Shown here: positions 1 through 64,000 of the stretch, piece by piece
Layout of the letters: every line of letters starts with the position of its first letter
How positions within the stretch are numbered: the first letter of the stretch is position 1
Assembly (NCBI GenBank): GCA_963710375.1
Contig: CAVPZX010000003.1
Location: 192,001 to 256,000 of the forward strand
DNA from: Nitrospirota bacterium
GTDB lineage: Bacteria > Nitrospirota > Thermodesulfovibrionia > Thermodesulfovibrionales > Dissulfurispiraceae
Direction: 5' to 3'
Length of the DNA: 64,000 bases
Notes under the pieces: generated by a model
Told to the model about the DNA's origin: nothing
The model's database searches: none
The model's input: the letters and a program-made list of their open reading frames with translations, nothing else
Position numbers and translations under genes: made by a program

Positions 1-701
1 TCGGCTGCCACATTATCGCTGCTGCGCGTCCGCCAGCGATGGCCGCTGAACGTCTGGGGCCATAGACAATAACTGCATTTAGCCGGACAGCCGCGAGACG
101 AGTAAAAGGCGACGAACGGATGGAGCAGGAACGGAATATTATACTTTGTTATGTCGAGATCACGTTTATAAGTTTCGACCGCAAACGGGAGGGAATCCAG
201 GTCTGCCAGAGGTTCGCGATCAGCATTATGTATGAATTGTCCGTTCTTCCGAAAGGTGATCCCTTTGATTGCATCCAGGCCCTTGCCGTGGGCGAACTCC
301 ACTACACTGTATTCAAATTCTTTCCTTGCAACAAAATCTATTGCCGCGGAAGCCATTAGACTCTCCTCGGGCAGGACGCTCACATGCGGCCCGACAAATG
401 CTATCTTGATGTCGGGCTTTGCAGCCTTGATCCTTTCGGCCAGGACTACGTCGCTTTTAAACCCCGGTGTACTAGTAAATACAACGACAAAATCATATGC
501 CCCGGATATTTCTATCGTTTCATCGGGGGTCACACCATGGGAAGGCGCATCCAGCAAACGGCTTCCTTCCAGCATGCCGGCCGGATAAGTTAACCAGACC
601 GGGTACCAGAATGAGGTAATTTCACGTCTGGCAGGCCAGCGTGAACCAGCGCCCCCATCGAAGTTCTCGAAAGAGGGAGGATTGAGCAGCAGTGTTTTCA
701 T
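1..701 (-). CDS. hpnJ: Hopanoid biosynthesis-associated B12-binding radical SAM protein, 5' part (runs off window start)
   Basis: Absent from the ORF track. Manual translation from ATG 701 gives MKTLLLNPPSFENFDGGAGSRWPARREITSFWYPVWL...SSRGCPAKCSYCLWPQTFSGH, i.e. the HpnJ-type N-terminus plus CxxxCxxC. Confidence 0.85.
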   Translation of the reverse strand, partial: MKTLLLNPPSFENFDGGAGSRWPARREITSFWYPVWLTYPAGMLEGSRLLDAPSHGVTPDETIEISGAYDFVVVFTSTPGFKSDVVLAERIKAAKPDIKIAFVGPHVSVLPEESLMASAAIDFVARKEFEYSVVEFAHGKGLDAIKGITFRKNGQFIHNADREPLADLDSLPFAVETYKRDLDITKYNIPFLLHPFVAFYSSRGCPAKCSYCLWPQTFSGHRWRTRSSDNVAA

Positions 702-919
702 TGGTTTTCCGTTTTTTGACACATTCCCCCCAAATATAATCTCATGATTGTGGATAGATGATTCTAGCACGTTTCACAAACCATTTTCAAAATCACTGCA
801 AGCGCCGTGCAAATATTACTCTTGCCATATTTGAATCATTTCGATTAGATTTTTCATGTGTCAATTCGTTATTATTAATAGAAGTAGCTGCTATCGTTAA
901 ATAATCGGGGGCATTTTTG

Positions 920-2197
920 ATGATCGAAGAGACGAAGCTCATGCTATTGGATTTGGTCATGTGTCTATCGGACGTCGTTGATTTAGTTGCCCCTGCTGTG
1001 GCCAATCATCACAAACAAGTGGCCTATATAGCTTTCTGTCTGGGCAGGGAGTTGGGCTTCTCAATGAAACAGCGGACCGACCTGGTGCTTGCCGGGGCTT
1101 TGCATGATATAGGGGCCCTTTCTCTCAAAGATAAAATAGACGTTTTGCGATTTGAAGACAATGGCTTCTTTAAGCATGCTGATCTGAGCTACTCGTTGCT
1201 AAAAATGTTCGAACCTCTGTCCGGGATAGCTGACATTGTGCGCTTCCATCATGTCTCATGGAAAGACATGGATAAATATGAATCAAAGGGGATCATAGTG
1301 CCGATGGATAGCCATATCCTGCATCTGGCAGACCGTGTAAGTGTGCTTGTAGACAAACGGAAAGAAATCCTCGGACAGGTCTCTGTGATATGCAAGAAGA
1401 TCGAGAAACAATCAGGAGAAATGTTTATGCCGGAAATAGTTGACGCCTTCATGAGGTTGTCTGTGAAGGAGAATTTCTGGTTTCAAGTTGCTTCCCAATC
1501 GATAAGCTCTCTTTTGATCCGGGAAATAAGGCAGTATCCAAATCAAATGGAAATTGAAATGGATGCCGAAGCACTTCTCGGCGTATCCAGGCTTTTCAGC
1601 AAAATTATAGATTTCAGGAGCCATTATACTTCAACTCACTCCAGCGGGGTTGCCGCAAGTGCTGAGGGATTGGCCAGATTAGCCGGATTCTCTGATCAGG
1701 AGTGCCAGATGATGAAGGTTGCGGGATATTTACACGATTTGGGCAAACTTGCTGTGCCGACCGAAATTTTGGAGAAGCCTGCAAAGCTGACAAAGAAAGA
1801 GATCAATATAATTCGAAGTCATACCTTCCATACATGCAATACTCTGCATTCTATCCACGATTTCGCTATGATCAATACATGGGCGTCATCTCATCACGAA
1901 CGGTTGAGCGGTGATGGATACCCGTTTCACATAAAGGCCAAAGACCTGTCGCTGGGGTCGAGAATTATGGCAGTTGCGGATGTTTTCACAGCCATTACAG
2001 AGGATAGACCGTACAGGAAGGGAATGCCTGACGAAAAGGCATTACAGGTCCTCCAGGACATGGCGGACAATTCATTATTGGATCCCGGTGTCGTATCTTT
2101 GCTGAGGCTTCATTTTGAAGAAATCAATTCCCTGCGGATAGCGGCCCAAAAGGCTTCGATCGAAGATTACAAACAGTTCCTGCATTCACCGAACTGA
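920..2197 (+). CDS. Tandem HD / HD-GYP cyclic dinucleotide phosphodiesterase
   Basis: N-terminal LHDIG domain; C-terminal HDLGK...HHERLSGDGYP...DVFTAITEDRPYR. Confidence 0.85.
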   Translation: MIEETKLMLLDLVMCLSDVVDLVAPAVANHHKQVAYIAFCLGRELGFSMKQRTDLVLAGALHDIGALSLKDKIDVLRFEDNGFFKHADLSYSLLKMFEPLSGIADIVRFHHVSWKDMDKYESKGIIVPMDSHILHLADRVSVLVDKRKEILGQVSVICKKIEKQSGEMFMPEIVDAFMRLSVKENFWFQVASQSISSLLIREIRQYPNQMEIEMDAEALLGVSRLFSKIIDFRSHYTSTHSSGVAASAEGLARLAGFSDQECQMMKVAGYLHDLGKLAVPTEILEKPAKLTKKEINIIRSHTFHTCNTLHSIHDFAMINTWASSHHERLSGDGYPFHIKAKDLSLGSRIMAVADVFTAITEDRPYRKGMPDEKALQVLQDMADNSLLDPGVVSLLRLHFEEINSLRIAAQKASIEDYKQFLHSPN

Positions 2198-2223
2198 ATT
2201 TCGTATACGTTTAAAAGGTATTA

Positions 2224-3501
2224 TCAGGAAAGTTCGGAGAGGAGCGTAATGAATGTCGTGAGATAGTCGGGATCAAAGTCGCCGGTTTCTTTTGTTTCTC
2301 TGGTCAGCAAAGTCAGTGCCATATAAGGAGTGTAAGCATACCGAAAGGGACGGGGGGTTATCAGACAATCATAACAGTCCACCATTGCGGCGATGCGGCC
2401 GAAAACCTTCACTTTTTCACCGTTGAGCCCAAAAGGATATCCTTTGCCGGACAACCGCTCATGATGTTGAAGGACCACGACTAGCGACTCTTTCTCCATC
2501 TCCTTAGCAGCTTCAAGTATTCTGAATCCCTCGATCACGTGAGTTTTCAGAAGTGAAAATTCTTCCTTGGTGAGTCTGCCCTGCTTATTTATCAAATCCT
2601 TCGGCAGTATGCTTTTCCCTATATCATGCATAAGTGCGCCTACTCCGAGCTTTTCGATTTTTCTCCTCTCGAATCCGAGTGCGGAACCGATGGCGATGCA
2701 TAAGACCGCAACATTCACTGAATGCGTATATGTATATAAATCATAAGTCTTAAGCGACATCATGTCATAAACACTGACCTGTTTCTTTAATATAGAATCG
2801 GTTATCTCAGCGACTGCTGTTCCGACCTCATCCATCTTGTCAATGACATGGGGGCTCGAAAGGACATCCCTCACCAGTATTTTCGAATTTTCTTTTAGTG
2901 AGATTGCCTTGCATTTCTGTCTCATTTCCTCGGGGATATCCGGCGATGAAAGGAGGTTGTTCAAATATTCCTTATATAAATTAATATCAGAGGTCCTGAT
3001 GGCGAGATCTCCTCTTGCCTTAAATACTCTATCGGGAATCTCTATCGGCTCTTCCACAGCGGCCTCGGCGAGTAATTCAATAAGCATATTATTGATCAGG
3101 TAAATATTGAAATTGATTTTTGTGTTTCTTATAAAGCTGCTCTTATCTATCAACAGAGTTTTATCAATGTTGTGATACATCTCTTTGTTGCGCGAGTAGA
3201 CGTAGAATTTTTCCGTATCCACTGCTTCATATTGCGGTCCGGATGAATTATCCAGGTACTCTTTAATATTTGACGGGGTGCCTTCTATATATACCGTGTT
3301 TATTCCCTTGATGTCCAAAGTCTCTTTTGTCCTCTGATCGAAAAGCGTCCATTTGGTGAAAAGATGGATAAAATTCCGGCCATCCTTCAGGTATACGTCA
3401 AAAGGGATACGTAAACCCAAAAGCAGCATGTTTGTGGGCAGCGGAACTTTTAACATCCGCGCATCCGTGGTAGTTGGGGTCTCTGTTGTTTTTTCGTCCA
3501 T
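2224..3501 (-). CDS. HD-GYP domain phosphodiesterase
   Basis: YTHSVNV, HDIGK, HHERLSGKGYP, PRPFR. Confidence 0.85.
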   Translation of the reverse strand: MDEKTTETPTTTDARMLKVPLPTNMLLLGLRIPFDVYLKDGRNFIHLFTKWTLFDQRTKETLDIKGINTVYIEGTPSNIKEYLDNSSGPQYEAVDTEKFYVYSRNKEMYHNIDKTLLIDKSSFIRNTKINFNIYLINNMLIELLAEAAVEEPIEIPDRVFKARGDLAIRTSDINLYKEYLNNLLSSPDIPEEMRQKCKAISLKENSKILVRDVLSSPHVIDKMDEVGTAVAEITDSILKKQVSVYDMMSLKTYDLYTYTHSVNVAVLCIAIGSALGFERRKIEKLGVGALMHDIGKSILPKDLINKQGRLTKEEFSLLKTHVIEGFRILEAAKEMEKESLVVVLQHHERLSGKGYPFGLNGEKVKVFGRIAAMVDCYDCLITPRPFRYAYTPYMALTLLTRETKETGDFDPDYLTTFITLLSELS

Positions 3502-3543
3502 AAATGTCCAAATATAGTGTCAGACTCAGTATACCAATTCGTG

Positions 3544-4014
3544 TCACTTCTTGCCAATTTTCACAAGGCTTTCCCTGAATACCTTGTAAAACTGGTCATT
3601 ATCGGCAATGGATTTTTTCATTGTCGCCTTGAAGTTCCGGATGTCTTTTTCATTCACAGTAATGTTTGAGCTTTTTGCAAAAGCGGTCATATTGTCGCCG
3701 GTTTTGAAGTCCTTTCCTATCAGAGCCAAAAAGATTCTCCTCCGCGCTGACATGGGCATAAACTGCAGGAATTTATAAACTGCATTGTTTTCGGGGGAGC
3801 TTCCGCCAAAGCGCTCGTTGAGGACTATGACCCCGTACTGGTTGAACTTCAGTTTTTCAAAGGCATCCTCAGCGCTTTGTGCAAACTCTATGCCGTATTT
3901 AAGCCCTTCGAGAGCAGCGTTTATGGCGCTTTTAAATTCAGCATTATCTTCGCATACCAGTGCACTACGCAGTTCCTCTTCATACTCCTCTGCATCTGCC
4001 GTACGTGATTCCAT
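3544..4014 (-). CDS. Conserved hypothetical protein with degenerate receiver-like fold, third gene of pilT operon
   Basis: ALVCED...YGVIVLNE receiver-like pattern; 13 bp downstream of pilU. Confidence 0.55.
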   Translation of the reverse strand: MESRTADAEEYEEELRSALVCEDNAEFKSAINAALEGLKYGIEFAQSAEDAFEKLKFNQYGVIVLNERFGGSSPENNAVYKFLQFMPMSARRRIFLALIGKDFKTGDNMTAFAKSSNITVNEKDIRNFKATMKKSIADNDQFYKVFRESLVKIGKK

Positions 4015-4027
4015 AGGCCTCCGTAGA

Positions 4028-5209
4028 TTAACGTTCCTTAAGCCGTTTATCGTAACTTTTATCGAGTTTCAGCCCCTCGATATCGGTTGTCTTCTCGCCT
4101 TTGGCGCCCTTGATCCTGTCGATGCCCCTGCCGACAACGGCTTTTTTAGACGCATAAGCCATGGCGGTTTCCTCAGTTATCAGCCCGTCCTGGTATAACT
4201 TGAGTATGGCTTTGTCAAAGGTTTGCATGCCATAGGCGTCGCCGGCCTCGATTAGCTCATAGAATGTCTTGCCCTCGGATTCGCCGGTAAATATCGATTC
4301 TTTCACTCTCAGATTTGTCCTCATGATTTCGATGGCCGCTATTCTGCCTCCTCCCACCTTGGGCAGCAATCGCTGGCTGACGACCCAACGTATTGTATCG
4401 GCAAGGCGGGTGCGTATCTGCTTCTCTTCATCCCTCTCGAACATGCCGACTATTCTGTTGATCGTCTGTCCGGCATCTATTGTATGCAGCGTAGAGAGGA
4501 CCAGGTGGCCTGTTTCAGCAGCGGAGAGAGCTATCTCAAAGGTTTCCCTGTCTCTCATTTCTCCGACAAGTATTACTTTGGGGGCCTGGCGGAGAGCTGC
4601 TCTCAACCCATTTGCGAAGGTATCAAAGTCTGTGCCCAGCTCTCTCTGGTTAAAGGTTGCCTTTTGGTGCTGATGGGAGAACTCGACGGGATCTTCCAGC
4701 GTTATGATATGAACGGTATTTGTCTCATTAAACAGCCGCAGGATAGCAGCAAGTGTCGTCGTTTTTCCGTTTCCGGTCGCTCCGGTAACCAGCACCAGCC
4801 CGTTTTTTTCTTGAGCTATTTCCGACAACACCTCAGGCACATTAAGTTCGGCAATGGTTGGAATGACTGTTGAGAGTCTCCTCAGCACTACGGAATACGA
4901 CCCGCGCTGTGAGAATATATTCACTCTGAACCGGGCTTTTTCCGGCAAGGCATAAGACAGGTCGCATGAACCCTGGCTTATGAGTATCTCGCTAAGGCGG
5001 CGGTCAGAGTTCACTAGGTTCAGCGCCAGGATTTCGGTCTGAAAAGGAGTCAGGTTGTCAAACTGCGCCACGCCGGTAAAAGCAACCGGCATCAACTGGC
5101 CCGAGGCCTCAACCTGCAACGGCTTTCCTACAGTGAGATTGAGGTCGGATACATCCGGCTGACTATCCAGCATCGTATTAAGGATATAATCGAGCTCTGC
5201 CCGTCGCAC
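4028..5209 (-). CDS. pilU: Type IV pilus retraction ATPase, PilT/PilU family
   Basis: GATGNGKTT, TLEDPVE, ALRQAPKVILVGEMRD, STLHT; GTG 5209 follows GGAGG. Confidence 0.85.
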   Translation of the reverse strand: MRRAELDYILNTMLDSQPDVSDLNLTVGKPLQVEASGQLMPVAFTGVAQFDNLTPFQTEILALNLVNSDRRLSEILISQGSCDLSYALPEKARFRVNIFSQRGSYSVVLRRLSTVIPTIAELNVPEVLSEIAQEKNGLVLVTGATGNGKTTTLAAILRLFNETNTVHIITLEDPVEFSHQHQKATFNQRELGTDFDTFANGLRAALRQAPKVILVGEMRDRETFEIALSAAETGHLVLSTLHTIDAGQTINRIVGMFERDEEKQIRTRLADTIRWVVSQRLLPKVGGGRIAAIEIMRTNLRVKESIFTGESEGKTFYELIEAGDAYGMQTFDKAILKLYQDGLITEETAMAYASKKAVVGRGIDRIKGAKGEKTTDIEGLKLDKSYDKRLKER

Positions 5210-5226
5210 AAAAACCTCCAAAAAAC

Positions 5227-5350
5227 AAGGTTAAGGTTGAGGTTGAGGCTGAGAAAAAACTCAACCGCCACCCCCGCAAATATTTTTTAATGTTTCTTTC
5301 TTAACCTTAACCTTAACCTTAACCTGAGCCTTAACCTAAACCTTAGCCTG
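5227..5350. repeat. Inverted arrays of hexamer repeats: (RAGGTT)n ... (AACCTT)n
   Basis: aaggttaaggttgaggttgaggctgag, then an AT-rich spacer, then ttaaccttaaccttaaccttaacctgagccttaacctaaaccttagcctg. Confidence 0.85.
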
Positions 5351-5354
5351 ATTT

Positions 5355-6428
5355 TCAAAAATCCGGAGGCGGTTCTTTCAGGAACCCCACAAACTTCTGC
5401 TTGTCAATTGACTTGTCGTAAGCATCTTCAGGGCTTATCCATTTTTTGAGCAGTAGTTCCATTATGGCGTCGTCAAGCGTCTGCATGCCGTATTTCTTAC
5501 CGGTCTGCATGGCAGAGAGAAGCTGGTGGGTCTTGGACTCCCTTATGAGATTTGAAACCGCATAGGTTATAACCAGTATTTCCAGCGCTGCGCACCTGTC
5601 TTTCTTATCTATGCGCTTGAATAGGTTTTGCGCTATGACTCCCTTTAATGACTCAGAGAGCGTCGTGCGGATCTGTGCCTGATGACTAGAGGGAAAGACG
5701 TCCACAACCCTGTCCACGGTCTTTGGCGCACTCGTCGTATGCAGTGTGCCGAAAACCAGATGCCCTGTTGAAGCAGCCTCAAGGGCAAGCTGAATGGTTT
5801 CGAGGTCTCTCATTTCTCCGACAAGGATGATATCCGGGTCCTCGCGCAGCGCACCCCTGAGCGCAGACGCAAAAGATTTAGTATGGGTGCCGATTTCACG
5901 GTGGTTGACAACGCAGCCCTGGCTCTTGTGAACAAATTCAATGGGGTCCTCCACTGTAATTATATGGTCTTTCCTCATCTTGTTGGCGTAATCGATGATA
6001 GAGGCCAGAGTTGTGGATTTCCCGCTTCCAGTAGGGCCTGTAACAAGTACCAGTCCTTTCTGCAGCATAGCAAATTTCTTGCATACCGGCGGAAGACCGA
6101 GCTGCTCAAAGGTCAGTATGTCATTGGGAATCTCCCTGAAGACTGCTGCCACTCCGTATTTTTGCCGGAAAAAATTGGCACGGTAGCGTGCAAGCCCCGG
6201 TATTTCATAACCGAAGTCGATATCACCGGTCTCCTCAAATAATTTTACCTTTTCTTCCGGAGCAATCTCGTAGAGCATAGCCTTGAGGTCGTCGTTTTCC
6301 ATGATGTTATACTGCACCCTTTGCATTTCTCCCCTGATCCGGAGTATGGGCTGGGAGCCTGATACGAGGTGCAGGTCAGAGGCGCCCTGTTCATGCATAA
6401 GCTTGAAAAAAGCATCGATCTTTGCCAT
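5355..6428 (-). CDS. pilT: Twitching motility ATPase PilT
   Basis: GASDLHL, GPTGSGKSTT, ALREDPDIILVGEMRD, NLIRE, GMQTLD. Confidence 0.95.
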   Translation of the reverse strand: MAKIDAFFKLMHEQGASDLHLVSGSQPILRIRGEMQRVQYNIMENDDLKAMLYEIAPEEKVKLFEETGDIDFGYEIPGLARYRANFFRQKYGVAAVFREIPNDILTFEQLGLPPVCKKFAMLQKGLVLVTGPTGSGKSTTLASIIDYANKMRKDHIITVEDPIEFVHKSQGCVVNHREIGTHTKSFASALRGALREDPDIILVGEMRDLETIQLALEAASTGHLVFGTLHTTSAPKTVDRVVDVFPSSHQAQIRTTLSESLKGVIAQNLFKRIDKKDRCAALEILVITYAVSNLIRESKTHQLLSAMQTGKKYGMQTLDDAIMELLLKKWISPEDAYDKSIDKQKFVGFLKEPPPDF

Positions 6429-6555
6429 TGCGCAACTCCTGAGCGAAGATATTTGTCGCTTGGAAACTAATGGTTTATATCAGACTTTTAAGGTTTTGTC
6501 AAGAAAACAACATTTAACTTGAAAGTTGTCTGGTGGTGTGATAAATTGAAATTGA

Positions 6556-6640
6556 GAGTACCGAAAAAGCCAAACCCTTTGCGAAGAGGGGGCGGAAAGC
6601 GGCGGGTCTTTGAACTGGAGATGGCCGAGCTGCCGAATGA
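6556..6640 (+). ncRNA. c-di-GMP-I (GEMM) riboswitch aptamer
   Basis: AAAGCCAAACC-CTTT-GCGA-AGAG-GG-GGCGGAAAGC-GGC-GGGTCT...AGATGGCC-GAGCTGCCGAA matches the GEMM-I layout (GNRA-capped P2, AAAG junction, P3). Confidence 0.85.
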
Positions 6641-6671
6641 TCTAGAGTGGGCAGCTCGGTTTTGTTATTTT
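6625..6671 (+). terminator. Riboswitch expression-platform terminator
   Basis: ccgagctgcc (6625-6634) pairs perfectly with ggcagctcgg (6650-6659), followed by ttttgttatttt. Confidence 0.8.
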
Positions 6672-6708
6672 AGAAACGATTTTGGGCATAAGCAAGGGGA
6701 GGGACATT

Positions 6709-7402
6709 ATGAACTATAAGGCAGCCAGTGACATACAATACGAAGACAGAATCGGCAAGGCGGGAATTGCGGTCAAAGAAGGCATCATCAGCAGCCTGCA
6801 AGGTATTAACGAGATCGAGGCAGAGATCGTAAGCCTTGTACGGAATACCGTATCTAATACCCTGCGGGCCGGCGAGAAAGTGGCAGGAGAGAGTCTATCA
6901 ATTACAAAGGACGTTGTAAAAGGCGCCATAACCGCCACAGAGGAGGTCGGCACGGGTCTCATTTTGAGCACGAAGAGCGTGGCCAAAGGCATTGTGATGG
7001 GAGTGAGCGACATGGGCGGGGATATTGTGGCTGTTGCGAGCCAGACCGTCAAGGGAGCGGTCAAGGGAGCAGCTCGAGATCGGGGCAGATGTGGCTCTTG
7101 TCGCACGGAGGGCGGTTGACGGCGTTATCGAGGCGACTAAGGAAGTCGGAGGAAACGTCACGGAAGTTGCCAAGGCTGCTGTGGGTGGAGCGATCGAAGC
7201 GGCAGGCAGCATCGGGAACACAGCAGTAAAAGCGGTGACTGACATGCTGGTGGGGGTTGTTGAGGGCGTTAAGGAGATCGGAAGAGCAGCCTTTCCGAAG
7301 CCGCGACTGGTAAAAGGATCACACGAGGCAGATTCCTCTTTTACCGAAGGGGAATTCGCCGAACCTGCGATAAGGAGGACGAGTCATAAAAAGTCGAAAT
7401 GA
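6709..7402 (+). CDS. Hypothetical Gly/Ala/Val-rich 22-aa-repeat amphipathic protein (~230 aa; +1 frameshift at ~7075)
   Basis: GGGGAGG RBS; ORFs 6682..7119 and 7025..7402 join by removing one base, and the joined protein keeps an exact 22-residue period. Confidence 0.75.
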
Positions 7403-7506
7403 ACATAATGGCTCAGCAGTGGGGACTGCCGACCCACTGCTGCCAAAAGTAGGCGCTTCTAAGCGAGAACCAGGTGCTCTATTCATAATATAGGTTCTGT
7501 CCATTC

Positions 7507-7717
7507 CTGCAATTCAGACAGTGTAAATGAAGGATATGTCTCTTACGCTCAGGCGCTACGTCCTGACAGTTCTAACGGCTTGTTCGCTACAGGCGCAAAA
7601 CTCGCCCTTCGGGCTCAAACATTGCGCCTGTTAGACGCTCACTTCGCCGAGAACTGTTACCAGGACTCCGCGATTCGCTTCAGAGACATATCCTTCATTA
7701 CACTGTCTGAATTGCAG
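7507..7717 (+). mobile_element. MITE-like palindromic element, family A copy 1
   Basis: ~36-bp terminal inverted repeats ctgcaattcagacagtgtaaatgaaggatatgtctct / agagacatatccttcattacactgtctgaattgcag; flanked by tgtccattc / tgtacattc (8 of 9 direct repeat). Confidence 0.8.
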
Positions 7718-7730
7718 TGTACATTCCCGG

Positions 7731-7898
7731 TAGTGGGCCAGTTTGCTTTTTGCTCTGTATCAATTAGCCGTTCAATTCAATCACTGGCCTGTATTGAGCA
7801 TTACCTGTGGTCGCCACTTCTATATATGTGGGCTCGGCGTTACTCGCCCACTATTGATAACCCAGGTGATACAGAGCAAAAAGCAAACTGGCCCACTA
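7731..7898. mobile_element. MITE-like element B with perfect 32-bp terminal inverted repeats
   Basis: tagtgggccagtttgctttttgctctgtatca (7731-7762) is the exact reverse complement of 7867-7898. Confidence 0.7.
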
Positions 7899-7995
7899 TC
7901 TATATTCCTCAAGCATTGACAAATATGTATAATTTTGTGTAACTTATAAGGCTTGATTAATTCGTTGTATTTATATAGTAAGGGAAGGTGTTACG

Positions 7996-8440
7996 ATGAG
8001 AACCAGATTTGCCAGGAAAAGTGAAATTGAGCGCAAATGGTATGTTGTTGATGCAAAAGACAAGGTGTTGGGCAGGTTGGCCTGCAGGGTTGCATCGTAC
8101 ATACGGGGAAAGCATAAACCCATATTTACACCCAATGTGGATACCGGAGATTTTATCATAGTAATTAATGCTGATAAAGTTAAGGTCACCGGCAAGAAAC
8201 TTGTTGAACAAGCTGTATCAGCACCACACCGGCTATATCGGTAACCTGAAAGAAACTTCGCTTAGAGACAGGATGAGTTCAGAGCCTGAGAAGGTGATAG
8301 AAGATGCCGTATGGGGAATGCTTCCCAAAAACAGGCTCGGCAGGGCTATGATCAAAAAACTGAAAGTATACCGCGGTCCTGAGCACGGGCATGCAGCTCA
8401 GAAACCAGAGTTGATAGAAATCACAAAAGTAAGGAGTTAA
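7996..8440 (+). CDS. rplM: 50S ribosomal protein L13 (apparent +1 frameshift at ~8208, probable sequence error)
   Basis: RKWYVVDA...LGRLA...[14 protein letters not shown] in one frame; HHTGYIG...[10 protein letters not shown] in the next. Confidence 0.95.
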
Positions 8441-8443
8441 TCA

Positions 8444-8836
8444 ATGGCTTCGATCAATTATAATTCAACAGGCAGAAGAAAGCGTTCAATAGCGCGGGTA
8501 AACCTGGTACCGGGCAAAGGCGTAATAACAGTCAATGACAGGGACATCGAGACTTACTTTCCGAGAGAGACGCTAAGGATGATTATCAGGCAGCCGCTCC
8601 AGCTTACCGGCACTGCAGGGAAATATGATGTGCTTGCCAGTGTAAACGGGGGAGGACTTAGCGGCCAGGCCGGCGCTTTGCGTCACGGCATTGCGCGGGC
8701 GCTCGTTGCCGCTGATGCCGACATGAAACCCAAGCTTAAAAAAGAGGGGATACTTACCAGGGACCCGAGAGAAGTGGAGAGGAAGAAATACGGCCAGGCC
8801 GGCGCTCGCAGAAGGTTCCAGTTCTCCAAACGTTAA
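8444..8836 (+). CDS. rpsI: 30S ribosomal protein S9
   Basis: [27 protein letters not shown]...QFSKR. Confidence 0.98.
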
Positions 8837-8856
8837 CAATTACCGCGAGGTGGGAA

Positions 8857-8913
8857 AAAATGAAGCCACAGAGACCACAGAGATAAACTCTGAGTTCTCT
8901 GTGGCTTCATTTT
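8857..8913. repeat. Hairpin built from 9-mer CACAGAG / CTCTGTG units (possible terminator or processing stem)
   Basis: aaaatgaagccacagaga-ccacagag-ataaa-ctctgag-ttctctgtggcttcatttt. Confidence 0.75.
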
Positions 8914-8946
8914 AACACTACCCAAAAATCTGAGGGGAGATAAACA

Positions 8947-10044
8947 ATGATAAAAGCAGGCATCTTTGGCGCTTCGAGTTTAACTGCCGGCAAACTCATT
9001 GAGTTGCTGTTAAATCACCCGGAAGTTGAAATTTCTTTTTTGGCAGCCGAAACATTTAGTGGACGAGGATTAGAAGCCTCTTTTCATGGCAGGTTCAAGA
9101 ATTTATTAGATCTTAAGTTTGAGTCATATTATTCCAACAAGAATAAGATGATGAGCAAATGCGATGTGGTTTTCTTGACAAAGCCTCATGGTAAACATGG
9201 CGATGTTGCTGCGGAACTCCTGGCAAAGAACATAAAAGTCATCGACCTAAGCGCCGATTTTCGGTTGAAGGACCTCAACGTGTTTGCTAAATGGTACAAA
9301 CCTGAGGGAGAACACGCAGCCTACTATTATGGCGGGGAATTTATAGACCTTCTGGGCAAAGCCGTTTATGGCCTGACCGAGATCCATTACGGGAAAATCG
9401 CCAATGCTAATCTGGTTGCTAATCCGGGTTGTTACCCCACAAGCGTTATTTTAGGGTTAGCGCCGTTGTTTAAAGAAAAATTGATCCTGGACGATTTCGT
9501 TGTCGCTGACTCTTATTCCGGAGTAAGCGGTGCTGGCAGGAGCCGTAAAGATGAAACACAGTTTATCGACCTCAACGAAAACATCCGGCCATATAAGATA
9601 GGCACCCACAACCATACGCCCGAAATGGAGCAAGAACTCTCAGAGCTGGGCGGAACGAGTTGCAAGGTGTTGTTCGCGCCCCATATCATGCCGATAGACG
9701 TGGGCATTATAAGTACAATTTACGTAAAATACGCAAAAAAAATGGACACCAAAGAATTGACGGATATGTATAGTACATTCTATGAGAATAAGCCGTTTAT
9801 TAGGATTTACAAAAACGGCGCCTTGCCGCAGTTAAAAGATGTTGCGAATACCAATTTCTGCGACATTGGTATTACGATTGACGAGAGAACTGACCGCTAT
9901 GTTATTACGTCCGTTATCGATAATACTATTAAGGGTGCAGCCGGTCAGGCAATTCAGAACATGAATTTGATGTTTGGACTTGATGAAACCGCCGGGTTGC
10001 CGTTCAGTCGCCCTTTGCAGAAGATGCGTGGTTATAGAGTATAA
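8947..10044 (+). CDS. argC: N-acetyl-gamma-glutamyl-phosphate reductase
   Basis: IDLSADFRL, ANPGCYPT, SGVSGAGR, IDNTIKGAAGQAIQNMN. Confidence 0.95.
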   Translation: MIKAGIFGASSLTAGKLIELLLNHPEVEISFLAAETFSGRGLEASFHGRFKNLLDLKFESYYSNKNKMMSKCDVVFLTKPHGKHGDVAAELLAKNIKVIDLSADFRLKDLNVFAKWYKPEGEHAAYYYGGEFIDLLGKAVYGLTEIHYGKIANANLVANPGCYPTSVILGLAPLFKEKLILDDFVVADSYSGVSGAGRSRKDETQFIDLNENIRPYKIGTHNHTPEMEQELSELGGTSCKVLFAPHIMPIDVGIISTIYVKYAKKMDTKELTDMYSTFYENKPFIRIYKNGALPQLKDVANTNFCDIGITIDERTDRYVITSVIDNTIKGAAGQAIQNMNLMFGLDETAGLPFSRPLQKMRGYRV

Positions 10045-10075
10045 ACCTCTTTCTAAGTTAATCCATAAAAGTCTT

Positions 10076-10109
10076 TGCCAAGGTCGAACCTCAGGGGTTG
10101 ACCTTGGCA
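10076..10109. terminator. Hairpin between convergent genes
   Basis: tgccaaggtc...gaccttggca 10-bp perfect stem; no clear U tract. Confidence 0.45.
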
Positions 10110-10193
10110 GAAGCAACATTGAAATGTTCAATAATCTCGCGAAGCGTGCAGTCGCCTCGTTGCATAGCGTTTCCTCCCGTCATCCGGAAACGA

Positions 10194-10565
10194 TCATTCT
10201 TCTACGATTATCGTTCCTGTCATGTCCTCATGACCCTCTCCGCAGAAGATATCGCAATGGAAATCGTAAGTACCGGCCTTTTGCGGCACTATGCGCACGG
10301 TCGAAACCTGGCCTGGATTGACGTCGGTGCGTATATTCAAATCGGGACAATTGAACCCATGCAATCTGTCCAGTGAAGTGAATTCCAGAACAGCAGGCAC
10401 CCCTTTCTTCAGCCTGATCTCGTTAGGAGAGTATTCGAACTTCTTGGCCGTAATCTTGATTACTTGCTCTGTCTGGTCCTCCGCCCACACATTGACCGCA
10501 AAGAAAGTTAAAAAGAGTAGTATGAGTAAACCGCATGTCAACCTCTCTCCGCTTACGTATCTCAT
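10194..10565 (-). CDS. Exported cupredoxin with CuA site (COX2 periplasmic domain-like)
   Basis: Signal peptide; DRLHGF and CDIFCGEGHEDM supply the CuA ligand set. Confidence 0.8.
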   Translation of the reverse strand: MRYVSGERLTCGLLILLFLTFFAVNVWAEDQTEQVIKITAKKFEYSPNEIRLKKGVPAVLEFTSLDRLHGFNCPDLNIRTDVNPGQVSTVRIVPQKAGTYDFHCDIFCGEGHEDMTGTIIVEE

Positions 10566-11476
10566 CTATATCCTCCCCCCTTATTTACCACAGAAAACCC
10601 GGTAAGTTGATATTCCGGATATCCTGTTTTTCCGGTACCTTTTGCCACACTGCGGAATCCGAGCCCTTTGTATGGGTCAGCGGCATCCCAGGGGAGTTGT
10701 ATGCGCTTGGGGAGTGAGCCGGGCGCAGGCAATGGATACATCAGGCCTTTGGCGGAATAAAGCGGAATATGACCTGCCACATGTTGGTTTTCCTGGTGAA
10801 TATGTCCGTATAAAACTACTACGTTTTTGAACGGCATGAGAAGTTCTATTGCCTTCGCTCCGTCCTGGGTCCACCAATCCCATTTTGGCAGCAAATCAAA
10901 AAGTGGGCGGTGCGTCAGGATTACGATCGGGGATTCTTTATCAAGAGGCTTCAGAATTTCGCTTAACCATTGCAACTGGGCATCTCCTATAGTTGAGGTC
11001 TTCTCCGAAACATTATCTATTGCTATGAAATGCACTCCCTTGTGTTCGAAGATGTAGTGGGTCTTGCCGAAAAACTCCTGGAATGCCTCACCATGATCAA
11101 ATGAGGCATCATGTTCTCCAGGCAAGAACTTAATATTCTTCACTTTCAGTTCGCTGACTATCTTACGGAATTCCGCCATGCGCTTTCTTCGTTCCTTGGG
11201 GTCTTCGGTGTTATGAGTCAAATCACCCGTAAATACGATGAAGTCCGGTTGAGTTTCCAGGCTGTTGACATACTCTATAGCTTTTTTGAGTGTGCCTTGT
11301 GAATCCGGGTTTATCTTCGGATCGTTGAACCCCCAGTGACTATCCGACATCTGGACAAAGGAGAAATCATCCTGTCCGGGTTTATCCATGGCACTCACAA
11401 AATTACGCGGGCCCAATACAAAGACTGCGCTGCCGATACCAATTAGCTTGAAAAAATCCCTCCTGTCCAGGTTCAT
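10562..11476 (-). CDS. Tat-exported calcineurin-like metallophosphoesterase (Icc/CpdA-like)
   Basis: DRRDFFK Tat motif; DSH, GDL, GEHD, GHIH; ATGA overlap with cupredoxin. Confidence 0.85.
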   Translation of the reverse strand: MNLDRRDFFKLIGIGSAVFVLGPRNFVSAMDKPGQDDFSFVQMSDSHWGFNDPKINPDSQGTLKKAIEYVNSLETQPDFIVFTGDLTHNTEDPKERRKRMAEFRKIVSELKVKNIKFLPGEHDASFDHGEAFQEFFGKTHYIFEHKGVHFIAIDNVSEKTSTIGDAQLQWLSEILKPLDKESPIVILTHRPLFDLLPKWDWWTQDGAKAIELLMPFKNVVVLYGHIHQENQHVAGHIPLYSAKGLMYPLPAPGSLPKRIQLPWDAADPYKGLGFRSVAKGTGKTGYPEYQLTGFSVVNKGGGYR

Positions 11477-12308
11477 AATCTTTCTCCTTGGCGATAAGTC
11501 GGGTTATTACAAATTACCTGTTTTGTCCCTTCACTTAGAAAACCCTATTCATACCATGCATCAAGGCAGATGGTGAATAATCCGCATAGCCATAGTTTAC
11601 AAGTTGTAAAATCAACTCTATCACAACTGTAAAATAAGTCAACTATCAAGGTAAAAATGTGTCAAGGCAAAATGAAAATGTCCGGTTTATACTGCCACCG
11701 GCTGCGGTGGTTTTTTATCGATGAGTAGGTTTCAGTGCAAAAAAGAAAAGGAAAAAATGGTCGCTGTCTCTATTTTCATACAATGTCAGATGCTCACACC
11801 AGTAATTGAAACCAAGCTTGTTTTTTTATACCTGATGAGTACGGGACATAACTTTACTCATCAGCCATGCTCCGGGTTGAGCTATTAGATTGAACGAGGA
11901 TCGGCTCAGATTTCCCTCCGTGTGAAATGCCGGGAGAAACCTTTAGTGATACCAACGTCAAGAGAAGTTATCCGATATTTTCAGCGAATTGATACTGATA
12001 TCACCGACGAGTCAACGGTAGTTGCAAAATGGATTGACTGCGGAGTTCGCTAAGAATGTGTGAAAATCAGTTTATGAATAACATATCGTAACAAAGACCG
12101 CTGGCATTCTTTGACCACTATAACTTTCTCCGCGTTACAGGCAAATTGAGATCTTTGTCATTGGTGAAGGTTAAGGAAGAAACATCTCACTATTAAAGAG
12201 TTCGCGACTGCGCGTCTGCCTTTCAGAAAATAAGGTATCAATTTTCTGCAGGAGGCTGCTTTCTCCGCACTAGATTTGCAAGCAACCGGGCACGCGTTGA
12301 AATGAGTG

Positions 12309-12662
12309 TTATCTTCTTACTCTGAACCTATTAGGTTCAAGTATTATCGTAGCATGCGAGATAATTTCTGAAGGATTGTTCTTGAGAAACAATTCGATGA
12401 GGTTGTTCATTTCAGAAGGCTTCATAGCTCGAACTTTAAGAACGATGATGCCTGGATATCTTTCAGGCGGATATAAGAGGATATTTGCAAAATCCTGGTC
12501 GCGGGTTATAATTATCCTGTTTTCATTTAATGCAAGAGAAGCAACTTCCGTATCGGGTGATGCAGACGGCAAAATGTCCCTAACGTCAGTAACGTCATGA
12601 CCGAGGGTTTCTACGATCTTATTCGTTGAACGGGGTACATTGGCGTCAATAAGGAATTTCAC
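12309..12662 (-). CDS. DUF5615 PIN-like toxin (VapC45-type)
   Basis: MKFLIDANVP...D.EV...ENRIIITRDQDF...PGIIVL. Confidence 0.85.
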   Translation of the reverse strand: MKFLIDANVPRSTNKIVETLGHDVTDVRDILPSASPDTEVASLALNENRIIITRDQDFANILLYPPERYPGIIVLKVRAMKPSEMNNLIELFLKNNPSEIISHATIILEPNRFRVRR

Positions 12663-12669
12663 TCAGAGA

Positions 12670-12897
12670 TCACCCTTGTTTGAGGGTGACTTCTTCCTCT
12701 TGAGCAAGAATGGCAGCATAATAAATACAAGCACGAATGTCGTCATCTGTAACCGGCGGATACTCGGCCTTTATTTCATCATAGTTCATGCCGGCTGAAA
12801 GAGAATCGAGGATGACAAAAACAGGGATCCGCGTTCCTTTAATGCAGGGTTTTCCGTGGCAAATAGCAGGATCTATAGATATTCTATCCAACAGCAT
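12670..12897 (-). CDS. DUF433 antitoxin (VapB45-type)
   Basis: RISIDPAICHGKPCIKGTRIPV...EYP...DDIRACIYYA; likely ATG 12897. Confidence 0.9.
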   Translation of the reverse strand: MLLDRISIDPAICHGKPCIKGTRIPVFVILDSLSAGMNYDEIKAEYPPVTDDDIRACIYYAAILAQEEEVTLKQG

Positions 12898-13037
12898 AAC
12901 TAAGAATATAATTTTGCAGGGAAAAAAGCAATGGGGCGGCATTTTTTCGGGGAACAGAGTAACGATCTGCTATAATTGTTTATAATGACGAATGGCATGT
13001 GAACAACCAGAACAACAAATATAAGGCAAACTAGTAA

Positions 13038-13643
13038 ATGCATTGGAAAGCTCAAAAGACGATTTTACCTGCACTTGTAATAGCAGGCCTTTTTTTTGAC
13101 CTATTGGCTCTATCTATCCCTGAAGTTTCTGCTCACGAGGTTGAACTAAGCAAAAAGATTATCATCGAGGAGAATCACATTCCTTCGGTAACTAAACCTG
13201 GGGATAAACCCATAACCTTAAACGAACAATTGCTAAGCAAACTTGTTCCAGAACTTAAGAATCCGAGGCTTATGCACTATGATGACTTGAGCGATCCTAG
13301 AGACAGGGAGAGCTTTATAGAGGGCGGTTATACATTTGTGCTAACAGGAGATTTTATTAGAAATGGTTTCGCAGATATAGCATTTGTTGGTAAATATGAC
13401 AATCCAGAAAGCTCTACTGAGAATTGCTTTTTTGCAGTGGTGAGTATTCAGGGGAAGAAAATAATTAGAGAGTATTTTTCAAAGCTTAAAACCAAAGAAG
13501 TCTCTCTAATACGCGTTTCAAATTATAAACCTAAAACTGATGCCATTGGTCTTGTATATAAGTTTGAGACGGAGGAGTGTGGATATTTTTTTTGGCTCAA
13601 GATGAAGCTTTATTATGAGCCATGTAAATCTGTATTTCCATAG
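13038..13643 (+). CDS. Hypothetical exported protein, AT-rich
   Basis: Hydrophobic N-terminus ending VSA; one FG-GAP-like motif GDFIRNGFADIAF. Confidence 0.6.
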   Translation: MHWKAQKTILPALVIAGLFFDLLALSIPEVSAHEVELSKKIIIEENHIPSVTKPGDKPITLNEQLLSKLVPELKNPRLMHYDDLSDPRDRESFIEGGYTFVLTGDFIRNGFADIAFVGKYDNPESSTENCFFAVVSIQGKKIIREYFSKLKTKEVSLIRVSNYKPKTDAIGLVYKFETEECGYFFWLKMKLYYEPCKSVFP

Positions 13644-13960
13644 TTTTGCTCACATTCCGCTCAGGGAGCTGTAAAGTATACGAAGAGTACAGCCTCAGCC
13701 ACATTCGGCGCTTGTTAAGTACCGCCTGCAAATTGATGTGACCATGAGATCAAAAATTCGAGTGAATTGTATAAAGAAACTATCTCGAGTTCATGGCTTG
13801 TATTAGCGTTTCGCGATAAAACCTACTAGCACAGCTGATTGTCCTTCGCGAGGATTGTTAGAAGTACTCAATATACAGGGTGGCTATATTTACGAGAGTA
13901 CCCCTCATACAGTTGCGGCAATCTTAAACTGTTATGTTCAGGAAGAAGCCATATCTTTGG

Positions 13961-13995
13961 ACAAAATAATGGGGTGGTGTTTCCACCACCCCATT
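13961..13995 (-). terminator. Intrinsic terminator downstream of the Lys-rich micro-ORF
   Basis: 12-bp perfect stem aatggggtggtg/caccaccccatt; GAAA loop and ATTTTGT tail on the minus strand. Confidence 0.8.
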
Positions 13996-14018
13996 CACAA
14001 ACGATGCCACATTTAAAA

Positions 14019-14081
14019 CTACTTCTTTTTGCTAACAGGCTTCTTTGAGGTTTTCTTAGACGGCTTCTTTGTTGCAGCCAT
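14019..14081 (-). CDS. 20-aa Lys-rich micropeptide MAATKKPSKKTSKKPVSKKK
   Basis: AGGAGG 8 nt before ATG; own terminator; below the ORF-track size cutoff. Confidence 0.65.
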   Translation of the reverse strand: MAATKKPSKKTSKKPVSKKK

Positions 14082-14529
14082 TGTTGAGCCCTCCTGTTTT
14101 AGTATTTTGAATCGCGATGATCTCAAGCAAGCATCATCATTATTATTTATCGTGATTTTTTTACTTTTATCAAGTGGTTTAGTAAATTTTTAAAAATATT
14201 TTATTCTATTATGTGTTTTTTACATAAACTCCAAAGCTCTATTTGAGGCCCTTACCGCCAATTCGCAATAATCTCAACATGCTGAAATGTAATTGCCGCA
14301 ATTCGACTTAAAGGCCAGTGTACTACGGTAAAGTCCGCTTCTCGATAATACAAGCTTCATTCGGAAATGCAAGTAGCAGAGAAGATTCGAGTGACGTTTA
14401 GTGCACCGATTAATCTCGATTTTCAAATTTCACCAGGTATAATGCTTTCCGGTCGTACTATAGCTCACAGACAGAAGATTGACGTTATGTAATCAACATT
14501 CTGGTTTTTGATGGTAAGATAACAGTGCT

Positions 14530-15117
14530 ATGAAAAAGCTCGGCCGGTCATTTTTTCATCAAGACGCGATCAAGCTTGCGCGCGCTTTGATCGGAACAAT
14601 TCTCGTGCATCGTGTTCGGGGCAAGGAGTACCGGGCGCGCATCGTAGAAACCGAAGCATATCTCGGCCCCAATGACCTTGCTTCCCACTCCTCTAAAGGC
14701 AGGACAAAACGGACCGAGGTCATGTTCGGCCCTGCTGGTCATGCGTACGTCTACCTCATCTACGGGATGCACAACATGTTCAATATTGTGGTTGGTAAAA
14801 CCGGCAAAGCACAGGCCGTGCTCATCCGCGCGGCCGAACCTCTCGATGAGTGGCAAGCTGATCTTTCCGGCCCTGGCAAACTCACACGCGCTCTCAAAAT
14901 CACCCGATCTTACCATAGCATGGATCTATGCGGCGACAGGTTGTATCTTCTCTCAGGTTCCCGAATACGACTGCGGATAAAAAGAAGTGAACGTATCGGC
15001 GTTGAGTACGCAAAAGAATGGAAAGATAAGCTGTTACGTTTTTATGATGCGGATAGTCCAGCAGTGAGTGGCAATGTAAGCTGCCGGACACGCCCCAGTA
15101 ATGCCATGCTGATATAA
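14530..15117 (+). CDS. mpg: 3-methyladenine DNA glycosylase (AAG/Mpg family)
   Basis: RIVETEAYLG, MFGPAGHAYVYLIYGMH, AVLIRA, GPGKL, RIGV. Confidence 0.93.
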   Translation: MKKLGRSFFHQDAIKLARALIGTILVHRVRGKEYRARIVETEAYLGPNDLASHSSKGRTKRTEVMFGPAGHAYVYLIYGMHNMFNIVVGKTGKAQAVLIRAAEPLDEWQADLSGPGKLTRALKITRSYHSMDLCGDRLYLLSGSRIRLRIKRSERIGVEYAKEWKDKLLRFYDADSPAVSGNVSCRTRPSNAMLI

Positions 15118-15140
15118 AAAAGAAAGGAGCAGTAACGGGC

Positions 15141-15332
15141 ATGGACAACACGGAAACAAGCGCAGGCATTACCGAACGGCGTGCGGATTACCAGGTACGG
15201 ATGAGCCCGCGATGCTCGCTCTTCAAAGACTTTCTGGAAAAAGAAGGGAAAGCTTTTTTAACAAAGAGATCGAGAGCAGAAGATAAGGGAGAAAAAACAA
15301 GATTAGTTTTAGCAAAAGCTTTCGGGTGCTGA
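15141..15332 (+). CDS. Small hypothetical ORF directly upstream of attC (possible cassette remnant)
   Basis: AAGGAG RBS; stop codon 3 nt before the attC R'' box. Confidence 0.4.
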   Translation: MDNTETSAGITERRADYQVRMSPRCSLFKDFLEKEGKAFLTKRSRAEDKGEKTRLVLAKAFGC

Positions 15333-15335
15333 GAG

Positions 15336-15466
15336 GCCTAACAACGGCTTGCAGTCTGACAAAAGCGGCGTGTTTGTCGCAGTGAGGCATGAGCCCTCGC
15401 CGACTGTGTGAATTTTCTCGATCGCTTATGCTAAGGCTCGCTTTGCATCTGAAGCCGGTGTTCTTG
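15336..15466 (+). other. Solitary integron attC-like site
   Basis: R'' GCCTAAC; arms AACAACGGCTT-G-CAG..TG-A-CAAAAGCG / CGCTTTGCATCTGAAGCCGGTGTT with extrahelical bases; R' degenerate (GTTCTTG). Confidence 0.65.
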
Positions 15467-15706
15467 TGTACGAAGGCTTTGAAGAATCGTCCGCTCATTG
15501 CCAATTGCTTCTGGGGAAATCTTTCACTCACGGCAGAAAACTGACAGGAATGACTTCAGGAAGACATAAACAAATTTGCCTGACTTTTTATCATATCCTT
15601 TTTAAGCTGTAGTTGCCACTACTGTGCTGACCTTTCGGACGATGTTCGATCAGGTCTTGTCTTTCAGGATGGTGCATTCTGATGCAAAATGGTGTATAAT
15701 TATTTT

Positions 15707-15964
15707 ATGGCTACAACCGAAAAAACGATCCGCCAGAGCATCACCCTCCCTTCTCCACTGGCCAAGCGGGTGAAGACCTTGGCAAAAAGCCGAAAAGTGA
15801 GTTCGAATCGGATACTTGTAGAACTCGTTGAAACCGGGCTGCGAGCAAAAGAAGAGGAGAAGCGCAGATTCTTCGAATTGGCGGGTCGGTTAAGCACATC
15901 AACAGATGCGAAAGAACAGCAGGAATTGAAGGAACAACTTGCCCGAATGACTTTCGGAGAATGA
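15707..15964 (+). CDS. Ribbon-helix-helix (CopG-like) putative antitoxin
   Basis: RQSITLPSPLAKRVKTLAK...SSNRILVELVETGL; TATAAT 6 nt before ATG. Confidence 0.7.
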   Translation: MATTEKTIRQSITLPSPLAKRVKTLAKSRKVSSNRILVELVETGLRAKEEEKRRFFELAGRLSTSTDAKEQQELKEQLARMTFGE

Positions 15965-16207
15965 GTGCTGAAGATCCAGTGGACCCGTCTTCCTATTGCA
16001 CTCCGAGATCATCTCTTTGATCGGCTTCGGGATCGTCAAATCACCGCTGAGGATCTCTACCAGCTGAAACTCTGGCGAGAATCTGAGCCTGAAGCCCCGG
16101 AAGGCGATTGGTATAAGGATTTCGGCTCATTCAAAGTCTGCGGCAGGGGGAAATATCCCAAGACATTTCTTCTTCGAGGACAACCCGCCAAGGGCCAAGA
16201 GTTGTAA
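15965..16207 (+). CDS. Small hypothetical protein, putative toxin of a type II TA pair
   Basis: 80 aa; GTG abuts the antitoxin stop; WYKDFGSFKVCG motif. Confidence 0.6.
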   Translation: MLKIQWTRLPIALRDHLFDRLRDRQITAEDLYQLKLWRESEPEAPEGDWYKDFGSFKVCGRGKYPKTFLLRGQPAKGQEL

Positions 16208-16357
16208 ATAGCTTCCTGTAATCTACCCTTTCATATTGCCGCAACTATATGCAGAGTACGAACGAAAATGCTTACCGCTCGATTGTGAAGTATGCACCGC
16301 TTTGCGTCACGTAAAAAAGTATTCGAAAATATTTGCTTATTGACATTCAATATTGTG

Positions 16358-16506
16358 GCGTCAAGAGCAGGCGGGACACAGCGCCTCGGCTAAATCTCAC
16401 AAGGCATCCAGCCTTGCTCGAAGGCGACGCCAGCCCGTTCAGCCATCCATGGCGTCTCGGGCTGCCAACGCCCGCTACGGCACCATGTCCCGCCTGCTCT
16501 TGACGC
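16358..16506. repeat. REP/MITE-like long palindrome C
   Basis: Perfect 21-bp inverted repeat gcgtcaagagcaggcgggaca / tgtcccgcctgctcttgacgc; central gccatccatggc. Confidence 0.7.
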
Positions 16507-16641
16507 AATTATACATTAAGCTACAAATTACTTCTTTGCTTTTGACGATGATAATTTAATAAGATTGTTCTGAAGTTTGCTTTTCTGCCTTCTTAATTCT
16601 GCTATATAAGCTAAGTATAAATGTCCCCATGTTGATAAAAA

Positions 16642-16825
16642 GTGCAATGAAGGATATGTCTCAGGGAGCGAATTGCGGAGCTTTGGTAATGATTCTTGGC
16701 GAAATGAGCGTTAAACAACCGCAAGTGTCTGAGCCCGCAGGGCGAGTTTTGCGGCTGTAGCGAATGAGCCTTTAGAATCGTCAAAGCGCAGCACCTGAGC
16801 GGAAGAGGCATATCCTTCATTACAC
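16642..16825 (-). mobile_element. Family A element, diverged inverted core copy lacking outer arms
   Basis: gtgcaatgaaggatatgtctc...gaggcatatccttcattacac; interior is the reverse complement of copies 1 and 2 (ctgagcccgcagggcgagttttgcggctgtagcgaa). Confidence 0.75.
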
Positions 16826-17337
16826 GGCCCACTACAAAGGAACTGAGAAATTAGAAGATAGCCGCAAAACAGGCGCAGGCAATTCGTGCAGTAACGTTCA
16901 TACAGTTGCGTGAATCACAAACGTGCGGACTTTAAGTAGTTATTCTCCGCAACTTGAAGTTCCTGACACTCTCTGTTCGTCGGTGAATCCGAGATTATGA
17001 GACAGCTTTACACGCAATCAAGGATTTGTGTGTACTTCGGGACATAAGTGGTTTTTCCACTTGCTGAGCCCCCTTCCGTTGATTTTCAAAAGAAACAGAC
17101 ACAGCCGATGATTGCCGAAGCCACGAGGCCTGATAATAGAAAGCTTTGTTCTCTCCTGTCAGGGGCCGCATGTTACGGGACAAAGTCTTTGTTAGTTGCG
17201 GATCCGCATACCTGTTGACTGTCAAGTGTATCAGAAATGTAAGATGATATCGGGAGCGTCTCTTAGGAGGAGCAGGGTGAACTTAACGGCAGCTTTTATT
17301 TCCAGATTTCGAGGCGATAGATCGTAAAGAAATAGAT

Positions 17338-18087
17338 TCAGATACCTGTCTTAATCTGTGCTTTGATGAATTCCCTGTTTAGTTTCGCAATGAACTGTAC
17401 TTTAATCCCTTTAGGACATGCCGCCTGACATTCGTAGTGGTTGCTGCAATTGCCGAAACCTTCCTTAAGCATTGCATCGGTCATCATGCAGACACGCCTT
17501 GCCGCCTCGGCACTTCCCTGAGGCAGGTTCGCAAGATGCGCCACTTTTGCTGCGGTAAAGAGCATTGCGGAACCGTTCGGACAGGCGGCTACGCATGCCC
17601 CGCATCCTATGCACTCCGCGGCATCCATCGCTTTATCGGCAGCGGACTTAGGGATAGGTATCGCATTTGCATCCGGAACACCCCCGGTATGGACCGATAC
17701 GTAACCGCCTGACTGCACGATCAGGTCAAGAGCGCTGCGGTCGACAATCAGATCTTTTATCACCGGGAAGGCCTTTGCGCGCCACGGTTCTATATAGATG
17801 GTGTCTCCATCCTTGAAGTGCCTCATGTGAAGCTGGCATATTGTGGTCTTCTCCTGAGGTCCATGCGGAACACCATTGACTACCTGCGAGCACATGCCGC
17901 ATATCCCTTCGCGGCAGTCGTGGTCAAAGGCTATCGGCTCTTTGCCGGTCTTGATCAGTCCCTGGTTAACGACGTCGAGCATCTCAAGGAAGGACATGTC
18001 GGGGCTTACGTCCTTTGCCCTGTATTCCTCAAGCTTCCCCGGTGAATCCGGGCCTTTCTGTCTCCATACGTATAGTGTCAAATCCAT
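17338..18087 (-). CDS. sdhB: Succinate dehydrogenase/fumarate reductase Fe-S subunit
   Basis: [34 protein letters not shown]. Confidence 0.95.
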
Positions 18088-20000
18088 TATTTGTAACTCC
18101 TCACGGCAAGTTGTACGTTTTCGAATATGAGAGGCTCCTTATGCAGCTCCGATTCTTTGCCAAGGCCTTTGAACTCCCAGGCAGCGACATAACTGAAATT
18201 CACGTCGTCGCGCATTGCCTCGCCTTCCGGCGACTGGTATTCTGTCCGGAAATGGCCGCCACAGGATTCATTGCGGTGAAGGGCATCCAGGGCCAGGAGT
18301 TCGCCGAACTCAAGGAAATCAGCCACGCGGCCGGCTTTTTCGAGCTCCTGGTTAAGGTCGGCTTCGTTTCCCGTGATACGGACGTTTTCCCAGAATTCTG
18401 CGCGGAGTTCAGGAATCATTTTGAGCGCCTTTTCCAGGCTTTCGCGGCTGCGCCCCATTCCTGCATTCTCCCACATGATACTGCCGAGTTCGCGGTGGAA
18501 CTCGTTGACAGTCCTCTTCCCGTTTATGGATAGAAGCCTTTTAATGAGCGTTTTGCTCTCTTCAATCGACTTCATGAACTCGGGATTCCCGGTATTCACT
18601 TTGCCCGGCTTTGTCCTGGCGAGATAGTTTGCTATCGTGTATGGTATTACGAAATACCCATCAGCGAGTCCCTGCATAAGAGCGCTTGCGCCAAGCCTGT
18701 TGGCGCCATGGTCCGAAAAGTTGGCCTCGCCCAGCACAAAGAGTCCAGGGATATTGCTTTCCAGATTATAGTCGACCCACAGGCCGCCCATAGCATAATG
18801 AGGCGCCGGATAGATGCGCATCGGCTGCTTATAGGCGTTTTCTCCGGTTATCTTTTCGTACATCTCAAATAGGTTCCCATAGCGCTCGCGTATCTTGTCT
18901 TCGCCGATGCGCCCGGCTGCGTCGGCAAAATCGAGATAAACGCCGCGACCGCTTGCTCCTACGCCGCGGCCTTCATCACAGACCTCCTTTGCTGCACGTG
19001 ATGAAATATCGCGCGGCGCAAGGTTGCCGAAGCTCGGGTACTTGCGCTCCAGGTAGTAGTCTCTCTCGTTTTCGGGTATCTCATGCGGAGCCCGTTTGTC
19101 TCCCTTGATCTTTGACACCCAAACTCTGCCGTCATTCCTGAGTGACTCGGACATCAGGGTTAGTTTTGACTGGTGGTCGCCGCTCACCGGGATGCAGGTC
19201 GGATGTATCTGTGTGAAACATGGGTTCGCAAAAAAGGCCCCTTTCTTGTAAGCCCGGTATGTTGCAGTCACATTGCTTCCCATGGCATTGGTCGAAAGAT
19301 AAAAGACATTAGTATAGCCGCCTGTGCAGAGACAGACAGCATCGGCTGCATAGGCTTTAATATCTCCTGTCACAAGGTCGCGCACAGTGATCCCTTTTGC
19401 CTCGCCGTCAACAATCACGAGGTCCAGCATTTCTGTGCGGGGATGGAGGGCCACCGTCCCAGCCTTTACCTGACGGGAAAGGGCCGAATATGCGCCTAAC
19501 AGCAATTGTTGGCCTGTCTGACCCCGCGCATAAAACGTCCGCGAGACCTGGGCCCCCCCAAAGGAACGGTTGTCCAGGTATCCGGCATAGTCACGCGCAA
19601 AAGGGACCCCCTGGGCAACACACTGGTCGATGATGTTGTTGCTCACCATCGCCAACCTGTATACATTCGCTTCACGGGACCTGAAATCCCCTCCCTTGAT
19701 CGTGTCATGGAAGAGCCTGAAGATACTGTCGCCGTCATTGGGATAATTTTTGGCAGCGTTTATGCCCCCCTGGGCCGCAATACTGTGAGCACGGCGGGCG
19801 CTATCCTGGTAACAGAACGCTTCTACGTTATAGCCGAGCTCCCCAAGCGACGCAGCAGCGGACGCGCCGGCAAGACCGGTGCCCACGACGATGATTCGGA
19901 ATTTCCGCTTATTTGCAGGATTGACCAGCTTCATTTCCTGGCGGTGCCTGTTCCATTTTTCAGCAAGAGGGCCGGATGGACATTTTCCATCAAGGATCAT
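18087..20000 (-). CDS. sdhA: Succinate dehydrogenase/fumarate reductase flavoprotein
   Basis: [43 protein letters not shown]. Confidence 0.95.
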
Positions 20001-20034
20001 AATTATCTCTCCAAATTAAAAGCCATATTTAACA

Positions 20035-20706
20035 TTACTTCACCAGTCCTGCGAGAATAACCACGGGAATTGCCGCGAAGCCGATAAAGATGATTATCGC
20101 GACAAGCGTTCCCACCTTCCTGATTGCCGGGAAACTCTTTTCGCCATTCAGTCCTATTGTTTGAAACAGACTCTGGATGCTGTGTGACAGATGAAGGCCC
20201 AGTGCGCACATTGCGCTTATATACACGAGGGAGATAAAGAAATTCTGGAAGCTGAGCACCGCCATAGTGAATACATCAGGGCGGCCCAATGCATCCAGAT
20301 GGCTTCTCGATGCAATATCGGGGTTAGTCACCTGAAAGGTGAAATGCAGCAGGTGATATATAACGAATGCCCCTATGAAGAGGCCTGTCCAGATCATGTT
20401 TCTTCCGGCAAAGGTTGTCTGGAGGTTCCCATTCACGGCATAGCCCTGCGGTTTTGCGGCCCGGTTTTCGAGGTAAAGTTGTATTCCGTAAAGCACATGC
20501 ACTGAAAACAGGGTGAACATTGTCAGACGAAAGGCCCAGACGAGGGAAGTGATTCGGTGAAGCGCCTTTGCGTAAGCATTAATCCCATCAGGACCATGAT
20601 ATATTGTCGTATTCCCTAAGAGATGCATCGCCACAAAGGCGATCATCCCAAAGCCTGTAACCGACATTATTAATTTTCGTCCAACACTACTTTTCAGCAA
20701 GTTCAT
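20035..20706 (-). CDS. sdhC: Succinate dehydrogenase cytochrome b558 subunit (single 5-TM, diheme type)
   Basis: SSVGRKLIMSVTG, five hydrophobic segments, conserved His residues; likely start MNLL at 20706. Confidence 0.9.
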   Translation of the reverse strand: MNLLKSSVGRKLIMSVTGFGMIAFVAMHLLGNTTIYHGPDGINAYAKALHRITSLVWAFRLTMFTLFSVHVLYGIQLYLENRAAKPQGYAVNGNLQTTFAGRNMIWTGLFIGAFVIYHLLHFTFQVTNPDIASRSHLDALGRPDVFTMAVLSFQNFFISLVYISAMCALGLHLSHSIQSLFQTIGLNGEKSFPAIRKVGTLVAIIIFIGFAAIPVVILAGLVK

Positions 20707-20772
20707 ATATAGTCTTTCTCCCTCCCTCTCACTCCCTCCCATTACAGGAGGTGAGTGAGAGAGGGGTTTTAA

Positions 20773-22692
20773 TTAAAGAGAAATATTCTCGTCGATTATT
20801 TTAGCATATCCGATACATTTTAGCGCATCGCTTATCTCACCCAGGATCTCAGGATCGTCGATTGTCGAGGGTATTTTATATTTCTCACCATCGGCAATAT
20901 TCCGCATTATGCCCCGCAGTATTTTGCCCGAACGCGTCTTTGGCAGTCTTTTGACAACTGCTGTTTCCTTATAGCAGGCGATGGGGCCGATCTCGGACCT
21001 TATGAGTTTTGATAATTCTTTCACTATCTCTTCAGGCGCCTTTGTCACCCCTGCCTTGAGTACCACAAAACCGACCGGCAGCTGCCCTTTAAGATTGTCA
21101 TTGGCTCCTATTACTGCGCATTCGGCAACATCAGGATGGGTTGCGATGAGCCCTTCCATCTCGCCTGTCGAGAGCCTGTGCCCTGCAACATTAATAACGT
21201 CATCGACACGACCCATTACGAAGACGTAGCCGTCTTCGTCCCTATATCCTCCGTCAGCCGTAAAATAATATCCAGGGTACATATTACAATATGCCTCAAG
21301 ATATCTGTCATCCGCATTCCAGAGGGTAGGTGAGTTTCCCGGGGGGAGGGGAAGTTTTGCCGTGATGATCCCAGTCTGATTCGGCCCAACCTGTTTACCA
21401 TCGGTGTCGAGGATCGTTATATTATACCCCGGAACAGGCTTTGTGGAAGAGCCCGGTTTAATCGGCAACTGTTCGATCCCCATGCAGTTTGCCGTAATCG
21501 GCCAACCTGTCTCAGTCTGCCACCAGTGATCTATCACGTGTTTGTTAAGGAGGTCGTGGGCCCAGTGGTAGGTGTCGGGATCAAGCCGCTCACCTGCGAG
21601 AAAGAGGTATTGGAATTTCGACAGGTCATACTTCTTTATATATTCACCGTTCGGGTCATCCCTCTTTATGGCCCTGAAAGCGGTAGGAGCAGTGAACAGT
21701 GTCTTGACGCCATGCTGGGAGATGACCCTCCAGAAGGCGCCGGGATTCGGGGTGCCCACAGGCTTGCCTTCATATAATATCGATGTGCATCCGGTAAACA
21801 GCGGAGCATATACGATATATGAATGGCCGACTACCCACCCTACATCAGAGGCTGCCCAGTATACTTCGCCCGGATGGGTATCATATATATTCTCGACGCT
21901 CCATCTCAGTGCAACAGCATGGCCACCGTTGTCCCGGACAATACCCTTTGGGACGCCGGTAGTGCCGGAGGTGTAGAGTATATACAGAGGATCTGTCGCC
22001 TTTACCGGCACGCAGTCCGCAGGCTTGGCCTTTGATACCAGCTCTTCCCAGTCAACATCGCGACCCGCCATAGAAGCTGCAACAAATTGCCTCTGGAAGA
22101 TTATGCACTTTTCAGGTTTATGTTTGGCTAATTCAACGGCCTTGTCGAGCATAGGCTTGTACTCGAGTATCTTGGCCCCTTCCTTTGAACCGGATGCAGA
22201 GATTACCACCTTGGGTTTTGCATCATCAATGCGTATCGCAAGCTCATGCGGAGCGAACCCTCCGAACACGACTGAATGGATGGCTCCGAGTCTGGCGCAG
22301 GCGAGCATGGCGATTGCCGCCTGTGGAATCATCGGCATATAAATAACGACTGTATCACCCTTGCTGACGCCGAGCGACTTAAGCCCGCCTGCAAATACCG
22401 CGACTTTGTCGAGCAGTTCGGCATAGGTGAATTTCTGGACGGTGTCGGTAACAGGGCTATCATAAATGAGGGCGAGCTGGTTTGCCCTTCCGCCCTTCAC
22501 ATGCCTGTCAAGCGCATTGTAGCATGTGTTGAGCTCTCCGCCGACGAACCAGCGGTAAAAAGGTTTTTTTGAATCGTCGAGGACCTTGTCCCACTTTTTA
22601 TACCAGTCGATAGCTTCTGCCGCCTTTCCCCAGAAGGCCTCGGGTTCATTAATACTCTTTTTAAATACCTCGTCGTACTTTCCCATGGTCAA
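20773..22692 (-). CDS. prpE: Propionyl-CoA synthetase
   Basis: YTSGTTGVPKG, DHWWQTETG, PKTRSGK; LFLAGE has Ala as in PrpE rather than the Val of Acs. Confidence 0.85.
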   Translation of the reverse strand: MTMGKYDEVFKKSINEPEAFWGKAAEAIDWYKKWDKVLDDSKKPFYRWFVGGELNTCYNALDRHVKGGRANQLALIYDSPVTDTVQKFTYAELLDKVAVFAGGLKSLGVSKGDTVVIYMPMIPQAAIAMLACARLGAIHSVVFGGFAPHELAIRIDDAKPKVVISASGSKEGAKILEYKPMLDKAVELAKHKPEKCIIFQRQFVAASMAGRDVDWEELVSKAKPADCVPVKATDPLYILYTSGTTGVPKGIVRDNGGHAVALRWSVENIYDTHPGEVYWAASDVGWVVGHSYIVYAPLFTGCTSILYEGKPVGTPNPGAFWRVISQHGVKTLFTAPTAFRAIKRDDPNGEYIKKYDLSKFQYLFLAGERLDPDTYHWAHDLLNKHVIDHWWQTETGWPITANCMGIEQLPIKPGSSTKPVPGYNITILDTDGKQVGPNQTGIITAKLPLPPGNSPTLWNADDRYLEAYCNMYPGYYFTADGGYRDEDGYVFVMGRVDDVINVAGHRLSTGEMEGLIATHPDVAECAVIGANDNLKGQLPVGFVVLKAGVTKAPEEIVKELSKLIRSEIGPIACYKETAVVKRLPKTRSGKILRGIMRNIADGEKYKIPSTIDDPEILGEISDALKCIGYAKIIDENISL

Positions 22693-22752
22693 CTCTCCTT
22701 TTGATAATTTTTGTCTGCCTTGATGGTTTTAAAGTCTGGTATGCAACAAGCC

Positions 22753-25467
22753 CTATTCACCTTTAACAAGCCCCCTGAGCACGAATGGAAGAATTCCTCC
22801 GTGCCTGAAATAGTCTGCTTCAATAGCCGTGTCTATGCGGCAGAGGAGTTTCACTTCCTGCCTCGCGCCATCCCTGCTTCTAACAGCAAGGGTGACGTAT
22901 TGCTGCGGCCTTATCCGGTCCAATCCCACAATATCGAACTCCTCGTCTCCGCGGATGTTTAGAGACTGGACAGAATCGCCCCCATCGAACTGAAGCGGCA
23001 GCACACCCATGCCTACAAGATTTGAGCGGTGGATTCGTTCAAAGCTCTTCGCTATCACTGCCCTGACACCAAGAAGCTGAGTGCCTTTGGCAGCCCAGTC
23101 CCTTGACGACCCGGTGCCATATTCTTCGCCTCCGAACACTACAGAAGGAACGCCCCGGGAAATGTAATTCATGGCTGCCTCATAGATCGACATCTGTTCC
23201 CCTGAGGGCTGCAGCAGCGTGAAGCCCCCTTCTGCAGATGTGCCGTCGTCTTTTGGAGGCAACATGAGATTCCTGATGCGCACGTTGGCAAAGGTGCCCC
23301 GAATCATCACCTTATGGTTTCCCCTGCGTGTGCCGTAACTCTGGAAATCAGTCTCGGCAACGCCGTTATCCATAAGATAGATTCCTGCCGGCGAGGTTTT
23401 CTTGATGGAACCGGCAGGACTTATATGGTCGGTAGTGACGGAGTCGCCGAAAATGCCGAGTGCTCTGGCTCCTGTGATATCGCTCACGCTGTCCGGCTGC
23501 ATACCGAAGCCCTGGAAGAAAGGAGGCTCCGCAATGTATGTCGATTTGGGCCAGTCATAGATATTCCCTGATACTGAGGACACGCTGTTCCAAAGAACAT
23601 TATCTTTGGTCAAGTCCGAATAAAGTCGTCTGAAGGTTTCGGGGTCAGTGGCATACTTCATGACAGCTGCCACTTCATCGGCGGAAGGCCATATGTCCCT
23701 GAGATAGATTTCCTCTCCGTCATTGCCTGTGCCCAGCGGTTCTTTTTCAAGGTTTTTAATCACGGTACCGGCTATGGCAAATGCCACGACGAGGGGAGGG
23801 CTCATGAGAAAATTGGCGCGCAGGTTTGCATGGATACGCGCCTCAAAGTTGCGGTTGCCTGAAAGCACTGCAGCGCAGACGAGGTTGTTCCGGACAATGG
23901 TCTCTTCCACAGCTTCATCAAGAGGACCTGCATTGCCGATGCATGTGGTGCAACCGTACGCAGCGAGATAAAACCCGAGCTTTTCGAGATAAGGCATCAG
24001 TCCGGCTTTATCAAGGTACTCGGCAACCACGCGCGAACCCGGCGCAAGGGATGTCTTTATGTGCTTCTTTACCGTAAGGCCTTTTTCCACAGCCTTCTTC
24101 GCAAGCAGGCCCGCGGCAAGGAGCACGCCCGGATTTGACGTGTTCGTGCATGAAGTGATTGCGGCGATAATAACGTCGCCTGAACCTATGTTGACCTGTC
24201 CTTTTGTCGTGAAGCGTCGTTGAAGGTCTTCTGACTTTATGGCAAAGCCGTTATCAGCCGAAGGCTTCATTAACAAGCAGGAGAAATTCTCTTTCAGAGA
24301 TTTAAGCTCTATGCGGTCCTGGGGACGCTTTGGTCCTGCAACGGAGGGTTTTACACCTGAAATATCCATCTCTATGACCCTGGAGTAATCCAGATCACCA
24401 GCCTTTGGTATGCCGAACATTTCCTGGTTTTTAAAATATTCCCGGAACGCTGAAACTTGATCGGCAGGATGGCCGCTGCTGCGGAAGAAATCCATGGTGA
24501 CGTCGTCTACAGGGAAGAAACCCATCGTAGCGCCGTATTCAGGCGCCATATTGGCAACCGTAGCCCTGTCAGGCAGGGTAAGGGAAGATGCGCCTTCGCC
24601 AAAGAACTCGACAAACTTGCCGACCACTTTTTCCCTGCGGAGCATTTCGGTGATGGTCAGGACGAGGTCTGTAGCGGTCACGCCTTCCCTGAGTTTGCCT
24701 TTCAGTTGCACACCCACGACATCCGGCGTGAGGAAATAAACCGGCTGGCCCAGCATACCTGCCTCTGCCTCTATTCCACCCACTCCCCATCCCACAACGC
24801 CGATACCGTTTATCATTGTGGTATGGCTGTCGGTGCCTACCAGGGTATCAGGATAATACACTCCTTTTTTGCTATGCACGCCCCTGACAAGGTATTCCAG
24901 GTTTACCTGGTGCACAATGCCGATGCCGGGAGGCACGACTTTAAAAGTCTCAAAGGCGTTCATGCCCCATTTCAGGAACTGGTAACGCTCTCTGTTGCGC
25001 TTAAACTCCATTTCCATGTTTTTCCGGAGAGCGCCGGGCTCGCCGTAGCAGTCGATCTGCACCGAATGGTCCACAACCAGATCAACAGGGACCAGCGGCT
25101 CGATGATTCGAGCATCCTTCCCCATCCTGGCAGCTGCACCGCGCATTGCCGCGAGATCGCACAGAAGAGGTACTCCTGTGAAGTCCTGAAGCAAGATGCG
25201 TGCTACTACGAAAGGTATCTCGCCGGTGCGGGGCGCAACAGGTTTCCAGTTGGCAAGCTGCGCCACATGCTCTTCGGTAATCTTCTTGCCATCGCAGTTG
25301 CGCAGCACCGATTCCAGCACTATGCGGATGGATATCGGCAGACGGGAAATTTTGCCGATCCCGGACTTTTCGAGCGCAGGGAGAGAATATAGCTTCCCTT
25401 TCCTGCCGCTGCCGGCGTCGAATTCCCGGATTATATTATTAAATGACGAACATATCGACGAATTCAT
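22753..25467 (-). CDS. acnA: Aconitate hydratase A family (citrate / 2-methylisocitrate)
   Basis: [52 protein letters not shown]. Confidence 0.92.
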
Positions 25468-25498
25468 TCACCGGGGCCCCTTCCAATTTAGTCTGATC

Positions 25499-25588
25499 AA
25501 GGTTAAGGCAAAGGTTGAGGTTAAGAAACAAACCTGCTTTCGCCTTATACCTTTTGTATTTTTTATTTTATATTTGCTTAACCTTAAC
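25499..25588. repeat. Second inverted hexamer array (RAGGTT / AACCTT)
   Basis: aaggttaaggcaaaggttgaggttaag ... cttaaccttaac, between prpC and acnA. Confidence 0.7.
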
Positions 25589-25591
25589 ATG

Positions 25592-26767
25592 TTATTTCCT
25601 TGCGCTCATCGGCACGTACGCTCGGTCTTCCGGGCCGAGGTAGTTGGCGGAAGGCCTGATGAGCTTGTTGTCCATCCGCTGTTCAATAACGTGAGCTCCC
25701 CAGCCGGTTGTACGTGAAATAACGAAGATTGGGGTGAACAGCGACGTAGGCACGCCCAGCATATGATAAGTAACAGAGGAATACCAATCAAGGTTCGCAA
25801 ACATGTTCTTCTCTCTCTTCATAACTTTTTCGATACGGTCGGCGATGTTGTGAAGATTCACATTGTCGCCGTCCTTACAGAGTTTTTTTGCTATTGCCTT
25901 GATCGTCTCATTTCTCGGATCGCTCACGGTATACACCGGGTGCCCGAAGCCGATGATGATTTCCTTCCTGGCCACCCTGGCCACGATGTCGGCCTCAGCT
26001 TCGTCAGGTGTGCTGTAACGCCTCTGGATCTCATGGGCTGCCTCGTTGGCGCCGCCGTGTTTAGGCCCCCTGAGTGCCCCGATCGCCCCTGTGATGGCGG
26101 AGTAAACATCTGCGAGTGTGCTTGTGATCACGCGGGCGGCAAAAGTGGATGCGGTGAATTCCTGTTCAGCATATAATATCAGGGACTGGTCCAAGGACCG
26201 TTTATGCGATTCCGATGGTTTCTTGCCGTGAAGAAGATGCAGGAAATGACCGGCCACGGTGTCGTCGTCTGTTTCTGCCTCTATCCTGTTTCCGTTCTGG
26301 GTGTAATGCCACCAATAAAGGAGCATCGAGCCGAAAGATGCAACCAGGCGGTCTATGATGCCTGCCGCTCCCTGCCCGGTTTGAACATCTTTCTCAGGCA
26401 GGACTGTACCGAGGTAGGAACACGCTGTACGGAGCACGTCCATTGGATGGGTCGAAGCTGGAATAAGTTCCAGTACTTCCTTCACCTTGGCTGGAACACC
26501 GCGAAGAGATATCAATTTTTTCTTATAGTCCTTCAGTTCAGACTCGGTAGGCAATACGCCGTGGATGAGGAGATGCGCCACTTCTTCAAAGGTGGACTGC
26601 ATTGCGAGCTCCACAATTTCATAACCGCGATAGTGCAGGTCATTTCCTGTACGTCCCAGGGTGCATACCGATGAGTTCCCAGCTACCACACCTGACAGGG
26701 CAACGGACTTTTTTACTGTTGGGGCTGCAGTTTCTGTCACAGCCGCACCTGATGCATTATTGCTCAT
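25592..26767 (-). CDS. prpC: 2-methylcitrate synthase / citrate synthase II
   Basis: [58 protein letters not shown]. Confidence 0.88.
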
Positions 26768-26774
26768 TACAGAT

Positions 26775-28754
26775 TTATCCTATAACACAGAGAACGGCAC
26801 CTCTTGCAACCGTTTCGCCACTGGCAAGCTTGATACCTTGAACCTTCCCATCACAGGGGGCGACAAGGTTGTTTTCCATCTTCATGGCTTCAAGGACAAC
26901 AATGGTATCACCTTTCTTTACAGCATCTCCGGTTTTTACCATATACTTGATGATCATCCCGGGCATCGGCGCAAGAAGGACTGTTCCTTCTCCTTGGTGT
27001 GCAGGTTCCGGGGCAGGTGCGCGAGCCGGGGCCTTCATAGGAGCAGCGGCGACCGGAGCCTGTGCAGCAGAGGCGACTGGTTGGGGAACCGACACAAGAT
27101 GTGTGTTGCCTACAGGATCAACCTCGACGGCAAAAAACTCCTCATCAACAAAAACGTTGAAGGTTCTGACTGCCTGTGACTTCGGCGGTTTTTCAACCTG
27201 TTTCACCTCAACGAGTTTACCAGCCAGGGCCTTTTTCACAAGTTCATCTCTTTTCTTAACATCCTCAATGGTGATCGGCTTCACACTGGCTGGAACCTCT
27301 GCTTTGCCATACTTCCACTCAAGAAATTTCTTACCGGTGACTGGAAACAGGGCATAAGTGATGACGTCATCGATATCTTTTGCCAAATCACTGATCTCGG
27401 CTTTCGCCTTGGCCAATTCCGGCTCGAGAACTTCTGCTGGACGACTGGTGATCGGCTTTTCTCCGCGGGGGTAGCCTTTCAGGGCCTTTGCTTGCACTTC
27501 AGGATTAATAGGCACAGCGGTCTTGCCGTACAAGCCGAAGCAGAGGTCCTTCACCTGCCCGGTGATCATCTTGTAACGTTCGTCGGGAGTGTCATGCAGA
27601 ACATTGTTGACGGTCTGCACACCAACTATCTGGCTGGTCGGGGTGACAAGGGGGATCTGGCCGAGGTCTTTGCGCACCCGCGGCAGTTCCTTGTAAACCT
27701 CATCAATTTTATCCAGGGCATCCATTTCCCGTAATTGATTGACCAGGTTCGACAACATCCCGCCCGGAGTCTGATGCAGCAAGACATTGATATCGATAAT
27801 CGAAACCTTCGAGTCATCGAGGAGGTGCTTATATTTCGGCATTACCTCTTTTTCAAGTATCTCATTGATTCGAGCTAATTTTTTAATATCAAAGCCGGTA
27901 TCGCGATTTGTCCCCAAAAGGGCCATAACCAAAGGCTCAACAGCAGCATGCGAAGTCCGGTAAGCATAAGGCGTCATGCAAGTATCGATAATGTCCACTC
28001 CTGCTTCAATGGCCTTGAGATGCGACATTGGCGACATGCCTGAGGTAAAATGGCTGTGCAGATGAATGGGTACTTTGACCGCTTTTTTCAGGGCCTTAAT
28101 GAGCGGATATGCATCATAGGGAGCCAACAGCCCAGCCATATCCTTGATACAGATGGAATCCGCCCCCATCGACTCAAGGGATTTTGCTCTATCAATATAA
28201 TATTCAAGATTGTAGACTTCTCCGCCAAGCCGTGGCTCGGTGAGGCTGTAACAGATGCAGCCTTGAAAATGTTTGCCGCTCTTTTTTATCTGTTTGACCA
28301 CCGTCTCGAAATTGCGATAGTCGTTCAAGGCATCGAAGGTCCTGAAAATATCCATACCGTTTTCGGCCGCGCGCTCAACAAAAACAAAGGCCAGGTCGTC
28401 GGCGTAATTTCGATAACCGACCAGGTTCTGCGCCCGCAGCAGCATAGAGAAAGGGGTCTTTTTAATATAGCGCTTCAAGGTGCGCAAACGTTCCCAAGGA
28501 TCTTCGTTGAGAAACCGGTGCATGGTATCGAAAGTGGCTCCACCCCAAGTTTCAATCGCCCAGAACCCGACCTCATCCATCAGTTCAGCTACCGGAATCA
28601 TATCCTCTGTACGCCCACGGGTAGCGAAAAGGGACTGATGGCCATCACGTAGGGACAGATCCATAATCTTAACAGGATTCTTTGCCTTTGGCCGGTCTGC
28701 GGAATAGTTCATCGCGGTCATCTTCACTTGATCGCTCATTTCTTGATCGCTCAT
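26775..28754 (-). CDS. Pyruvate/oxaloacetate carboxyltransferase (5S-like) fused to a biotin carrier (pyruvate carboxylase B / OadA family)
   Basis: [35 protein letters not shown], Ala/Pro linker, EAMKM. Confidence 0.9.
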
Positions 28755-28796
28755 TGTATGTGCCTCCTCCTTCTTCTTCATTAACAATTGATGCTA

Positions 28797-29015
28797 TCAA
28801 AAGCGCGTAAACGCCCTCAGCTGGATTAATTTCCGCATGGCCATCATCTCCTGCCGCCCACTCTGTCCCCACTGGCTGAACTCGAAACTCCGAGGTTTCT
28901 TGAGAGGTGCTTGCTGCTCTTGCGCAGCCATAGCTTCCTCCTGTTGCAGATAGAGACTCACGGCAGCTAAGGCGGCAGCCATTTTCTTTCTTTGATCTGC
29001 CATCACATCACCCAT
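28797..29015 (-). CDS. Small carboxylase accessory (delta/epsilon-like) subunit
   Basis: AAALAAV-YL ... WGQSGR pattern; lies between carboxyltransferase genes. Confidence 0.6.
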   Translation of the reverse strand: MGDVMADQRKKMAAALAAVSLYLQQEEAMAAQEQQAPLKKPRSFEFSQWGQSGRQEMMAMRKLIQLRAFTRF

Positions 29016-29101
29016 ATTTTGTATTAACTACACAACCCGGTACCCAAAAACAGCACCATGGGCAGCATGAAAATCCCGAGTCATTGTCTTTAAGACCACC
29101 A

Positions 29102-29386
29102 TTAGTAGCTGTAAATGGCGTATTCCGTTTCCTCGCCAAGCAGTCTATCTATCTCCGCCTGAACTTCGATGCGTTGCGGATTGTTTACCCAACTGTTCCA
29201 GTCTTCTAAGGAACTCCAGGTACCAATAACCATGCACTCATCTTTATTGTCTATTCTATGTAAGGTTTCTCCTGAGAGATAGCCGGGTTGACTGAGAGCG
29301 AGAGCCCGCAACTTATTAAGGAGGAGTGTCAGTTCAACGACATTATTATCCCGCACCTTTCGTTTAATAAAAATCTTCACTGTCAT
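29102..29386 (-). CDS. ABM (antibiotic biosynthesis monooxygenase) domain protein
   Basis: QPGYLSGETL...VIGTWSSLEDWNSW. Confidence 0.75.
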   Translation of the reverse strand: MTVKIFIKRKVRDNNVVELTLLLNKLRALALSQPGYLSGETLHRIDNKDECMVIGTWSSLEDWNSWVNNPQRIEVQAEIDRLLGEETEYAIYSY

Positions 29387-29424
29387 GTGGATCTCCTTAT
29401 GATACTCAGACGTATTTGCGACTG

Positions 29425-30975
29425 TTATAGTGGTATATTACCGTGCTTTTTCATCGGATTTGTATCGCGCTTATTCTGTAGCAGCCCCAGTGACCTGATT
29501 ATTCTTGCCCTGGTTTTCGATGGTTCGATAATATCATCGATGTAACCGCGTTGGGCTGCTACATAGGGATTGGCAACAGCATCCTGGTACTCCTTCTCCT
29601 TTTCTGCCAAAAATGCGCTTGGATCTGGGGCTTTTTGGGCATCCTTGCCATACAAAACTCCAACAGCACCTTTTGCCCCCATCACTGCAATTTCAGCGGT
29701 GGGCCAGGCATAGTTAATATCGCCGCGTAAATGTTTGGAGGACATGACGCAATAGGCTCCGCCATACGCTTTCCTTGTAATGACAGTTACCTTGGGAATG
29801 GTCGCCTCGGCAAAGGCATAGAGAATTTTAGCACCGTTACGTATTACTCCGCCAAACTCCTGAGCGGTTCCCGGCAAGAAGCCAGGAACGTCAACAAAGG
29901 TAACAACCGGAATATTGAAACAATCGCAGAACCTGACAAAACGAGCGCCCTTTATTGAGGAGTCTATGTCGAGGACACCGGAGAGATAGGCCGGCTGGTT
30001 GGCAACTATACCGACACTCATCCCGTTATACCTGGCAAACCCGACTAAGAGATTCGGTGCGAAGTTTTCCTTAACCTCAAAAAAATCATTGTTATCTATT
30101 GTTTGAAGGATAACATCTTTCATATCATAGGCAGCATTGGGATTTTCAGGAATAATCTGGTTGAGTGCGACACTCTCCCGATCTGGCGGATCGGTGCAGG
30201 GCACAAGGGGAGGATTTTCCATATTATTCTGGGGCAGAAACGAAAGCAGTCGGCGAATATAGGCGATGGCATCAGCACCTGACCCAGCAGGATAATCAAC
30301 AACTCCGCTGCGACTGGCATGCATCGCTGCCCCGCCTAAAGTTTCTTCGCTGACATCTTCATGGGTCACTGATTTGACGACTTTCGGGCCGGTGAGAAAC
30401 ATATACGATTTATTCTGGACCATGATGACAAAATCGGTGAGGGCCGGCGAATATACCGCTCCACCGGCACAGGGACCAAAAATCGCCGAGATCTGGGGCA
30501 CTACCCCCGAGGCCATGACATTGCGTTGGAATATCTCCGAATAGCCGGCGAGACTCTCAATTCCTTCCTGAATACGCGCCCCGCCGGAATCATTCAATCC
30601 GACCACCGGAGCGCCGTTTTTCATGGCAAGATCCATTATCTTACAGATTTTTTCCGCAAAGGTTTCTGACAGGGAGCCACCGAGTACGGTAAAATCCTGG
30701 GCAAAAACATAGACAATACGGCCATCGACAGTGCCATGCCCGGTTATTACACCGTCTCCCAGGAAGACCTGCTTGTCCATGCCGAAATCCCTGCATCTAT
30801 GGGTCTTGAACATATCGAATTCCTCGAAAGAGCCCTTGTCTAAAAGCAGATCAATACGCTCCCTGGCGGTCAAAAGGTATTTTTTATGATGTTTATCGAT
30901 TCTTTTTTGACCACCGCCCAAAAGGGCTTCTTCCCTGAGTTTGCTCAGATGTTCCAGTTGGTCATCGATCTTCAT
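29425..30975 (-). CDS. Methylmalonyl/propionyl-CoA carboxyltransferase (12S / PccB / MmdA family)
   Basis: [44 protein letters not shown]. Confidence 0.93.
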
Positions 30976-31001
30976 AGTCTCTCCTTGAAAAAAATATCAC
31001 T

Positions 31002-31301
31002 AGTGGATTTATACAAGTCTCATGCCAGCTTTGTTGTGACTCGGTGTTTCCTTAATTTTTCAAAGCAGAACATGAGAGCAAACGGATTTAGCCATGCCAG
31101 CCCATGGCGATCTTCATGCTATATACTGCACTAAGTTGCAGTATAAGCAAATATCTGCACGCATTAAATTGCAGGACTGACTTTTACTTGTTTGCACATT
31201 AACAAAAGATTTGTAATCAGTATAGCACACAATATCGTCGGTTAGAAAAATATAAGGTACAGTTATTGCACACCTCTATAGAGCCAGACTGTTTGAAAGG
31301 G
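31002..31301 (-). promoter_or_regulatory. Sigma54-type promoter region, duplicated copy A
   Basis: Minus strand TGGCATGAGACTTGTA (31027-31012); palindrome TATACTGCA-N6-TGCAGTATA (31122-31145); colinear with 37434-37734. Confidence 0.75.
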
Positions 31302-31370
31302 CATAAGGATCGAGAAGCCTTTTGATACACCAGCTGGTACAAATAGCATTTTCTACCCTACACCCTTCCT

Positions 31371-32360
31371 TTATTTGCCGTTTTGGGTATACAAAAAGGC
31401 AAGAAGGCTATCGGCGGCTGCAGTCGGCGAAGTCTTTTTTTCTTCCACGTTTCTTCTTAACATTGGTAATGCCTCGCGGACATGGGGGCTGGTGTAGAAC
31501 CAGTGTCGTAATCCTTCATCAATAAGAAAGGCCATCCAGTCGAGGGCTTGGGTTTTTCTTTTTTCCGCCATTTCGCCGCTGACAGTCAATTTGTCGCGAT
31601 GGTCCAGGATAGTCTCCCAGATTTTGTCAATTCCTTTGCCTTCCGCGGCGCTGCAGGTAAGAACTGGGGGACTCCAATTCGGGCTGTGGGCCATGAGCAT
31701 GTGCAAAGCCGTCTGATACTCCCTCTGAGCTATCTCAGCCCGCAACAGATTGTCGCCGTCGGCTTTATTGATGACAATGGCGTCAGCCACTTCAAGCACG
31801 CCCTTTTTTATTACTTGAAGTTCGTCTCCCGCTCCGGCAATCATCAGCACCAGAAAAAAATCGACCATGGAGGCGACGGTGGTCTCCGATTGACCGACGC
31901 CAACCGTTTCGATTATCACAACATCATAGCCAGCGGCTTCGCAGACGAGCATGGTTTCTCGGGTTTTTCTGCCGACACCGCCGAGAGTTCCACTTGTTGG
32001 GGACGGGCGAATAAAGGCGTTTGGGTCAACCGCCAGTCGTTCCATGCGAGTTTTGTCACCCAGAATACTGCCGCCGCTGCGGCTGCTGCTCGGGTCGATG
32101 GCAAGGACGGCAACCCGGTGTCCAAGATCTGTGAGCATCGTCCCAAACCTTTCGATAAATGTACTCTTTCCCGCACCGGGAACGCCGGTTATGCCAACGC
32201 GAATGCCGCGGCCAGTATAAGGAAGGAGTCTGTCAACTATGGTTTGGGCAAGTTCTTGATGGGTCGGAAGAGTGCTTTCGATAAGGGTGATGGTTCTGGC
32301 GAGTGTCAGACGATCACGATTAAGAACTCCTGTCACATAGTGCTGGAGATCATTTAACAT
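31371..32360 (-). CDS. meaB: Methylmalonyl-CoA mutase-associated GTPase
   Basis: GVPGAGKST, IDPSS, GGSILGDKTRM, ETVGVGQSE, NKAD. Confidence 0.95.
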   Translation of the reverse strand: MLNDLQHYVTGVLNRDRLTLARTITLIESTLPTHQELAQTIVDRLLPYTGRGIRVGITGVPGAGKSTFIERFGTMLTDLGHRVAVLAIDPSSSRSGGSILGDKTRMERLAVDPNAFIRPSPTSGTLGGVGRKTRETMLVCEAAGYDVVIIETVGVGQSETTVASMVDFFLVLMIAGAGDELQVIKKGVLEVADAIVINKADGDNLLRAEIAQREYQTALHMLMAHSPNWSPPVLTCSAAEGKGIDKIWETILDHRDKLTVSGEMAEKRKTQALDWMAFLIDEGLRHWFYTSPHVREALPMLRRNVEEKKTSPTAAADSLLAFLYTQNGK

Positions 32361-32510
32361 TGAACATGAATCCTGGTTGGTAAACCATTGTCTTCTATTC
32401 TAATGGGCTTCTCGCAAAAAAGCCACAGAAAGAAAGGAGCGGGGTAAAAGGGGCGGCAAAATAAAAAATATTTTGGCCAGTTTTAAATCTGGCTGGTCCT
32501 CCCGCGAGTG

Positions 32511-32561
32511 AAAACCCATGGCAGACTTTGCGGCAAGAAAGGCCGCCAAGTCTGCCATGGG
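32511..32561 (-). terminator. Long hairpin / terminator after the mutase gene
   Basis: cccatggcagactt...aagtctgccatggg stem followed by TTTT on the minus strand. Confidence 0.65.
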
Positions 32562-32572
32562 AAGTACAGATT

Positions 32573-34714
32573 TCATTGAAGATATTTTTCTTCTAGTAAG
32601 GCAAGAGTTTTATCGGCAGATTCGGGGATCGGAGTACCTGGCCCAAAAATAGCCTTTACTCCGGCTTTATAGAGGAAATCATAATCCCCGGGAGGGATAA
32701 CACCCCCGGCAACAACGAGAATTTCGCCACCGCCGATTTTTTTCAGTTCTTTAATCAGGGCAGGAATGAGCGTCTTGTGCCCGGCCGCAAGACTTGAGGC
32801 GCCAACGACATGGACGTCGTTTTCAATAGCCATTTTCGCCGCCTCCTCAGGGGTCTGGAACATCGGGCTGATGTCAACATCGAAGCCGAGGTCGGCATAG
32901 GAGCAGGCAACAACCTTGAAGCCGCGATCATGACCGTCCTGACCCATCTTGGTAACCAGGAGTCGTGGGCGTCGGCCCTGTTTTTCAAGGAACACATTTG
33001 TTCGTTGTTTTATCGCCGTGATAGCATTGTTGTCACCTGTGTATTCCGACGAGTAGGCGCCGGAGATACAATGGGTCGTGGCAAGGAAGCGGCCAAACAC
33101 CGATTCCATGGCAGCAGAAATTTCACCCACAGTGGCTCTTGCCCGAACCGCAGGTAGTGCTGCCTCCAACAAGTTGCCGCCGTTTTTCGCGGCCTTGGTC
33201 AGATCTGCCAGGGCTCTTTCGACTGCCACCTTGTCGCGGCTGGCCTTGATTTCTTTGATGCGGGCAATCTGTTCATCGCGAACTGTAGCCGGTACTTCCC
33301 GGACTTCGAAATCAATTTTCTCGTTGGCAAGCTTGTATTTGTTGACACCGACTATCACATCAAGGCCTTGATCGATTCGAGCCTGTTTTCTTGTCGCCGA
33401 TTCCTCGATACGCATTTTTGGCATACCGCTTTCGATGGCCTTGGCCATTCCACCTAGTTCTTCGATTTCATCGATTATTTTTTGAGATTCTTTGATGATG
33501 CTGTTGGTCAGTGATTCGAGATAGTATGAACCGCCCAAGGGATCAATGACATGACAGATCTGCGATTCTTCCTGGATGATGATCTGGGTGTTGCGGGCAA
33601 TACGGGCGGAGAAATCAGTTGGCAGACCGATAGCTTCATCAAAGGAATTGGTATGCAGGGACTGGGTGCCGCCAAGGGCAGCGGTCATGGCTTCGAGAGT
33701 GGTACGAATGATGTTGTTGTGAGGGTCCTGCTCGGTGAGACTCCACCCCGACGTCTGGCAGTGGGTACGGAGCATGGAGGATTTGGCATTTTTTGGGTTA
33801 AACTGGCTCATTAACCGATACCAGAGGAATCTGGCTGCTCGCAGCATGGCAATATCCATGAAGAAATTCATGCCGATGCCGAAAAAGAAAGAAAGCCTTG
33901 GGGCAAAGGTGTCAACATCCATACCGCTCTTCAATGCCGCTTTCACATATTCGACACCATCAGCTAAGGTAAAGGCTGTCTGCAGAACGCTATTGGCGCC
34001 TGCTTCCATCATATGGTAGCCGCTGATGCTGATGGTATTGTATTTGGGCATCTCCTTGGAACAATAGGCCATGATATCGGAGATAATACGCATTGATGGG
34101 GTGGGAGGGTAGATGTAGGTGTTTCGGGTAAGATACTCTTTGAGGATGTCGTTCTGTATAGTGCCTTCCAGTTTGTCGTGGGCAACACCCTGTTCTTCGG
34201 CGGCCACAATGTACCCGGCGAGTATCGGAATAACCGCACCATTCATGGTCATCGATACCGACATCTGGTCAAGAGGAATGCCGTTGAAAAGAATTTTCAT
34301 ATCTTCAACGGAATCTATGGCAACACCCGCCTTGCCGATATCGCCGGCAACCCGTGGATGGTCGGAATCATAACCCCTGTGGGTAGCCAAATCGAAGGCG
34401 ACCGACAGACCTTTTTGCCCGGCGGCCAGAGCCTTATGGTAAAAGGCATTCGATTCTTTGGCGGTTGAGAAACCGGCATACTGACGAATGGTCCACGGTC
34501 GCCCGGTATACATGGTGGCCATGGGGCCTCGGACATACGGAGCCATCCCGGGGAGGGTGTTAGCTGATTCCATGCCATCCAGATCTTCGGCGGTATAAAG
34601 AGGTTTGACTTTAATACCTTCCGGGGTCATCCAGGAAAGTGTCTCTACGGATTTGCCCTTCATCTGCTTTTCAGCAATTTCTGTCCATTTTGGTAGTTGT
34701 GGATGTTGTGCCAT
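32573..34714 (-). CDS. scpA: Methylmalonyl-CoA mutase (AdoCbl-dependent, fused form)
   Basis: [39 protein letters not shown]. Confidence 0.96.
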
Positions 34715-34774
34715 TTGTTGCTCCTTGTCTAAAGGTATTTCATGCCCGTGAAGCGGATGAGTGCAGAGGGTGTG

Positions 34775-35176
34775 TCAACGCTCACAGAGTTCAACCAGGA
34801 CACCTCCGGTGGCTTTGGGGTGCAGGAAGGCAATCTTGGCGCCACCCGCCCCAATTCGCGGTTGCTGGTCGATGAGTTGAATACCTTTTTCCTTAAGTTC
34901 TTTTAAGGCCTCTTCGATATTTGCTACTCGAAAAGCGATATGCTGAAACCCAGTGCCTTTCTTTTCGATGAATTTTGCCACCGGCCCATCAGGTGAGGTT
35001 GACTCAAGAAGTTCCACTTCACTGTCACCGACTGGAAAAAACGCTGTGGTCACTTTTTGGGTTTCTACCGTTTCAGAGCCTTCTAACCTCAGTCCGAGAA
35101 CGTCGGACCAAAAAATTTTTCCGTCATCAATGCTGTTGACGGCTATTCCCAGATGGTCGATCTTGAGTATTTCCAT
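34775..35176 (-). CDS. mce: Methylmalonyl-CoA epimerase
   Basis: IDHLGIAV, VELLE, HIAFRV, AFLHPK..GGVLVEL. Confidence 0.95.
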   Translation of the reverse strand: MEILKIDHLGIAVNSIDDGKIFWSDVLGLRLEGSETVETQKVTTAFFPVGDSEVELLESTSPDGPVAKFIEKKGTGFQHIAFRVANIEEALKELKEKGIQLIDQQPRIGAGGAKIAFLHPKATGGVLVELCER

Positions 35177-35187
35177 TGTATGCCTCC

Positions 35188-35310
35188 ACGGTCTCGTAAA
35201 AAGTCCATATGCTGCGTTGCTCTTCGCCCTTAGTCACTGCGGCGTACCCACAAGTACGTCTCATTCCTGCGGTCTCGTGCTCCTTGCCTATGAACTTTTT
35301 ACGAGACCGT
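35188..35310. mobile_element. MITE/REP-like palindromic element D
   Basis: Perfect 17-bp inverted repeat acggtctcgtaaaaagt / actttttacgagaccgt enclosing a self-complementary interior. Confidence 0.7.
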
Positions 35311-35324
35311 TATATTTCCTAATA

Positions 35325-36194
35325 TCAAAAAACGCCAGCACAGAAATCGCCGAACCTGCCGAGATTATCACATACATGAATTCCCGCTTCCTTCATGACC
35401 GCAATCTTTGACTGGGCAGTACCGCTCTTGCCGCTCACTATCGCCCCCGCGTGTCCCATGCGTCTGCCCGGGGGAGCGCTTAATCCCGCAACAAACCCGA
35501 CTACGGGCTTACTGACTTTTTCGGTGATATAGGCAGCAGCCTCTTCCTCTGCAGTGCCGCCGATTTCACCCACAAGTACGATCCCCTTTGTCTCCGGATC
35601 TTCTTCAAAGGCCTTGAGGCAATCGATAAAGTTTGTTCCGTTTACCGGGTCCCCTCCGATGCCGAGGCAGGTTGTCTGGCCGATTCCTTTCGTAGTCAAT
35701 TGATGCACAACCTCATAGGTCAAGGTGCCTGAGCGCGACACAACACCGATGGGCCCGCCGGGCTTGTGGATGAAGCCGGGCATGATACCGATCTTGCACT
35801 GACCTGGCGTTATGATCCCGGGACAGTTCGGCCCTATAAGTCTGACTTGTTTCCCATTCAGATAATTCTTGATCCGCATCATGTCGAGCACCGGAATGCC
35901 TTCGGTGATGGCGACAATAATATCGACATCACCGTCGATCGCCTCCATGATGGCCTTTGCCGCAAAGGCCGGAGGCACAAAAATCATGCTGCAGTTCGCA
36001 CCGGTTTCACGCACAGCCTCCTTGACAGAATTAAATACCGGCACATCGTCCATGTTCTGTCCGCCTTTCCCGGGGGTCACGCCGGCCACGACCCGCGTAC
36101 CGTATTCAATACACTGCCGTGTATGGAACTGGCCTTCTCTGCCGGTAATCCCCTGGACAAGCAGTCTTGTTTCCTTATCGACAAATATTGCCAT
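35325..36194 (-). CDS. sucD: Succinyl-CoA synthetase alpha subunit
   Basis: [34 protein letters not shown]. Confidence 0.96.
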
Positions 36195-36227
36195 GATTTT
36201 CTATCCCTCTTTCCAAAAAAATATCAT

Positions 36228-37391
36228 TCAATTCCTGGCGATCTCTGCAATTTTTCCGGCTGCATCGTTCAGGTCCTCTGCTGTAATAAGATTCAGACCT
36301 GAGACCGCAAGAATTTCCCTGCCCTTTTCCACATTGGTACCCTGCAGCCGGATCACAACCGGTACCTTTATTCCCGTTTTCCTGGCTGCCTGGACAACCC
36401 CTTCGGCCAGGACATCACACCGGAGAATCCCGCCGAAAATATTGATCAGAACCGCCTTGACATTGCTATCGCTTAAAATGATGCGGAAACCGTTTTCAAC
36501 CATTTCCGCATTGGCCCCACCGCCCACGTCAAGGAAATTCGCAGGCGCCGCGCCGGCGCTCTTGATGAGATCCATGGTTGCCATGGCGAGTCCCGCGCCA
36601 TTAACCATATTGCCGACATTGCCATTTAGGTTGATGTAATTAAGGTTGTATTTCGAGGCCTCCACTTCCAGGGGGTCCTCTTCGTCAATGTCCCTGAACT
36701 TCAGAATATCCTTTTGCCGGAACAGGGCGTTATCATCGATCTCCACTTTTGCATCCAAAGCAACAAATGTCTCCTGAGCAGTAATCACCAGCGGATTGAT
36801 CTCGAGCAGTGAACAGTCAGCTTCGATAAAAAGTCTGTACAGGTTTTCAACCAGCGTGGAAAACTTTTCGGCAAGCGAATCGGGCAGGTTGAGACCGGCT
36901 CCGATTTCTCTACAATGACCAGGCTCGATTCCAGTGAGAGGATTAATCAACACCTTAATTATCTTTTCAGGGGACTTCGCGGCAACCTCTTCGATATCCA
37001 TTCCACCTGCCCGGCTTGCAATGATCATGATCTTTGCCGTGGACCGGTCCGGGATAATCGAAAAATAAAGCTCCTGAGCAATATCAAGCCCTTGCTCCAC
37101 CAGGACTTTTCGGACCTTCCTTCCCTGCGGTCCTGTCTGGGGAGTCACCAGTGGCCTGCCCAATATGGCAGCTGCCGCGCTTTGCACATCCCCAAGATTC
37201 CGGGCAAGTTTAACGCCGCCTCCCTTGCCTCGGCCACCCGCATGAATTTGTGCCTTGACTACAACGGGAAAACCGCCAAGCCTTCCAGCCATAGCACAGG
37301 CATCATCAGGGCTTGCTGCAACATACCCCTCAGGCACAGGAATATAATGATTCCGAAATAATTCCTTGGCTTGATATTCATGTATCTTCAT
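36228..37391 (-). CDS. sucC: Succinyl-CoA synthetase beta subunit
   Basis: MKIHEYQAK, KAQIHAGGRGKGGG, NGAGLAMATMD, NFLDVGG, NIFGGI. Confidence 0.96.
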   Translation of the reverse strand: MKIHEYQAKELFRNHYIPVPEGYVAASPDDACAMAGRLGGFPVVVKAQIHAGGRGKGGGVKLARNLGDVQSAAAAILGRPLVTPQTGPQGRKVRKVLVEQGLDIAQELYFSIIPDRSTAKIMIIASRAGGMDIEEVAAKSPEKIIKVLINPLTGIEPGHCREIGAGLNLPDSLAEKFSTLVENLYRLFIEADCSLLEINPLVITAQETFVALDAKVEIDDNALFRQKDILKFRDIDEEDPLEVEASKYNLNYINLNGNVGNMVNGAGLAMATMDLIKSAGAAPANFLDVGGGANAEMVENGFRIILSDSNVKAVLINIFGGILRCDVLAEGVVQAARKTGIKVPVVIRLQGTNVEKGREILAVSGLNLITAEDLNDAAGKIAEIARN

Positions 37392-37433
37392 TAACCCGCC
37401 TTCTTATCCAAAAATTCCGTTGACCTGGATACG

Positions 37434-37734
37434 AGTGGATTTATACAAGTCTCATGCCAGTTTTGCCGTGAGTTAGTGTTTCCTTAATTTTTCAAAGCTG
37501 GAGCATGAGCGCAAACGGGTTTAGCCATACCAGCCCATAGCGATATTCATGTCGTAAAATGCATTAAATTGCAGTATACGCAAATATATGCACGCATTAA
37601 ATTGCATGATTGGCTTTTACTTGTTTGCATATTAACAAAAGATTTATAATTCAGTATAGCACACAATATCATCGCTTATAAAATATAAGGTACATTTTTT
37701 GCACACCTTTATAGAGCCAGACTGTTTGAAAGGG
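37434..37734 (-). promoter_or_regulatory. Sigma54-type promoter region, duplicated copy B
   Basis: Minus strand TGGCATGAGACTTGTA (37459-37444); TGCA-N6-TGCA at 37560-37573. Confidence 0.75.
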
Positions 37735-37854
37735 GATAGCGAGCATGAAATCAATGGCAAGAATTCATTAATAACAATCTGCCAATTATAGTTGATGCTG
37801 AGCTTTTTGCCCGATTTAGGGTAATATATATTTATACAAGGACAAACGCCTGCT

Positions 37855-39603
37855 ATGAATACTATCACCAAAGAAGAGATTGAGATCATCCTAGACTCAA
37901 CCCATGACGGAATGATAGCCGTAAACGAGGCTGGTATTGTGACAGTCTTCAATAAGGCTGCGGGGCGGATTACCGGTCTGGACGGGAATCAGATAACCGG
38001 ACGCCCAGCTGTAGAGGTGATTCCGAATACTCGTCTGCATATTATTTTATCTGAAGGAGAGCCTGAGCTAAATCAGCAGCAAATTCTGGGGAAAACAGTA
38101 ATCAGTACAAACAGGGTGCCTGTCAGGAATAAGGATGGGCGGATAATAGGGGCTGTTGCGGTTTTCCGCGACATTACAGAGATTACGACGCTTTCCGAGC
38201 AGGTTTCAGACCTCTGGAAAGTGCGCAGCCTGCTCGAAGCAATCATCGAGGCTACCGAGGATGCCATCTCCGTGGCTGACGACAAAGGCAATACTATCAT
38301 CGTAAATTCCGCCTATACCAGAATCACCGGCTTGTCTAAAGAAGCGGTGCTGCATAAGTCTGTGACGGTCGATATTGCAGATGGTGAAAGCATGCACATG
38401 AAGGTGCTCCAGTCCGGCAAGGCTGTTCATAATGTCCGCATGAAGGTGGGGCCGGCCGGAAAAGAAGTTATCGTGAATGTCGCCCCGATTTTTATCGACG
38501 GGAAAATCAGCGGCAGCGTCGGTGTGTTCCAGGACATCTCCGGGATAATATCACTTACCGAAGAACTATCTCAGGCCAAAAAGTTGCTACGTCACCTGAA
38601 AGCGCGGTATACATGCCTGGACATTATCGGGAATAGTCCTGCAATGATACGGGCCAAGGAACAAGCCCGTATGGCTGCCGAGACCCCTGCCACTGTTATA
38701 TTGCGAGGCGACAGCGGAACCGGGAAAGAGCTTTTCGCTCACGCTATCCATAATGCGAGTTCAAGAAGGAAGGGACAGTTTGTGAGGGTCAACTGTGCTG
38801 CCTTGACCGAGAATCTTCTGGAAAGCGAATTGTTCGGCTATGAGGAAGGCGCTTTTACCGGAGCGCTGAAGGGAGGGAAAAAAGGCCTGTTTGAAGAGGC
38901 CAACGGAGGAACGATATTTCTTGATGAAATTGGAGATATAAGCCTGTCCCTTCAGAGTAAACTCCTGAGGGTCCTTCAGGAAAAGGAGATAGTGCGCGTG
39001 GGCGGGACAAGTCCGTTTACCGTGGATGTGAGAGTCATCACTGCCACCAATGCGAATCTCGAAAAGAAGGTAGCGTCCGGGACCTTCAGGGAGGATCTCT
39101 ACTACCGTCTTAATGTCTTCCCTATCCAGATACCCGCCCTAAGAGAGCACAAGGAAGATATCAAACCCCTGGCGGAGAATATTATTTACAAACTCAATCA
39201 GGGGTTCGGACGCGAAGTACAGAAGATATCGGAAAGCGCTGTTGAGGATCTTTTGGATTATGACTGGCCCGGGAATGTGAGGGAGCTCGAAAATGTCCTT
39301 GGAAGGGCGATGATCACCATGCGTCCCCAGGACACGATAATGGAACGCGAATACCTGCCCCTCCTGCCCGGCGCCAAGATAAGCAGTGCGCCTCTTCCTT
39401 CAACCGGGGTCCAGCCCCTAGAAAAAGTTCTGAGCGAAGCAGAACGGCATGCAGTTGTGCGGGCGCTTAAGGAAACAAATGGCAACAGGACAAAAGCGGC
39501 AAATCTCCTGGGAATCTCTCCGAGGAGCCTGTTTTATAAGATAGAGAAACACGGCTTGAAATCTAATGGCGCCGAGAATATCCCCGCAATTAAGACAGTG
39601 TAA
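37855..39603 (+). CDS. PAS-PAS sigma54-dependent activator (PrpR/RocR/BkdR-like)
   Basis: Two PAS domains, GDSGTGKE, GAFTGA, FLDEIG, WPGNVREL, Fis-type HTH. Confidence 0.92.
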   Translation: MNTITKEEIEIILDSTHDGMIAVNEAGIVTVFNKAAGRITGLDGNQITGRPAVEVIPNTRLHIILSEGEPELNQQQILGKTVISTNRVPVRNKDGRIIGAVAVFRDITEITTLSEQVSDLWKVRSLLEAIIEATEDAISVADDKGNTIIVNSAYTRITGLSKEAVLHKSVTVDIADGESMHMKVLQSGKAVHNVRMKVGPAGKEVIVNVAPIFIDGKISGSVGVFQDISGIISLTEELSQAKKLLRHLKARYTCLDIIGNSPAMIRAKEQARMAAETPATVILRGDSGTGKELFAHAIHNASSRRKGQFVRVNCAALTENLLESELFGYEEGAFTGALKGGKKGLFEEANGGTIFLDEIGDISLSLQSKLLRVLQEKEIVRVGGTSPFTVDVRVITATNANLEKKVASGTFREDLYYRLNVFPIQIPALREHKEDIKPLAENIIYKLNQGFGREVQKISESAVEDLLDYDWPGNVRELENVLGRAMITMRPQDTIMEREYLPLLPGAKISSAPLPSTGVQPLEKVLSEAERHAVVRALKETNGNRTKAANLLGISPRSLFYKIEKHGLKSNGAENIPAIKTV

Positions 39604-39793
39604 TGAAGGATGTGTCTCTTACGCTCAGGCGTTACGTCCTGACAGTTCTAACGTCTTGTTCGCTACAGCCGCAAAACTCGCCCTTCGGGCTCAGACATTG
39701 CAACTGTTAGACGCTCACTTCGCCGAGAACTGTTACCAGGACTCCGCGATTCGCTTCAGAGACACATCCTTCATTACACCGTCTTAATTGCGG
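39584..39793 (+). mobile_element. MITE-like element family A copy 2, with 10-bp target site duplication
   Basis: Near-identical to 7507-7717; GAGAATATCC on both sides (39574-39583, 39794-39803). Confidence 0.85.
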
Positions 39794-39893
39794 GAGAATA
39801 TCCCTGAAGTTTTGAAAAGAGAGTATTAATCTGTTATAATTTCCATTCAAATACGCAATAGCTTTAAGTTATCACGGCGGTCCTGAAAAATAA

Positions 39894-40385
39894 GTGGTCC
39901 ATACCATATATGGTTCAACAGGCGAATACCTCGTGGGTGTTATTTCGGATACCCACGGACTTGTGCGGCCGGAGGCTGTTACGGCGTTGCAGGGTGTTTC
40001 TCTGATAATTCATGCCGGCGATGTCGGGACTCGGGAGGTGCTGGAGCATTTGCGCATTGTTGCCCCTGTTGTTGCAGTGCGCGGCAATACTGACCAGGAC
40101 TACTGGGCCCGTGAACTGCCGCTGACTGAAGTGGTGGAGATAGGGATGGTCTCTTTTTATGTGCTTCACAATGTCAAAGAGCTTGATCTGGACCCTGTGG
40201 TATCAGGGTTTAGCGCTGTTATCTCGGGTCATTCACACCAGCCTTCGGTTGACAGGCGTAATGGCGTATTATTTCTTAATCCAGGCAGCGCCGGCACCCG
40301 GAGGTTAAAGCTCCACCCCTCCGTTGCAGTGTTGACGGTTAAAGAGAGATCGATAGATGCCAGGATAATCGGTCTGGGAGTTTAA
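39894..40385 (+). CDS. YfcE/MJ0936-family metallophosphoesterase
   Basis: SDTHG, HAGD, RGNTD, GHSH, NPGS. Confidence 0.88.
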   Translation: MVHTIYGSTGEYLVGVISDTHGLVRPEAVTALQGVSLIIHAGDVGTREVLEHLRIVAPVVAVRGNTDQDYWARELPLTEVVEIGMVSFYVLHNVKELDLDPVVSGFSAVISGHSHQPSVDRRNGVLFLNPGSAGTRRLKLHPSVAVLTVKERSIDARIIGLGV

Positions 40386-40386
40386 C

Positions 40387-41571
40387 ATGAACATCAAAAC
40401 ACCAAAGGGATTTCTTTTTTCGACTGTTGAGGCAGCAATAAAGAAGCCGGGCAGGAAGGACCTTGCGCTTATTTATTCTGAAAAGGAATCGGTCGTTGCA
40501 GGCATGTTCACCACCAATGCTGTCAAGGCTGCGCCTGTGAAGCTAGACATGAAACGTATAAGGTCGGGGAAAGGACAGGCTATTATTGTCAACAGCGGAA
40601 ATGCTAATGCATGTACTGCAGAACAGGGCATGAAGGACGCGATGGAAATGGCGGCGCGTACTGCAGAAGCGTTGGAATTGAAAGCCGGTTCTGTTTATGT
40701 ATGCTCTACAGGCGTTATAGGCATACCCATGCCAATGGAGAGGATAAGGTTGAAGATCTCAGGACTTTCAGAATCCCTGGGCCGGTCAACCATTGAGGAT
40801 GTTGCCGCAGCTATTATGACGACCGATACTTTCCCTAAGATAGTCAGCAGGAAGATAAAGGTAAACGGCTCCTTTTTGACAATTTCGGGCATATGCAAGG
40901 GTGCAGGGATGATATGCCCCGATATGGCCACAATGCTTTGCTTTATTATGACCGACGCGAGCATTGAGCGTTCCGCGCTCGACAGCGCACTGAGAAGCGC
41001 CGTGGAGCGGTCTTTCAATATAATTACGGTCGATGGTGATATGTCGACTAACGATACGGTCTTGCTGATGGCAAACGGCATGGCGGGCAATGACCTGATA
41101 AGGGAACCATCTGCCGCCTTTGAGCGTTTCTTATCGGCGCTTTCACAAATCACAATGGAGTTAAGCGAGCTGATAATAAAAGACGGTGAGGGCGCGTCGA
41201 AGTTTGTAAAAGTTGTGGTAAGAAATGCCAGGAACGATGAGGAAGCCAAAAAAGGGGCCTTTGCAATTGCTAATTCGATGCTGGTCAAGACCGCGCTTTA
41301 CGGCAATGATGCGAACTGGGGAAGAATTATTGCTGCCCTCGGGTATTCGGGAATGACTATCAGAGAGGACAAGACCGATATTATGCTGAACGGCATCAGG
41401 GTGGCGAATAAAGGGAAAAGCACGGGTAAAGATAGCGAGGCTAATGCCCGGCTCAAGGACAAGGAGGTAACAATAGTGGCCGATCTCCATCTTGGAAAAG
41501 GCGCCGCTGCTGTGCTGACCTGTGATCTGACCGAAGATTACGTTAAAATTAATGCTGAATACAGGACATAA
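40387..41571 (+). CDS. argJ: Ornithine acetyltransferase / N-acetylglutamate synthase
   Basis: NSGNANACT, STGVIG, MTTDT, KGAGMICPDMATML, DGEGA, NAEYRT. Confidence 0.96.
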   Translation: MNIKTPKGFLFSTVEAAIKKPGRKDLALIYSEKESVVAGMFTTNAVKAAPVKLDMKRIRSGKGQAIIVNSGNANACTAEQGMKDAMEMAARTAEALELKAGSVYVCSTGVIGIPMPMERIRLKISGLSESLGRSTIEDVAAAIMTTDTFPKIVSRKIKVNGSFLTISGICKGAGMICPDMATMLCFIMTDASIERSALDSALRSAVERSFNIITVDGDMSTNDTVLLMANGMAGNDLIREPSAAFERFLSALSQITMELSELIIKDGEGASKFVKVVVRNARNDEEAKKGAFAIANSMLVKTALYGNDANWGRIIAALGYSGMTIREDKTDIMLNGIRVANKGKSTGKDSEANARLKDKEVTIVADLHLGKGAAAVLTCDLTEDYVKINAEYRT

Positions 41572-41626
41572 TAATAGGGAAGGGTCTGCGAATAAACAAC
41601 TTCTGCATATTGACTTTACCGCCGTC

Positions 41627-44101
41627 ATGAAATTAAAAACCAAATTCATATTAATCGTCTCGATCTTTGTTATTACCATGCTGGCACTAGCCGCGTTCTT
41701 CACCTTTTCACACTACAAAAAATCCATTAAAACAACTATTGATCAGCAGCAATTCCTCATGGTCTCCATACTTGCAGCTGAAATTGACACTAAACTTTTG
41801 ACCGCTCAACAGGATCTTATCATGGTTGCAAAGGCCGCTCCCCCGGACATAATGCAAAATACTGAAAAGGCGCAGGCCTTCCTTGACAACAGGCCGATTA
41901 TGCACACATTATTCGACAATCATCTTTTCTTGTACACGCCATCAGGCAAAATATTCGTTGAATCACCATACATTCCCGGCAGAAGGGGACTGGACCTTTC
42001 TTTCCGCGAGTACATAATAAATACCCTTAAAACAAACAAACCCTATATCTCTGATCCGTATGTGTCCTCGCAGCCGCATAAACATCCGGTCATCGCCTTC
42101 ACAGTGCCTCTTTTTGACGCCAAAGGCAAAATAACGGGCATATTAGCCGGGAGCATCGACCTCATGAGGGATAACTTTCTGGGGAGAATAAGCACTGTAA
42201 ATATAGGTAAAGAAGGTTATCTCTATCTGACTGCCACGGACAGGACCTTGATTATGCATCCTGACAAGAAGAGGATCATGACAAAACTAACTCCCGGCTT
42301 TAACAGGCTTTACGATAAGGCCATAGAGGGATTTGAGGGCACTGACGAAACCATAACGTCATACGGTATAAAAATGGTTTCTTCTTTCAAGCGGCTGAAG
42401 GCAAAAAACTGGATCCTGGGTGCAAACTATCCTCAAGCTGAAGCATATAGTCCTATCCGGCAGGCGGAACACTATTTTTTAATCGCCACTATTGCAGGGA
42501 TCATAGCGGTATTTTTTATCATTTCCTTCATAATAAAATATTTGACAAAACCTCTTGAACTTTTCACCCGTCACGTTGAGGACCTTCCACAAAAAACAGG
42601 GGATGAGAGATTCCTGGACATAAAGACAAAAGATGAGATTGGAACGCTTTCCCTGGCATTCAATAAGATGGTGACCGAGATTGACAAGAGGTCGGCACTG
42701 CAGCGGAGTGAAGAGCTATACAGGACCGTCATAGAGTTTTCGACAGATTTAGTTTATTGGAGGGCCCCTGACAACAAAATAATCTACGTATCTGAAAACT
42801 GCGAAAAGTTCTGCGGCTATACAGAAGAAGAGTTCTATGCGTCCCCTGAGCTTCTGGAAACGATGATACATCCTGAGGACCGTAATATATGGTCAGAACA
42901 TACGCGTGACATAGAAAGTAAAAGCGTTTGCGAACAGTTGGAACTCCGCATTGTGACCAAGAGCGGCCAAGTCCGCTGGATCTCCCATAATTGCCTGCCG
43001 GTATACGATAAAAAAGGAAATTATCAGGGACGGCGTGCGATCCACCAGGATACCACCGTACACAAGCAGTTTGAGGAAGCGCTGATAAGATCGTATATGC
43101 AATTGGACCGCCGTGTAGAGGAACGCACAAATGAATTATCTATCGCTAACGCTGCGTTGCAAACAGAGATATATGAACGGAAACTGGCTGAAGCGTCCCT
43201 GCGGGATAGCGAGGAACGTTTGAGTCTGGCATTGAAAGCAGCAGGACAGTCTATTTTTGATTCTGATTTAAAAACAGGAGAAATTATAATAAGCCCTGAG
43301 TATGCCCTTATGCTTGGCTATGATCCCGCTGAATTTCACGAGACCACCACAAAATGGATTGATAGACTGCACCCTGATGACAAGGAGCTGATAGTTGCTG
43401 TTTACAGAGCGTATATCAAGGGTGAAATACCGGAATACAAAGTGGAGTTCAGGCAGAAGACAAAGGACGGCGGTTGGAAATGGATACTGTCTTTGGGCGA
43501 AATCATTAAACGTGATGCAGACGGCAATCCGCTGCGCATGATCGGAACTCATACTGATATTACCGAGCGTAAGCAAGCGGAAGAGAAGATTCGCCACTTG
43601 GCAACCCACGATGCGTTAACGAACTTGCCCAGTCTGAGACTGGCAAAAGACCGCATATTAATGGCCCTGGAACTGGCTAAGCGAAATAAAAAATTGGCGG
43701 CAATAATGTATCTAGATCTGGACGGCTTCAAGGATGTGAATGATAACTATGGGCATGACGCGGGGGATATCCTGCTTAAAGAGGTGGGGAAGCGCCTTCT
43801 TTCCTGTGTTCGCAAAGTCGATACGGTTGCCCGTATCGGTGGCGACGAATTTCTGCTGATCTTGACAGAACTGCAATCTACTGAATGCGCGGCGCTGATT
43901 GCCAAGAGAGCACTCCAGCTCATGTCCCAACCTTTTGACCTTTATGGCAGGCTGGCTACAGTTGGGGCAAGTATCGGGATCGCGTTCTACCCGGACCACG
44001 GCGATGATGCCGATAGTTTAATTAGGCTGGCAGATGAAGCTATGTATGTAATTAAACATTCCGGGAAAAACGGATACACTTTTGTTAATCCTGCGAAGTA
44101 G
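41627..44101 (+). CDS. Membrane diguanylate cyclase (dCache-HAMP-PAS-PAS-GGDEF)
   Basis: Two TM segments, Cache motif YISDPY, HAMP DEIGTL, GGDEF with RKVD I-site; likely ATG 41627. Confidence 0.9.
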   Translation: MKLKTKFILIVSIFVITMLALAAFFTFSHYKKSIKTTIDQQQFLMVSILAAEIDTKLLTAQQDLIMVAKAAPPDIMQNTEKAQAFLDNRPIMHTLFDNHLFLYTPSGKIFVESPYIPGRRGLDLSFREYIINTLKTNKPYISDPYVSSQPHKHPVIAFTVPLFDAKGKITGILAGSIDLMRDNFLGRISTVNIGKEGYLYLTATDRTLIMHPDKKRIMTKLTPGFNRLYDKAIEGFEGTDETITSYGIKMVSSFKRLKAKNWILGANYPQAEAYSPIRQAEHYFLIATIAGIIAVFFIISFIIKYLTKPLELFTRHVEDLPQKTGDERFLDIKTKDEIGTLSLAFNKMVTEIDKRSALQRSEELYRTVIEFSTDLVYWRAPDNKIIYVSENCEKFCGYTEEEFYASPELLETMIHPEDRNIWSEHTRDIESKSVCEQLELRIVTKSGQVRWISHNCLPVYDKKGNYQGRRAIHQDTTVHKQFEEALIRSYMQLDRRVEERTNELSIANAALQTEIYERKLAEASLRDSEERLSLALKAAGQSIFDSDLKTGEIIISPEYALMLGYDPAEFHETTTKWIDRLHPDDKELIVAVYRAYIKGEIPEYKVEFRQKTKDGGWKWILSLGEIIKRDADGNPLRMIGTHTDITERKQAEEKIRHLATHDALTNLPSLRLAKDRILMALELAKRNKKLAAIMYLDLDGFKDVNDNYGHDAGDILLKEVGKRLLSCVRKVDTVARIGGDEFLLILTELQSTECAALIAKRALQLMSQPFDLYGRLATVGASIGIAFYPDHGDDADSLIRLADEAMYVIKHSGKNGYTFVNPAK

Positions 44102-44115
44102 TCTTTGATTTCGGG

Positions 44116-45328
44116 CTACAGTGGAACTATTCTCAGAAATTTTCTTTTTCCGGCTTTTATAAGATAACTGCCTTTTGCTATCTTCATGTTGGGGTCATCA
44201 ACCTTCTGTTCATCTATACTGACTGCGCCCTGTTTTATAAGCCTCATTGCCTCGCCTGTGCCTGAGACGAGTCCCGATGTTTTTAGGATCTGTGGAAGCC
44301 ACATGTTTTCCTCACTCCAGTGAAGCTCAAAAACAGGGATTTCATCAGGGGTCCCTTTTTCTTTAAAGACCTTGTCGAATTCCTCCTTGGCATGAAACGC
44401 AGCTTCCTTTCCCCAATATCTATCCACGAGTTCGAGGGCAAGGTCTTCTTTTGCTTTTTTTGGATGCAGAGTTGCGGACCGCAGACCCTCTTTGAGGTCA
44501 TGCAAAGCCTCATTGGTGATGTGGCTCAGCAGTTCGTAATACTTGATCATTATAGTATCATTAATGGATAGCAGTTTCCCGTACATGTCTTTCGGTGGGT
44601 CAAAAATTCCGACATAGTTGCCCAGACTTTTCGACATCTTTTTCACGCCGTCGAGCCCCTCCAGCAGCGGCATGATCACAAGCGCTTGCGGAGGCTGGCC
44701 GTATTCCTGCTGCAACTCTCTGCCCATCAGCAGATTGAAGCGCTGGTCCGTGCCTCCCAGTTCCACGTCTGCACTTAGGGCCACAGAGTCGTATCCCTGA
44801 AGCAACGGGTACATGAATTCGTGTATTCCTATCGGACTCTGGCTGTTAAACCGCTGCTTGAAATCTTCACGCTCAAGCATTCGCGCCACAGTTTGTTTCG
44901 CCTGCAGTCTTACTATCTCCATCGCAGTCATCTTCATCAACCATTCACTATTGAACCGGATAAGTGTCTTTTCCGGATCAAGTATTTTAAATACCTGTTC
45001 CTTATAGGTTTCGGCGTTTTTTAACACGTCCTCTCTTGTCAAAGGCTTTCTCGTCTCGGATTTGCCGGTTGGATCACCGATTATACCGGTAAAATCCCCT
45101 ATCAGGAAAATGATTTCGTGACCCAGTTCCTGAAACTGGCGCATCTTCTCAAGCAGTACGGTGTGGCCGAGATGAATATCGGGAGCTGTCGGGTCAAACC
45201 CCGCTTTTACACGCAAGGGTTTTCTTTCTTTGCAGGATTTCTCGAGTTTGTGGAGCAGACTCTTTTTCGAGGATGATTTCTACAGTTCCTCTCTTGATTG
45301 TGGCCAACTGTTCTTCAGGAGAAAGCAT
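44116..45328 (-). CDS. tyrS: Tyrosine--tRNA ligase (+1 frameshift at 45259, probable sequence error)
   Basis: [19 protein letters not shown]-terminal S4 domain; N-terminus [12 protein letters not shown] lies in another frame. Confidence 0.95.
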
Positions 45329-45383
45329 GGCTACTATAATAAAATTTGCAGGCTGGCCAGGTCAAATAAGGAGCGCATGCTGC

Positions 45384-45995
45384 TCAGGACTTCAGACAGA
45401 TAATTTTCTTGGGTCCATTAGCCAAAGCACGGACATGGTGGACGTTGGGATGTTTGTAATGCTCCTTATTGAAATAGGCAATGAGTTTTTTGACCAGGAT
45501 GTCCGGGTCTTTGCCGTATATCACTTTGGCGCCGGTCCTTTTCTTCACGATTTTGACGATATTCCTGATTTCAGATGCAATGCCGCCACTGCTGTCAATG
45601 ACGCCGATTAACTTGCCCTCGTCGTAAGCTATCGCGAATTCACCGAGAGTGCCTGAACGACCTCCGATTATAACTACGATGTCGGAGCTTCGTATATTCA
45701 CAACCTCTCTGCCCATGAGCCCGCTTCCCGTATATATCAGCACATCATGGTACTCTAGAGGAGAATGGTATCTGTTCACGTGTTCCAGTTCGCTCAGCGC
45801 AGGTGAAATGCCGACTACTATCCCGCCAGCCTCATGTGCTCCCTTTGCAGCCTCAAGAGGCAAGCCGGGACAGGCCCCGGTAATGGTCATGCAGTCGTTT
45901 TGAGCGATGGCATAGCCCAATTTATAAGCGATCTTCTTTTGACTATTTAAAATGGTCCCGGTTGCAGACCCCATAACGCCGATTTTTAATTTCAT
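45384..45995 (-). CDS. LOG/SLOG-family (TIGR00725-like) nucleotide-binding protein
   Basis: KIGVMGS, TGACPG, GRSGTLGEFAIA; GGAGG before ATG 45995. Confidence 0.8.
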   Translation of the reverse strand: MKLKIGVMGSATGTILNSQKKIAYKLGYAIAQNDCMTITGACPGLPLEAAKGAHEAGGIVVGISPALSELEHVNRYHSPLEYHDVLIYTGSGLMGREVVNIRSSDIVVIIGGRSGTLGEFAIAYDEGKLIGVIDSSGGIASEIRNIVKIVKKRTGAKVIYGKDPDILVKKLIAYFNKEHYKHPNVHHVRALANGPKKIICLKS

Positions 45996-46026
45996 ATCCA
46001 CCCTCCGATAAATGATTAAAAAACTT

Positions 46027-46133
46027 AACCACTGAGGCACTGAGACACAGAGTTAGACGAGAGCAAAAAAGAAAAAAATCCTTTCCTTTTTAAATGCCAT
46101 CATCTTTTTCTGTGCCTCTGTGTCTCTGTGGTT
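46027..46133. repeat. Inverted arrays of 9-mer CACWGAG / CTCTGTG repeats
   Basis: aaccactgaggcactgagacacagag ... ttctgtgcctctgtgtctctgtggtt. Confidence 0.8.
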
Positions 46134-46263
46134 TCACAGTTTTATCTTCTTTTTTCATGAAGCTTTTGACATTACCAAGATTTTCATTTTTGAACTTTTC
46201 ACACTTCATCGTATCCGCAATTATACCAGTTTCATATATTGCGAATCTCAGGAAGCACTGCGC

Positions 46264-46352
46264 TTGACAAGGAACGGTCGCTTTGCTAATGTATAAGCAG
46301 GCCATGAAGGCTTGGACCACGAAGGTTATGGAGCTTTCGTGGTTTTTTATTT
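46264..46352 (+). promoter_or_regulatory. Sigma70 promoter plus twin-hairpin leader with overlapping terminator
   Basis: TTGACA-17-TAATGT; AGGCC-ATGAA-GGCTT; GACC-ACGAA-GGTT; terminator accacgaaggt/gctttcgtggt plus T tract. Confidence 0.65.
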
Positions 46353-46376
46353 GTGGAAGGGTAAGGGGTGCTTATT

Positions 46377-46712
46377 ATGACACCATTTCAGAAAAAGCTG
46401 CTGGCTGGACTTTTGATAATGGCGGTTCTTTCGCCTCTTGGCATTTTGCTTCCCAAACAGTTCAGCGCCGGGGACGCATGGGGAGAATGGGACATAGGTA
46501 AGATCGAAAGGCTTATCGGGTATGTGCCGGAAGGCATGAAAAAAATTGCCGGGATATGGAAGGCGCCTGTCCGCGACTATAATTTCGGCGGAGAGAACTC
46601 GCCTCTGGTTGCACAGGCGCTTTATTATATTATTTCTGGGTTTTTAGGAATCATTGTTGCGGGCAGCGTCGTTTATCTGATTTCCAGATTGTTTGTGAAG
46701 AATGGAAAATAA
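46377..46712 (+). CDS. PDGLE-domain (CbiN/NikN-like) membrane component of Ni/Co ECF transporter
   Basis: LSPLG...AWGEW...VPEG...APVRDY; two TM segments. Confidence 0.75.
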   Translation: MTPFQKKLLAGLLIMAVLSPLGILLPKQFSAGDAWGEWDIGKIERLIGYVPEGMKKIAGIWKAPVRDYNFGGENSPLVAQALYYIISGFLGIIVAGSVVYLISRLFVKNGK

Positions 46713-47640
46713 TATCCCCTCTTTTCTTTTGGAAAGACACGCCCCGGGCCTGCCCATATTCAAAACATCCAAAAAATCATCCCTGAGGAGTTCTTTTGTC
46801 GATAAGGGACTAAGTTACATTGCCGGAGTGGTCAAGGCAGGTTATGTCCAATGGGAACTGGCATCGACAAAAGGTTTTCTTCAGAAATTCGACGCGAGGG
46901 CTAAAGTCTTTTTCTTATTGTTTTTCATAGGTATCATAAGTTTTAAACAGTCGGTCTATGCCGAAGTGAGCGTAGGGATATTCATCTTTGCCCTTGCTGT
47001 CTTTTCAGGGATAAATGTTGCAGACTTTTATAGAAGAGTGTTATTTTTCGGGTTTTTTTTTGGCTTTATAATTGCGCTTCCGGCTTCCCTGAATACTATC
47101 ACCGGCGGGGAACTCGTCGTGCGTCTGGTCGAACTCCCGAAGCCGTATGATTTTTTGGGTTATCATATTCCCAGGCTGATCGGCATCACAAGGCAAGGCA
47201 TTACCGGTGTCATGATGCTCACGCTCAGGGTAGCAAATTCGGTGGCCCTGTCGTTACTGGTGATCTCTACGACACCATTCCCTTCGCTGGTCAAGGCTTT
47301 AAAGGTGTTGAGAGTGCCCGATGTTTTTTTAATGATACTTACATTGACCTATAAATATATTTTTATTTTTGCCGGAACGATTGAAGATATGTATCTCGCA
47401 AAAAAAAGTCGTCTGGCCGGGCGGGCGAACGGAGTTGACGGGCGCATATGGGTTGCCGGCAGAATAGCATTTATTTTCAAAAAAACGCAGCTGCGATGCG
47501 AGGAAGTGTTCAAGGCCATGCTGTCTCGCGGTTTTTCAGATGATATGCGATTTTACGGCTGCCGGCTTTTCGGAACGGGAGACCGGCTCTTTACCGTGTT
47601 CATACTTTTTTCAGGTACCATCATTTGTGCCTGTCTATAA
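46702..47640 (+). CDS. cbiQ: Ni/Co ECF transporter T component
   Basis: LQKFDARAK, TTPF..L..AL..LRVP, YKYIF, AKKSR, AMLSRGF. Confidence 0.85.
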   Translation: MENNIPSFLLERHAPGLPIFKTSKKSSLRSSFVDKGLSYIAGVVKAGYVQWELASTKGFLQKFDARAKVFFLLFFIGIISFKQSVYAEVSVGIFIFALAVFSGINVADFYRRVLFFGFFFGFIIALPASLNTITGGELVVRLVELPKPYDFLGYHIPRLIGITRQGITGVMMLTLRVANSVALSLLVISTTPFPSLVKALKVLRVPDVFLMILTLTYKYIFIFAGTIEDMYLAKKSRLAGRANGVDGRIWVAGRIAFIFKKTQLRCEEVFKAMLSRGFSDDMRFYGCRLFGTGDRLFTVFILFSGTIICACL

Positions 47641-47650
47641 AGAAACTATA

Positions 47651-47766
47651 AAATAGTGAATCGTGAAATGTGAAAGGTGAATAGTTAAAAGCTAAAGATT
47701 TTTTTGTTTTGTGTTTTGTCTTGAGCCGTGTACTATTCACCATTTACCTTTCACTATTCACATTTT
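47651..47766. repeat. Inverted arrays of heptamer repeats (GAATAGT-like / ACTATTC-like)
   Basis: aaatagt gaatcgt gaaatgt gaaaggt gaatagt ... actattc accattt acctttc actattc acatttt. Confidence 0.85.
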
Positions 47767-47779
47767 GGTGAGGTGATGT

Positions 47780-48616
47780 GTGGAACCTATATTAAGGATT
47801 GAAAACGTAAGCTATCGTTATTACGACAGGATTCCAGCCCTTATAGATGTCAGCCTGAGCATAAGTGCCGGCGAGCGTTTCGCTGTTATAGGAGCAAACG
47901 GAAGCGGAAAATCTACGCTCCTGCAGATAATGGGCGGTCTTATCTATCCTTCAAAGCCTTCTGCGTCTTCGGGATCCCTGGACGGATTTGTCTATTTTAA
48001 AGGCAATGAGGTATCGGAGAAAACGCTGCGTGGCGAGGATTTCCTGCGCTATTTCCGGTGCAGCGTCGGCTTCGTATTCCAGGATTCCGACGTACAGCTT
48101 TTTAGTCCTACAGTGCTTGATGAAGTGCTTTATGGCCCGTTGCAGTTGCATATGAATGAAACTGAAGCGCTAGACAGGGCGTCTGAAGTAATGAAGATGC
48201 TGAATATCGAAGGATTGAAAGAGAGGCCGTCTTATATGCTTTCCGGTGGTGAAAAAAAGCGTGTCGCAATCGCTTCAGTCCTTACCATGAACCCGGAAGT
48301 CCTGCTTTTCGATGAGCCGACAAGTGGTCTCGATCCGAGGACGCAGTGTTTTCTTATGGAACTTCTTGTGGCCTTGAACGAGGCGGGGAAAACAATCGTG
48401 ATAGCTACTCATGATCTTTCACTTGTCGGAGAACTGCACGCAAAGGTGGCTGTTTTATCCGAAGACCACAGTATCGAGAAGACAGGCAGTTCTGATGATA
48501 TCCTGAGAGATGAGGAGCTGCTTTTGAAAGTGAATTTAATACACGAACATATTCATTTCCATGGTAAAACAGCCCATACCCATCTGCATTCACACTTTCT
48601 TTTTCATCAGCATTAG
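47780..48616 (+). CDS. cbiO: Ni/Co ECF transporter ATPase with His-rich tail
   Basis: GANGSGKST, VFQD, LSGGEKKR, DEPT, ATHD; HEHIHFHGKTAHTHLHSH. Confidence 0.88.
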   Translation: MEPILRIENVSYRYYDRIPALIDVSLSISAGERFAVIGANGSGKSTLLQIMGGLIYPSKPSASSGSLDGFVYFKGNEVSEKTLRGEDFLRYFRCSVGFVFQDSDVQLFSPTVLDEVLYGPLQLHMNETEALDRASEVMKMLNIEGLKERPSYMLSGGEKKRVAIASVLTMNPEVLLFDEPTSGLDPRTQCFLMELLVALNEAGKTIVIATHDLSLVGELHAKVAVLSEDHSIEKTGSSDDILRDEELLLKVNLIHEHIHFHGKTAHTHLHSHFLFHQH

Positions 48617-48699
48617 TGTTGAGCCGCTCGAATTAAAAAAATAATCAAAGACAGACCAATGTGATAACAACACAGGATTTCCTGCAGGCGCTATAGTAC

Positions 48700-49200
48700 C
48701 TAGATCGGGCAAATACCATCCCGTTTACATTGTTCTTCTTTCCTGCGAAGCTCAAGCCGTGCCTTCCTACGCATGATCGCCTCTTGATTTCTTCTTCTAT
48801 CGTCATCTGTATCCAGTATCAGCTCGGGCACTTGCGTAGGTTTTCCATCAGGACCAAGAGCAACAAATGTTAGATATGCCGACGATGTATGCCTGATCTC
48901 GCCCGTAATGGAGTTTTCAGCCTCAACCCTGACACCAATCTCCATCGAGGTCTTGCCAACCATATTAATGCACGCCTTAAGCCAAAGCAGATCACCCACG
49001 AATACAGGATTATGGAAGGCCATCATATCTATAGAAGCGGTGACCGTGTTTGATCGAGCATGACGACTAGATACTACACCTGCTGCTGTATCAATCAGCT
49101 TCATTATCACGCCACCATGCACATTACCGGCCGGATTTGCATCCTGAGGCAGCATAACTTGAGCCATCACTACTGAGCTTTCCTTTATGGTTTTTTTCAT
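48700..49200 (-). CDS. HotDog acyl-CoA thioesterase (YciA-like)
   Basis: DANPAGNVHGG, VGKTSMEIGV, YLTFVAL. Confidence 0.9.
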   Translation of the reverse strand: MKKTIKESSVVMAQVMLPQDANPAGNVHGGVIMKLIDTAAGVVSSRHARSNTVTASIDMMAFHNPVFVGDLLWLKACINMVGKTSMEIGVRVEAENSITGEIRHTSSAYLTFVALGPDGKPTQVPELILDTDDDRRRNQEAIMRRKARLELRRKEEQCKRDGICPI

Positions 49201-49230
49201 GTAGCCTCCTTCAGACGTTCTACGCTGCTC

Positions 49231-49500
49231 TCACTCCTTGTCCTCCGTTTTATACAGCTGGTACTGGATAGCGTCTATGCCCTTCATAATTAGCTCTGCC
49301 AGCTCAATAACTCGCATAAAGCGACCCTGCCGCTCTTGATCCGTTAGTGCCCTAATCGCAAGGCGGAGTTGGTCCGCCTGCTTTTGTGTCTGCCTGACGA
49401 TATGCTTTGCCGCTTCATTCCGCTTGTCATTGCGCGCTAATTGCCCCTGAATCTCCTCAGCCGACAACTTCACTTTCGGGGGTTTAGAATCATCTGCCAT
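49231..49500 (-). CDS. Hypothetical helical protein
   Basis: GGAGG RBS, 89 aa, same strand as neighbours. Confidence 0.55.
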   Translation of the reverse strand: MADDSKPPKVKLSAEEIQGQLARNDKRNEAAKHIVRQTQKQADQLRLAIRALTDQERQGRFMRVIELAELIMKGIDAIQYQLYKTEDKE

Positions 49501-49588
49501 GCTTATGGCCTCCTAACATAACTGATTTCGCAAACTATAGTCATGGTCTCAATAACCTGCACTACACAGTCATGAGAAATTGCCTTAC

Positions 49589-49885
49589 TTATGCGATCTT
49601 CAGTTCTTTTCGAATCTTTTCAGCAACCCATTGCCGCATCAGCGTTTGGTACGGGATGCCCCTTTTCGTTGCCACCTTCTTGATCGAAATTAGATAAAGC
49701 GGGTCAAGCTTAATGGTAACATTTTGCAGCTTGCGCCTCCGCTTGCCTGTCACAATATCCTTTGCAAGCGCCTCATCCAGACTAATGGCAATATCCCCAG
49801 CTATGATCTCGCCAAGAACACCTTGTTTATCATAATATTCCTCATCTGTCATTGTCTTTTCCGCCCTAGCTTTCATAATCTTCAT
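49589..49885 (-). CDS. BrnA/CopG-like antitoxin
   Basis: VTIKLD...IKKVA..RGIPYQTLMRQWV. Confidence 0.8.
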   Translation of the reverse strand: MKIMKARAEKTMTDEEYYDKQGVLGEIIAGDIAISLDEALAKDIVTGKRRRKLQNVTIKLDPLYLISIKKVATKRGIPYQTLMRQWVAEKIRKELKIA

Positions 49886-49897
49886 CTCCTTCCGGGC

Positions 49898-50170
49898 TTA
49901 GCCCTGGTGTTTCTGCCAGTATCTGATCTCGGTCCTGTCCATGTCCCATCCGGTAATAACTCTTGCTACACTGTTCTGTTGAAACTCAAACACAATGGTG
50001 AGATAACGCCCTTCATGTGTTGGCCCCATTGCGACGTAGTGTCCTCTCTTCGTCTTTCGGTACAAAGGCTTATAAACAAAAACTTCCTCCGCCTCCTCGG
50101 GTTTCACTCCATGACCCAATTCAAGGTGAACGACGTTACCCTCATCCCATTCAAAATCCTTTATCCTCAA
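49898..50170 (-). CDS. BrnT-family toxin
   Basis: FEWDEGN..H...HGV..EEAEEVF...G.T..GRYL.IVF...RVITG..M. Confidence 0.85.
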   Translation of the reverse strand: MRIKDFEWDEGNVVHLELGHGVKPEEAEEVFVYKPLYRKTKRGHYVAMGPTHEGRYLTIVFEFQQNSVARVITGWDMDRTEIRYWQKHQG

Positions 50171-50357
50171 TGATGACTCCTTCTAAGAGTAATACATTGT
50201 AGGACTTTTTGCTAGGAATGTCAACATCATAGAGCGGGTCCGGATGAATTGGTCAATAGCCGGTTAGTGATGTTATAATAAAAGAGTTGTTGCTTTTAGA
50301 GTGTCGTCGATTGTGTCTGCTATTAAACACCAGTACGTTAAGGAGGGAGTGTTCTTT

Positions 50358-50558
50358 ATGAATGAACTGGAGAAACTCGAAAAATTGTTTTACCACTGGA
50401 AGGAACATAATATGGAACATGCTGAGACATACCGGAAGTGGGCCGATAAAACTGCTCGCCTCGGTCAGCATAAGTTGTCTGAAATTCTTGCCCGCCTCTC
50501 TGACGATACTAAGGCCATGGACAAGCTTTTTGATGAGGGTGCCCAGTCGATAAGATAG
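50358..50558 (+). CDS. Small helical His-containing hypothetical protein (possible metal binding)
   Basis: AGGAGG RBS; HWKEHNMEHAETYRKWA. Confidence 0.6.
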   Translation: MNELEKLEKLFYHWKEHNMEHAETYRKWADKTARLGQHKLSEILARLSDDTKAMDKLFDEGAQSIR

Positions 50559-50595
50559 GCGAGATTCCTTTTTCTGCAGGCTGCTTGACAACATA

Positions 50596-51534
50596 ATGGC
50601 AATGGGAAACGGAAGTCGGAAGATAAATGACATCATAGAGTTTCTTTCAGGATATCTGCATGGAAAGGAGCAGGCGCTAAGGCTGTCGCTCATTGTTTTT
50701 TTTTCGAAAGGGCATCTTCTTATAGAAGATTTACCTGGACTGGGCAAAACGACTCTGGCCATTGCAATAGCGAAGGCGCTTGGTCTTGATTTCGGAAGGA
50801 TACAGTGTACCAGTGATCTTTTGCCCACAGACATCACCGGACTCTCAATTTATAACAAAAATACCGGAGAATTTGAATTTCGCTCCGGACCTGTATTCAA
50901 TAATATTGTCCTGATAGATGAAATTAACCGGGCTACGCCAAAGACGCAAAGCGCGCTTATAGAGAGCATGGGCGAAAAACAGGCGACGATCGAGCGGCAG
51001 ACCTACCGTTTGCCTCAGCCTTTCTTCGTCATCGCTACGCAGAATCCAGTAGAGCAGTTCGGCACCTTTCCTCTTCCTGAATCCCAGTTAGATCGTTTCA
51101 TGATGAAAATAAGCATAGGCTACCCTACAAGGCAAGCTGAAAAAGAGATTTTAAGGGGAGGCAGCAGGAGGGAGGAGTTATACAGCATAAAGCCTATGAT
51201 GGATAAAAATGAAGTGCTTGCTATAAATGAGGACATAAGAAATAAAGTATACGTTTCGGACAAGATACTGGAGTACATGCTCTCTATTATCGAGGCGACG
51301 CGGAACACCAAATATCTGGCGGCCGGTCTTTCTACGAGGGGGGCGCTGGCAATTCAAAATACTGCGAGGACCAATGCCTACTTTAATGGAAGGGATTTTG
51401 TTATTCCTGAAGATATCAAAGAACTTGCGGAGTATCTGATACCCCACAGGGTTATTTTCAGGGATGAATATGAACACCTTGAAAAAAGGGAGATCGTGCA
51501 ATCACTATTAGAAGAGATAGCGGCCCCGGCGTAA
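50596..51534 (+). CDS. MoxR-family AAA+ ATPase
   Basis: EDLPGLGKT, RIQCTSDLLPTD, DEINRA, ATQNP, LPESQLDRF. Confidence 0.93.
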   Translation: MAMGNGSRKINDIIEFLSGYLHGKEQALRLSLIVFFSKGHLLIEDLPGLGKTTLAIAIAKALGLDFGRIQCTSDLLPTDITGLSIYNKNTGEFEFRSGPVFNNIVLIDEINRATPKTQSALIESMGEKQATIERQTYRLPQPFFVIATQNPVEQFGTFPLPESQLDRFMMKISIGYPTRQAEKEILRGGSRREELYSIKPMMDKNEVLAINEDIRNKVYVSDKILEYMLSIIEATRNTKYLAAGLSTRGALAIQNTARTNAYFNGRDFVIPEDIKELAEYLIPHRVIFRDEYEHLEKREIVQSLLEEIAAPA

Positions 51535-52403
51535 TAAAAATTACTAGGGCAGGCTGGATTTACATTGTCCTGTCCCTGTTCCTGGGTTTTTCAGCCGTCA
51601 ATACCGGCAATAATCTCGTTTACCTTATTGTGTCCGCCTTCCTCGGCTTAATGGGCGTTTCGGGTTTTTTTGGCAAAAACAATTTATCTGGATTGGATGT
51701 CTCCCTTGACCTGCCCGATGAGCTTTTCGCTGCAACCCACTTCCCTGTGAAGATCACTCTGGTCAACAACCGGAGACTGCTGCCGGCATTTTTGATCAGA
51801 GTGAGGATTAACAATAAAGAAGTGTTTTTCCCCTTTGTGCCCCCGAAGGGCGCTGATGCAAAATTTGCGGATTTTTATTTCCCCAGGAGAGGCAGCTATA
51901 ACGCGGGAAGATTATATTTATCCTCTGTATACCCGTTCAATTTCTTTAACAGATATAAAACAATACAAGAAGAATATGAGGCCATTGTGTTTCCGCAGGT
52001 CAAAAAATGTGTGATACCCGGTTTTTTTGAAAATCTGACTGCGCGCGGCGGTGACCGCGATATCAATAAATCAGGATATGATGGTGAGATGGTATCGGTA
52101 AGGACTTATATTTCAGGAGATCCTTCCAGGTATATACATTGGAAATCGAGCGCCAAGACAGGCGAACTCAAAACTAAAGAATTTTCGACGTCTTCACACC
52201 GGCCGGTCATTATCGATTTCGAGAAGGTCAACATCAGGGACAAAGAGGAGAAAATTTCATGTATAACCTACGTCATATTAAAGGCTTTCAGGAATAATAT
52301 TCCTGTCGGGCTGAAGATGAGAGACGCTTATCATAAGCCCGGATTGTCAAAGACACACAGGATAAGCATGCTGAGAGAACTTGCGTTATATGATAAGAAT
52401 TGA
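51534..52403 (+). CDS. DUF58 membrane protein (start uncertain, possibly ATA 51534)
   Basis: AVNTGNN motif upstream of the track start; YPFNFF, RTY..GD...IHWKSSAK. Confidence 0.8.
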   Translation: MKITRAGWIYIVLSLFLGFSAVNTGNNLVYLIVSAFLGLMGVSGFFGKNNLSGLDVSLDLPDELFAATHFPVKITLVNNRRLLPAFLIRVRINNKEVFFPFVPPKGADAKFADFYFPRRGSYNAGRLYLSSVYPFNFFNRYKTIQEEYEAIVFPQVKKCVIPGFFENLTARGGDRDINKSGYDGEMVSVRTYISGDPSRYIHWKSSAKTGELKTKEFSTSSHRPVIIDFEKVNIRDKEEKISCITYVILKAFRNNIPVGLKMRDAYHKPGLSKTHRISMLRELALYDKN

Positions 52404-54304
52404 AGATGCTTTAAAAGTGCTTACCTATCTTACCGGTGCGATCGGTTTCCTTTCGGTTGCGCCCCATCTCCCTCCGCTGTTTACGACCGGGTTTGCCTGC
52501 TTTTATTTTCTTTCGGCAATAATCGAATACAGGAATATGCGTTTTATTCCGCGCTGGGCGCTTACGATAAGCGCGGTATTGTTTATAATCATTACATTTG
52601 TTAAGTTGCGCTTGGACAATTTTGTGATCCAGTCAATCGAGGCCCTTGCGGTCCTCTTGATCATTAAATTACTCGAGGAGAAAAAGTTCAGGGACTATAT
52701 GCAGGTTTATATGCTGTCGGTATTTTTATTGGCAGGCGCAGCGCTTCTTTCACTCGATATGGCGTTTCTCGCATACTTTGCTGCGTTACCGTTACTTTCT
52801 TCCACAGCCTTAGTCCTACTGGCCTATTATTCACAGGACAGGGAACTGGAACTTGAGGCCGCTTCTGTGAGGAAGATTATTTCCAAATCCCTGCTGATAC
52901 CGCTTATCGCGGCGCCTTTGACTGTCATAATATTTATTGTCCTGCCCCGCACCAGTTATCCATTGCTCGATTTCCTCAACAAGGGCGGTGGCGCAGCCAC
53001 AATCGGCTTTACCGACCATGTGCGGCTTGGCGCGGTTTCGAGCATCCAGGAAGACACAGCAATTAGTTTCCGCGCGAGCATGGAAAAAATAAATGATGGT
53101 TTATTGTACTGGAGAGGCATTGTTCTGGATTATTTTGACGGGACCTCATGGAAGAGTTCGCAGAAAGCAAGCGGAAATGTTTCAGAATTTCCAGGATTGG
53201 CAGGCAGGCGCGTTGTTCAGACGATTTACCTTGAGCCTTACGAAAATAAATATTTTTTTGCTCTTGATAAGCCGATGAATATTTCTTTGCTGCGCATTCA
53301 GAGACAGCCTGATTTGACCTTTTCCCAGGCAGGTAATATATCCAGGCGTACTAAGTACTATGCGTGGTCAAGTCTTTCTGAAACAGTTAAGGAGAAGGAC
53401 ATTGACAGGGAGATGTACCTGCAATTGCCTGGTAAAGTGGATAAGATGCACAAGATAGCTGAGTTGGCAAGGCGTTTTGTCGTAAAGAACAATGCTGAGG
53501 CTACTGTCAGAGCGATGCTCTCTTTTTTGAAGAACGGGCATTACCGGTACGCCCTTAAGAATTTGCCTGTGACGTCTCACCCTATGGAAGATTTTCTTTT
53601 CGAGTACCGGTACGGCAACTGTGAATACTTTGCATCGGCAATGGCTGTTATGCTCAGAATGGACGGCATCCCTTCCAGGTTGGTGGGAGGCTACAGGGGC
53701 GGCTACTATAATGAAATGGGAAAGTATTATTTAGTTCCCCAAAGGAACGCCCATGTGTGGGTTGAGGCGTATATTGATAATAAAGGCTGGATCAGGGCTG
53801 ATCCTACACCCGAGGGTAGCAACACCGGTTTCAGGAAGGACCTGCTTTTCACTATAAGACTATTGCTTGACTCGTTCAATTACGCATGGAATGCTTCGGT
53901 AATTAATTATGATTTTGAGAGGCAGTCTGTCGCTCCTCAATGCACTGCGTTCAGGAATTAAAAGGCCTGTTTTACATTTTATGCCCAGGAAAGAGTATGT
54001 CATAAAGTACGTGCTTCTTATCTGTCTTGCAATCAGTGCGATATTCACTTTTTTTGTTTTCCTGGTGAGGAGAAAAACCCCGGCAGAGCATATTCTAAGG
54101 CTTTTCCTGAGAAAAGCTGGAAAACTTGGCTATGTGAAAACGAAATCCGAAGGCCTTGAGGAGTTTGTGATGAGGATCGATGATGCACTGAAAAGAGAGA
54201 GAGCCTCTGCATTTGTGAAAGAATTCGAGCGGTGTTACTACAGGGATGAACAGATTAAACCGGAAACCTCAACACGCCTCAGGCATTTGATAAAGGCTAT
54301 TTAG
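52390..54304 (+). CDS. DUF3488/TgpA membrane transglutaminase-like protein (+1 frameshift at 53926)
   Basis: Multi-TM N-terminus, LYWRG, GNCEYFASA, HVWVE, DPTP; C-terminus continues in ORF 53909..54304. Confidence 0.88.
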
Positions 54305-55094
54305 GTTCATACTTTGCATACTGTGTTAAAGATTCCAGTCTCATCGCAATGTCGTTCACTGTGCTGTCAGAATCTTCGTAATGATCAATAAAGGCATTGT
54401 AGATTTGATGAATACATAAAAAAGATTCCACGGTTAAATCTATTCCGCAATACTTGCTGAGGCGTTCGGCCGCATATGAGTCTGCCTTTATCTCTGCTTC
54501 TAAATCAGGGAAAATACTGAATTTATAAATGTCGCGGTTTATGACATGTCCTGTTTCATGATACATTATGAATTTAAAAACAATATCAAAAACGTCTGCA
54601 TGGTATTCATATAAATATTTTAAAAATTTCGAGGAAAATCTTATCTCAGGCTCACCATCGTCATTTAGCAGCGATTCTGCTGCAAACCCCTGGTCCTCAA
54701 TTCCGTCAATAATTCTCACCGGTATTTTAAGGGCATTTGCAATACTGTACCCTACCGTATCTCCCTTTATCTGAGGGAAGTCTGTTAATCTCGATAAGAG
54801 CGTCAGGTTCAACAGTTCCTCTTTATAAGGGGCATAACTTAAATCCTGATGAAAGCTGTCGCGGACTTTCCCTACCCATTCTTCCTCTGTTATATGACCG
54901 TCAATTTTCACGTCCCCGTTATTTTCCGCTTCGCATGCAGCGCATTTTCCCATTACGACAAAGAAAACGCATAAGACTACCTTTATATACTTGTTCGTAT
55001 TCAATGAGTGTCTTGTGATAAATACTTTCTTGTCAGTATCAGAATAAGTTGCCATGATTTGGTTTGCTATCCCGAGATTAACGGCGAGTAACAT
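54297..55094 (-). CDS. Hypothetical zincin-like metallopeptidase (M48-like), AT-rich
   Basis: HETGH and EIKAD motifs; AAGGAGG before ATG 55094. Confidence 0.6.
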   Translation of the reverse strand: MLLAVNLGIANQIMATYSDTDKKVFITRHSLNTNKYIKVVLCVFFVVMGKCAACEAENNGDVKIDGHITEEEWVGKVRDSFHQDLSYAPYKEELLNLTLLSRLTDFPQIKGDTVGYSIANALKIPVRIIDGIEDQGFAAESLLNDDGEPEIRFSSKFLKYLYEYHADVFDIVFKFIMYHETGHVINRDIYKFSIFPDLEAEIKADSYAAERLSKYCGIDLTVESFLCIHQIYNAFIDHYEDSDSTVNDIAMRLESLTQYAKYEPK

Positions 55095-55159
55095 TTCGTC
55101 CTCCTTTAAGGCAGCTATTTGCAACTGCCTGTCACTAAGAACTTTCTTATTCTTTATTT

Positions 55160-55175
55160 AGCAAGGACTGTGCCA
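55160..55175 (-). promoter_or_regulatory. Sigma54 -24/-12 promoter
   Basis: Minus strand TGGCACAGTCCTTGCT, a near-consensus match. Confidence 0.75.
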
Positions 55176-55379
55176 GAGGATGCAATTTCTTACCTTCTTG
55201 ATTTGTCGAGATTTATGAGGGATGTTAAGCTGGATTAATTCCAATGTCTAGGTAAAAATTACATAATTTTAGATAAGCAACTAAGGGAAATGCTATACTA
55301 ACGTTCAACTCAGATCGTCTTTATGCAGCGCCTGGGTAGTTATTTTAGCTTGACATTAATGTAGTAAAAGGAGTGATCA

Positions 55380-56975
55380 GTGATTGAAAAGACGGTGAGG
55401 TCTGCAAGGTGCAAGTCGCCTTCAGTCGCATCTGTAAATCCTTCGGATCAGAAATCTGCAACAAAGAGCTCAGCATCTCTGCGGAGTATCTTTCTTGTTT
55501 ATGTAAGGGATGAGGCATATTTCCGTCTGCTGGACGAATATCCAGGTGCAAACGCACGGATCAAGGTGGCGGCTTTCCCCCCCCTGGGTATTCAGACCCT
55601 CGCTCCTGTTTTACGTCGCGGCGGACACAGGGTAAGGATGTTCGATACCTGTCATCCCGATATGCGCGCACAACATATCGTGGCCGCAATTCAAGAAGAT
55701 AGGCCTGATGCCGTGGCCCTTTCATTTCTGTCGGTAACCGCATACCCAGCCATGAAGAAGCTTGCCGAGAGGCTGAAGTCCTCATCGCCATTGGTAAAGA
55801 TCATCGCCGGCGGCGTGTTCGCATCCATGAACGCCGACCGCATTGTTGAAGAATGCCAGTATATTGATTGTGTTGGTGTTGGAGAGGGGGAGGAACTGCT
55901 TCAGGAATATCTGGCCAATCTCGACAATCCCGGCGCGGTCGACGGTCTTGTTTGGCGCGATGGCGGCGAGGTTGTGCGCAATAAGCCACGCCCCCTGATT
56001 GCGGACCTTGACCAATACCCCTATCCCGACCGTACCAGCCTGCCAATTGATTACATAGAATCATTGCCTCTGGACGTACCGGCCATACTCTCTTACGACA
56101 AATTCTGCACCATACAGACATCAAGAGGCTGCCCATACAAGTGCATATACTGCGATATACCGAACATCTCGCAAGGCAGATGGCGCTACCGTTCCGCGGC
56201 ACACGTTCTTGGAGAGATGCAGCAACTGCATGATGAAGGCTATCGTTCTCTTTATCTTACCGATGACCACTTTCTTATGAACAGCAGGCGCATAAATGCT
56301 ATATGTACCGGTATTATTGAACGCAAGCTCGCGTTCAGATGGGGATGCGAAGGCCGTGTGGACTCTGTGGCCGTCGAGCAGATGCCGATTATGGGCAGGG
56401 CAAACTGCGACATGCTCGCATTCGGGATTGAGTCTGGGACCCAAAAGGTCCTTAACAGGCTGGGCAAAGGACAGACGATTAAACAGATAGAGCATGCGAT
56501 CAGACAAGCCAAGAAACATGGCATCAATAGGGTGCATGGTTTTTTTGTGATAGGCTCGCCGAAAGAGACAGCGGACGACATCATCAAAACATTCGACTTT
56601 GCCGCCCGGCTGCAAATAGACACCTTCGGGTTCAACAGGCTGAGCGTATACAGGGGAACGCCGTTGTGGCGCGAGTATGTTGACCGCGGCATTATTGACG
56701 ATAAAGTTGACTGGTATAAGTCTTTTAAATGCGCCGACATTGATCCCGATGTCCTGCCTAATAAGATTGTCAACAGTCTTCGAATGAAAGGTTACACAAG
56801 GCTGCTGGCGTACCGCGCCATCTTGCGCCCGTTAAAGACATGGAAGCTGCTGAGGACATTCAGCAGGCATATGAAAAAATCGGACATTTTAAAGCTGGTC
56901 CTCAGTCCCTTCTATTGGAAGAAGGCGGTGGTCAAGCCCGAATTGCCGGCGAGTTTTACGAGCGCAGTGGAATGA
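55380..56975 (+). CDS. B12-binding radical SAM protein (class B-like)
   Basis: PPLG, GGVFAS, GEGE, TSRGCPYKCIYC, GIESG; exact start uncertain. Confidence 0.88.
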   Translation: MIEKTVRSARCKSPSVASVNPSDQKSATKSSASLRSIFLVYVRDEAYFRLLDEYPGANARIKVAAFPPLGIQTLAPVLRRGGHRVRMFDTCHPDMRAQHIVAAIQEDRPDAVALSFLSVTAYPAMKKLAERLKSSSPLVKIIAGGVFASMNADRIVEECQYIDCVGVGEGEELLQEYLANLDNPGAVDGLVWRDGGEVVRNKPRPLIADLDQYPYPDRTSLPIDYIESLPLDVPAILSYDKFCTIQTSRGCPYKCIYCDIPNISQGRWRYRSAAHVLGEMQQLHDEGYRSLYLTDDHFLMNSRRINAICTGIIERKLAFRWGCEGRVDSVAVEQMPIMGRANCDMLAFGIESGTQKVLNRLGKGQTIKQIEHAIRQAKKHGINRVHGFFVIGSPKETADDIIKTFDFAARLQIDTFGFNRLSVYRGTPLWREYVDRGIIDDKVDWYKSFKCADIDPDVLPNKIVNSLRMKGYTRLLAYRAILRPLKTWKLLRTFSRHMKKSDILKLVLSPFYWKKAVVKPELPASFTSAVE

Positions 56976-57005
56976 GTTAAAGGTGACGGTTTCTTCCTTC
57001 ATAAT

Positions 57006-57458
57006 TTAATTAAAATCGGAAGTCCGACCACGTTTAATTTTACCCCTCTTGGCCAGAAAGTAGAAGAAGATCAATGCAGCCTCATAAACACTTAGCGCCA
57101 GTACCTCTTTCCGGAACACCGATGGATTATTGTCCCGAGACAGCGCCTGGAAATCGGTGACGCTGTTTATGATGTTTAACCCGGCTATAGCGGCGAAACC
57201 GGCTATAAGGATTGCCTTGACCGCGTCGCGGTTCCTGGCCGGATCAATAGAGGCCATAAAAAGAAAGACCGACCAGCCGAACGACAGAAAAGAAATGATC
57301 CTGTCCTGGTAACCATAGGATGGCAAGTCGTAATATATAAATAACATCGGGATCTTAATCCTGAGCATATGTACTATTGCGACCGCCAGGAAATAGACCG
57401 CTCCGGCCAATAATAACCATTTAAGTATCGCAGTGCTCTTATTCATGTTTCTTTCCAT
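57006..57458 (-). CDS. Hypothetical 4-TM membrane protein
   Basis: Four hydrophobic segments. Confidence 0.6.
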   Translation of the reverse strand: MERNMNKSTAILKWLLLAGAVYFLAVAIVHMLRIKIPMLFIYYDLPSYGYQDRIISFLSFGWSVFLFMASIDPARNRDAVKAILIAGFAAIAGLNIINSVTDFQALSRDNNPSVFRKEVLALSVYEAALIFFYFLAKRGKIKRGRTSDFN

Positions 57459-57524
57459 CCGGACTATGCACGATTATAGCATGGCCTACAGGTGCATTGA
57501 TTTGAGGAAGGAATAATTTGGCAC

Positions 57525-57553
57525 AAAAAAAAGACTGCCCATAAGGGCAGTCT
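57525..57553 (-). terminator. Intrinsic terminator for the hem/cupin transcript
   Basis: agactgccc-ataa-gggcagtct with T8 on the minus strand. Confidence 0.8.
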
Positions 57554-57611
57554 GCATCTACATTTAAAAAATATGGCTACTTTTTTCAGTCTGTTGAAGA
57601 ATGCTCATTTG

Positions 57612-58004
57612 TCATAAATGATGCTCCGCCTCTTCTGCCGCATCTGCTTCGGCCTTGGTCTTGTGCACGGTTTTATCCGGGTGGTTCGGCGGAGAGTAGA
57701 CCGTATATAGCTTCATCTGTGCCCGCTTTGATGTGTTGATTACATTATGGTAAGTCCCCGCCGGGATTACGACTGCATCCCCATCGTGTGCCAGGTATTC
57801 CTCTTTCCCGTTCAAGATAAACTTGGCCTCTCCCTTCTCGATACGAAAGAACTGATCGACATGATGGTGCACCTCGTTGCCGATCTCCTCGCCTGGCCGC
57901 AGGCACATAACGACGAGCTGCGCATGCTTGCCGGTGAATAACACCTGTCGGAAGTAGGTGTTTTTCAGGGTCTGTTTTTCAATCGGTCCAAAATATCCGG
58001 TCAT
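57612..58004 (-). CDS. Cupin domain protein
   Basis: QLVVMCL.PGEEIG.EVH...DQFFRIE.G...PAG..HNV.N...LYTVYSPP. Confidence 0.88.
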   Translation of the reverse strand: MTGYFGPIEKQTLKNTYFRQVLFTGKHAQLVVMCLRPGEEIGNEVHHHVDQFFRIEKGEAKFILNGKEEYLAHDGDAVVIPAGTYHNVINTSKRAQMKLYTVYSPPNHPDKTVHKTKAEADAAEEAEHHL

Positions 58005-58020
58005 TGTTCTGTCCTCCTTT

Positions 58021-59556
58021 TCAGTTTTGATATTCAGGTTTGGTCGCCCAGGCTATTATCGCATCTACCATCGCCTTAATGGTAGCTTCTTTTGGAACAA
58101 TGGTGACTTTCAGGCCTGCCTTTTTTATGGCCTGTTCGGTGACCGGTCCTATAGCTGCTATTGCCGCCGGATTCAGGAGACCCATCGCTTCGTCTCCGAT
58201 CATATCAATGAAATTAGTGAATGTGGCTGCACTGGTAAAGGTGGCGACAGATATACGCCCCTCTTGCAGAAATCGTTTAAGTCTTTTGCCGTGCTTTTCA
58301 GGCTTGATAGTACGGTAGGCCACCGGCGTGTCTATCTCGCCGCCTAATTCCCGTACTTTTTGAGGAAAGACCTCTCTGGCTACTTCTGCCCGTGGCAACA
58401 GAAACTTCAACCCCTTAAGGCTGCCGCCTGGTGATTGGCGGATGAAGATGCTGATCAGTCCCTCCGCATTGAATTCTTCAGGTATAACATCAACCTTTAA
58501 CCCATAACTCCCTATCTCTCCTGCTGTTTTGGCGCCTATAGCGCACAATTTTATCCCCTTAAGATCTCGTATGTCCATGTCTTTGGCAAGAAAGCGCTGA
58601 ATAAAAAATTTGAATCCGTTCGCGCTGGTAAAGATGAGCCAATTATAGGAGACTATAGCATCTATTGCGGCATCCAGCGAATCAAAGTTTTCAGGTGGGA
58701 CCGTTTTTATGGTCGGAAATTCAAAAATTTCGGCCCCTAGTTCTTCCAGAGCTGCGTAATCCTGTGTATATTCCCTTGTTATAAGGATTCTGTGGCCAAA
58801 GAGCGGTTTTTTTTCGTACCATTTGAGCTTATCTCTCAGTTTGACCACGTTGCCGACAACCATCACCGCAGGAGGACGTATGCGTTCTTCCTTTACCTGT
58901 CCTGATATATCGCCCAGTGTGCCGACAACGGTCTTCTGATCAGGTCTGGTTCCCCAGCGCACCACTGCTGCCGGGGTGTCAGGGGGCTTTCCATTGTCGA
59001 TAAGTTTCCGGGATATGTTCTCTATGTTTTTCACTCCCATAAGAAAAACAAGTGTATCAAAACCTGAAACGAGTTCTGCCCACTTAATAGTACTTTCAGG
59101 TTTGTTTATGTCTTCATTCCCTGTTATAACAGAAAATGAAGATGAATACTTCCTGTGGGTGAGTGGAATCCCTGCGTAGGCCGGAGCTGCAATGGAAGAA
59201 CTGATGCCGGGTATCACTTCGAAATCGATCCCTGCTGCCACAAGCGCTTCAGCTTCTTCTCCCCCGCGGCCGAAGATGAAGGGATCGCCCCCTTTTAATC
59301 TGCATACAAGTTTGCCTTTTTTAGCTTCACTGATCAGCGCCTGATTTATCTGGTCCTGTGTCATCTCATGATGCCCGCCGCGCTTGCCGGCATAGATAAA
59401 TTCAGCGTCATGATCAATATAATTCAGGATCTGCGCATTAAGATGAAAGTCGTAGACGACGGTTTCGGCTTTCTGGAGGCATCGCATCCCCTTTACGGTC
59501 AAAAGGCCGATATCTCCGGGTCCTGCTCCGATAAGGTAAACCTTTCCCTGTTTCAT
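58021..59556 (-). CDS. cobA: Uroporphyrinogen-III C-methyltransferase / synthase fusion (CobA-HemD)
   Basis: GAGPGD, RLKGGDPFIFGRGGEE, IFTSANG, AIG..T, FTSA. Confidence 0.93.
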   Translation of the reverse strand: MKQGKVYLIGAGPGDIGLLTVKGMRCLQKAETVVYDFHLNAQILNYIDHDAEFIYAGKRGGHHEMTQDQINQALISEAKKGKLVCRLKGGDPFIFGRGGEEAEALVAAGIDFEVIPGISSSIAAPAYAGIPLTHRKYSSSFSVITGNEDINKPESTIKWAELVSGFDTLVFLMGVKNIENISRKLIDNGKPPDTPAAVVRWGTRPDQKTVVGTLGDISGQVKEERIRPPAVMVVGNVVKLRDKLKWYEKKPLFGHRILITREYTQDYAALEELGAEIFEFPTIKTVPPENFDSLDAAIDAIVSYNWLIFTSANGFKFFIQRFLAKDMDIRDLKGIKLCAIGAKTAGEIGSYGLKVDVIPEEFNAEGLISIFIRQSPGGSLKGLKFLLPRAEVAREVFPQKVRELGGEIDTPVAYRTIKPEKHGKRLKRFLQEGRISVATFTSAATFTNFIDMIGDEAMGLLNPAAIAAIGPVTEQAIKKAGLKVTIVPKEATIKAMVDAIIAWATKPEYQN

Positions 59557-60534
59557 TCAGCTGCTTATTTCGCCGTCAACCGGCGGGATAAGCCTTCCGT
59601 ACACTTCATCCAGGATTTCTTTTGCGCCCATGGCGAGAAGATTTTCCGCCAGGCGCAGACCGAGGGATTCTGCATTATCAGGGTTGCCTTCGATGCTGCT
59701 TTTTACGATCCTGTCACCGGTCACGCTTCCAACGAGTCCGTCGATCGTGATAATGCCGTTAAGCAGCCTTGCATGAGCGGCGATCGGGACCTGACATCCG
59801 CCTTCGAGACGTTCCAGGACAGACCTCTCAGCCCTCACGCAAATGGAGGTTTCAGAGTGGTTGAGCTCACTGATAAGTGAATTGATAACCTTGTCATCAA
59901 TCCTGGTTTCAATGCCGACAGCGCCCTGGCCAATGGCAGGCAGACTTATTTCCGGCGGGAGTATTTCGGTAATCCGGTCTTGCCATCCGAGCCTCTTAAC
60001 TCCAGCGACAGCCAGGATTATGGCATCAAACAGGCCTTCATCGAGCTTCCTGAGGCGTGTATTGAGATTGCCTCTCAATTGTTCGATCTTCAAGTCAGGT
60101 CTTTTATTGAGAAGTTGGCTGGAGCGGCGCAGGCTGCTCGTCCCTATCCTCGCGCCCCGGGGCAGGTCATTAAAACTCTTTACCCTGAACTGTCCGTCCT
60201 TGATCGCCGATATAAAAGCGTCACGCGGGTCCTCGCGCTCGCAAATGACCGCAAGATGAAGTCCAGGGGGAAACTCCGTCGGCACATCTTTCATGCTGTG
60301 GACAGCGATATCAGCCCTCCCTTCCAGAAGCGCTTCCTCTATTTCCTTGACGAAGAGACCTTTGCCGCCCACTTTTGCGAGAGGCACATCGAGAATTTTA
60401 TCGCCGGTGGTCTTGATCTTGTTGAGTTCTATCTGCACGCCGGAGGAAAGTTTTTCGAGGCTGGCCTTCACCCATTCCGCCTGCCACAAGGCAAGCGCGC
60501 TGCCGCGTGTGCCGATTATGATTTTAGTCTTCAA
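59557..60534 (-). CDS. hemC: Hydroxymethylbilane synthase
   Basis: [37 protein letters not shown]; likely TTG 60534. Confidence 0.96.
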
Positions 60535-61799
60535 CGTTATCCCCGTCAATACCGTACAGTTTCTTTATCATTGCAGTGAGTTCATCCTTATCCTCGGCAT
60601 CTTCCTTAAGCGCACAAGTCGGTGGATGGATCAGCTTCTTTACAATTGCCGTTGCAAGGTATTCCACCGCCTTTAAACGGTCTTCACTCATATCGGGGAA
60701 TTTCCCCTTGAATTTTTCGAGCTCTTCATTTTTTATTCCTTCAGCCTTCCGGTGCAGTGCTACAATGGTCGGGACCGTATCCAGCGAGGACATCCATTTA
60801 ATGAACTTCTCAACCTCATCATTTATGATCTCTTCAGCTTTTTCCGCTTCTTTTTTTCTTTCAAGAATATTGGAGTCGATCACTTCCTGCATGTCATCGA
60901 CATCGTAAAGGTACACATTTTCTATCTTGTTTATTTCAGGGTCAATATTCCTCGGCACCGATATGTCGATAATAAAGACCGGCCGGTGTTTTCTCTCCTT
61001 CATCACTTTGTTCATTTGCTCTTTGACAAGTATATAAGTCGGGGCGCCGGTAGAGCAGATAATAATGTCCATATGCGAAAGTTCGTGCAAAAAGTCCTCG
61101 AAACGCACCGCCCTGCCGTTGAATCCGCCTGCCAGTTCACACCCCCGTTCGTAGGTCCGGTTGACAACCGCGACTTCTTTGACACCGTTGTTTACGAGGT
61201 GGCGCGCGGCCAACTCAGCCATTTCTCCGGCGCCAAGCAGCATAAATGATTTGCCGGAGAGATCGGTAAATATTTTTTTTGCGAGTTCAACTGCAGCAAA
61301 GCTGATCGAAACTGCGTTTTCAGCTATTTTTGTTTCCGTTCGCACCCGCTTGGCTGTTGAGATGGCTTTCTTGAACAGCTTATTGAGAAGTATCCCGGTT
61401 GATTTTTTGCTCAAAGCAAACGCAAACACGTCTTTGAGCTGACCCAGTATCTGCGGCTCCCCAAGCACCATCGAATCGAGACTCGAAGCAACCCGGAGGA
61501 CGTGTCTGATTGCATCCGATTCCGTGTGCGCGTACAGGGACCCCTCAAAATCCTTAATCATTATATTGTGAAAGGAAGCGAGGAAATTTTTTATACTTTC
61601 GACCGCAGACTGCGGTATCGCTCACGCAGGTATATATCTCGACCCTGTTGCATGTGGAGAGCAGCGCGACCTCTTTGACCTCAGGGATTTTACGGAGGCC
61701 GGACACGCCTTCTTCAAGCTTGGCGCCTGTGAAAGCGAGCTTTTCCCTCACTTCAACGTCGGCGGTTTTGTGATTTAACCCTACTACAAGTACTTTCAT
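60524..61799 (-). CDS. hemA: Glutamyl-tRNA reductase (+1 frameshift at 61609, probable sequence error)
   Basis: GLNHKTA, STCNRVE in one frame; [28 protein letters not shown] in the other. Confidence 0.95.
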
Positions 61800-62614
61800 G
61801 AGAATGAATGCAGGCTCTTCATAGAGAGGAAATTTACCCCGAAGAAAGTGAATAGGACGATAAGGAAACCGATAATCGAGAGAATGGCGGCCCTCTTTCC
61901 TCTCCATCCTGCTGTAAGCCTGATATGCAGGATCAGGGCATAAATAAACCATGTTATAAGCGACCACACTTCTTTAGGGTCCCAGCGCCAATAACTTCCC
62001 CAGGCGCTTTCAGCCCATAATGCGCCGCTGATTATGGCGAGAGTCAAAAGAGGAAAGCCCAGGGTAATCAATTTGTAGTTTATTTCGTCGAGCACCTGTA
62101 TGCTCGGCAATCTTTTGAAAAGGCCGTGTGTATGTTTAGATTTCAGGTAGTGTTCCTGCAGCAGGTACATTATGCCGATACCGAAGGCAACTGCAAACGC
62201 GGCATTGCCGAGAAAGGCCAGGAAGGTATGTATGCCCAGCCAGTAGCTTTGCAGCACCGGGCTGAGCGGATGTATCGCTTGTGGAAGCACAGATGAGGAA
62301 AGCATCAATAAAAAAACAATGGGGAGAATAAAGCTGCCTATGATTCCTATCTTGTAGCGGTATTCCAGGAAAAAGAATATGAGTACTATGCACCAGGCAA
62401 AGAAGGACGCAGCTTCGTGCATGCTTGTGATCGGCAGATGCCCGGCAGCGATGTAGCGGTAGACAATGCTTGCCGAATGCAGGAGGAAGCCGGCGCCGGT
62501 GACAATCAGCATCAGTTTAGATGATCCCTTGCTTCCCCTGAAAAGCTCGATAATGACTATAATGGTTACCGCGAGATAACAGGTGAGGGCCAGTTCAAAA
62601 AGTGCGGTCCCCAT
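61796..62614 (-). CDS. ccsA: System II cytochrome c biogenesis heme-channel protein (CcsA/ResC type)
   Basis: LQSYWLGIH, WAESAWGSYWRWDPKE (WWD motif), terminal LHSF. Confidence 0.92.
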   Translation of the reverse strand: MGTALFELALTCYLAVTIIVIIELFRGSKGSSKLMLIVTGAGFLLHSASIVYRYIAAGHLPITSMHEAASFFAWCIVLIFFFLEYRYKIGIIGSFILPIVFLLMLSSSVLPQAIHPLSPVLQSYWLGIHTFLAFLGNAAFAVAFGIGIMYLLQEHYLKSKHTHGLFKRLPSIQVLDEINYKLITLGFPLLTLAIISGALWAESAWGSYWRWDPKEVWSLITWFIYALILHIRLTAGWRGKRAAILSIIGFLIVLFTFFGVNFLSMKSLHSFS

Positions 62615-63369
62615 CAGAAGCAGCCAAGCTCGCAATTCCTGATTTTTATCTTCAATTCATTGGCAGCCTTTCCTATTTCCCGGTAGGGTACTTTTAACTC
62701 TTCAGCGATTCCCCGGGCAGCATTGCAGCTGATTCTGCCATCCACACTCTTTTCCTTCAACAAATGTTTGATCCTGTCAAGGATGCGTTCTTCGATAACT
62801 TCATCCATACACGTTAACAACTCCTGTACCGTTTTTCTGTCTTCAGGGTCAAGATATACCACTCGGGCAGAATAAACATGTTTATCTGAGTCATGCGGCA
62901 TACTGCTTCTTGGAAATACAATAATATCAGCATGTTTAATTAGCCGGAGCGCTGAAGCCTTTTTAATTTCTTCTCCCCGATCACCCAATGTAAATATTAC
63001 TACATCGGGATTTGAAAACTCAATTGCGCTGTTCCCTTCTATGATAATGCCGTCAAGATGGGACAGCCTGTCGATTGCCATGGATACGGTCTCTTTGATC
63101 TCCTCCAGGGGACCCTTGATCCATAACACTTCCTCAGCGCCTGCCTTGAGCAGCCTGCCGGTGTCTTTATCTTTCCGGTCGAGGATGGCCCTGTCATCAA
63201 TGAGTGATGCGTACAAAGCAGTTTTCGTATATTTGATAGCGCCCCATCTGCGGTGTGCGACCGGTTTACGCGACTCCGAACTAAGTTCGGAAAGCAGCAT
63301 CGATGCGATAGTAGTTTTCCCGGCGCCGCTGTGGCTGCCGCCAATGCCGATGATGAGAGGACGCCTCAT
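62614..63369 (-). CDS. MobB-like P-loop NTPase with small C-terminal Cys domain
   Basis: GSHSGAGKTT, GAIK, AGAEEV, IEGNS; tail ISC..A..IAEEL...CELGCF. Confidence 0.65.
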   Translation of the reverse strand: MRRPLIIGIGGSHSGAGKTTIASMLLSELSSESRKPVAHRRWGAIKYTKTALYASLIDDRAILDRKDKDTGRLLKAGAEEVLWIKGPLEEIKETVSMAIDRLSHLDGIIIEGNSAIEFSNPDVVIFTLGDRGEEIKKASALRLIKHADIIVFPRSSMPHDSDKHVYSARVVYLDPEDRKTVQELLTCMDEVIEERILDRIKHLLKEKSVDGRISCNAARGIAEELKVPYREIGKAANELKIKIRNCELGCF

Positions 63370-64000
63370 TATGCAGCTTCAGTTGAAGTGTCTTCTTTTT
63401 TCTCCTCTTCCAGGTAATCACAGGCCTTGTTTTCGCAGGCGAGGAACACCTCTCCGGCCTTATTACGCTTTTCCGTCAAAAAGGGCGCACCGCATTTGGG
63501 ACACTGCTTAGGCACAGGCTTGAGCCAGAGTGCAAATTTGCAGTTCGGGTAGTTGCTGCAACTCCAGAACGACCTGCCCCTTTTAGATTTCCTTTCAACA
63601 ATATCTCCTCCGTCGAGCGGGCATTTTACCCCGGTTGAGATCGGTTTTGTATTTTTGCATTCCGGATAGCGCGAACATGCCAGGAACTTGCCGAACCTGC
63701 CACGTTTAATGGCCATTGGCGCGCCGCATTTATCACAGGTTTCATCAGTAAGGACAGGTTCCGTTTTCTGTGAGTTGTTATCACCTTCGAGCGGTTTTGT
63801 GTTTTTACACTTCGGATAGCCGGTGCATGCAAGAAAACGCCCGTGCCTGCCCCATTTAATCACCATTGGGGAGCCGCACTTTTCGCACACTTCTTCTGTG
63901 GGTATGTCCTCAGGTTTTACCTTTGCCATGTCTTTTGATGCCTCGGCCAGATCAAGATTAAACGGGGTATAAAAGTCTTTTACCACCTTGACCCATTTGA
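63369..64000 (-). CDS. topA: DNA topoisomerase I, C-terminal zinc-ribbon region (partial)
   Basis: Repeated C..CG..M.IK.GR.G.FLAC..YP.C zinc ribbons. Confidence 0.92.
   Translation of the reverse strand, partial: KWVKVVKDFYTPFNLDLAEASKDMAKVKPEDIPTEEVCEKCGSPMVIKWGRHGRFLACTGYPKCKNTKPLEGDNNSQKTEPVLTDETCDKCGAPMAIKRGRFGKFLACSRYPECKNTKPISTGVKCPLDGGDIVERKSKRGRSFWSCSNYPNCKFALWLKPVPKQCPKCGAPFLTEKRNKAGEVFLACENKACDYLEEEKKEDTSTEAA

Follow-up and report, generated by a model that had tools for sequence, protein, structure and literature searches.

A c-di-GMP riboswitch precedes an intact gene for a predicted helical solenoid, a possible extra subunit of a DUF5132/HMA_2/P2-ATPase module

The genes controlled by riboswitches of the c-di-GMP-I class concern the cell surface, motility or signalling, whereas in the 64,000-nt window, i.e. 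the whole stretch of DNA analysed here, an RNA of this class stands before the gene of an uncharacterised intracellular repeat protein. This raises the question of what the protein does and why its amount should follow c-di-GMP. Our answer, to which we give about even chances, is that the riboswitch-led gene is intact and encodes a predicted dimeric solenoid that may serve as a c-di-GMP-induced extra scaffold subunit of a module made of DUF5132, HMA_2 and P2-type ATPase proteins. The argument draws on the following features (positions in the window):

5355 to 6428, minus strand: gene of the pilT family, the divergent neighbour (TIGR01420 above cut-off)
6519 to 6547, plus strand: predicted promoter-like site of the sigma-70 type with an extended -10 (9 of 12 consensus matches, with TG)
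6560 to 6638, plus strand: c-di-GMP-I (GEMM-I) aptamer (Rfam covariance-model matches)
6624 to 6671, plus strand: intrinsic terminator, its 5' arm being the 3' strand of the aptamer including C92 (C6633)
6696 to 6703, plus strand: ribosome-binding site, read from the sequence (GAG core kept in 6 of 6 leaders)
6709 to 7402, plus strand: repeat-protein gene, 230 residues, with one surplus base at 7075
6748 to 7294, plus strand: eight 22-residue helical units, residues 14-195 (predicted solenoid, from models of orthologues)
7295 to 7399, plus strand: variable tail ending in a basic stretch (alignment A6)

The first-pass annotation had described the product as an unknown protein of exact 22-residue repeats. 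It does lie outside the characterised families: in profile searches no Pfam or NCBIfam family passes its cut-off, Pfam 'Senescence' (E 0.014-0.02) and ribosomal L18 (E 0.011) stay below it and were treated as compositional matches, and the ESM Atlas gives only unnamed clusters (0.93-0.97) plus DUF6781 at 0.76. The family comprises 1112 clusters of a 50% library at E ≤0.001 and 491 at 1e-10, and is present in 69 of the 301 genomes of the order. The five repeats quoted at first agree with the read-through translation, and their exactness holds for the spacing but not for the sequence, as the self-similarity at lag 22 (z 9.4 in 200 shuffles; lag 44, z 8.1; lag 11, z 4.0) corresponds to 26% identity. 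In the unit consensus over 61 cores, positions 5, 9 and 15 are large and apolar, 7 and 16 are Gly, 2 is Lys/Arg and 14 is Asp/Glu; position 16 is Gly in 83%, followed by Gly/Ala/Thr/Asn and then by Asp/Asn/Gly/Thr, i.e. there is a turn in every unit. The basic tail that had been noted is found at the C-terminal stretch; the tail is long in seven of the nine rows of alignment A6, shortened in the other two, and carries a short motif common to most switch-bearing copies. No hydrophobic N-terminus was seen (best 19-residue hydropathy window 1.27), in keeping with the earlier view that a signal peptide is lacking. Elsewhere in the family the repeat domain is fused to a MucR/Ros zinc-finger domain (P0006, P0007, P0008, P0010 and P0016, one source being Syntrophobacteraceae), and among 50 homologues scanned a GGDEF, a receiver, a GNAT and a cation-ATPase-N domain each occur fused once; these four cases may be assembly artefacts.

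Structure prediction presents the protein as a fixed eight-helix solenoid that dimerises. The models were made from the intact orthologues L003 and L004 (84% and 80% identical to the window copy) and not from the window's own sequence. AlphaFold2 gives eight helices broken at the Gly-small-Asp/Asn stretch (unit positions 16-18), the last helix being uncertain, with a pTM of 0.70 with 26 rows and 0.78 with 78 rows, and the fold is compact with two predictors. Among solved structures, designed helical repeats come closest (DHR4, TM 0.72; 8cwy_A, Z 16.3, rmsd 3.4 over 182), and a sequence search of solved structures returned only designed proteins (best E 1.3e-4). DHR4 (PDB 5cwb) and 8cwy resemble the model (TM 0.72-0.78) in having helices of about 19 residues and short turns, but they are not homologues (14-19% identity), and the shared fold shows no function. 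No natural fold stands out in two structure searches (best natural chain rmsd 3.9 over 150); HEAT, ARM and TPR solenoids give no profile match, and natural solenoids reach only Z 8.4. The 50% library yielded 139 new matches, 74 of which align over at least 150 positions, partial matches being left uncounted, and 64 of these 74 distant homologues align without a net indel. When two copies are modelled, a symmetric dimer is predicted via core residues 1-78, i.e. the first four helices, with a score of 0.56 (best of three controls, 0.01); the runs agree in at least 98% of the contacts, and pLDDT is at least 83. The mark used for dimers is reached by 20 of 30 solved pairs and by 1 of 23 single chains; the prediction supports a putative dimer.

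Structure predictors may, however, pack amphipathic repeats into solenoids by habit, and a coat on lipid surfaces had been named at first pass beside a helical solenoid. One form of this alternative is a perilipin-4-like coat that would be unfolded in the cytosol and would form 11/3 helices on a lipid monolayer or inclusion at high c-di-GMP. We consider it unlikely, but it stays a rival because the composition resembles that of perilipin 4: the core consists to 46% of Val/Ala/Gly with hardly any aromatic residues, and Plin4 shares the bias towards V, T and A and the many Gly (excerpts of PMC8064757). The hydrophobic moment peaks at 98.5 degrees (0.37; shuffled sequences, 0.14 ± 0.02), the charges are lopsided, with K/R on one flank and D/E toward the other, and lipid genes (HpnJ-like, acyltransferase-like) recur near some copies. 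However, a peak at 98 degrees is the sixth harmonic of any 22-residue repeat, and the 11/3 periodicity does not discriminate since any 22-residue helical repeat yields it. The Gly-led turn at position 16 of each unit, the compact fold from two predictors, the slightly acidic core (net charge -2) and the 67-88% identity of orthologues across phyla, which we judge high for a surface coat, speak against it as well. In helices of the perilipin-4 type the number of repeats is free to vary, whereas the unit number is fixed here, none of the 74 long matches differing by a whole unit. Class-A apolipoprotein and synuclein helices carry Lys/Arg on both flanks of the apolar face and Pro between their 22-mers; the window core has K/R on one flank only and no Pro. 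Plin4 itself, though alike in 11/3 periodicity, small hydrophobic residues, many Gly and few aromatics, is unfolded in solution and has about 1000 residues of 33-mers, whereas the window core has eight units with a turn each and is predicted to be a compact dimer (excerpts of PMC8064757). Thus, of the two earlier readings, the models leave the helical solenoid favoured over the lipid-coating helix, because a compact fold is predicted, the number of helices is fixed, a Gly and an N-cap turn occur in every 22 residues, and a dimer is predicted.

The role of the putative solenoid may be read from its relatives, most of which stand in an operon of the order DUF5132, HMA_2, repeat gene, HMA_2-fused P2-type ATPase and MetK-like gene. 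This context was found for 71 of 93 distinct cores (the window copy being excluded as broken) and for 52 of the 80 best-matching metagenome loci, 12 of the 80 being too short to tell (the matches surveyed are the best 80 of 192 and the best 80 of 90 confirmed). The source genome has an intact operon on contig C5 beside pst genes and a third, switch-less repeat copy on C2; the pump gene is split in its assembly, which is an error (4 of 4 runs). DUF5132 and HMA_2 were found in L022 and L011, and the first 400 residues of a relative's pump match P2 models best (TIGR01522, E 7e-49; P1B, 5e-20). At L022 (G000 C5:430000-442200) the operon is flanked on one side by pstSCAB-like genes and on the other by two acyltransferase-like genes, a pair that presumably resembles ornithine-lipid synthesis genes. 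These neighbours hint at phosphate-starvation control, and in a loose, uncontrolled search for Pho boxes in the region preceding the operon, repeats spaced by 11 bases came up next to pstS. L056, L089 and L159 each contain the repeat gene twice, on opposite strands and no more than 3 kb apart.

The parent operon resembles the gene sets of ferrosomes, of the calcyanin neighbourhood and of PacL without being a member of them. Like the ferrosome (fez) clusters (10.1101/2020.01.10.902569, in excerpt), it joins a P-type ATPase with a small GxxxG membrane protein, DUF5132, and the R-rich HMA_2/CoBaHMA; its pump, in the 400 residues scored, is of the P2 type and not P1B-6. The calcyanin neighbourhood of Microcystis (10.1101/2024.07.07.602159, in excerpt) has a similar set of P-type ATPase and GxxxG/HMA genes, and so have PacL/P-ATPase platforms, as far as their descriptions were covered. 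Compared with these three sets as given in the excerpts, the parent operon adds the repeat protein and the MetK-like enzyme, and the same excerpts contain no link to c-di-GMP.

Judged by sequence comparison, the switch-borne gene is a paralogue of the operon subunit, descended from the operon family. Identity with the operon copy is 39 of 47 positions in the predicted dimer interface and 106 of 135 elsewhere, so that the predicted interface appears not to be specially conserved; because 39 of its 47 residues are identical, mixed dimers of the two copies may be possible. The median dN/dS is 0.18 among the switch copies (28 pairs) and 0.04 among the operon copies of the genus (35 pairs), a difference of about four times, and such faster evolution of the switch copies fits a relaxed or changed function.

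Alternatively, a solenoid dimer might act as a c-di-GMP-switched tether between a membrane or mineral compartment and DNA or polyphosphate, binding the latter through its basic tail, just as PhaF tethers PHA granules, which we regard as quite improbable. The tail window has a net charge of at least +4 in 42 of the 74 distant homologues, as compared to 12 of 74 inside the core, and the five fusions to a MucR/Ros domain would suit such a role, as would an orphan ParA-type ATPase within a few kb in L053, L093, L152, L230 and L238, the pst-like genes flanking the operon in the source genome and the ppk-like genes flanking one solo copy. However, the tail is cut off in L002, L024, L151 and L234, all of which keep the switch, and the ParA homologue of the source genome lies on a different contig.

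The unit of switch and repeat gene recurs at no fewer than 16 distinct loci, i.e. the window, L002-L006, L024, L025, L053 and L234 (ten copies in nine genomes) plus six metagenome contigs, counted after removal of four duplicate metagenome contigs; with respect to the question raised at first pass, some homologues do share the riboswitch. The whole leader occurs in 6 of 68 genomes of the family and in 10 of the 80 best-matching metagenome loci, and leader and spacing are constant across the loci while the neighbouring genes vary. The pump is also present in eight of the nine switch-bearing genomes; it was not found with the query used in G223 (88% complete, 540 contigs). At L233 a switch copy lies at the far end of an operon island. 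The switch copies form a clade with moderate support (SH-aLRT 95 with seven rows; 86 when further rows are included, one member then being switch-less), and L053 has the leader and both group-type protein ends, but its core groups with the operon copies. The switch is decayed or lost in L093, L230 and L231. L093 (3806-3920, 6774-6960) contains one copy with a decayed switch and a second locus at which an internal deletion has fused the 5' part of the switch to the tail of the gene, before a ParA-type gene. What is new here, as far as sequences can tell, is a paralogue that left its operon and keeps a c-di-GMP switch at distinct loci. Nothing was found on the repeat protein or on the switch-gene pair in a literature survey that left most subscription journals and bioRxiv supplements uncovered, and supplementary riboswitch lists may name the loci.

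L099, from a Planctomycetota bin, is the one locus of the operon type, out of those scanned, in which a switch stands between HMA_2 and the repeat gene. This switch has G21-C46 and its own fully paired terminator. As it is 72-82% identical to switches of its own lineage and matches the window leader only marginally (E 0.03), this RNA has an origin of its own; in the tree of the proteins, a shared origin with L099 is not rejected (p-AU 0.52; the free search was poor). Four genomes of the lineage contain 28, 20, 35 and 2 c-di-GMP-I matches, and because the lineage is so rich in these switches a chance insertion is possible; none of five relatives holding the gene has a switch of the L099 type. 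L099 may thus be regarded as one suggestive case that hints at convergence. In G092, G316 and G318 (L250-L269), which account for the 28, 20 and 35 matches, several of the switches are in tandem and many have long insertions.

The RNA itself had been recognised as a GEMM-I aptamer with a G at the position equivalent to Vc2 G20, and covariance models bear this out. The stretch 6560-6638 on the plus strand is the single Rfam match across the whole window (clan CL00126) and exceeds the cut-off of two models, scoring highest with RF03167 (c-di-GMP-I-GGC; 66.8 bits, cut-off 59) and also matching RF01051 (c-di-GMP-I; 58.2 bits, cut-off 35), of which the source genome has two matches including this one. 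In Vc2 numbering the pocket bases are G20 (G6569), A47 (A6596) and C92 (C6633). The RNA is thus like RF01051/Vc2 (excerpts of PMC6140456) in covariance match, G20, A47, C92 and the G14-C93 pair, and differs in the 21-46 pair (6570/6595), which is C-G instead of the G-C of the RF01051 consensus. The two positions pair in each of the 8 orthologous leaders, always in the swapped C-G order. The C21-G46 form, with the same terminator layout, is common in the bacterial family ahead of many unrelated genes, one such switch preceding an MCP gene and another a gene that we take to be CheW-like. At L109-L132, C21-G46 switches precede CBS-domain, chemoreceptor and secreted-protein genes, and most of them score best with RF03167 yet retain A47. 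The window switch is an ordinary member of its riboswitch class. The second c-di-GMP-I switch of the genome (L023:4929-5019; G000 C3:153929-154019) has G20 and G21-C46 and precedes a multiheme cytochrome gene, the Geobacter counterparts of which follow cGAMP switches.

A47 is counted among the bases of the c-di-GMP pocket, and the RF03167 consensus has G at this position, to which the "GGC" of its name presumably refers; because the window RNA has A47 (A6596) and not G47, its top score with RF03167 does not make it that variant. In Vc2, G20 recognises the first guanine of the ligand and C92 pairs with the second, A20 is the mark of cGAMP switches, and the affinity of the wild type is in the pM range for c-di-GMP, as compared to 10 uM for cGAMP (excerpts of PMC6140456); the window RNA has G6569 where GEMM-Ib cGAMP switches have A20. 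The cGAMP synthase GacA carries Ser at the specificity position of its GGDEF domain, which defines Hypr GGDEF domains (excerpts of PMC6456294), whereas this position is Asp in 12 of 12 matches and Ser in none in the source genome (98.8% complete), which also has 14 HD_5 matches. The ligand is therefore likely to be c-di-GMP on the grounds of pocket bases and GGDEF survey, both of which argue against a true GGC variant or a cGAMP switch. That the switch senses 3',3'-cGAMP or another ligand is very unlikely: the best Rfam score does go to a variant model, the 21-46 pair is reversed in all orthologous leaders, and the second switch of the genome precedes a typical cGAMP target of Geobacter, but the swapped pair is the common local form, and G20, A47 and C92 constitute the c-di-GMP set.

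Since the 5' arm of the terminator is shared with the 3' strand of the aptamer, the leader is predicted to be a transcriptional ON-switch for c-di-GMP that is off by default. The strand ccgagctgcc, previously said to double as terminator arm, indeed does so: the stem comprises 11 bp (6624-6634 / 6650-6660) including C6633, with a loop of 15 nt and a hairpin energy of -22.0 kcal/mol, and is followed by nine T among the 11 bases 6661-6671. A consensus terminator scan did not report the hairpin because its loops were limited to ≤8 nt. Folding of 6556-6675 gives -42.2 kcal/mol with the terminator forced and -28.7 kcal/mol with the upper stems of the aptamer forced, ligand and tertiary terms being excluded from both values, and the 160-base leader as a whole folds in an unremarkable manner (z -1.04). 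Across eight orthologous leaders 94.3% of 88 cells of the terminator are paired, a value equalled by 9 of 500 shuffles, slid registers pair to 19-47%, and only two pairs are altered on both sides (2 cells), i.e. the conservation of the putative terminator is good and its covariation thin. The promoter scan gave five sites in the region where 1.7 are expected, and the -35 and TG(A)TA columns of the promoter-like site are conserved in 6 of 6 orthologous leaders. The ON-switch of G. metallireducens pilM has the same transcriptional layout, its terminator sequestering the ligand-pairing C, but senses cGAMP, whereas the window RNA has G20 and its genome lacks Hypr GGDEF domains (excerpts of PMC9262584). 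The c-di-GMP ON-switch proposed at first pass thus remains the predicted function, in view of covariance model, pocket bases, terminator overlap and conservation, and GGDEF survey.

The neighbours to which the gene had initially been related, pilT, HD-GYP and hpnJ, are real. A second pilT-family gene lies at 4028-5221 (TIGR01420 above cut-off), HD_5 (HD-GYP) proteins are encoded at 917-2197 and 2224-3501, and 3-770 codes for the N-terminal half of an HpnJ-like protein (TIGR03471, E 1.7e-112), which is under the whole-protein cut-off because the window edge cuts the gene. The link to pilT, however, did not hold and was rejected, as the adjacency is not conserved: pilT and rplM flank the unit in the window, L003, L004 and L145, i.e. 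in 4 of 16 switch-bearing loci, while the other 12 have no adjacent pilT (two with <310 bases upstream). DUF3562 is the downstream neighbour at 8 of the 16 loci, a ParA-type or MntP-like gene is sometimes nearby, and the switch faces away from pilT. It is thus highly improbable that the unit is part of a pilT/HD-GYP/hpnJ locus with an action on pili or hopanoid membranes. Between the gene and rplM there are two MITE-like elements (7507-7717 and 7731-7898) with perfect terminal inverted repeats of 20 and 32 nt, both multicopy genome-wide (51 BLAST pieces for the intergenic stretch).

In the assembly the gene suffers a +1 frameshift at codon 123. Four sequencing runs from two studies, which may include the source sample, were compared: the surplus base at 7075 is missing from the contigs of all three spanning runs, and the contigs of the fourth break there. 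The essential gene rplM (7996-8440), 1.1 kb away, looks split as well, and since the contigs of 4 of 4 runs are without the base at 8207 this is an assembly error of the same type. The first half has matches among relatives in 23 of 61 genomes; these extend to residues 122-124 and lie within open frames of 201-268 codons. dN/dS between the window copy and seven orthologues is 0.08-0.20, and dN is low past the break, too. Hence the frameshift at 7075 is an assembly error, the gene is intact and under purifying selection, and the read-through protein of the first-pass annotation stands. That the frameshift shown by the assembly is real and the gene dead has next to no probability, being refuted for the sampled populations by run contigs and dN/dS. 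With the gene alive and its product outside the characterised families, none of the tested objections foreseen at first pass arose.

Taken together, we propose the following course for the extra scaffold subunit. At low c-di-GMP the terminator would form and transcription would stop near 6665, whereas bound c-di-GMP would hold C6633 and the P1 strands, which would block the hairpin and allow the gene to be read. The protein is predicted to form a head-to-head pair by means of its first four helices and could do so with the operon copy as well, and we speculate that the extra copy feeds or re-tunes the pump module of the same genome. The switch would thus likely link the machinery of an ion-pump operon to c-di-GMP signalling. 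Least certain is the notion that the module builds or services a membrane platform handling cations or minerals, which the extra copy may enlarge or re-tune.

A more far-reaching version, which we hold to be rather doubtful, is that the DUF5132/HMA_2/P2-ATPase operon builds an undescribed compartment for cations or minerals, of which the repeat protein would be the coat or tether, its dose being set by c-di-GMP. Assembly of the compartment would then be tied to c-di-GMP, because Thermodesulfovibrionales and a Planctomycetota bin appear to have separately placed an ON-switch before the subunit. If this were true, assembly or positioning of an organelle would be coupled to the signal of the sessile lifestyle.

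The repeat family is large and unnamed, and its parent operon is similar to gene sets for the making of mineral-storing compartments. A predicted solenoid from nature that is most like designed proteins is also of structural interest, and with a leader of 160 bases and a protein of 230 residues the system is small and tractable. For the family, the riboswitch may be regarded as a first physiological cue, suggesting that the subunit is wanted when c-di-GMP is high.

Follow-up and report, generated by a model that had tools for sequence, protein, structure and literature searches.

The propionate gene cluster studied here is, judged from its sequence, a methylcitrate operon that an insertion and a deletion have disrupted. 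In the window, the whole 64,000-nucleotide stretch of DNA that was analysed, a methylmalonyl-CoA/transcarboxylase block occupies the position held by prpB in close relatives, and prpD is reduced to a 3' scar. We have good confidence in reading the locus as a former methylcitrate operon whose new block likely serves to oxidise propionate and whose surviving prpC has probably been left as a disabled remnant.

The locus and its host

The host is an uncultured soil Nitrospirota bacterium; an earlier note on this DNA had called it Nitrospirota-like, which the analysis supports. Its family is probably Dissulfurispiraceae. The source genome (G000) is 98.76% complete in nine contigs. The cluster comprises fifteen co-directional genes (sucC to sdhB, Table 1) and one divergent activator gene. 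The earlier note had described a mosaic cluster, which our analysis supports; every gene that it named lies at the claimed place and strand with an intact frame, and only its count of 14 co-directional genes needs correction. It had overlooked the prpD scar, a promoter duplication and a substitution in PrpC (H202Q).

The contig is not chimeric at its main junctions, which are spanned by contigs and reads of other sequencing runs. Contigs from run X2 cover 24335-28342 (one difference) and 35188-39013 (no differences), while those from X5 and X4 cover 25891-26919 and 25363-26328. A third study (X8) covers the 5S-prpC junction at 26628-26928 without differences, so that reads from three studies bridge it. 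Around position 31000, on the promoter duplicate's 12S side, no bridging record was present among the matches listed.

Table 1. Features of the propionate locus in the order of the minus strand
Feature	Position	Strand	Basis or remark
PAS-PAS-AAA+-HTH sigma54 activator, native	37855..39603	+	domains; GAFTGA at residue 332
Promoter P1, homologous to G008/G002 prpB promoter	37431..37738	-	sigma54-type site 37444-37460; TGCA-N6-TGC palindrome pair near 37559, 37592
sucC, succinyl-CoA synthetase beta, acquired block	36228..37391	-	NCBIfam; sole copy found in genome
sucD, succinyl-CoA synthetase alpha, acquired block	35325..36194	-	NCBIfam
mce, methylmalonyl-CoA epimerase, acquired block	34775..35176	-	TIGR03081 above cut-off
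scpA, methylmalonyl-CoA mutase, B12-dependent, single chain, acquired block	32573..34714	-	NF006944 above cut-off; DxHxxG at 593
meaB, GTPase chaperone of mutase, acquired block	31371..32360	-	NF006958 above cut-off
Promoter P2, duplicate of P1 (87.7%), ahead of 12S-ABM-small-5S	30999..31305	-	sigma54-type site 31012-31028; palindromes near 31126, 31159
Acyl-CoA carboxyltransferase, predicted 12S-like transcarboxylase subunit	29425..30975	-	domain/family profiles
ABM-domain protein	29102..29386	-	domain profile; position conserved in Desulfobulbales loci
68-aa small subunit	28797..29003	-	comparison of loci; position conserved, no Pfam family
5S+1.3S-like fusion, pyruvate/oxaloacetate carboxyltransferase + biotin carrier	26775..28787	-	family/domain profiles; likely start ATG 28754
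prpC, 2-methylcitrate synthase family, full-length	25592..26767	-	NF009006 632 bits vs cut-off 550; Gln202 codon 26162-26164
prpD scar (last codons + stop)	25439..25520	-	match to G008 PrpD
acnA, aconitase A (not AcnD), native to locus	22753..25467	-	TIGR01341 AcnA passed, TIGR02333 AcnD failed
PrpE-like AMP-forming acyl-CoA ligase, native	20773..22692	-	best family PrpE, under its cut-off; likely start ATG 22686
sdhC, b558 family cytochrome b	20035..20742	-	family profile
sdhA, flavoprotein	18087..20000	-	family profile + genome comparison; sole copy found in genome
sdhB, iron-sulfur subunit	17338..18087	-	family profile

The ancestral operon and its breakpoints

In the close congeners G008 and G002, the same locus, flanked by argJ and tyrS as in the window, consists of the activator gene diverging from prpB-prpC-prpD-acnA-(prpE)-sdhCAB; congener G001 shows the end of prpC followed by prpD and acnA. 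Comparison with this order places both breakpoints. The donor DNA stops a few bases past the 5S stop codon, directly at the prpC start. At the scar, 19 amino acids matching the C-terminus of G008 PrpD (84% identity) are the sole PrpD match in the genome, and this end of prpD has been kept because the ribosome site and start codon of acnA fall within it. The rest of the spacer is a tandem-word hairpin.

The absence of prpB, prpD and prpF from the cluster, stated in the earlier note, was found to extend to the whole of G000. The PrpD (PF03972) and PrpF (PF04303) families have no match, E. coli and congener PrpB queries gave none by tblastn, PF13714 has a single sub-threshold match, and AceA was not found. 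Of the components that define a prp operon, the genome thus holds the PrpC family member, but neither PrpB nor PrpD (or AcnD with PrpF). The PrpE-like ligase scores below two PrpE models (758, cut-off 955; 717, cut-off 827) and clears an acetate-CoA ligase subfamily model, but occupies the position of prpE in congeners.

The acquired block and its promoters

The mutase, MeaB, epimerase and SucCD all exceed their NCBIfam cut-offs with motifs intact; the 5S-biotin fusion falls under the NCBIfam 5S cut-off. The 12S-ABM-small-5S sub-block is inverted, and its 68-residue product is probably an accessory subunit. As the earlier note had observed, the cluster has no biotin carboxylase or Na+-pump beta subunit. 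Genome-wide, the latter (PF03977), and with it the Na+-pumping decarboxylase, was not found, and the single biotin carboxylase is AccC, adjoining accB. With congener PccA as query, the matches were limited to AccC and, in the 5S fusion, the biotin-carrier domain, so that the dedicated biotin carboxylase subunit of a two-subunit pyruvate carboxylase or PccAB is missing from G000; the other four genomes carrying the block have ATP-dependent PccAB beside it. What the cluster does hold is the make-up of a transcarboxylase, namely an acyl-CoA carboxyltransferase, a pyruvate carboxyltransferase and a biotin carrier with no dedicated biotin carboxylase, and birA is present in the genome. This gene content points to transcarboxylation of propionyl-CoA, proposed in the earlier note, as the likely carboxyl source.

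The window also has the prpB-type promoter in duplicate (309 bp, 88% identity). P1 and P2 both align with the prpB promoters of G008 and G002 and rank first and second of 1024 candidate sites scored with matrices built from congeners only; their sites have been kept despite 12% divergence. A third copy precedes the gene of a transporter from the acetate-uptake family. The activator is 87-90% identical to those adjoining congener prp loci, but it falls below the PrpR cut-off (TIGR02329, 338 of 499) and its N-terminus consists of two PAS domains, so that neither the equivalog score nor the N-terminal PrpR domain of E. coli-type PrpR was found. The GAFTGA-bearing AAA+ activator, rpoN in the genome, the -24/-12 site and the upstream palindromes are motifs that argue for sigma54 control, as proposed earlier. 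The paired TGCA-N6-TGCA palindromes, 33 bp apart, offer a candidate operator for this uncharacterised PAS-PAS activator.

Predicted route of propionate oxidation

In the proposed mechanism, the activator would switch on P1, which would drive sucC through meaB, and P2. The PrpE-like ligase would convert propionate to propionyl-CoA, and the 12S and 5S-biotin proteins would transfer a carboxyl group to it from oxaloacetate, yielding methylmalonyl-CoA and pyruvate with no ATP spent. The epimerase and mutase would then produce succinyl-CoA, from which SucCD would recover one ATP; the predicted, and likely, function is therefore conversion of propionate to pyruvate with recovery of one ATP. Oxaloacetate would be regenerated by SdhCAB, FumA and Mdh, a set that is complete in the genome (the cluster supplies sdhCAB, contig C5 a class I fumarase and C8 Mdh). 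Pyruvate would pass to acetyl-CoA via PFOR or PDH and then into CODH/ACS or the TCA enzymes (the citrate synthase on C8, AcnA, Icd). The genome search that the earlier note had advised recovered AccC, citrate synthases on C8 and C2, Icd, fumarase and Mdh, and PFOR, PDH and CODH/ACS are also present. The net reaction, propionyl-CoA plus oxaloacetate to pyruvate plus succinate, would be that of PrpBCD with AcnA, but the new route would keep the thioester energy and form no 2-methylcitrate. Because both routes share PrpE as input, Sdh as output and the regulator, the middle module may be swappable.

The transcarboxylase, the mutase and SucCD are reversible, and fermenting Desulfobulbus forms propionate as an electron sink. 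The block might accordingly run mainly reductively, from pyruvate or succinate to propionate, or balance C3 and C4 compounds. The genome has an ADP-forming acyl-CoA ligase elsewhere, and among genes for electron-acceptor use it has no match to dsrA, narG or nrfA; the absence of dsrA, however, which is present in 8/9 congeners, may be an assembly gap. Since the block has taken over a promoter that belonged to a catabolic prp operon and has an AMP-forming ligase downstream, the cluster is without a CoA transferase, and the third promoter copy precedes an acetate-uptake-family transporter, we regard the reductive direction as highly improbable.

Even less probable is decay or idleness of the entire cluster in this strain for want of B12, in which case the insertion would have destroyed propionate use instead of replacing it. 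Genes for cobamide completion and adenosyltransferases (cobS, cobT, cobU, btuR, PduO-type) were not found in G000, where an assembly gap is possible (8/9 congeners have cobS), branch dN/dS is slightly raised in 5S, 12S and mutase (0.24-0.35, with wide intervals), and acetyl-CoA synthetase has a second copy that is split. Yet the frames and motifs of the block are all intact, the P1 and P2 sites persist, the identical junction recurs in three studies, and the IcmF and corrinoid CODH/ACS proteins present in G000 imply corrinoid use.

PrpC as a probable relic

PrpC carries Gln at position 202, where 118/118 homologues have an active-site His. The position corresponds to H229 of E. coli GltA, which Table 2 of PMC13147460 lists among the residues used to verify citrate synthases, and the residue set of an active Si-citrate/2-methylcitrate synthase is therefore incomplete. 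The protein is 84-85% identical to that of congeners, the catalytic His237, His276 and Asp327 are kept, no frameshift is present, Tyr199 and Leu326, the proposed propionyl-CoA specificity residues, are unchanged, and branch dN/dS is 0.07 (0.05-0.11), like neighbouring genes. Six changes fall at highly conserved columns, a number that is high but not unique (other homologues, mean 1.2, maximum 7). The citrate synthase on C8 is intact at 8/8 reference residues, whereas in the second housekeeping enzyme, on C2, the catalytic Asp has changed to Asn, a substitution private to it, so that the C8 enzyme is the one citrate synthase shown to be intact.

The earlier note had proposed that PrpC and AcnA were redeployed in a purpose-built hybrid. 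They would then serve as a propionate-induced citrate synthase and aconitase, burning propionate-derived acetyl-CoA in the TCA cycle, with H202Q merely weakening oxaloacetate binding. PrpC enzymes elsewhere have citrate synthase activity and can stand in for GltA (10.1101/2022.08.25.505149, section 7). The preserved frame, catalytic triad and low dN/dS, the Asn in the C2 enzyme, the retention of acnA in 5/5 block carriers and the location in the cluster of the only sucCD and sdh genes found in the genome are all consistent with such use. The proposal is nevertheless unlikely, given the invariant His lost at position 202, the broken operon, the availability of the C8 synthase and CODH/ACS, and the loss or fragmentation of prpC in 4/4 other carriers. 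Moreover, with Tyr199 and Leu326 unchanged, any PrpC activity would also yield 2-methylcitrate, a dead end without PrpD and PrpB. The part of the proposal concerning AcnA survives: acnA, kept by every carrier, was not found in the two genus genomes with neither pathway. For PrpC itself, a disabled relic remains the probable reading.

In X6, a 371-bp contig from a related strain seems to carry Q202 as well, with ancestral residues kept elsewhere, although its depth is 4.6 and it could be a mosaic. The change may therefore not be very recent.

Lateral spread across the genus

Among ten genus genomes, whose members other than G000 are 74-100% complete and not independent of one another, prpD is present in 3/10, the mutase in 5/10 and both in 0/10. 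Block identity among the five carriers, including distant congeners, is 94.7-96.8%, against 77.8-91.6% for hem genes, and dS to G007 is 0.10-0.19 for the block but 1.06-1.54 for acnA, prpE and sdh. Since the block is far closer among carriers than housekeeping genes are, we conclude that it was transferred laterally and recently. In a quick tree, the 5S proteins of the five carriers group as a single clade (SH-aLRT 96) that branches within Desulfocapsaceae and Desulfobulbaceae, so that the Desulfobacterota-like origin predicted for the mutase block is borne out for this transcarboxylase subunit. The companion prediction of Betaproteobacteria-like prpC and acnA held in part: PrpC is of proteobacterial type, but its identity is similar to E. 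coli (64%) and Burkholderiaceae (65-66%), favouring neither beta nor gamma.

The prp deletions differ among G000, G003, G004 and G007, while carriers have kept acnA-prpE. The genomes can be arranged as a series from intact prpBCD (G008, G002) through the invaded operon with PrpC Q202 (the window) and stubs (G007) to a clean deletion (G003), and this comparison suggests that a recent pathway replacement is likely being seen midway. A broader and more tentative scenario is that a Desulfobulbales-derived B12/biotin cassette recently swept a genus of Nitrospirota from soils and sediments, repeatedly evicting the methylcitrate cycle while taking over the activator, promoter, ligase and succinate dehydrogenase that had served it. 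The hosts would be unrecognised anaerobic propionate oxidisers, and the window an intermediate in which synthases were silenced by point change (PrpC H202Q, possibly the C2 Asp-to-Asn) before deletion, under selection against toxic 2-methylcitrate.

Comparison with known systems

The methylmalonyl-CoA and methylcitrate pathways are both textbook, and the window is a new arrangement of known pathways with no new enzyme chemistry shown. Loci of Desulforhopalus sp. IMCC35007 (L021), Desulfopila aestuarii (L022) and Desulfoprunum benzoelyticum (L024) share the 12S-ABM-(small)-5S/biotin order, a prpE-like ligase and sucCD; mutase-meaB-mce is shared with L021 and L024, and an activator match with L021 and L022. 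Amino acid identity to these Desulfobulbales proteins is 79-89% for 5S and 85-90% for mutase. The window block differs in lying in a Nitrospirota genome, inside a prp operon, rearranged onto one strand, with a duplicated promoter and without neighbouring PccB and biotin-carrier genes; prpC was absent from 80/80 loci compared. PrpC links the window to the prpBCDE operons of E. coli and Salmonella and to the congener operons, the latter also having the locus, its promoter and the acnA, ligase and sdh genes in common with it; unlike these operons, the window lacks prpB, retains only the prpD scar and has H202Q, and its activator is of PAS-PAS type. The 5S-type carboxyltransferase domain matches that of Propionibacterium transcarboxylase (PDB 1rqb, E 5.5e-119), which likewise has a 12S-like partner, but in the window protein the biotin carrier forms one chain with 5S, an arrangement shared with pyruvate carboxylase beta (5ks8, the top PDB match). 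The mmc cluster of Pelotomaculum presumably contains a PAS-type sigma54 regulator. The mmc clusters of Pelotomaculum thermopropionicum and Desulfotomaculum also gather the methylmalonyl-CoA genes in one place, but belong to a different phylum, and the available portion of PMC4148979 describes no methylcitrate remnants.

Desulfurella acetivorans, also an anaerobe, likewise combines a prp operon with the methylmalonyl-CoA route, AMP-forming activation and SucCD. According to PMC11861179, it uses the methylmalonyl-CoA route despite the operon, SucCD recovering ATP, and the operon may be an ancestral leftover. There the prp enzymes are functional and carboxylation is by ATP-dependent PCC, whereas the window operon is invaded and broken, with only a transcarboxylase-type pair. 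The window bears on the question raised in that study of why anaerobes carry an unused methylcitrate operon. Such a replacement locus was not found in the literature searched, and it is unusual to see one pathway replace the other in a base-resolved series; explanations from energetics or toxicity thereby become testable among close relatives. Among its own MAGs, a recent survey of digesters detected complete methylmalonyl-CoA pathways only in Desulfobacterota (PMC13248872, section 15). The present locus makes Dissulfurispiraceae-like Nitrospirota, with dsrA in all but one of the nine congeners, candidate propionate oxidisers in soils and sediments.

The cluster and its host

The window most likely captures, with its source genome G000 as an intermediate, an exchange of the propionate module that was recent, took place in situ and happened repeatedly; the resulting cluster is a variant of known pathways. 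The earlier note had named fourteen co-directional cluster genes; their common direction was confirmed but the count is fifteen, all on the minus strand opposite a divergent PAS-PAS activator (Table). The gene names are borne out by NCBIfam and Pfam: SucC, SucD, the epimerase, the mutase and MeaB all score above their own cut-offs, PrpC scores above that of NF009006, and the aconitase is AcnA, not AcnD. PrpE is the best-matching family for the ligase, with a score under the PrpE cut-off, the activator scores under the PrpR cut-off, and no Pfam family was assigned to the small subunit (68 aa).

Genome-wide searches of G000 (3.19 Mb, 98.76% complete, 0.75% contamination) agreed with the earlier note that PrpB, PrpD, PrpF and a Na+-pump beta subunit are absent, with no hidden copy of prpB, prpD or prpF elsewhere and only a 3' scar of prpD. 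Biotin carboxylase, also reported missing, is lacking from the cluster, but one is encoded in G000 beside accB. A Nitrospirota host, as first proposed, is upheld by ribosomal protein S9, whose matches mostly carry that label: it shares 92% identity with one labelled Dissulfurispiraceae bacterium and 80% with that of Dissulfurispira thermophila, one 87% match is labelled Alphaproteobacteria, and the remaining named matches are Nitrospirota. Of five genomes tested, a Nitrospirae MAG has an S9 with 66% identity and the rest reach 48-52%. The host family is probably Dissulfurispiraceae on this marker; ArgC was uninformative.

Positions of features in the window and in loci from other contigs and genomes
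Feature	Sequence	Position	Strand
Fifteen cluster genes	window	17338-37391	minus
Divergent activator	window	37855-39603	plus
Bridged meaB side of duplicated promoter (run X6)	window	31158-31610	
Mobile-looking segments downstream of cluster	window	12000-16230	
Inverted-repeat element, MITE-like	window	39583-39794	
Inverted-repeat element, MITE-like	window	16640-16830	
Inverted-repeat element	window	35188-35310	
Aconitase-citrate synthase operon	L135 (G000 contig C2, ~579-586 kb)	7464-13603	
Third activator-type promoter copy	L138 (G000 contig C2, ~199.8-201.3 kb)	4802-6300	
Single PrpB-PrpC frame	L089 (G019)	604-2610	

Probable replacement of a methylcitrate locus

Two congeners, G008 and G002, carry at the same argJ/tyrS-flanked locus a divergent activator and the genes prpB, prpC, prpD, acnA, (prpE) and sdhCAB, in that order; the prpC end, prpD and acnA are visible on a short contig of G001, and operons like it are also found in G012, G025, G029 and G037. 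Nucleotide identity to G008 is 87-90% for the window's acnA, ligase, sdh and activator, like the background (88%). Between prpC and acnA, prpD survives as its final codons and stop, which overlap the acnA start, and a congener PrpD used as query against all of G000 matched only 19 residues of this scar. Donor-like DNA stops a few bases past the 5S stop, right at the prpC start, and the 5S/prpC breakpoint falls in a short stretch resembling both parents.

A chimeric contig, named in the earlier note as a way in which its reading could fail, was rejected for the acnA-prpC-5S junction and for that running from sucD through sucC and the promoter to the activator, since both are bridged by contigs of independent runs (X2 and X5 are from the same study as X1, the possible source run; X4 and X8 are from two other studies). 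For the duplicated promoter, the meaB side alone was bridged among the matches listed.

Among ten genomes of the genus (74-100% complete), prpD is present in three (G001, G002, G008) and the mutase in five (G000, G003, G004, G006, G007), with neither in two and both in none. Across 68 genomes of the family, prpD occurs in 9, the mutase (E<=1e-150) in 14 and both in one; these counts are given without a statistic, the genomes being kin and not independent. The breakpoints of the carriers differ: the prpB ribosome site is fused to a prpD 3' scar in G003, a prpB stub meets a prpC stub in G007, and a short prpD scar is retained in G004, with none seen in G006. All five carriers retain acnA and the ligase. 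In G005, which has neither pathway, sdh is still at the native locus, where activator, acnA and ligase were not found.

Other irregularities were seen at these loci. A tandem-word hairpin occupies the prpC-acnA spacer of the window. In G002 (L105), acnA is broken into several frames although prpBCD is intact, reflecting either assembly error or decay, and prpE is missing from that operon. In G019, a single open frame of 668 aa covers both PrpB and PrpC, through an apparent fusion or a lost stop.

Probable origin and spread of the acquired block

The block, comprising sucC, sucD, the epimerase gene mce, mutase and meaB together with 12S, ABM, small subunit and 5S, is also present in G003, G004, G006 and G007. 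Its identity across the five carriers is 94.7-96.8%, against 77.8-91.6% for four hem-region genes; for the window and G004 the two values are 96.8% and 78.2%. Between the window and G007, dS is 0.10-0.19 in the block versus 1.06-1.54 in acnA, ligase and sdh. In a housekeeping tree, G000 lies near G002, G008, G005 and G003 and apart from G004, G006 and G007. The simplest reading of these comparisons is that the block spread recently by lateral transfer within the genus.

The earlier note had predicted a Desulfobacterota-like mutase block from per-gene trees; this holds for 5S, the gene treed, for which the five carriers form one clade within Desulfocapsaceae/Desulfobulbaceae (quick ML tree; its 70 sequences come from loci L002-L060 and L071-L075 where cover reached 80%, and from six further genomes or loci, leaving out L061-L070 and L076-L081). 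The four other carriers have the two sub-blocks in convergent orientation, an arrangement also seen in several Desulfobulbales loci, whereas in the window the 12S-5S sub-block is inverted. A PccB and biotin-carrier pair adjoins the sub-blocks in those four carriers, with a PccA-type frame read in G004, while the window has no PccAB.

In a second genus of the family, g34, all 8 genomes carry a mutase and a 5S fusion; in the three clusters viewed (L145-L149; G054, G057, G058) the mutase is split and 5S is ~60% identical and outside the Desulfobacterota clade, and we read this cluster as an independent acquisition. MAGs whose labels are Burkholderiales, another Nitrospirae and Hyphomicrobiales (L006, L009, L070) also carry related 5S fusions, through either further transfers or binning errors. 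Just downstream of the window's cluster lie segments that match G000 contig C5 at 98% identity, or sites elsewhere in several congeners at 95-98%; they appear to be recently mobile DNA and include a methylpurine-DNA glycosylase gene. The inverted-repeat elements measure ~120-210 bp, and the two MITE-like ones recur many times in G000 and its congeners.

Shared promoters

A 309-bp segment before sucC (P1) recurs before 12S (P2) at 87.7% identity and aligns to the promoter of prpB in G008 and G002 and to that of sucC in G006. The aligned promoters share a sigma54-type site and TGCA-N6-TGC palindromes, the outer pair 33 bp apart. With matrices built from eight congener promoters only, P1 and P2 take the top two places among the 1024 candidate sites of G000, which has rpoN, and we infer that the activator would control both. 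The third-ranked site lies on contig C2, ~0.75 kb upstream of an acetate-uptake-family (SatP) transporter gene, a candidate regulon member for propionate uptake; at this third promoter copy an unassigned frame lies before the gene. One unconvincing match aside, the initial 3.6 kb of eight Desulfobulbales loci yielded no operator of this type. A sigma70 scan of 20000-38000, which was not used, counted 28 promoter-like sites (19.2+/-4.2 in shuffles) and 15 terminator-like sites (19.0+/-4.2).

The fate of PrpC

Position 202 of the window's PrpC is Gln, and His occupies it in 118 of 118 homologues (alignment of the best 120 of 7999 matches; P0013, a fragment of the PrpC from the window itself, was excluded). 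Sequencing error was ruled out, the codon being unchanged in contigs of X2, X4, X5 and X8. The position corresponds to His200 of E. coli PrpC and His229 of E. coli GltA, and presumably to pig His238. The H229Q substitution in E. coli citrate synthase reportedly weakens oxaloacetate binding. H229 is among the verification residues for Si-citrate synthase in Table 2 of PMC13147460, and pig His238 among the active-site histidines in the excerpt of PMC4524684.

A PrpC that still works would fit the intact frame and catalytic triad, a dN/dS of 0.07 on the prpC branch, at which relaxed selection was not detected (distant-outgroup estimates are saturated), and six changes at conserved columns, inside the range of other homologues (maximum 7); PrpC enzymes are also capable of citrate synthase activity, according to 10.1101/2022.08.25.505149. 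These points are outweighed by the loss of prpC in all four other carriers and by the unchanged Tyr199 and Leu326, since an active enzyme without PrpD and PrpB would yield 2-methylcitrate, described as toxic in the excerpt of PMC11861179; on these grounds we favour the reading that the window's prpC is probably a disabled relic. Its redeployment as citrate synthase, as the earlier note proposed, is likewise weighed against by H202Q, by the loss in the other carriers and by an intact citrate synthase on contig C8 that has all eight reference residues. In a second synthase, on C2, Asn replaces the catalytic Asp kept by orthologues in six relatives.

The silent-site divergence of prpC from G008 (dS 0.76) is higher than that of its neighbours (0.35-0.47), so prpC itself may have entered from another lineage by recombination. 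No Gln-type PrpC subfamily linked with methylmalonyl-CoA clusters was recovered: a JGI metagenome motif scan gave one stretch only (L162), which encodes a GC-rich PrpC of 66% identity that no cluster gene adjoins.

Proposed pathway

In the proposed chain, based on established chemistry, propionate would pass through the ligase, transcarboxylation from oxaloacetate, epimerase, mutase, SucCD, Sdh, fumarase and Mdh. It would yield pyruvate, the overall conversion matching that of the methylcitrate cycle but with one ATP recovered, and AcnA may add aconitase capacity. Searching the genome for gltA, icd, fum and mdh, as the earlier note had suggested, turned up the synthases, NADP-Icd, FumA and Mdh; because two malic enzymes, PFOR, PDH and CODH/ACS are present as well, complete propionate oxidation would be possible without PrpC. 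SucA, AceA/B, AckA, NarI and NrfA were not found in G000, and NarG gave weak molybdopterin-family matches only. In keeping with the earlier note, no description of such a cluster or replacement in Nitrospirota was found in a literature coverage that takes in few subscription papers.

No cobS, cobT, cobU, btuR, PduO-type gene or dsrA was found in the G000 genome. Both cobS and dsrA occur in 8 of 9 congeners, with ~40 kb between them in G006 and G007, which suggests that one missing segment, lost or unassembled, accounts for the absence of both. The C2 synthase lies in an operon with aconitase, a succinate-semialdehyde dehydrogenase-like gene and a ThDP enzyme, an arrangement that we take to resemble the cyanobacterial 2-oxoglutarate decarboxylase bypass. 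The order aconitase-synthase-dehydrogenase is kept in five congeners, and the Asp-to-Asn change occurs only in G000.
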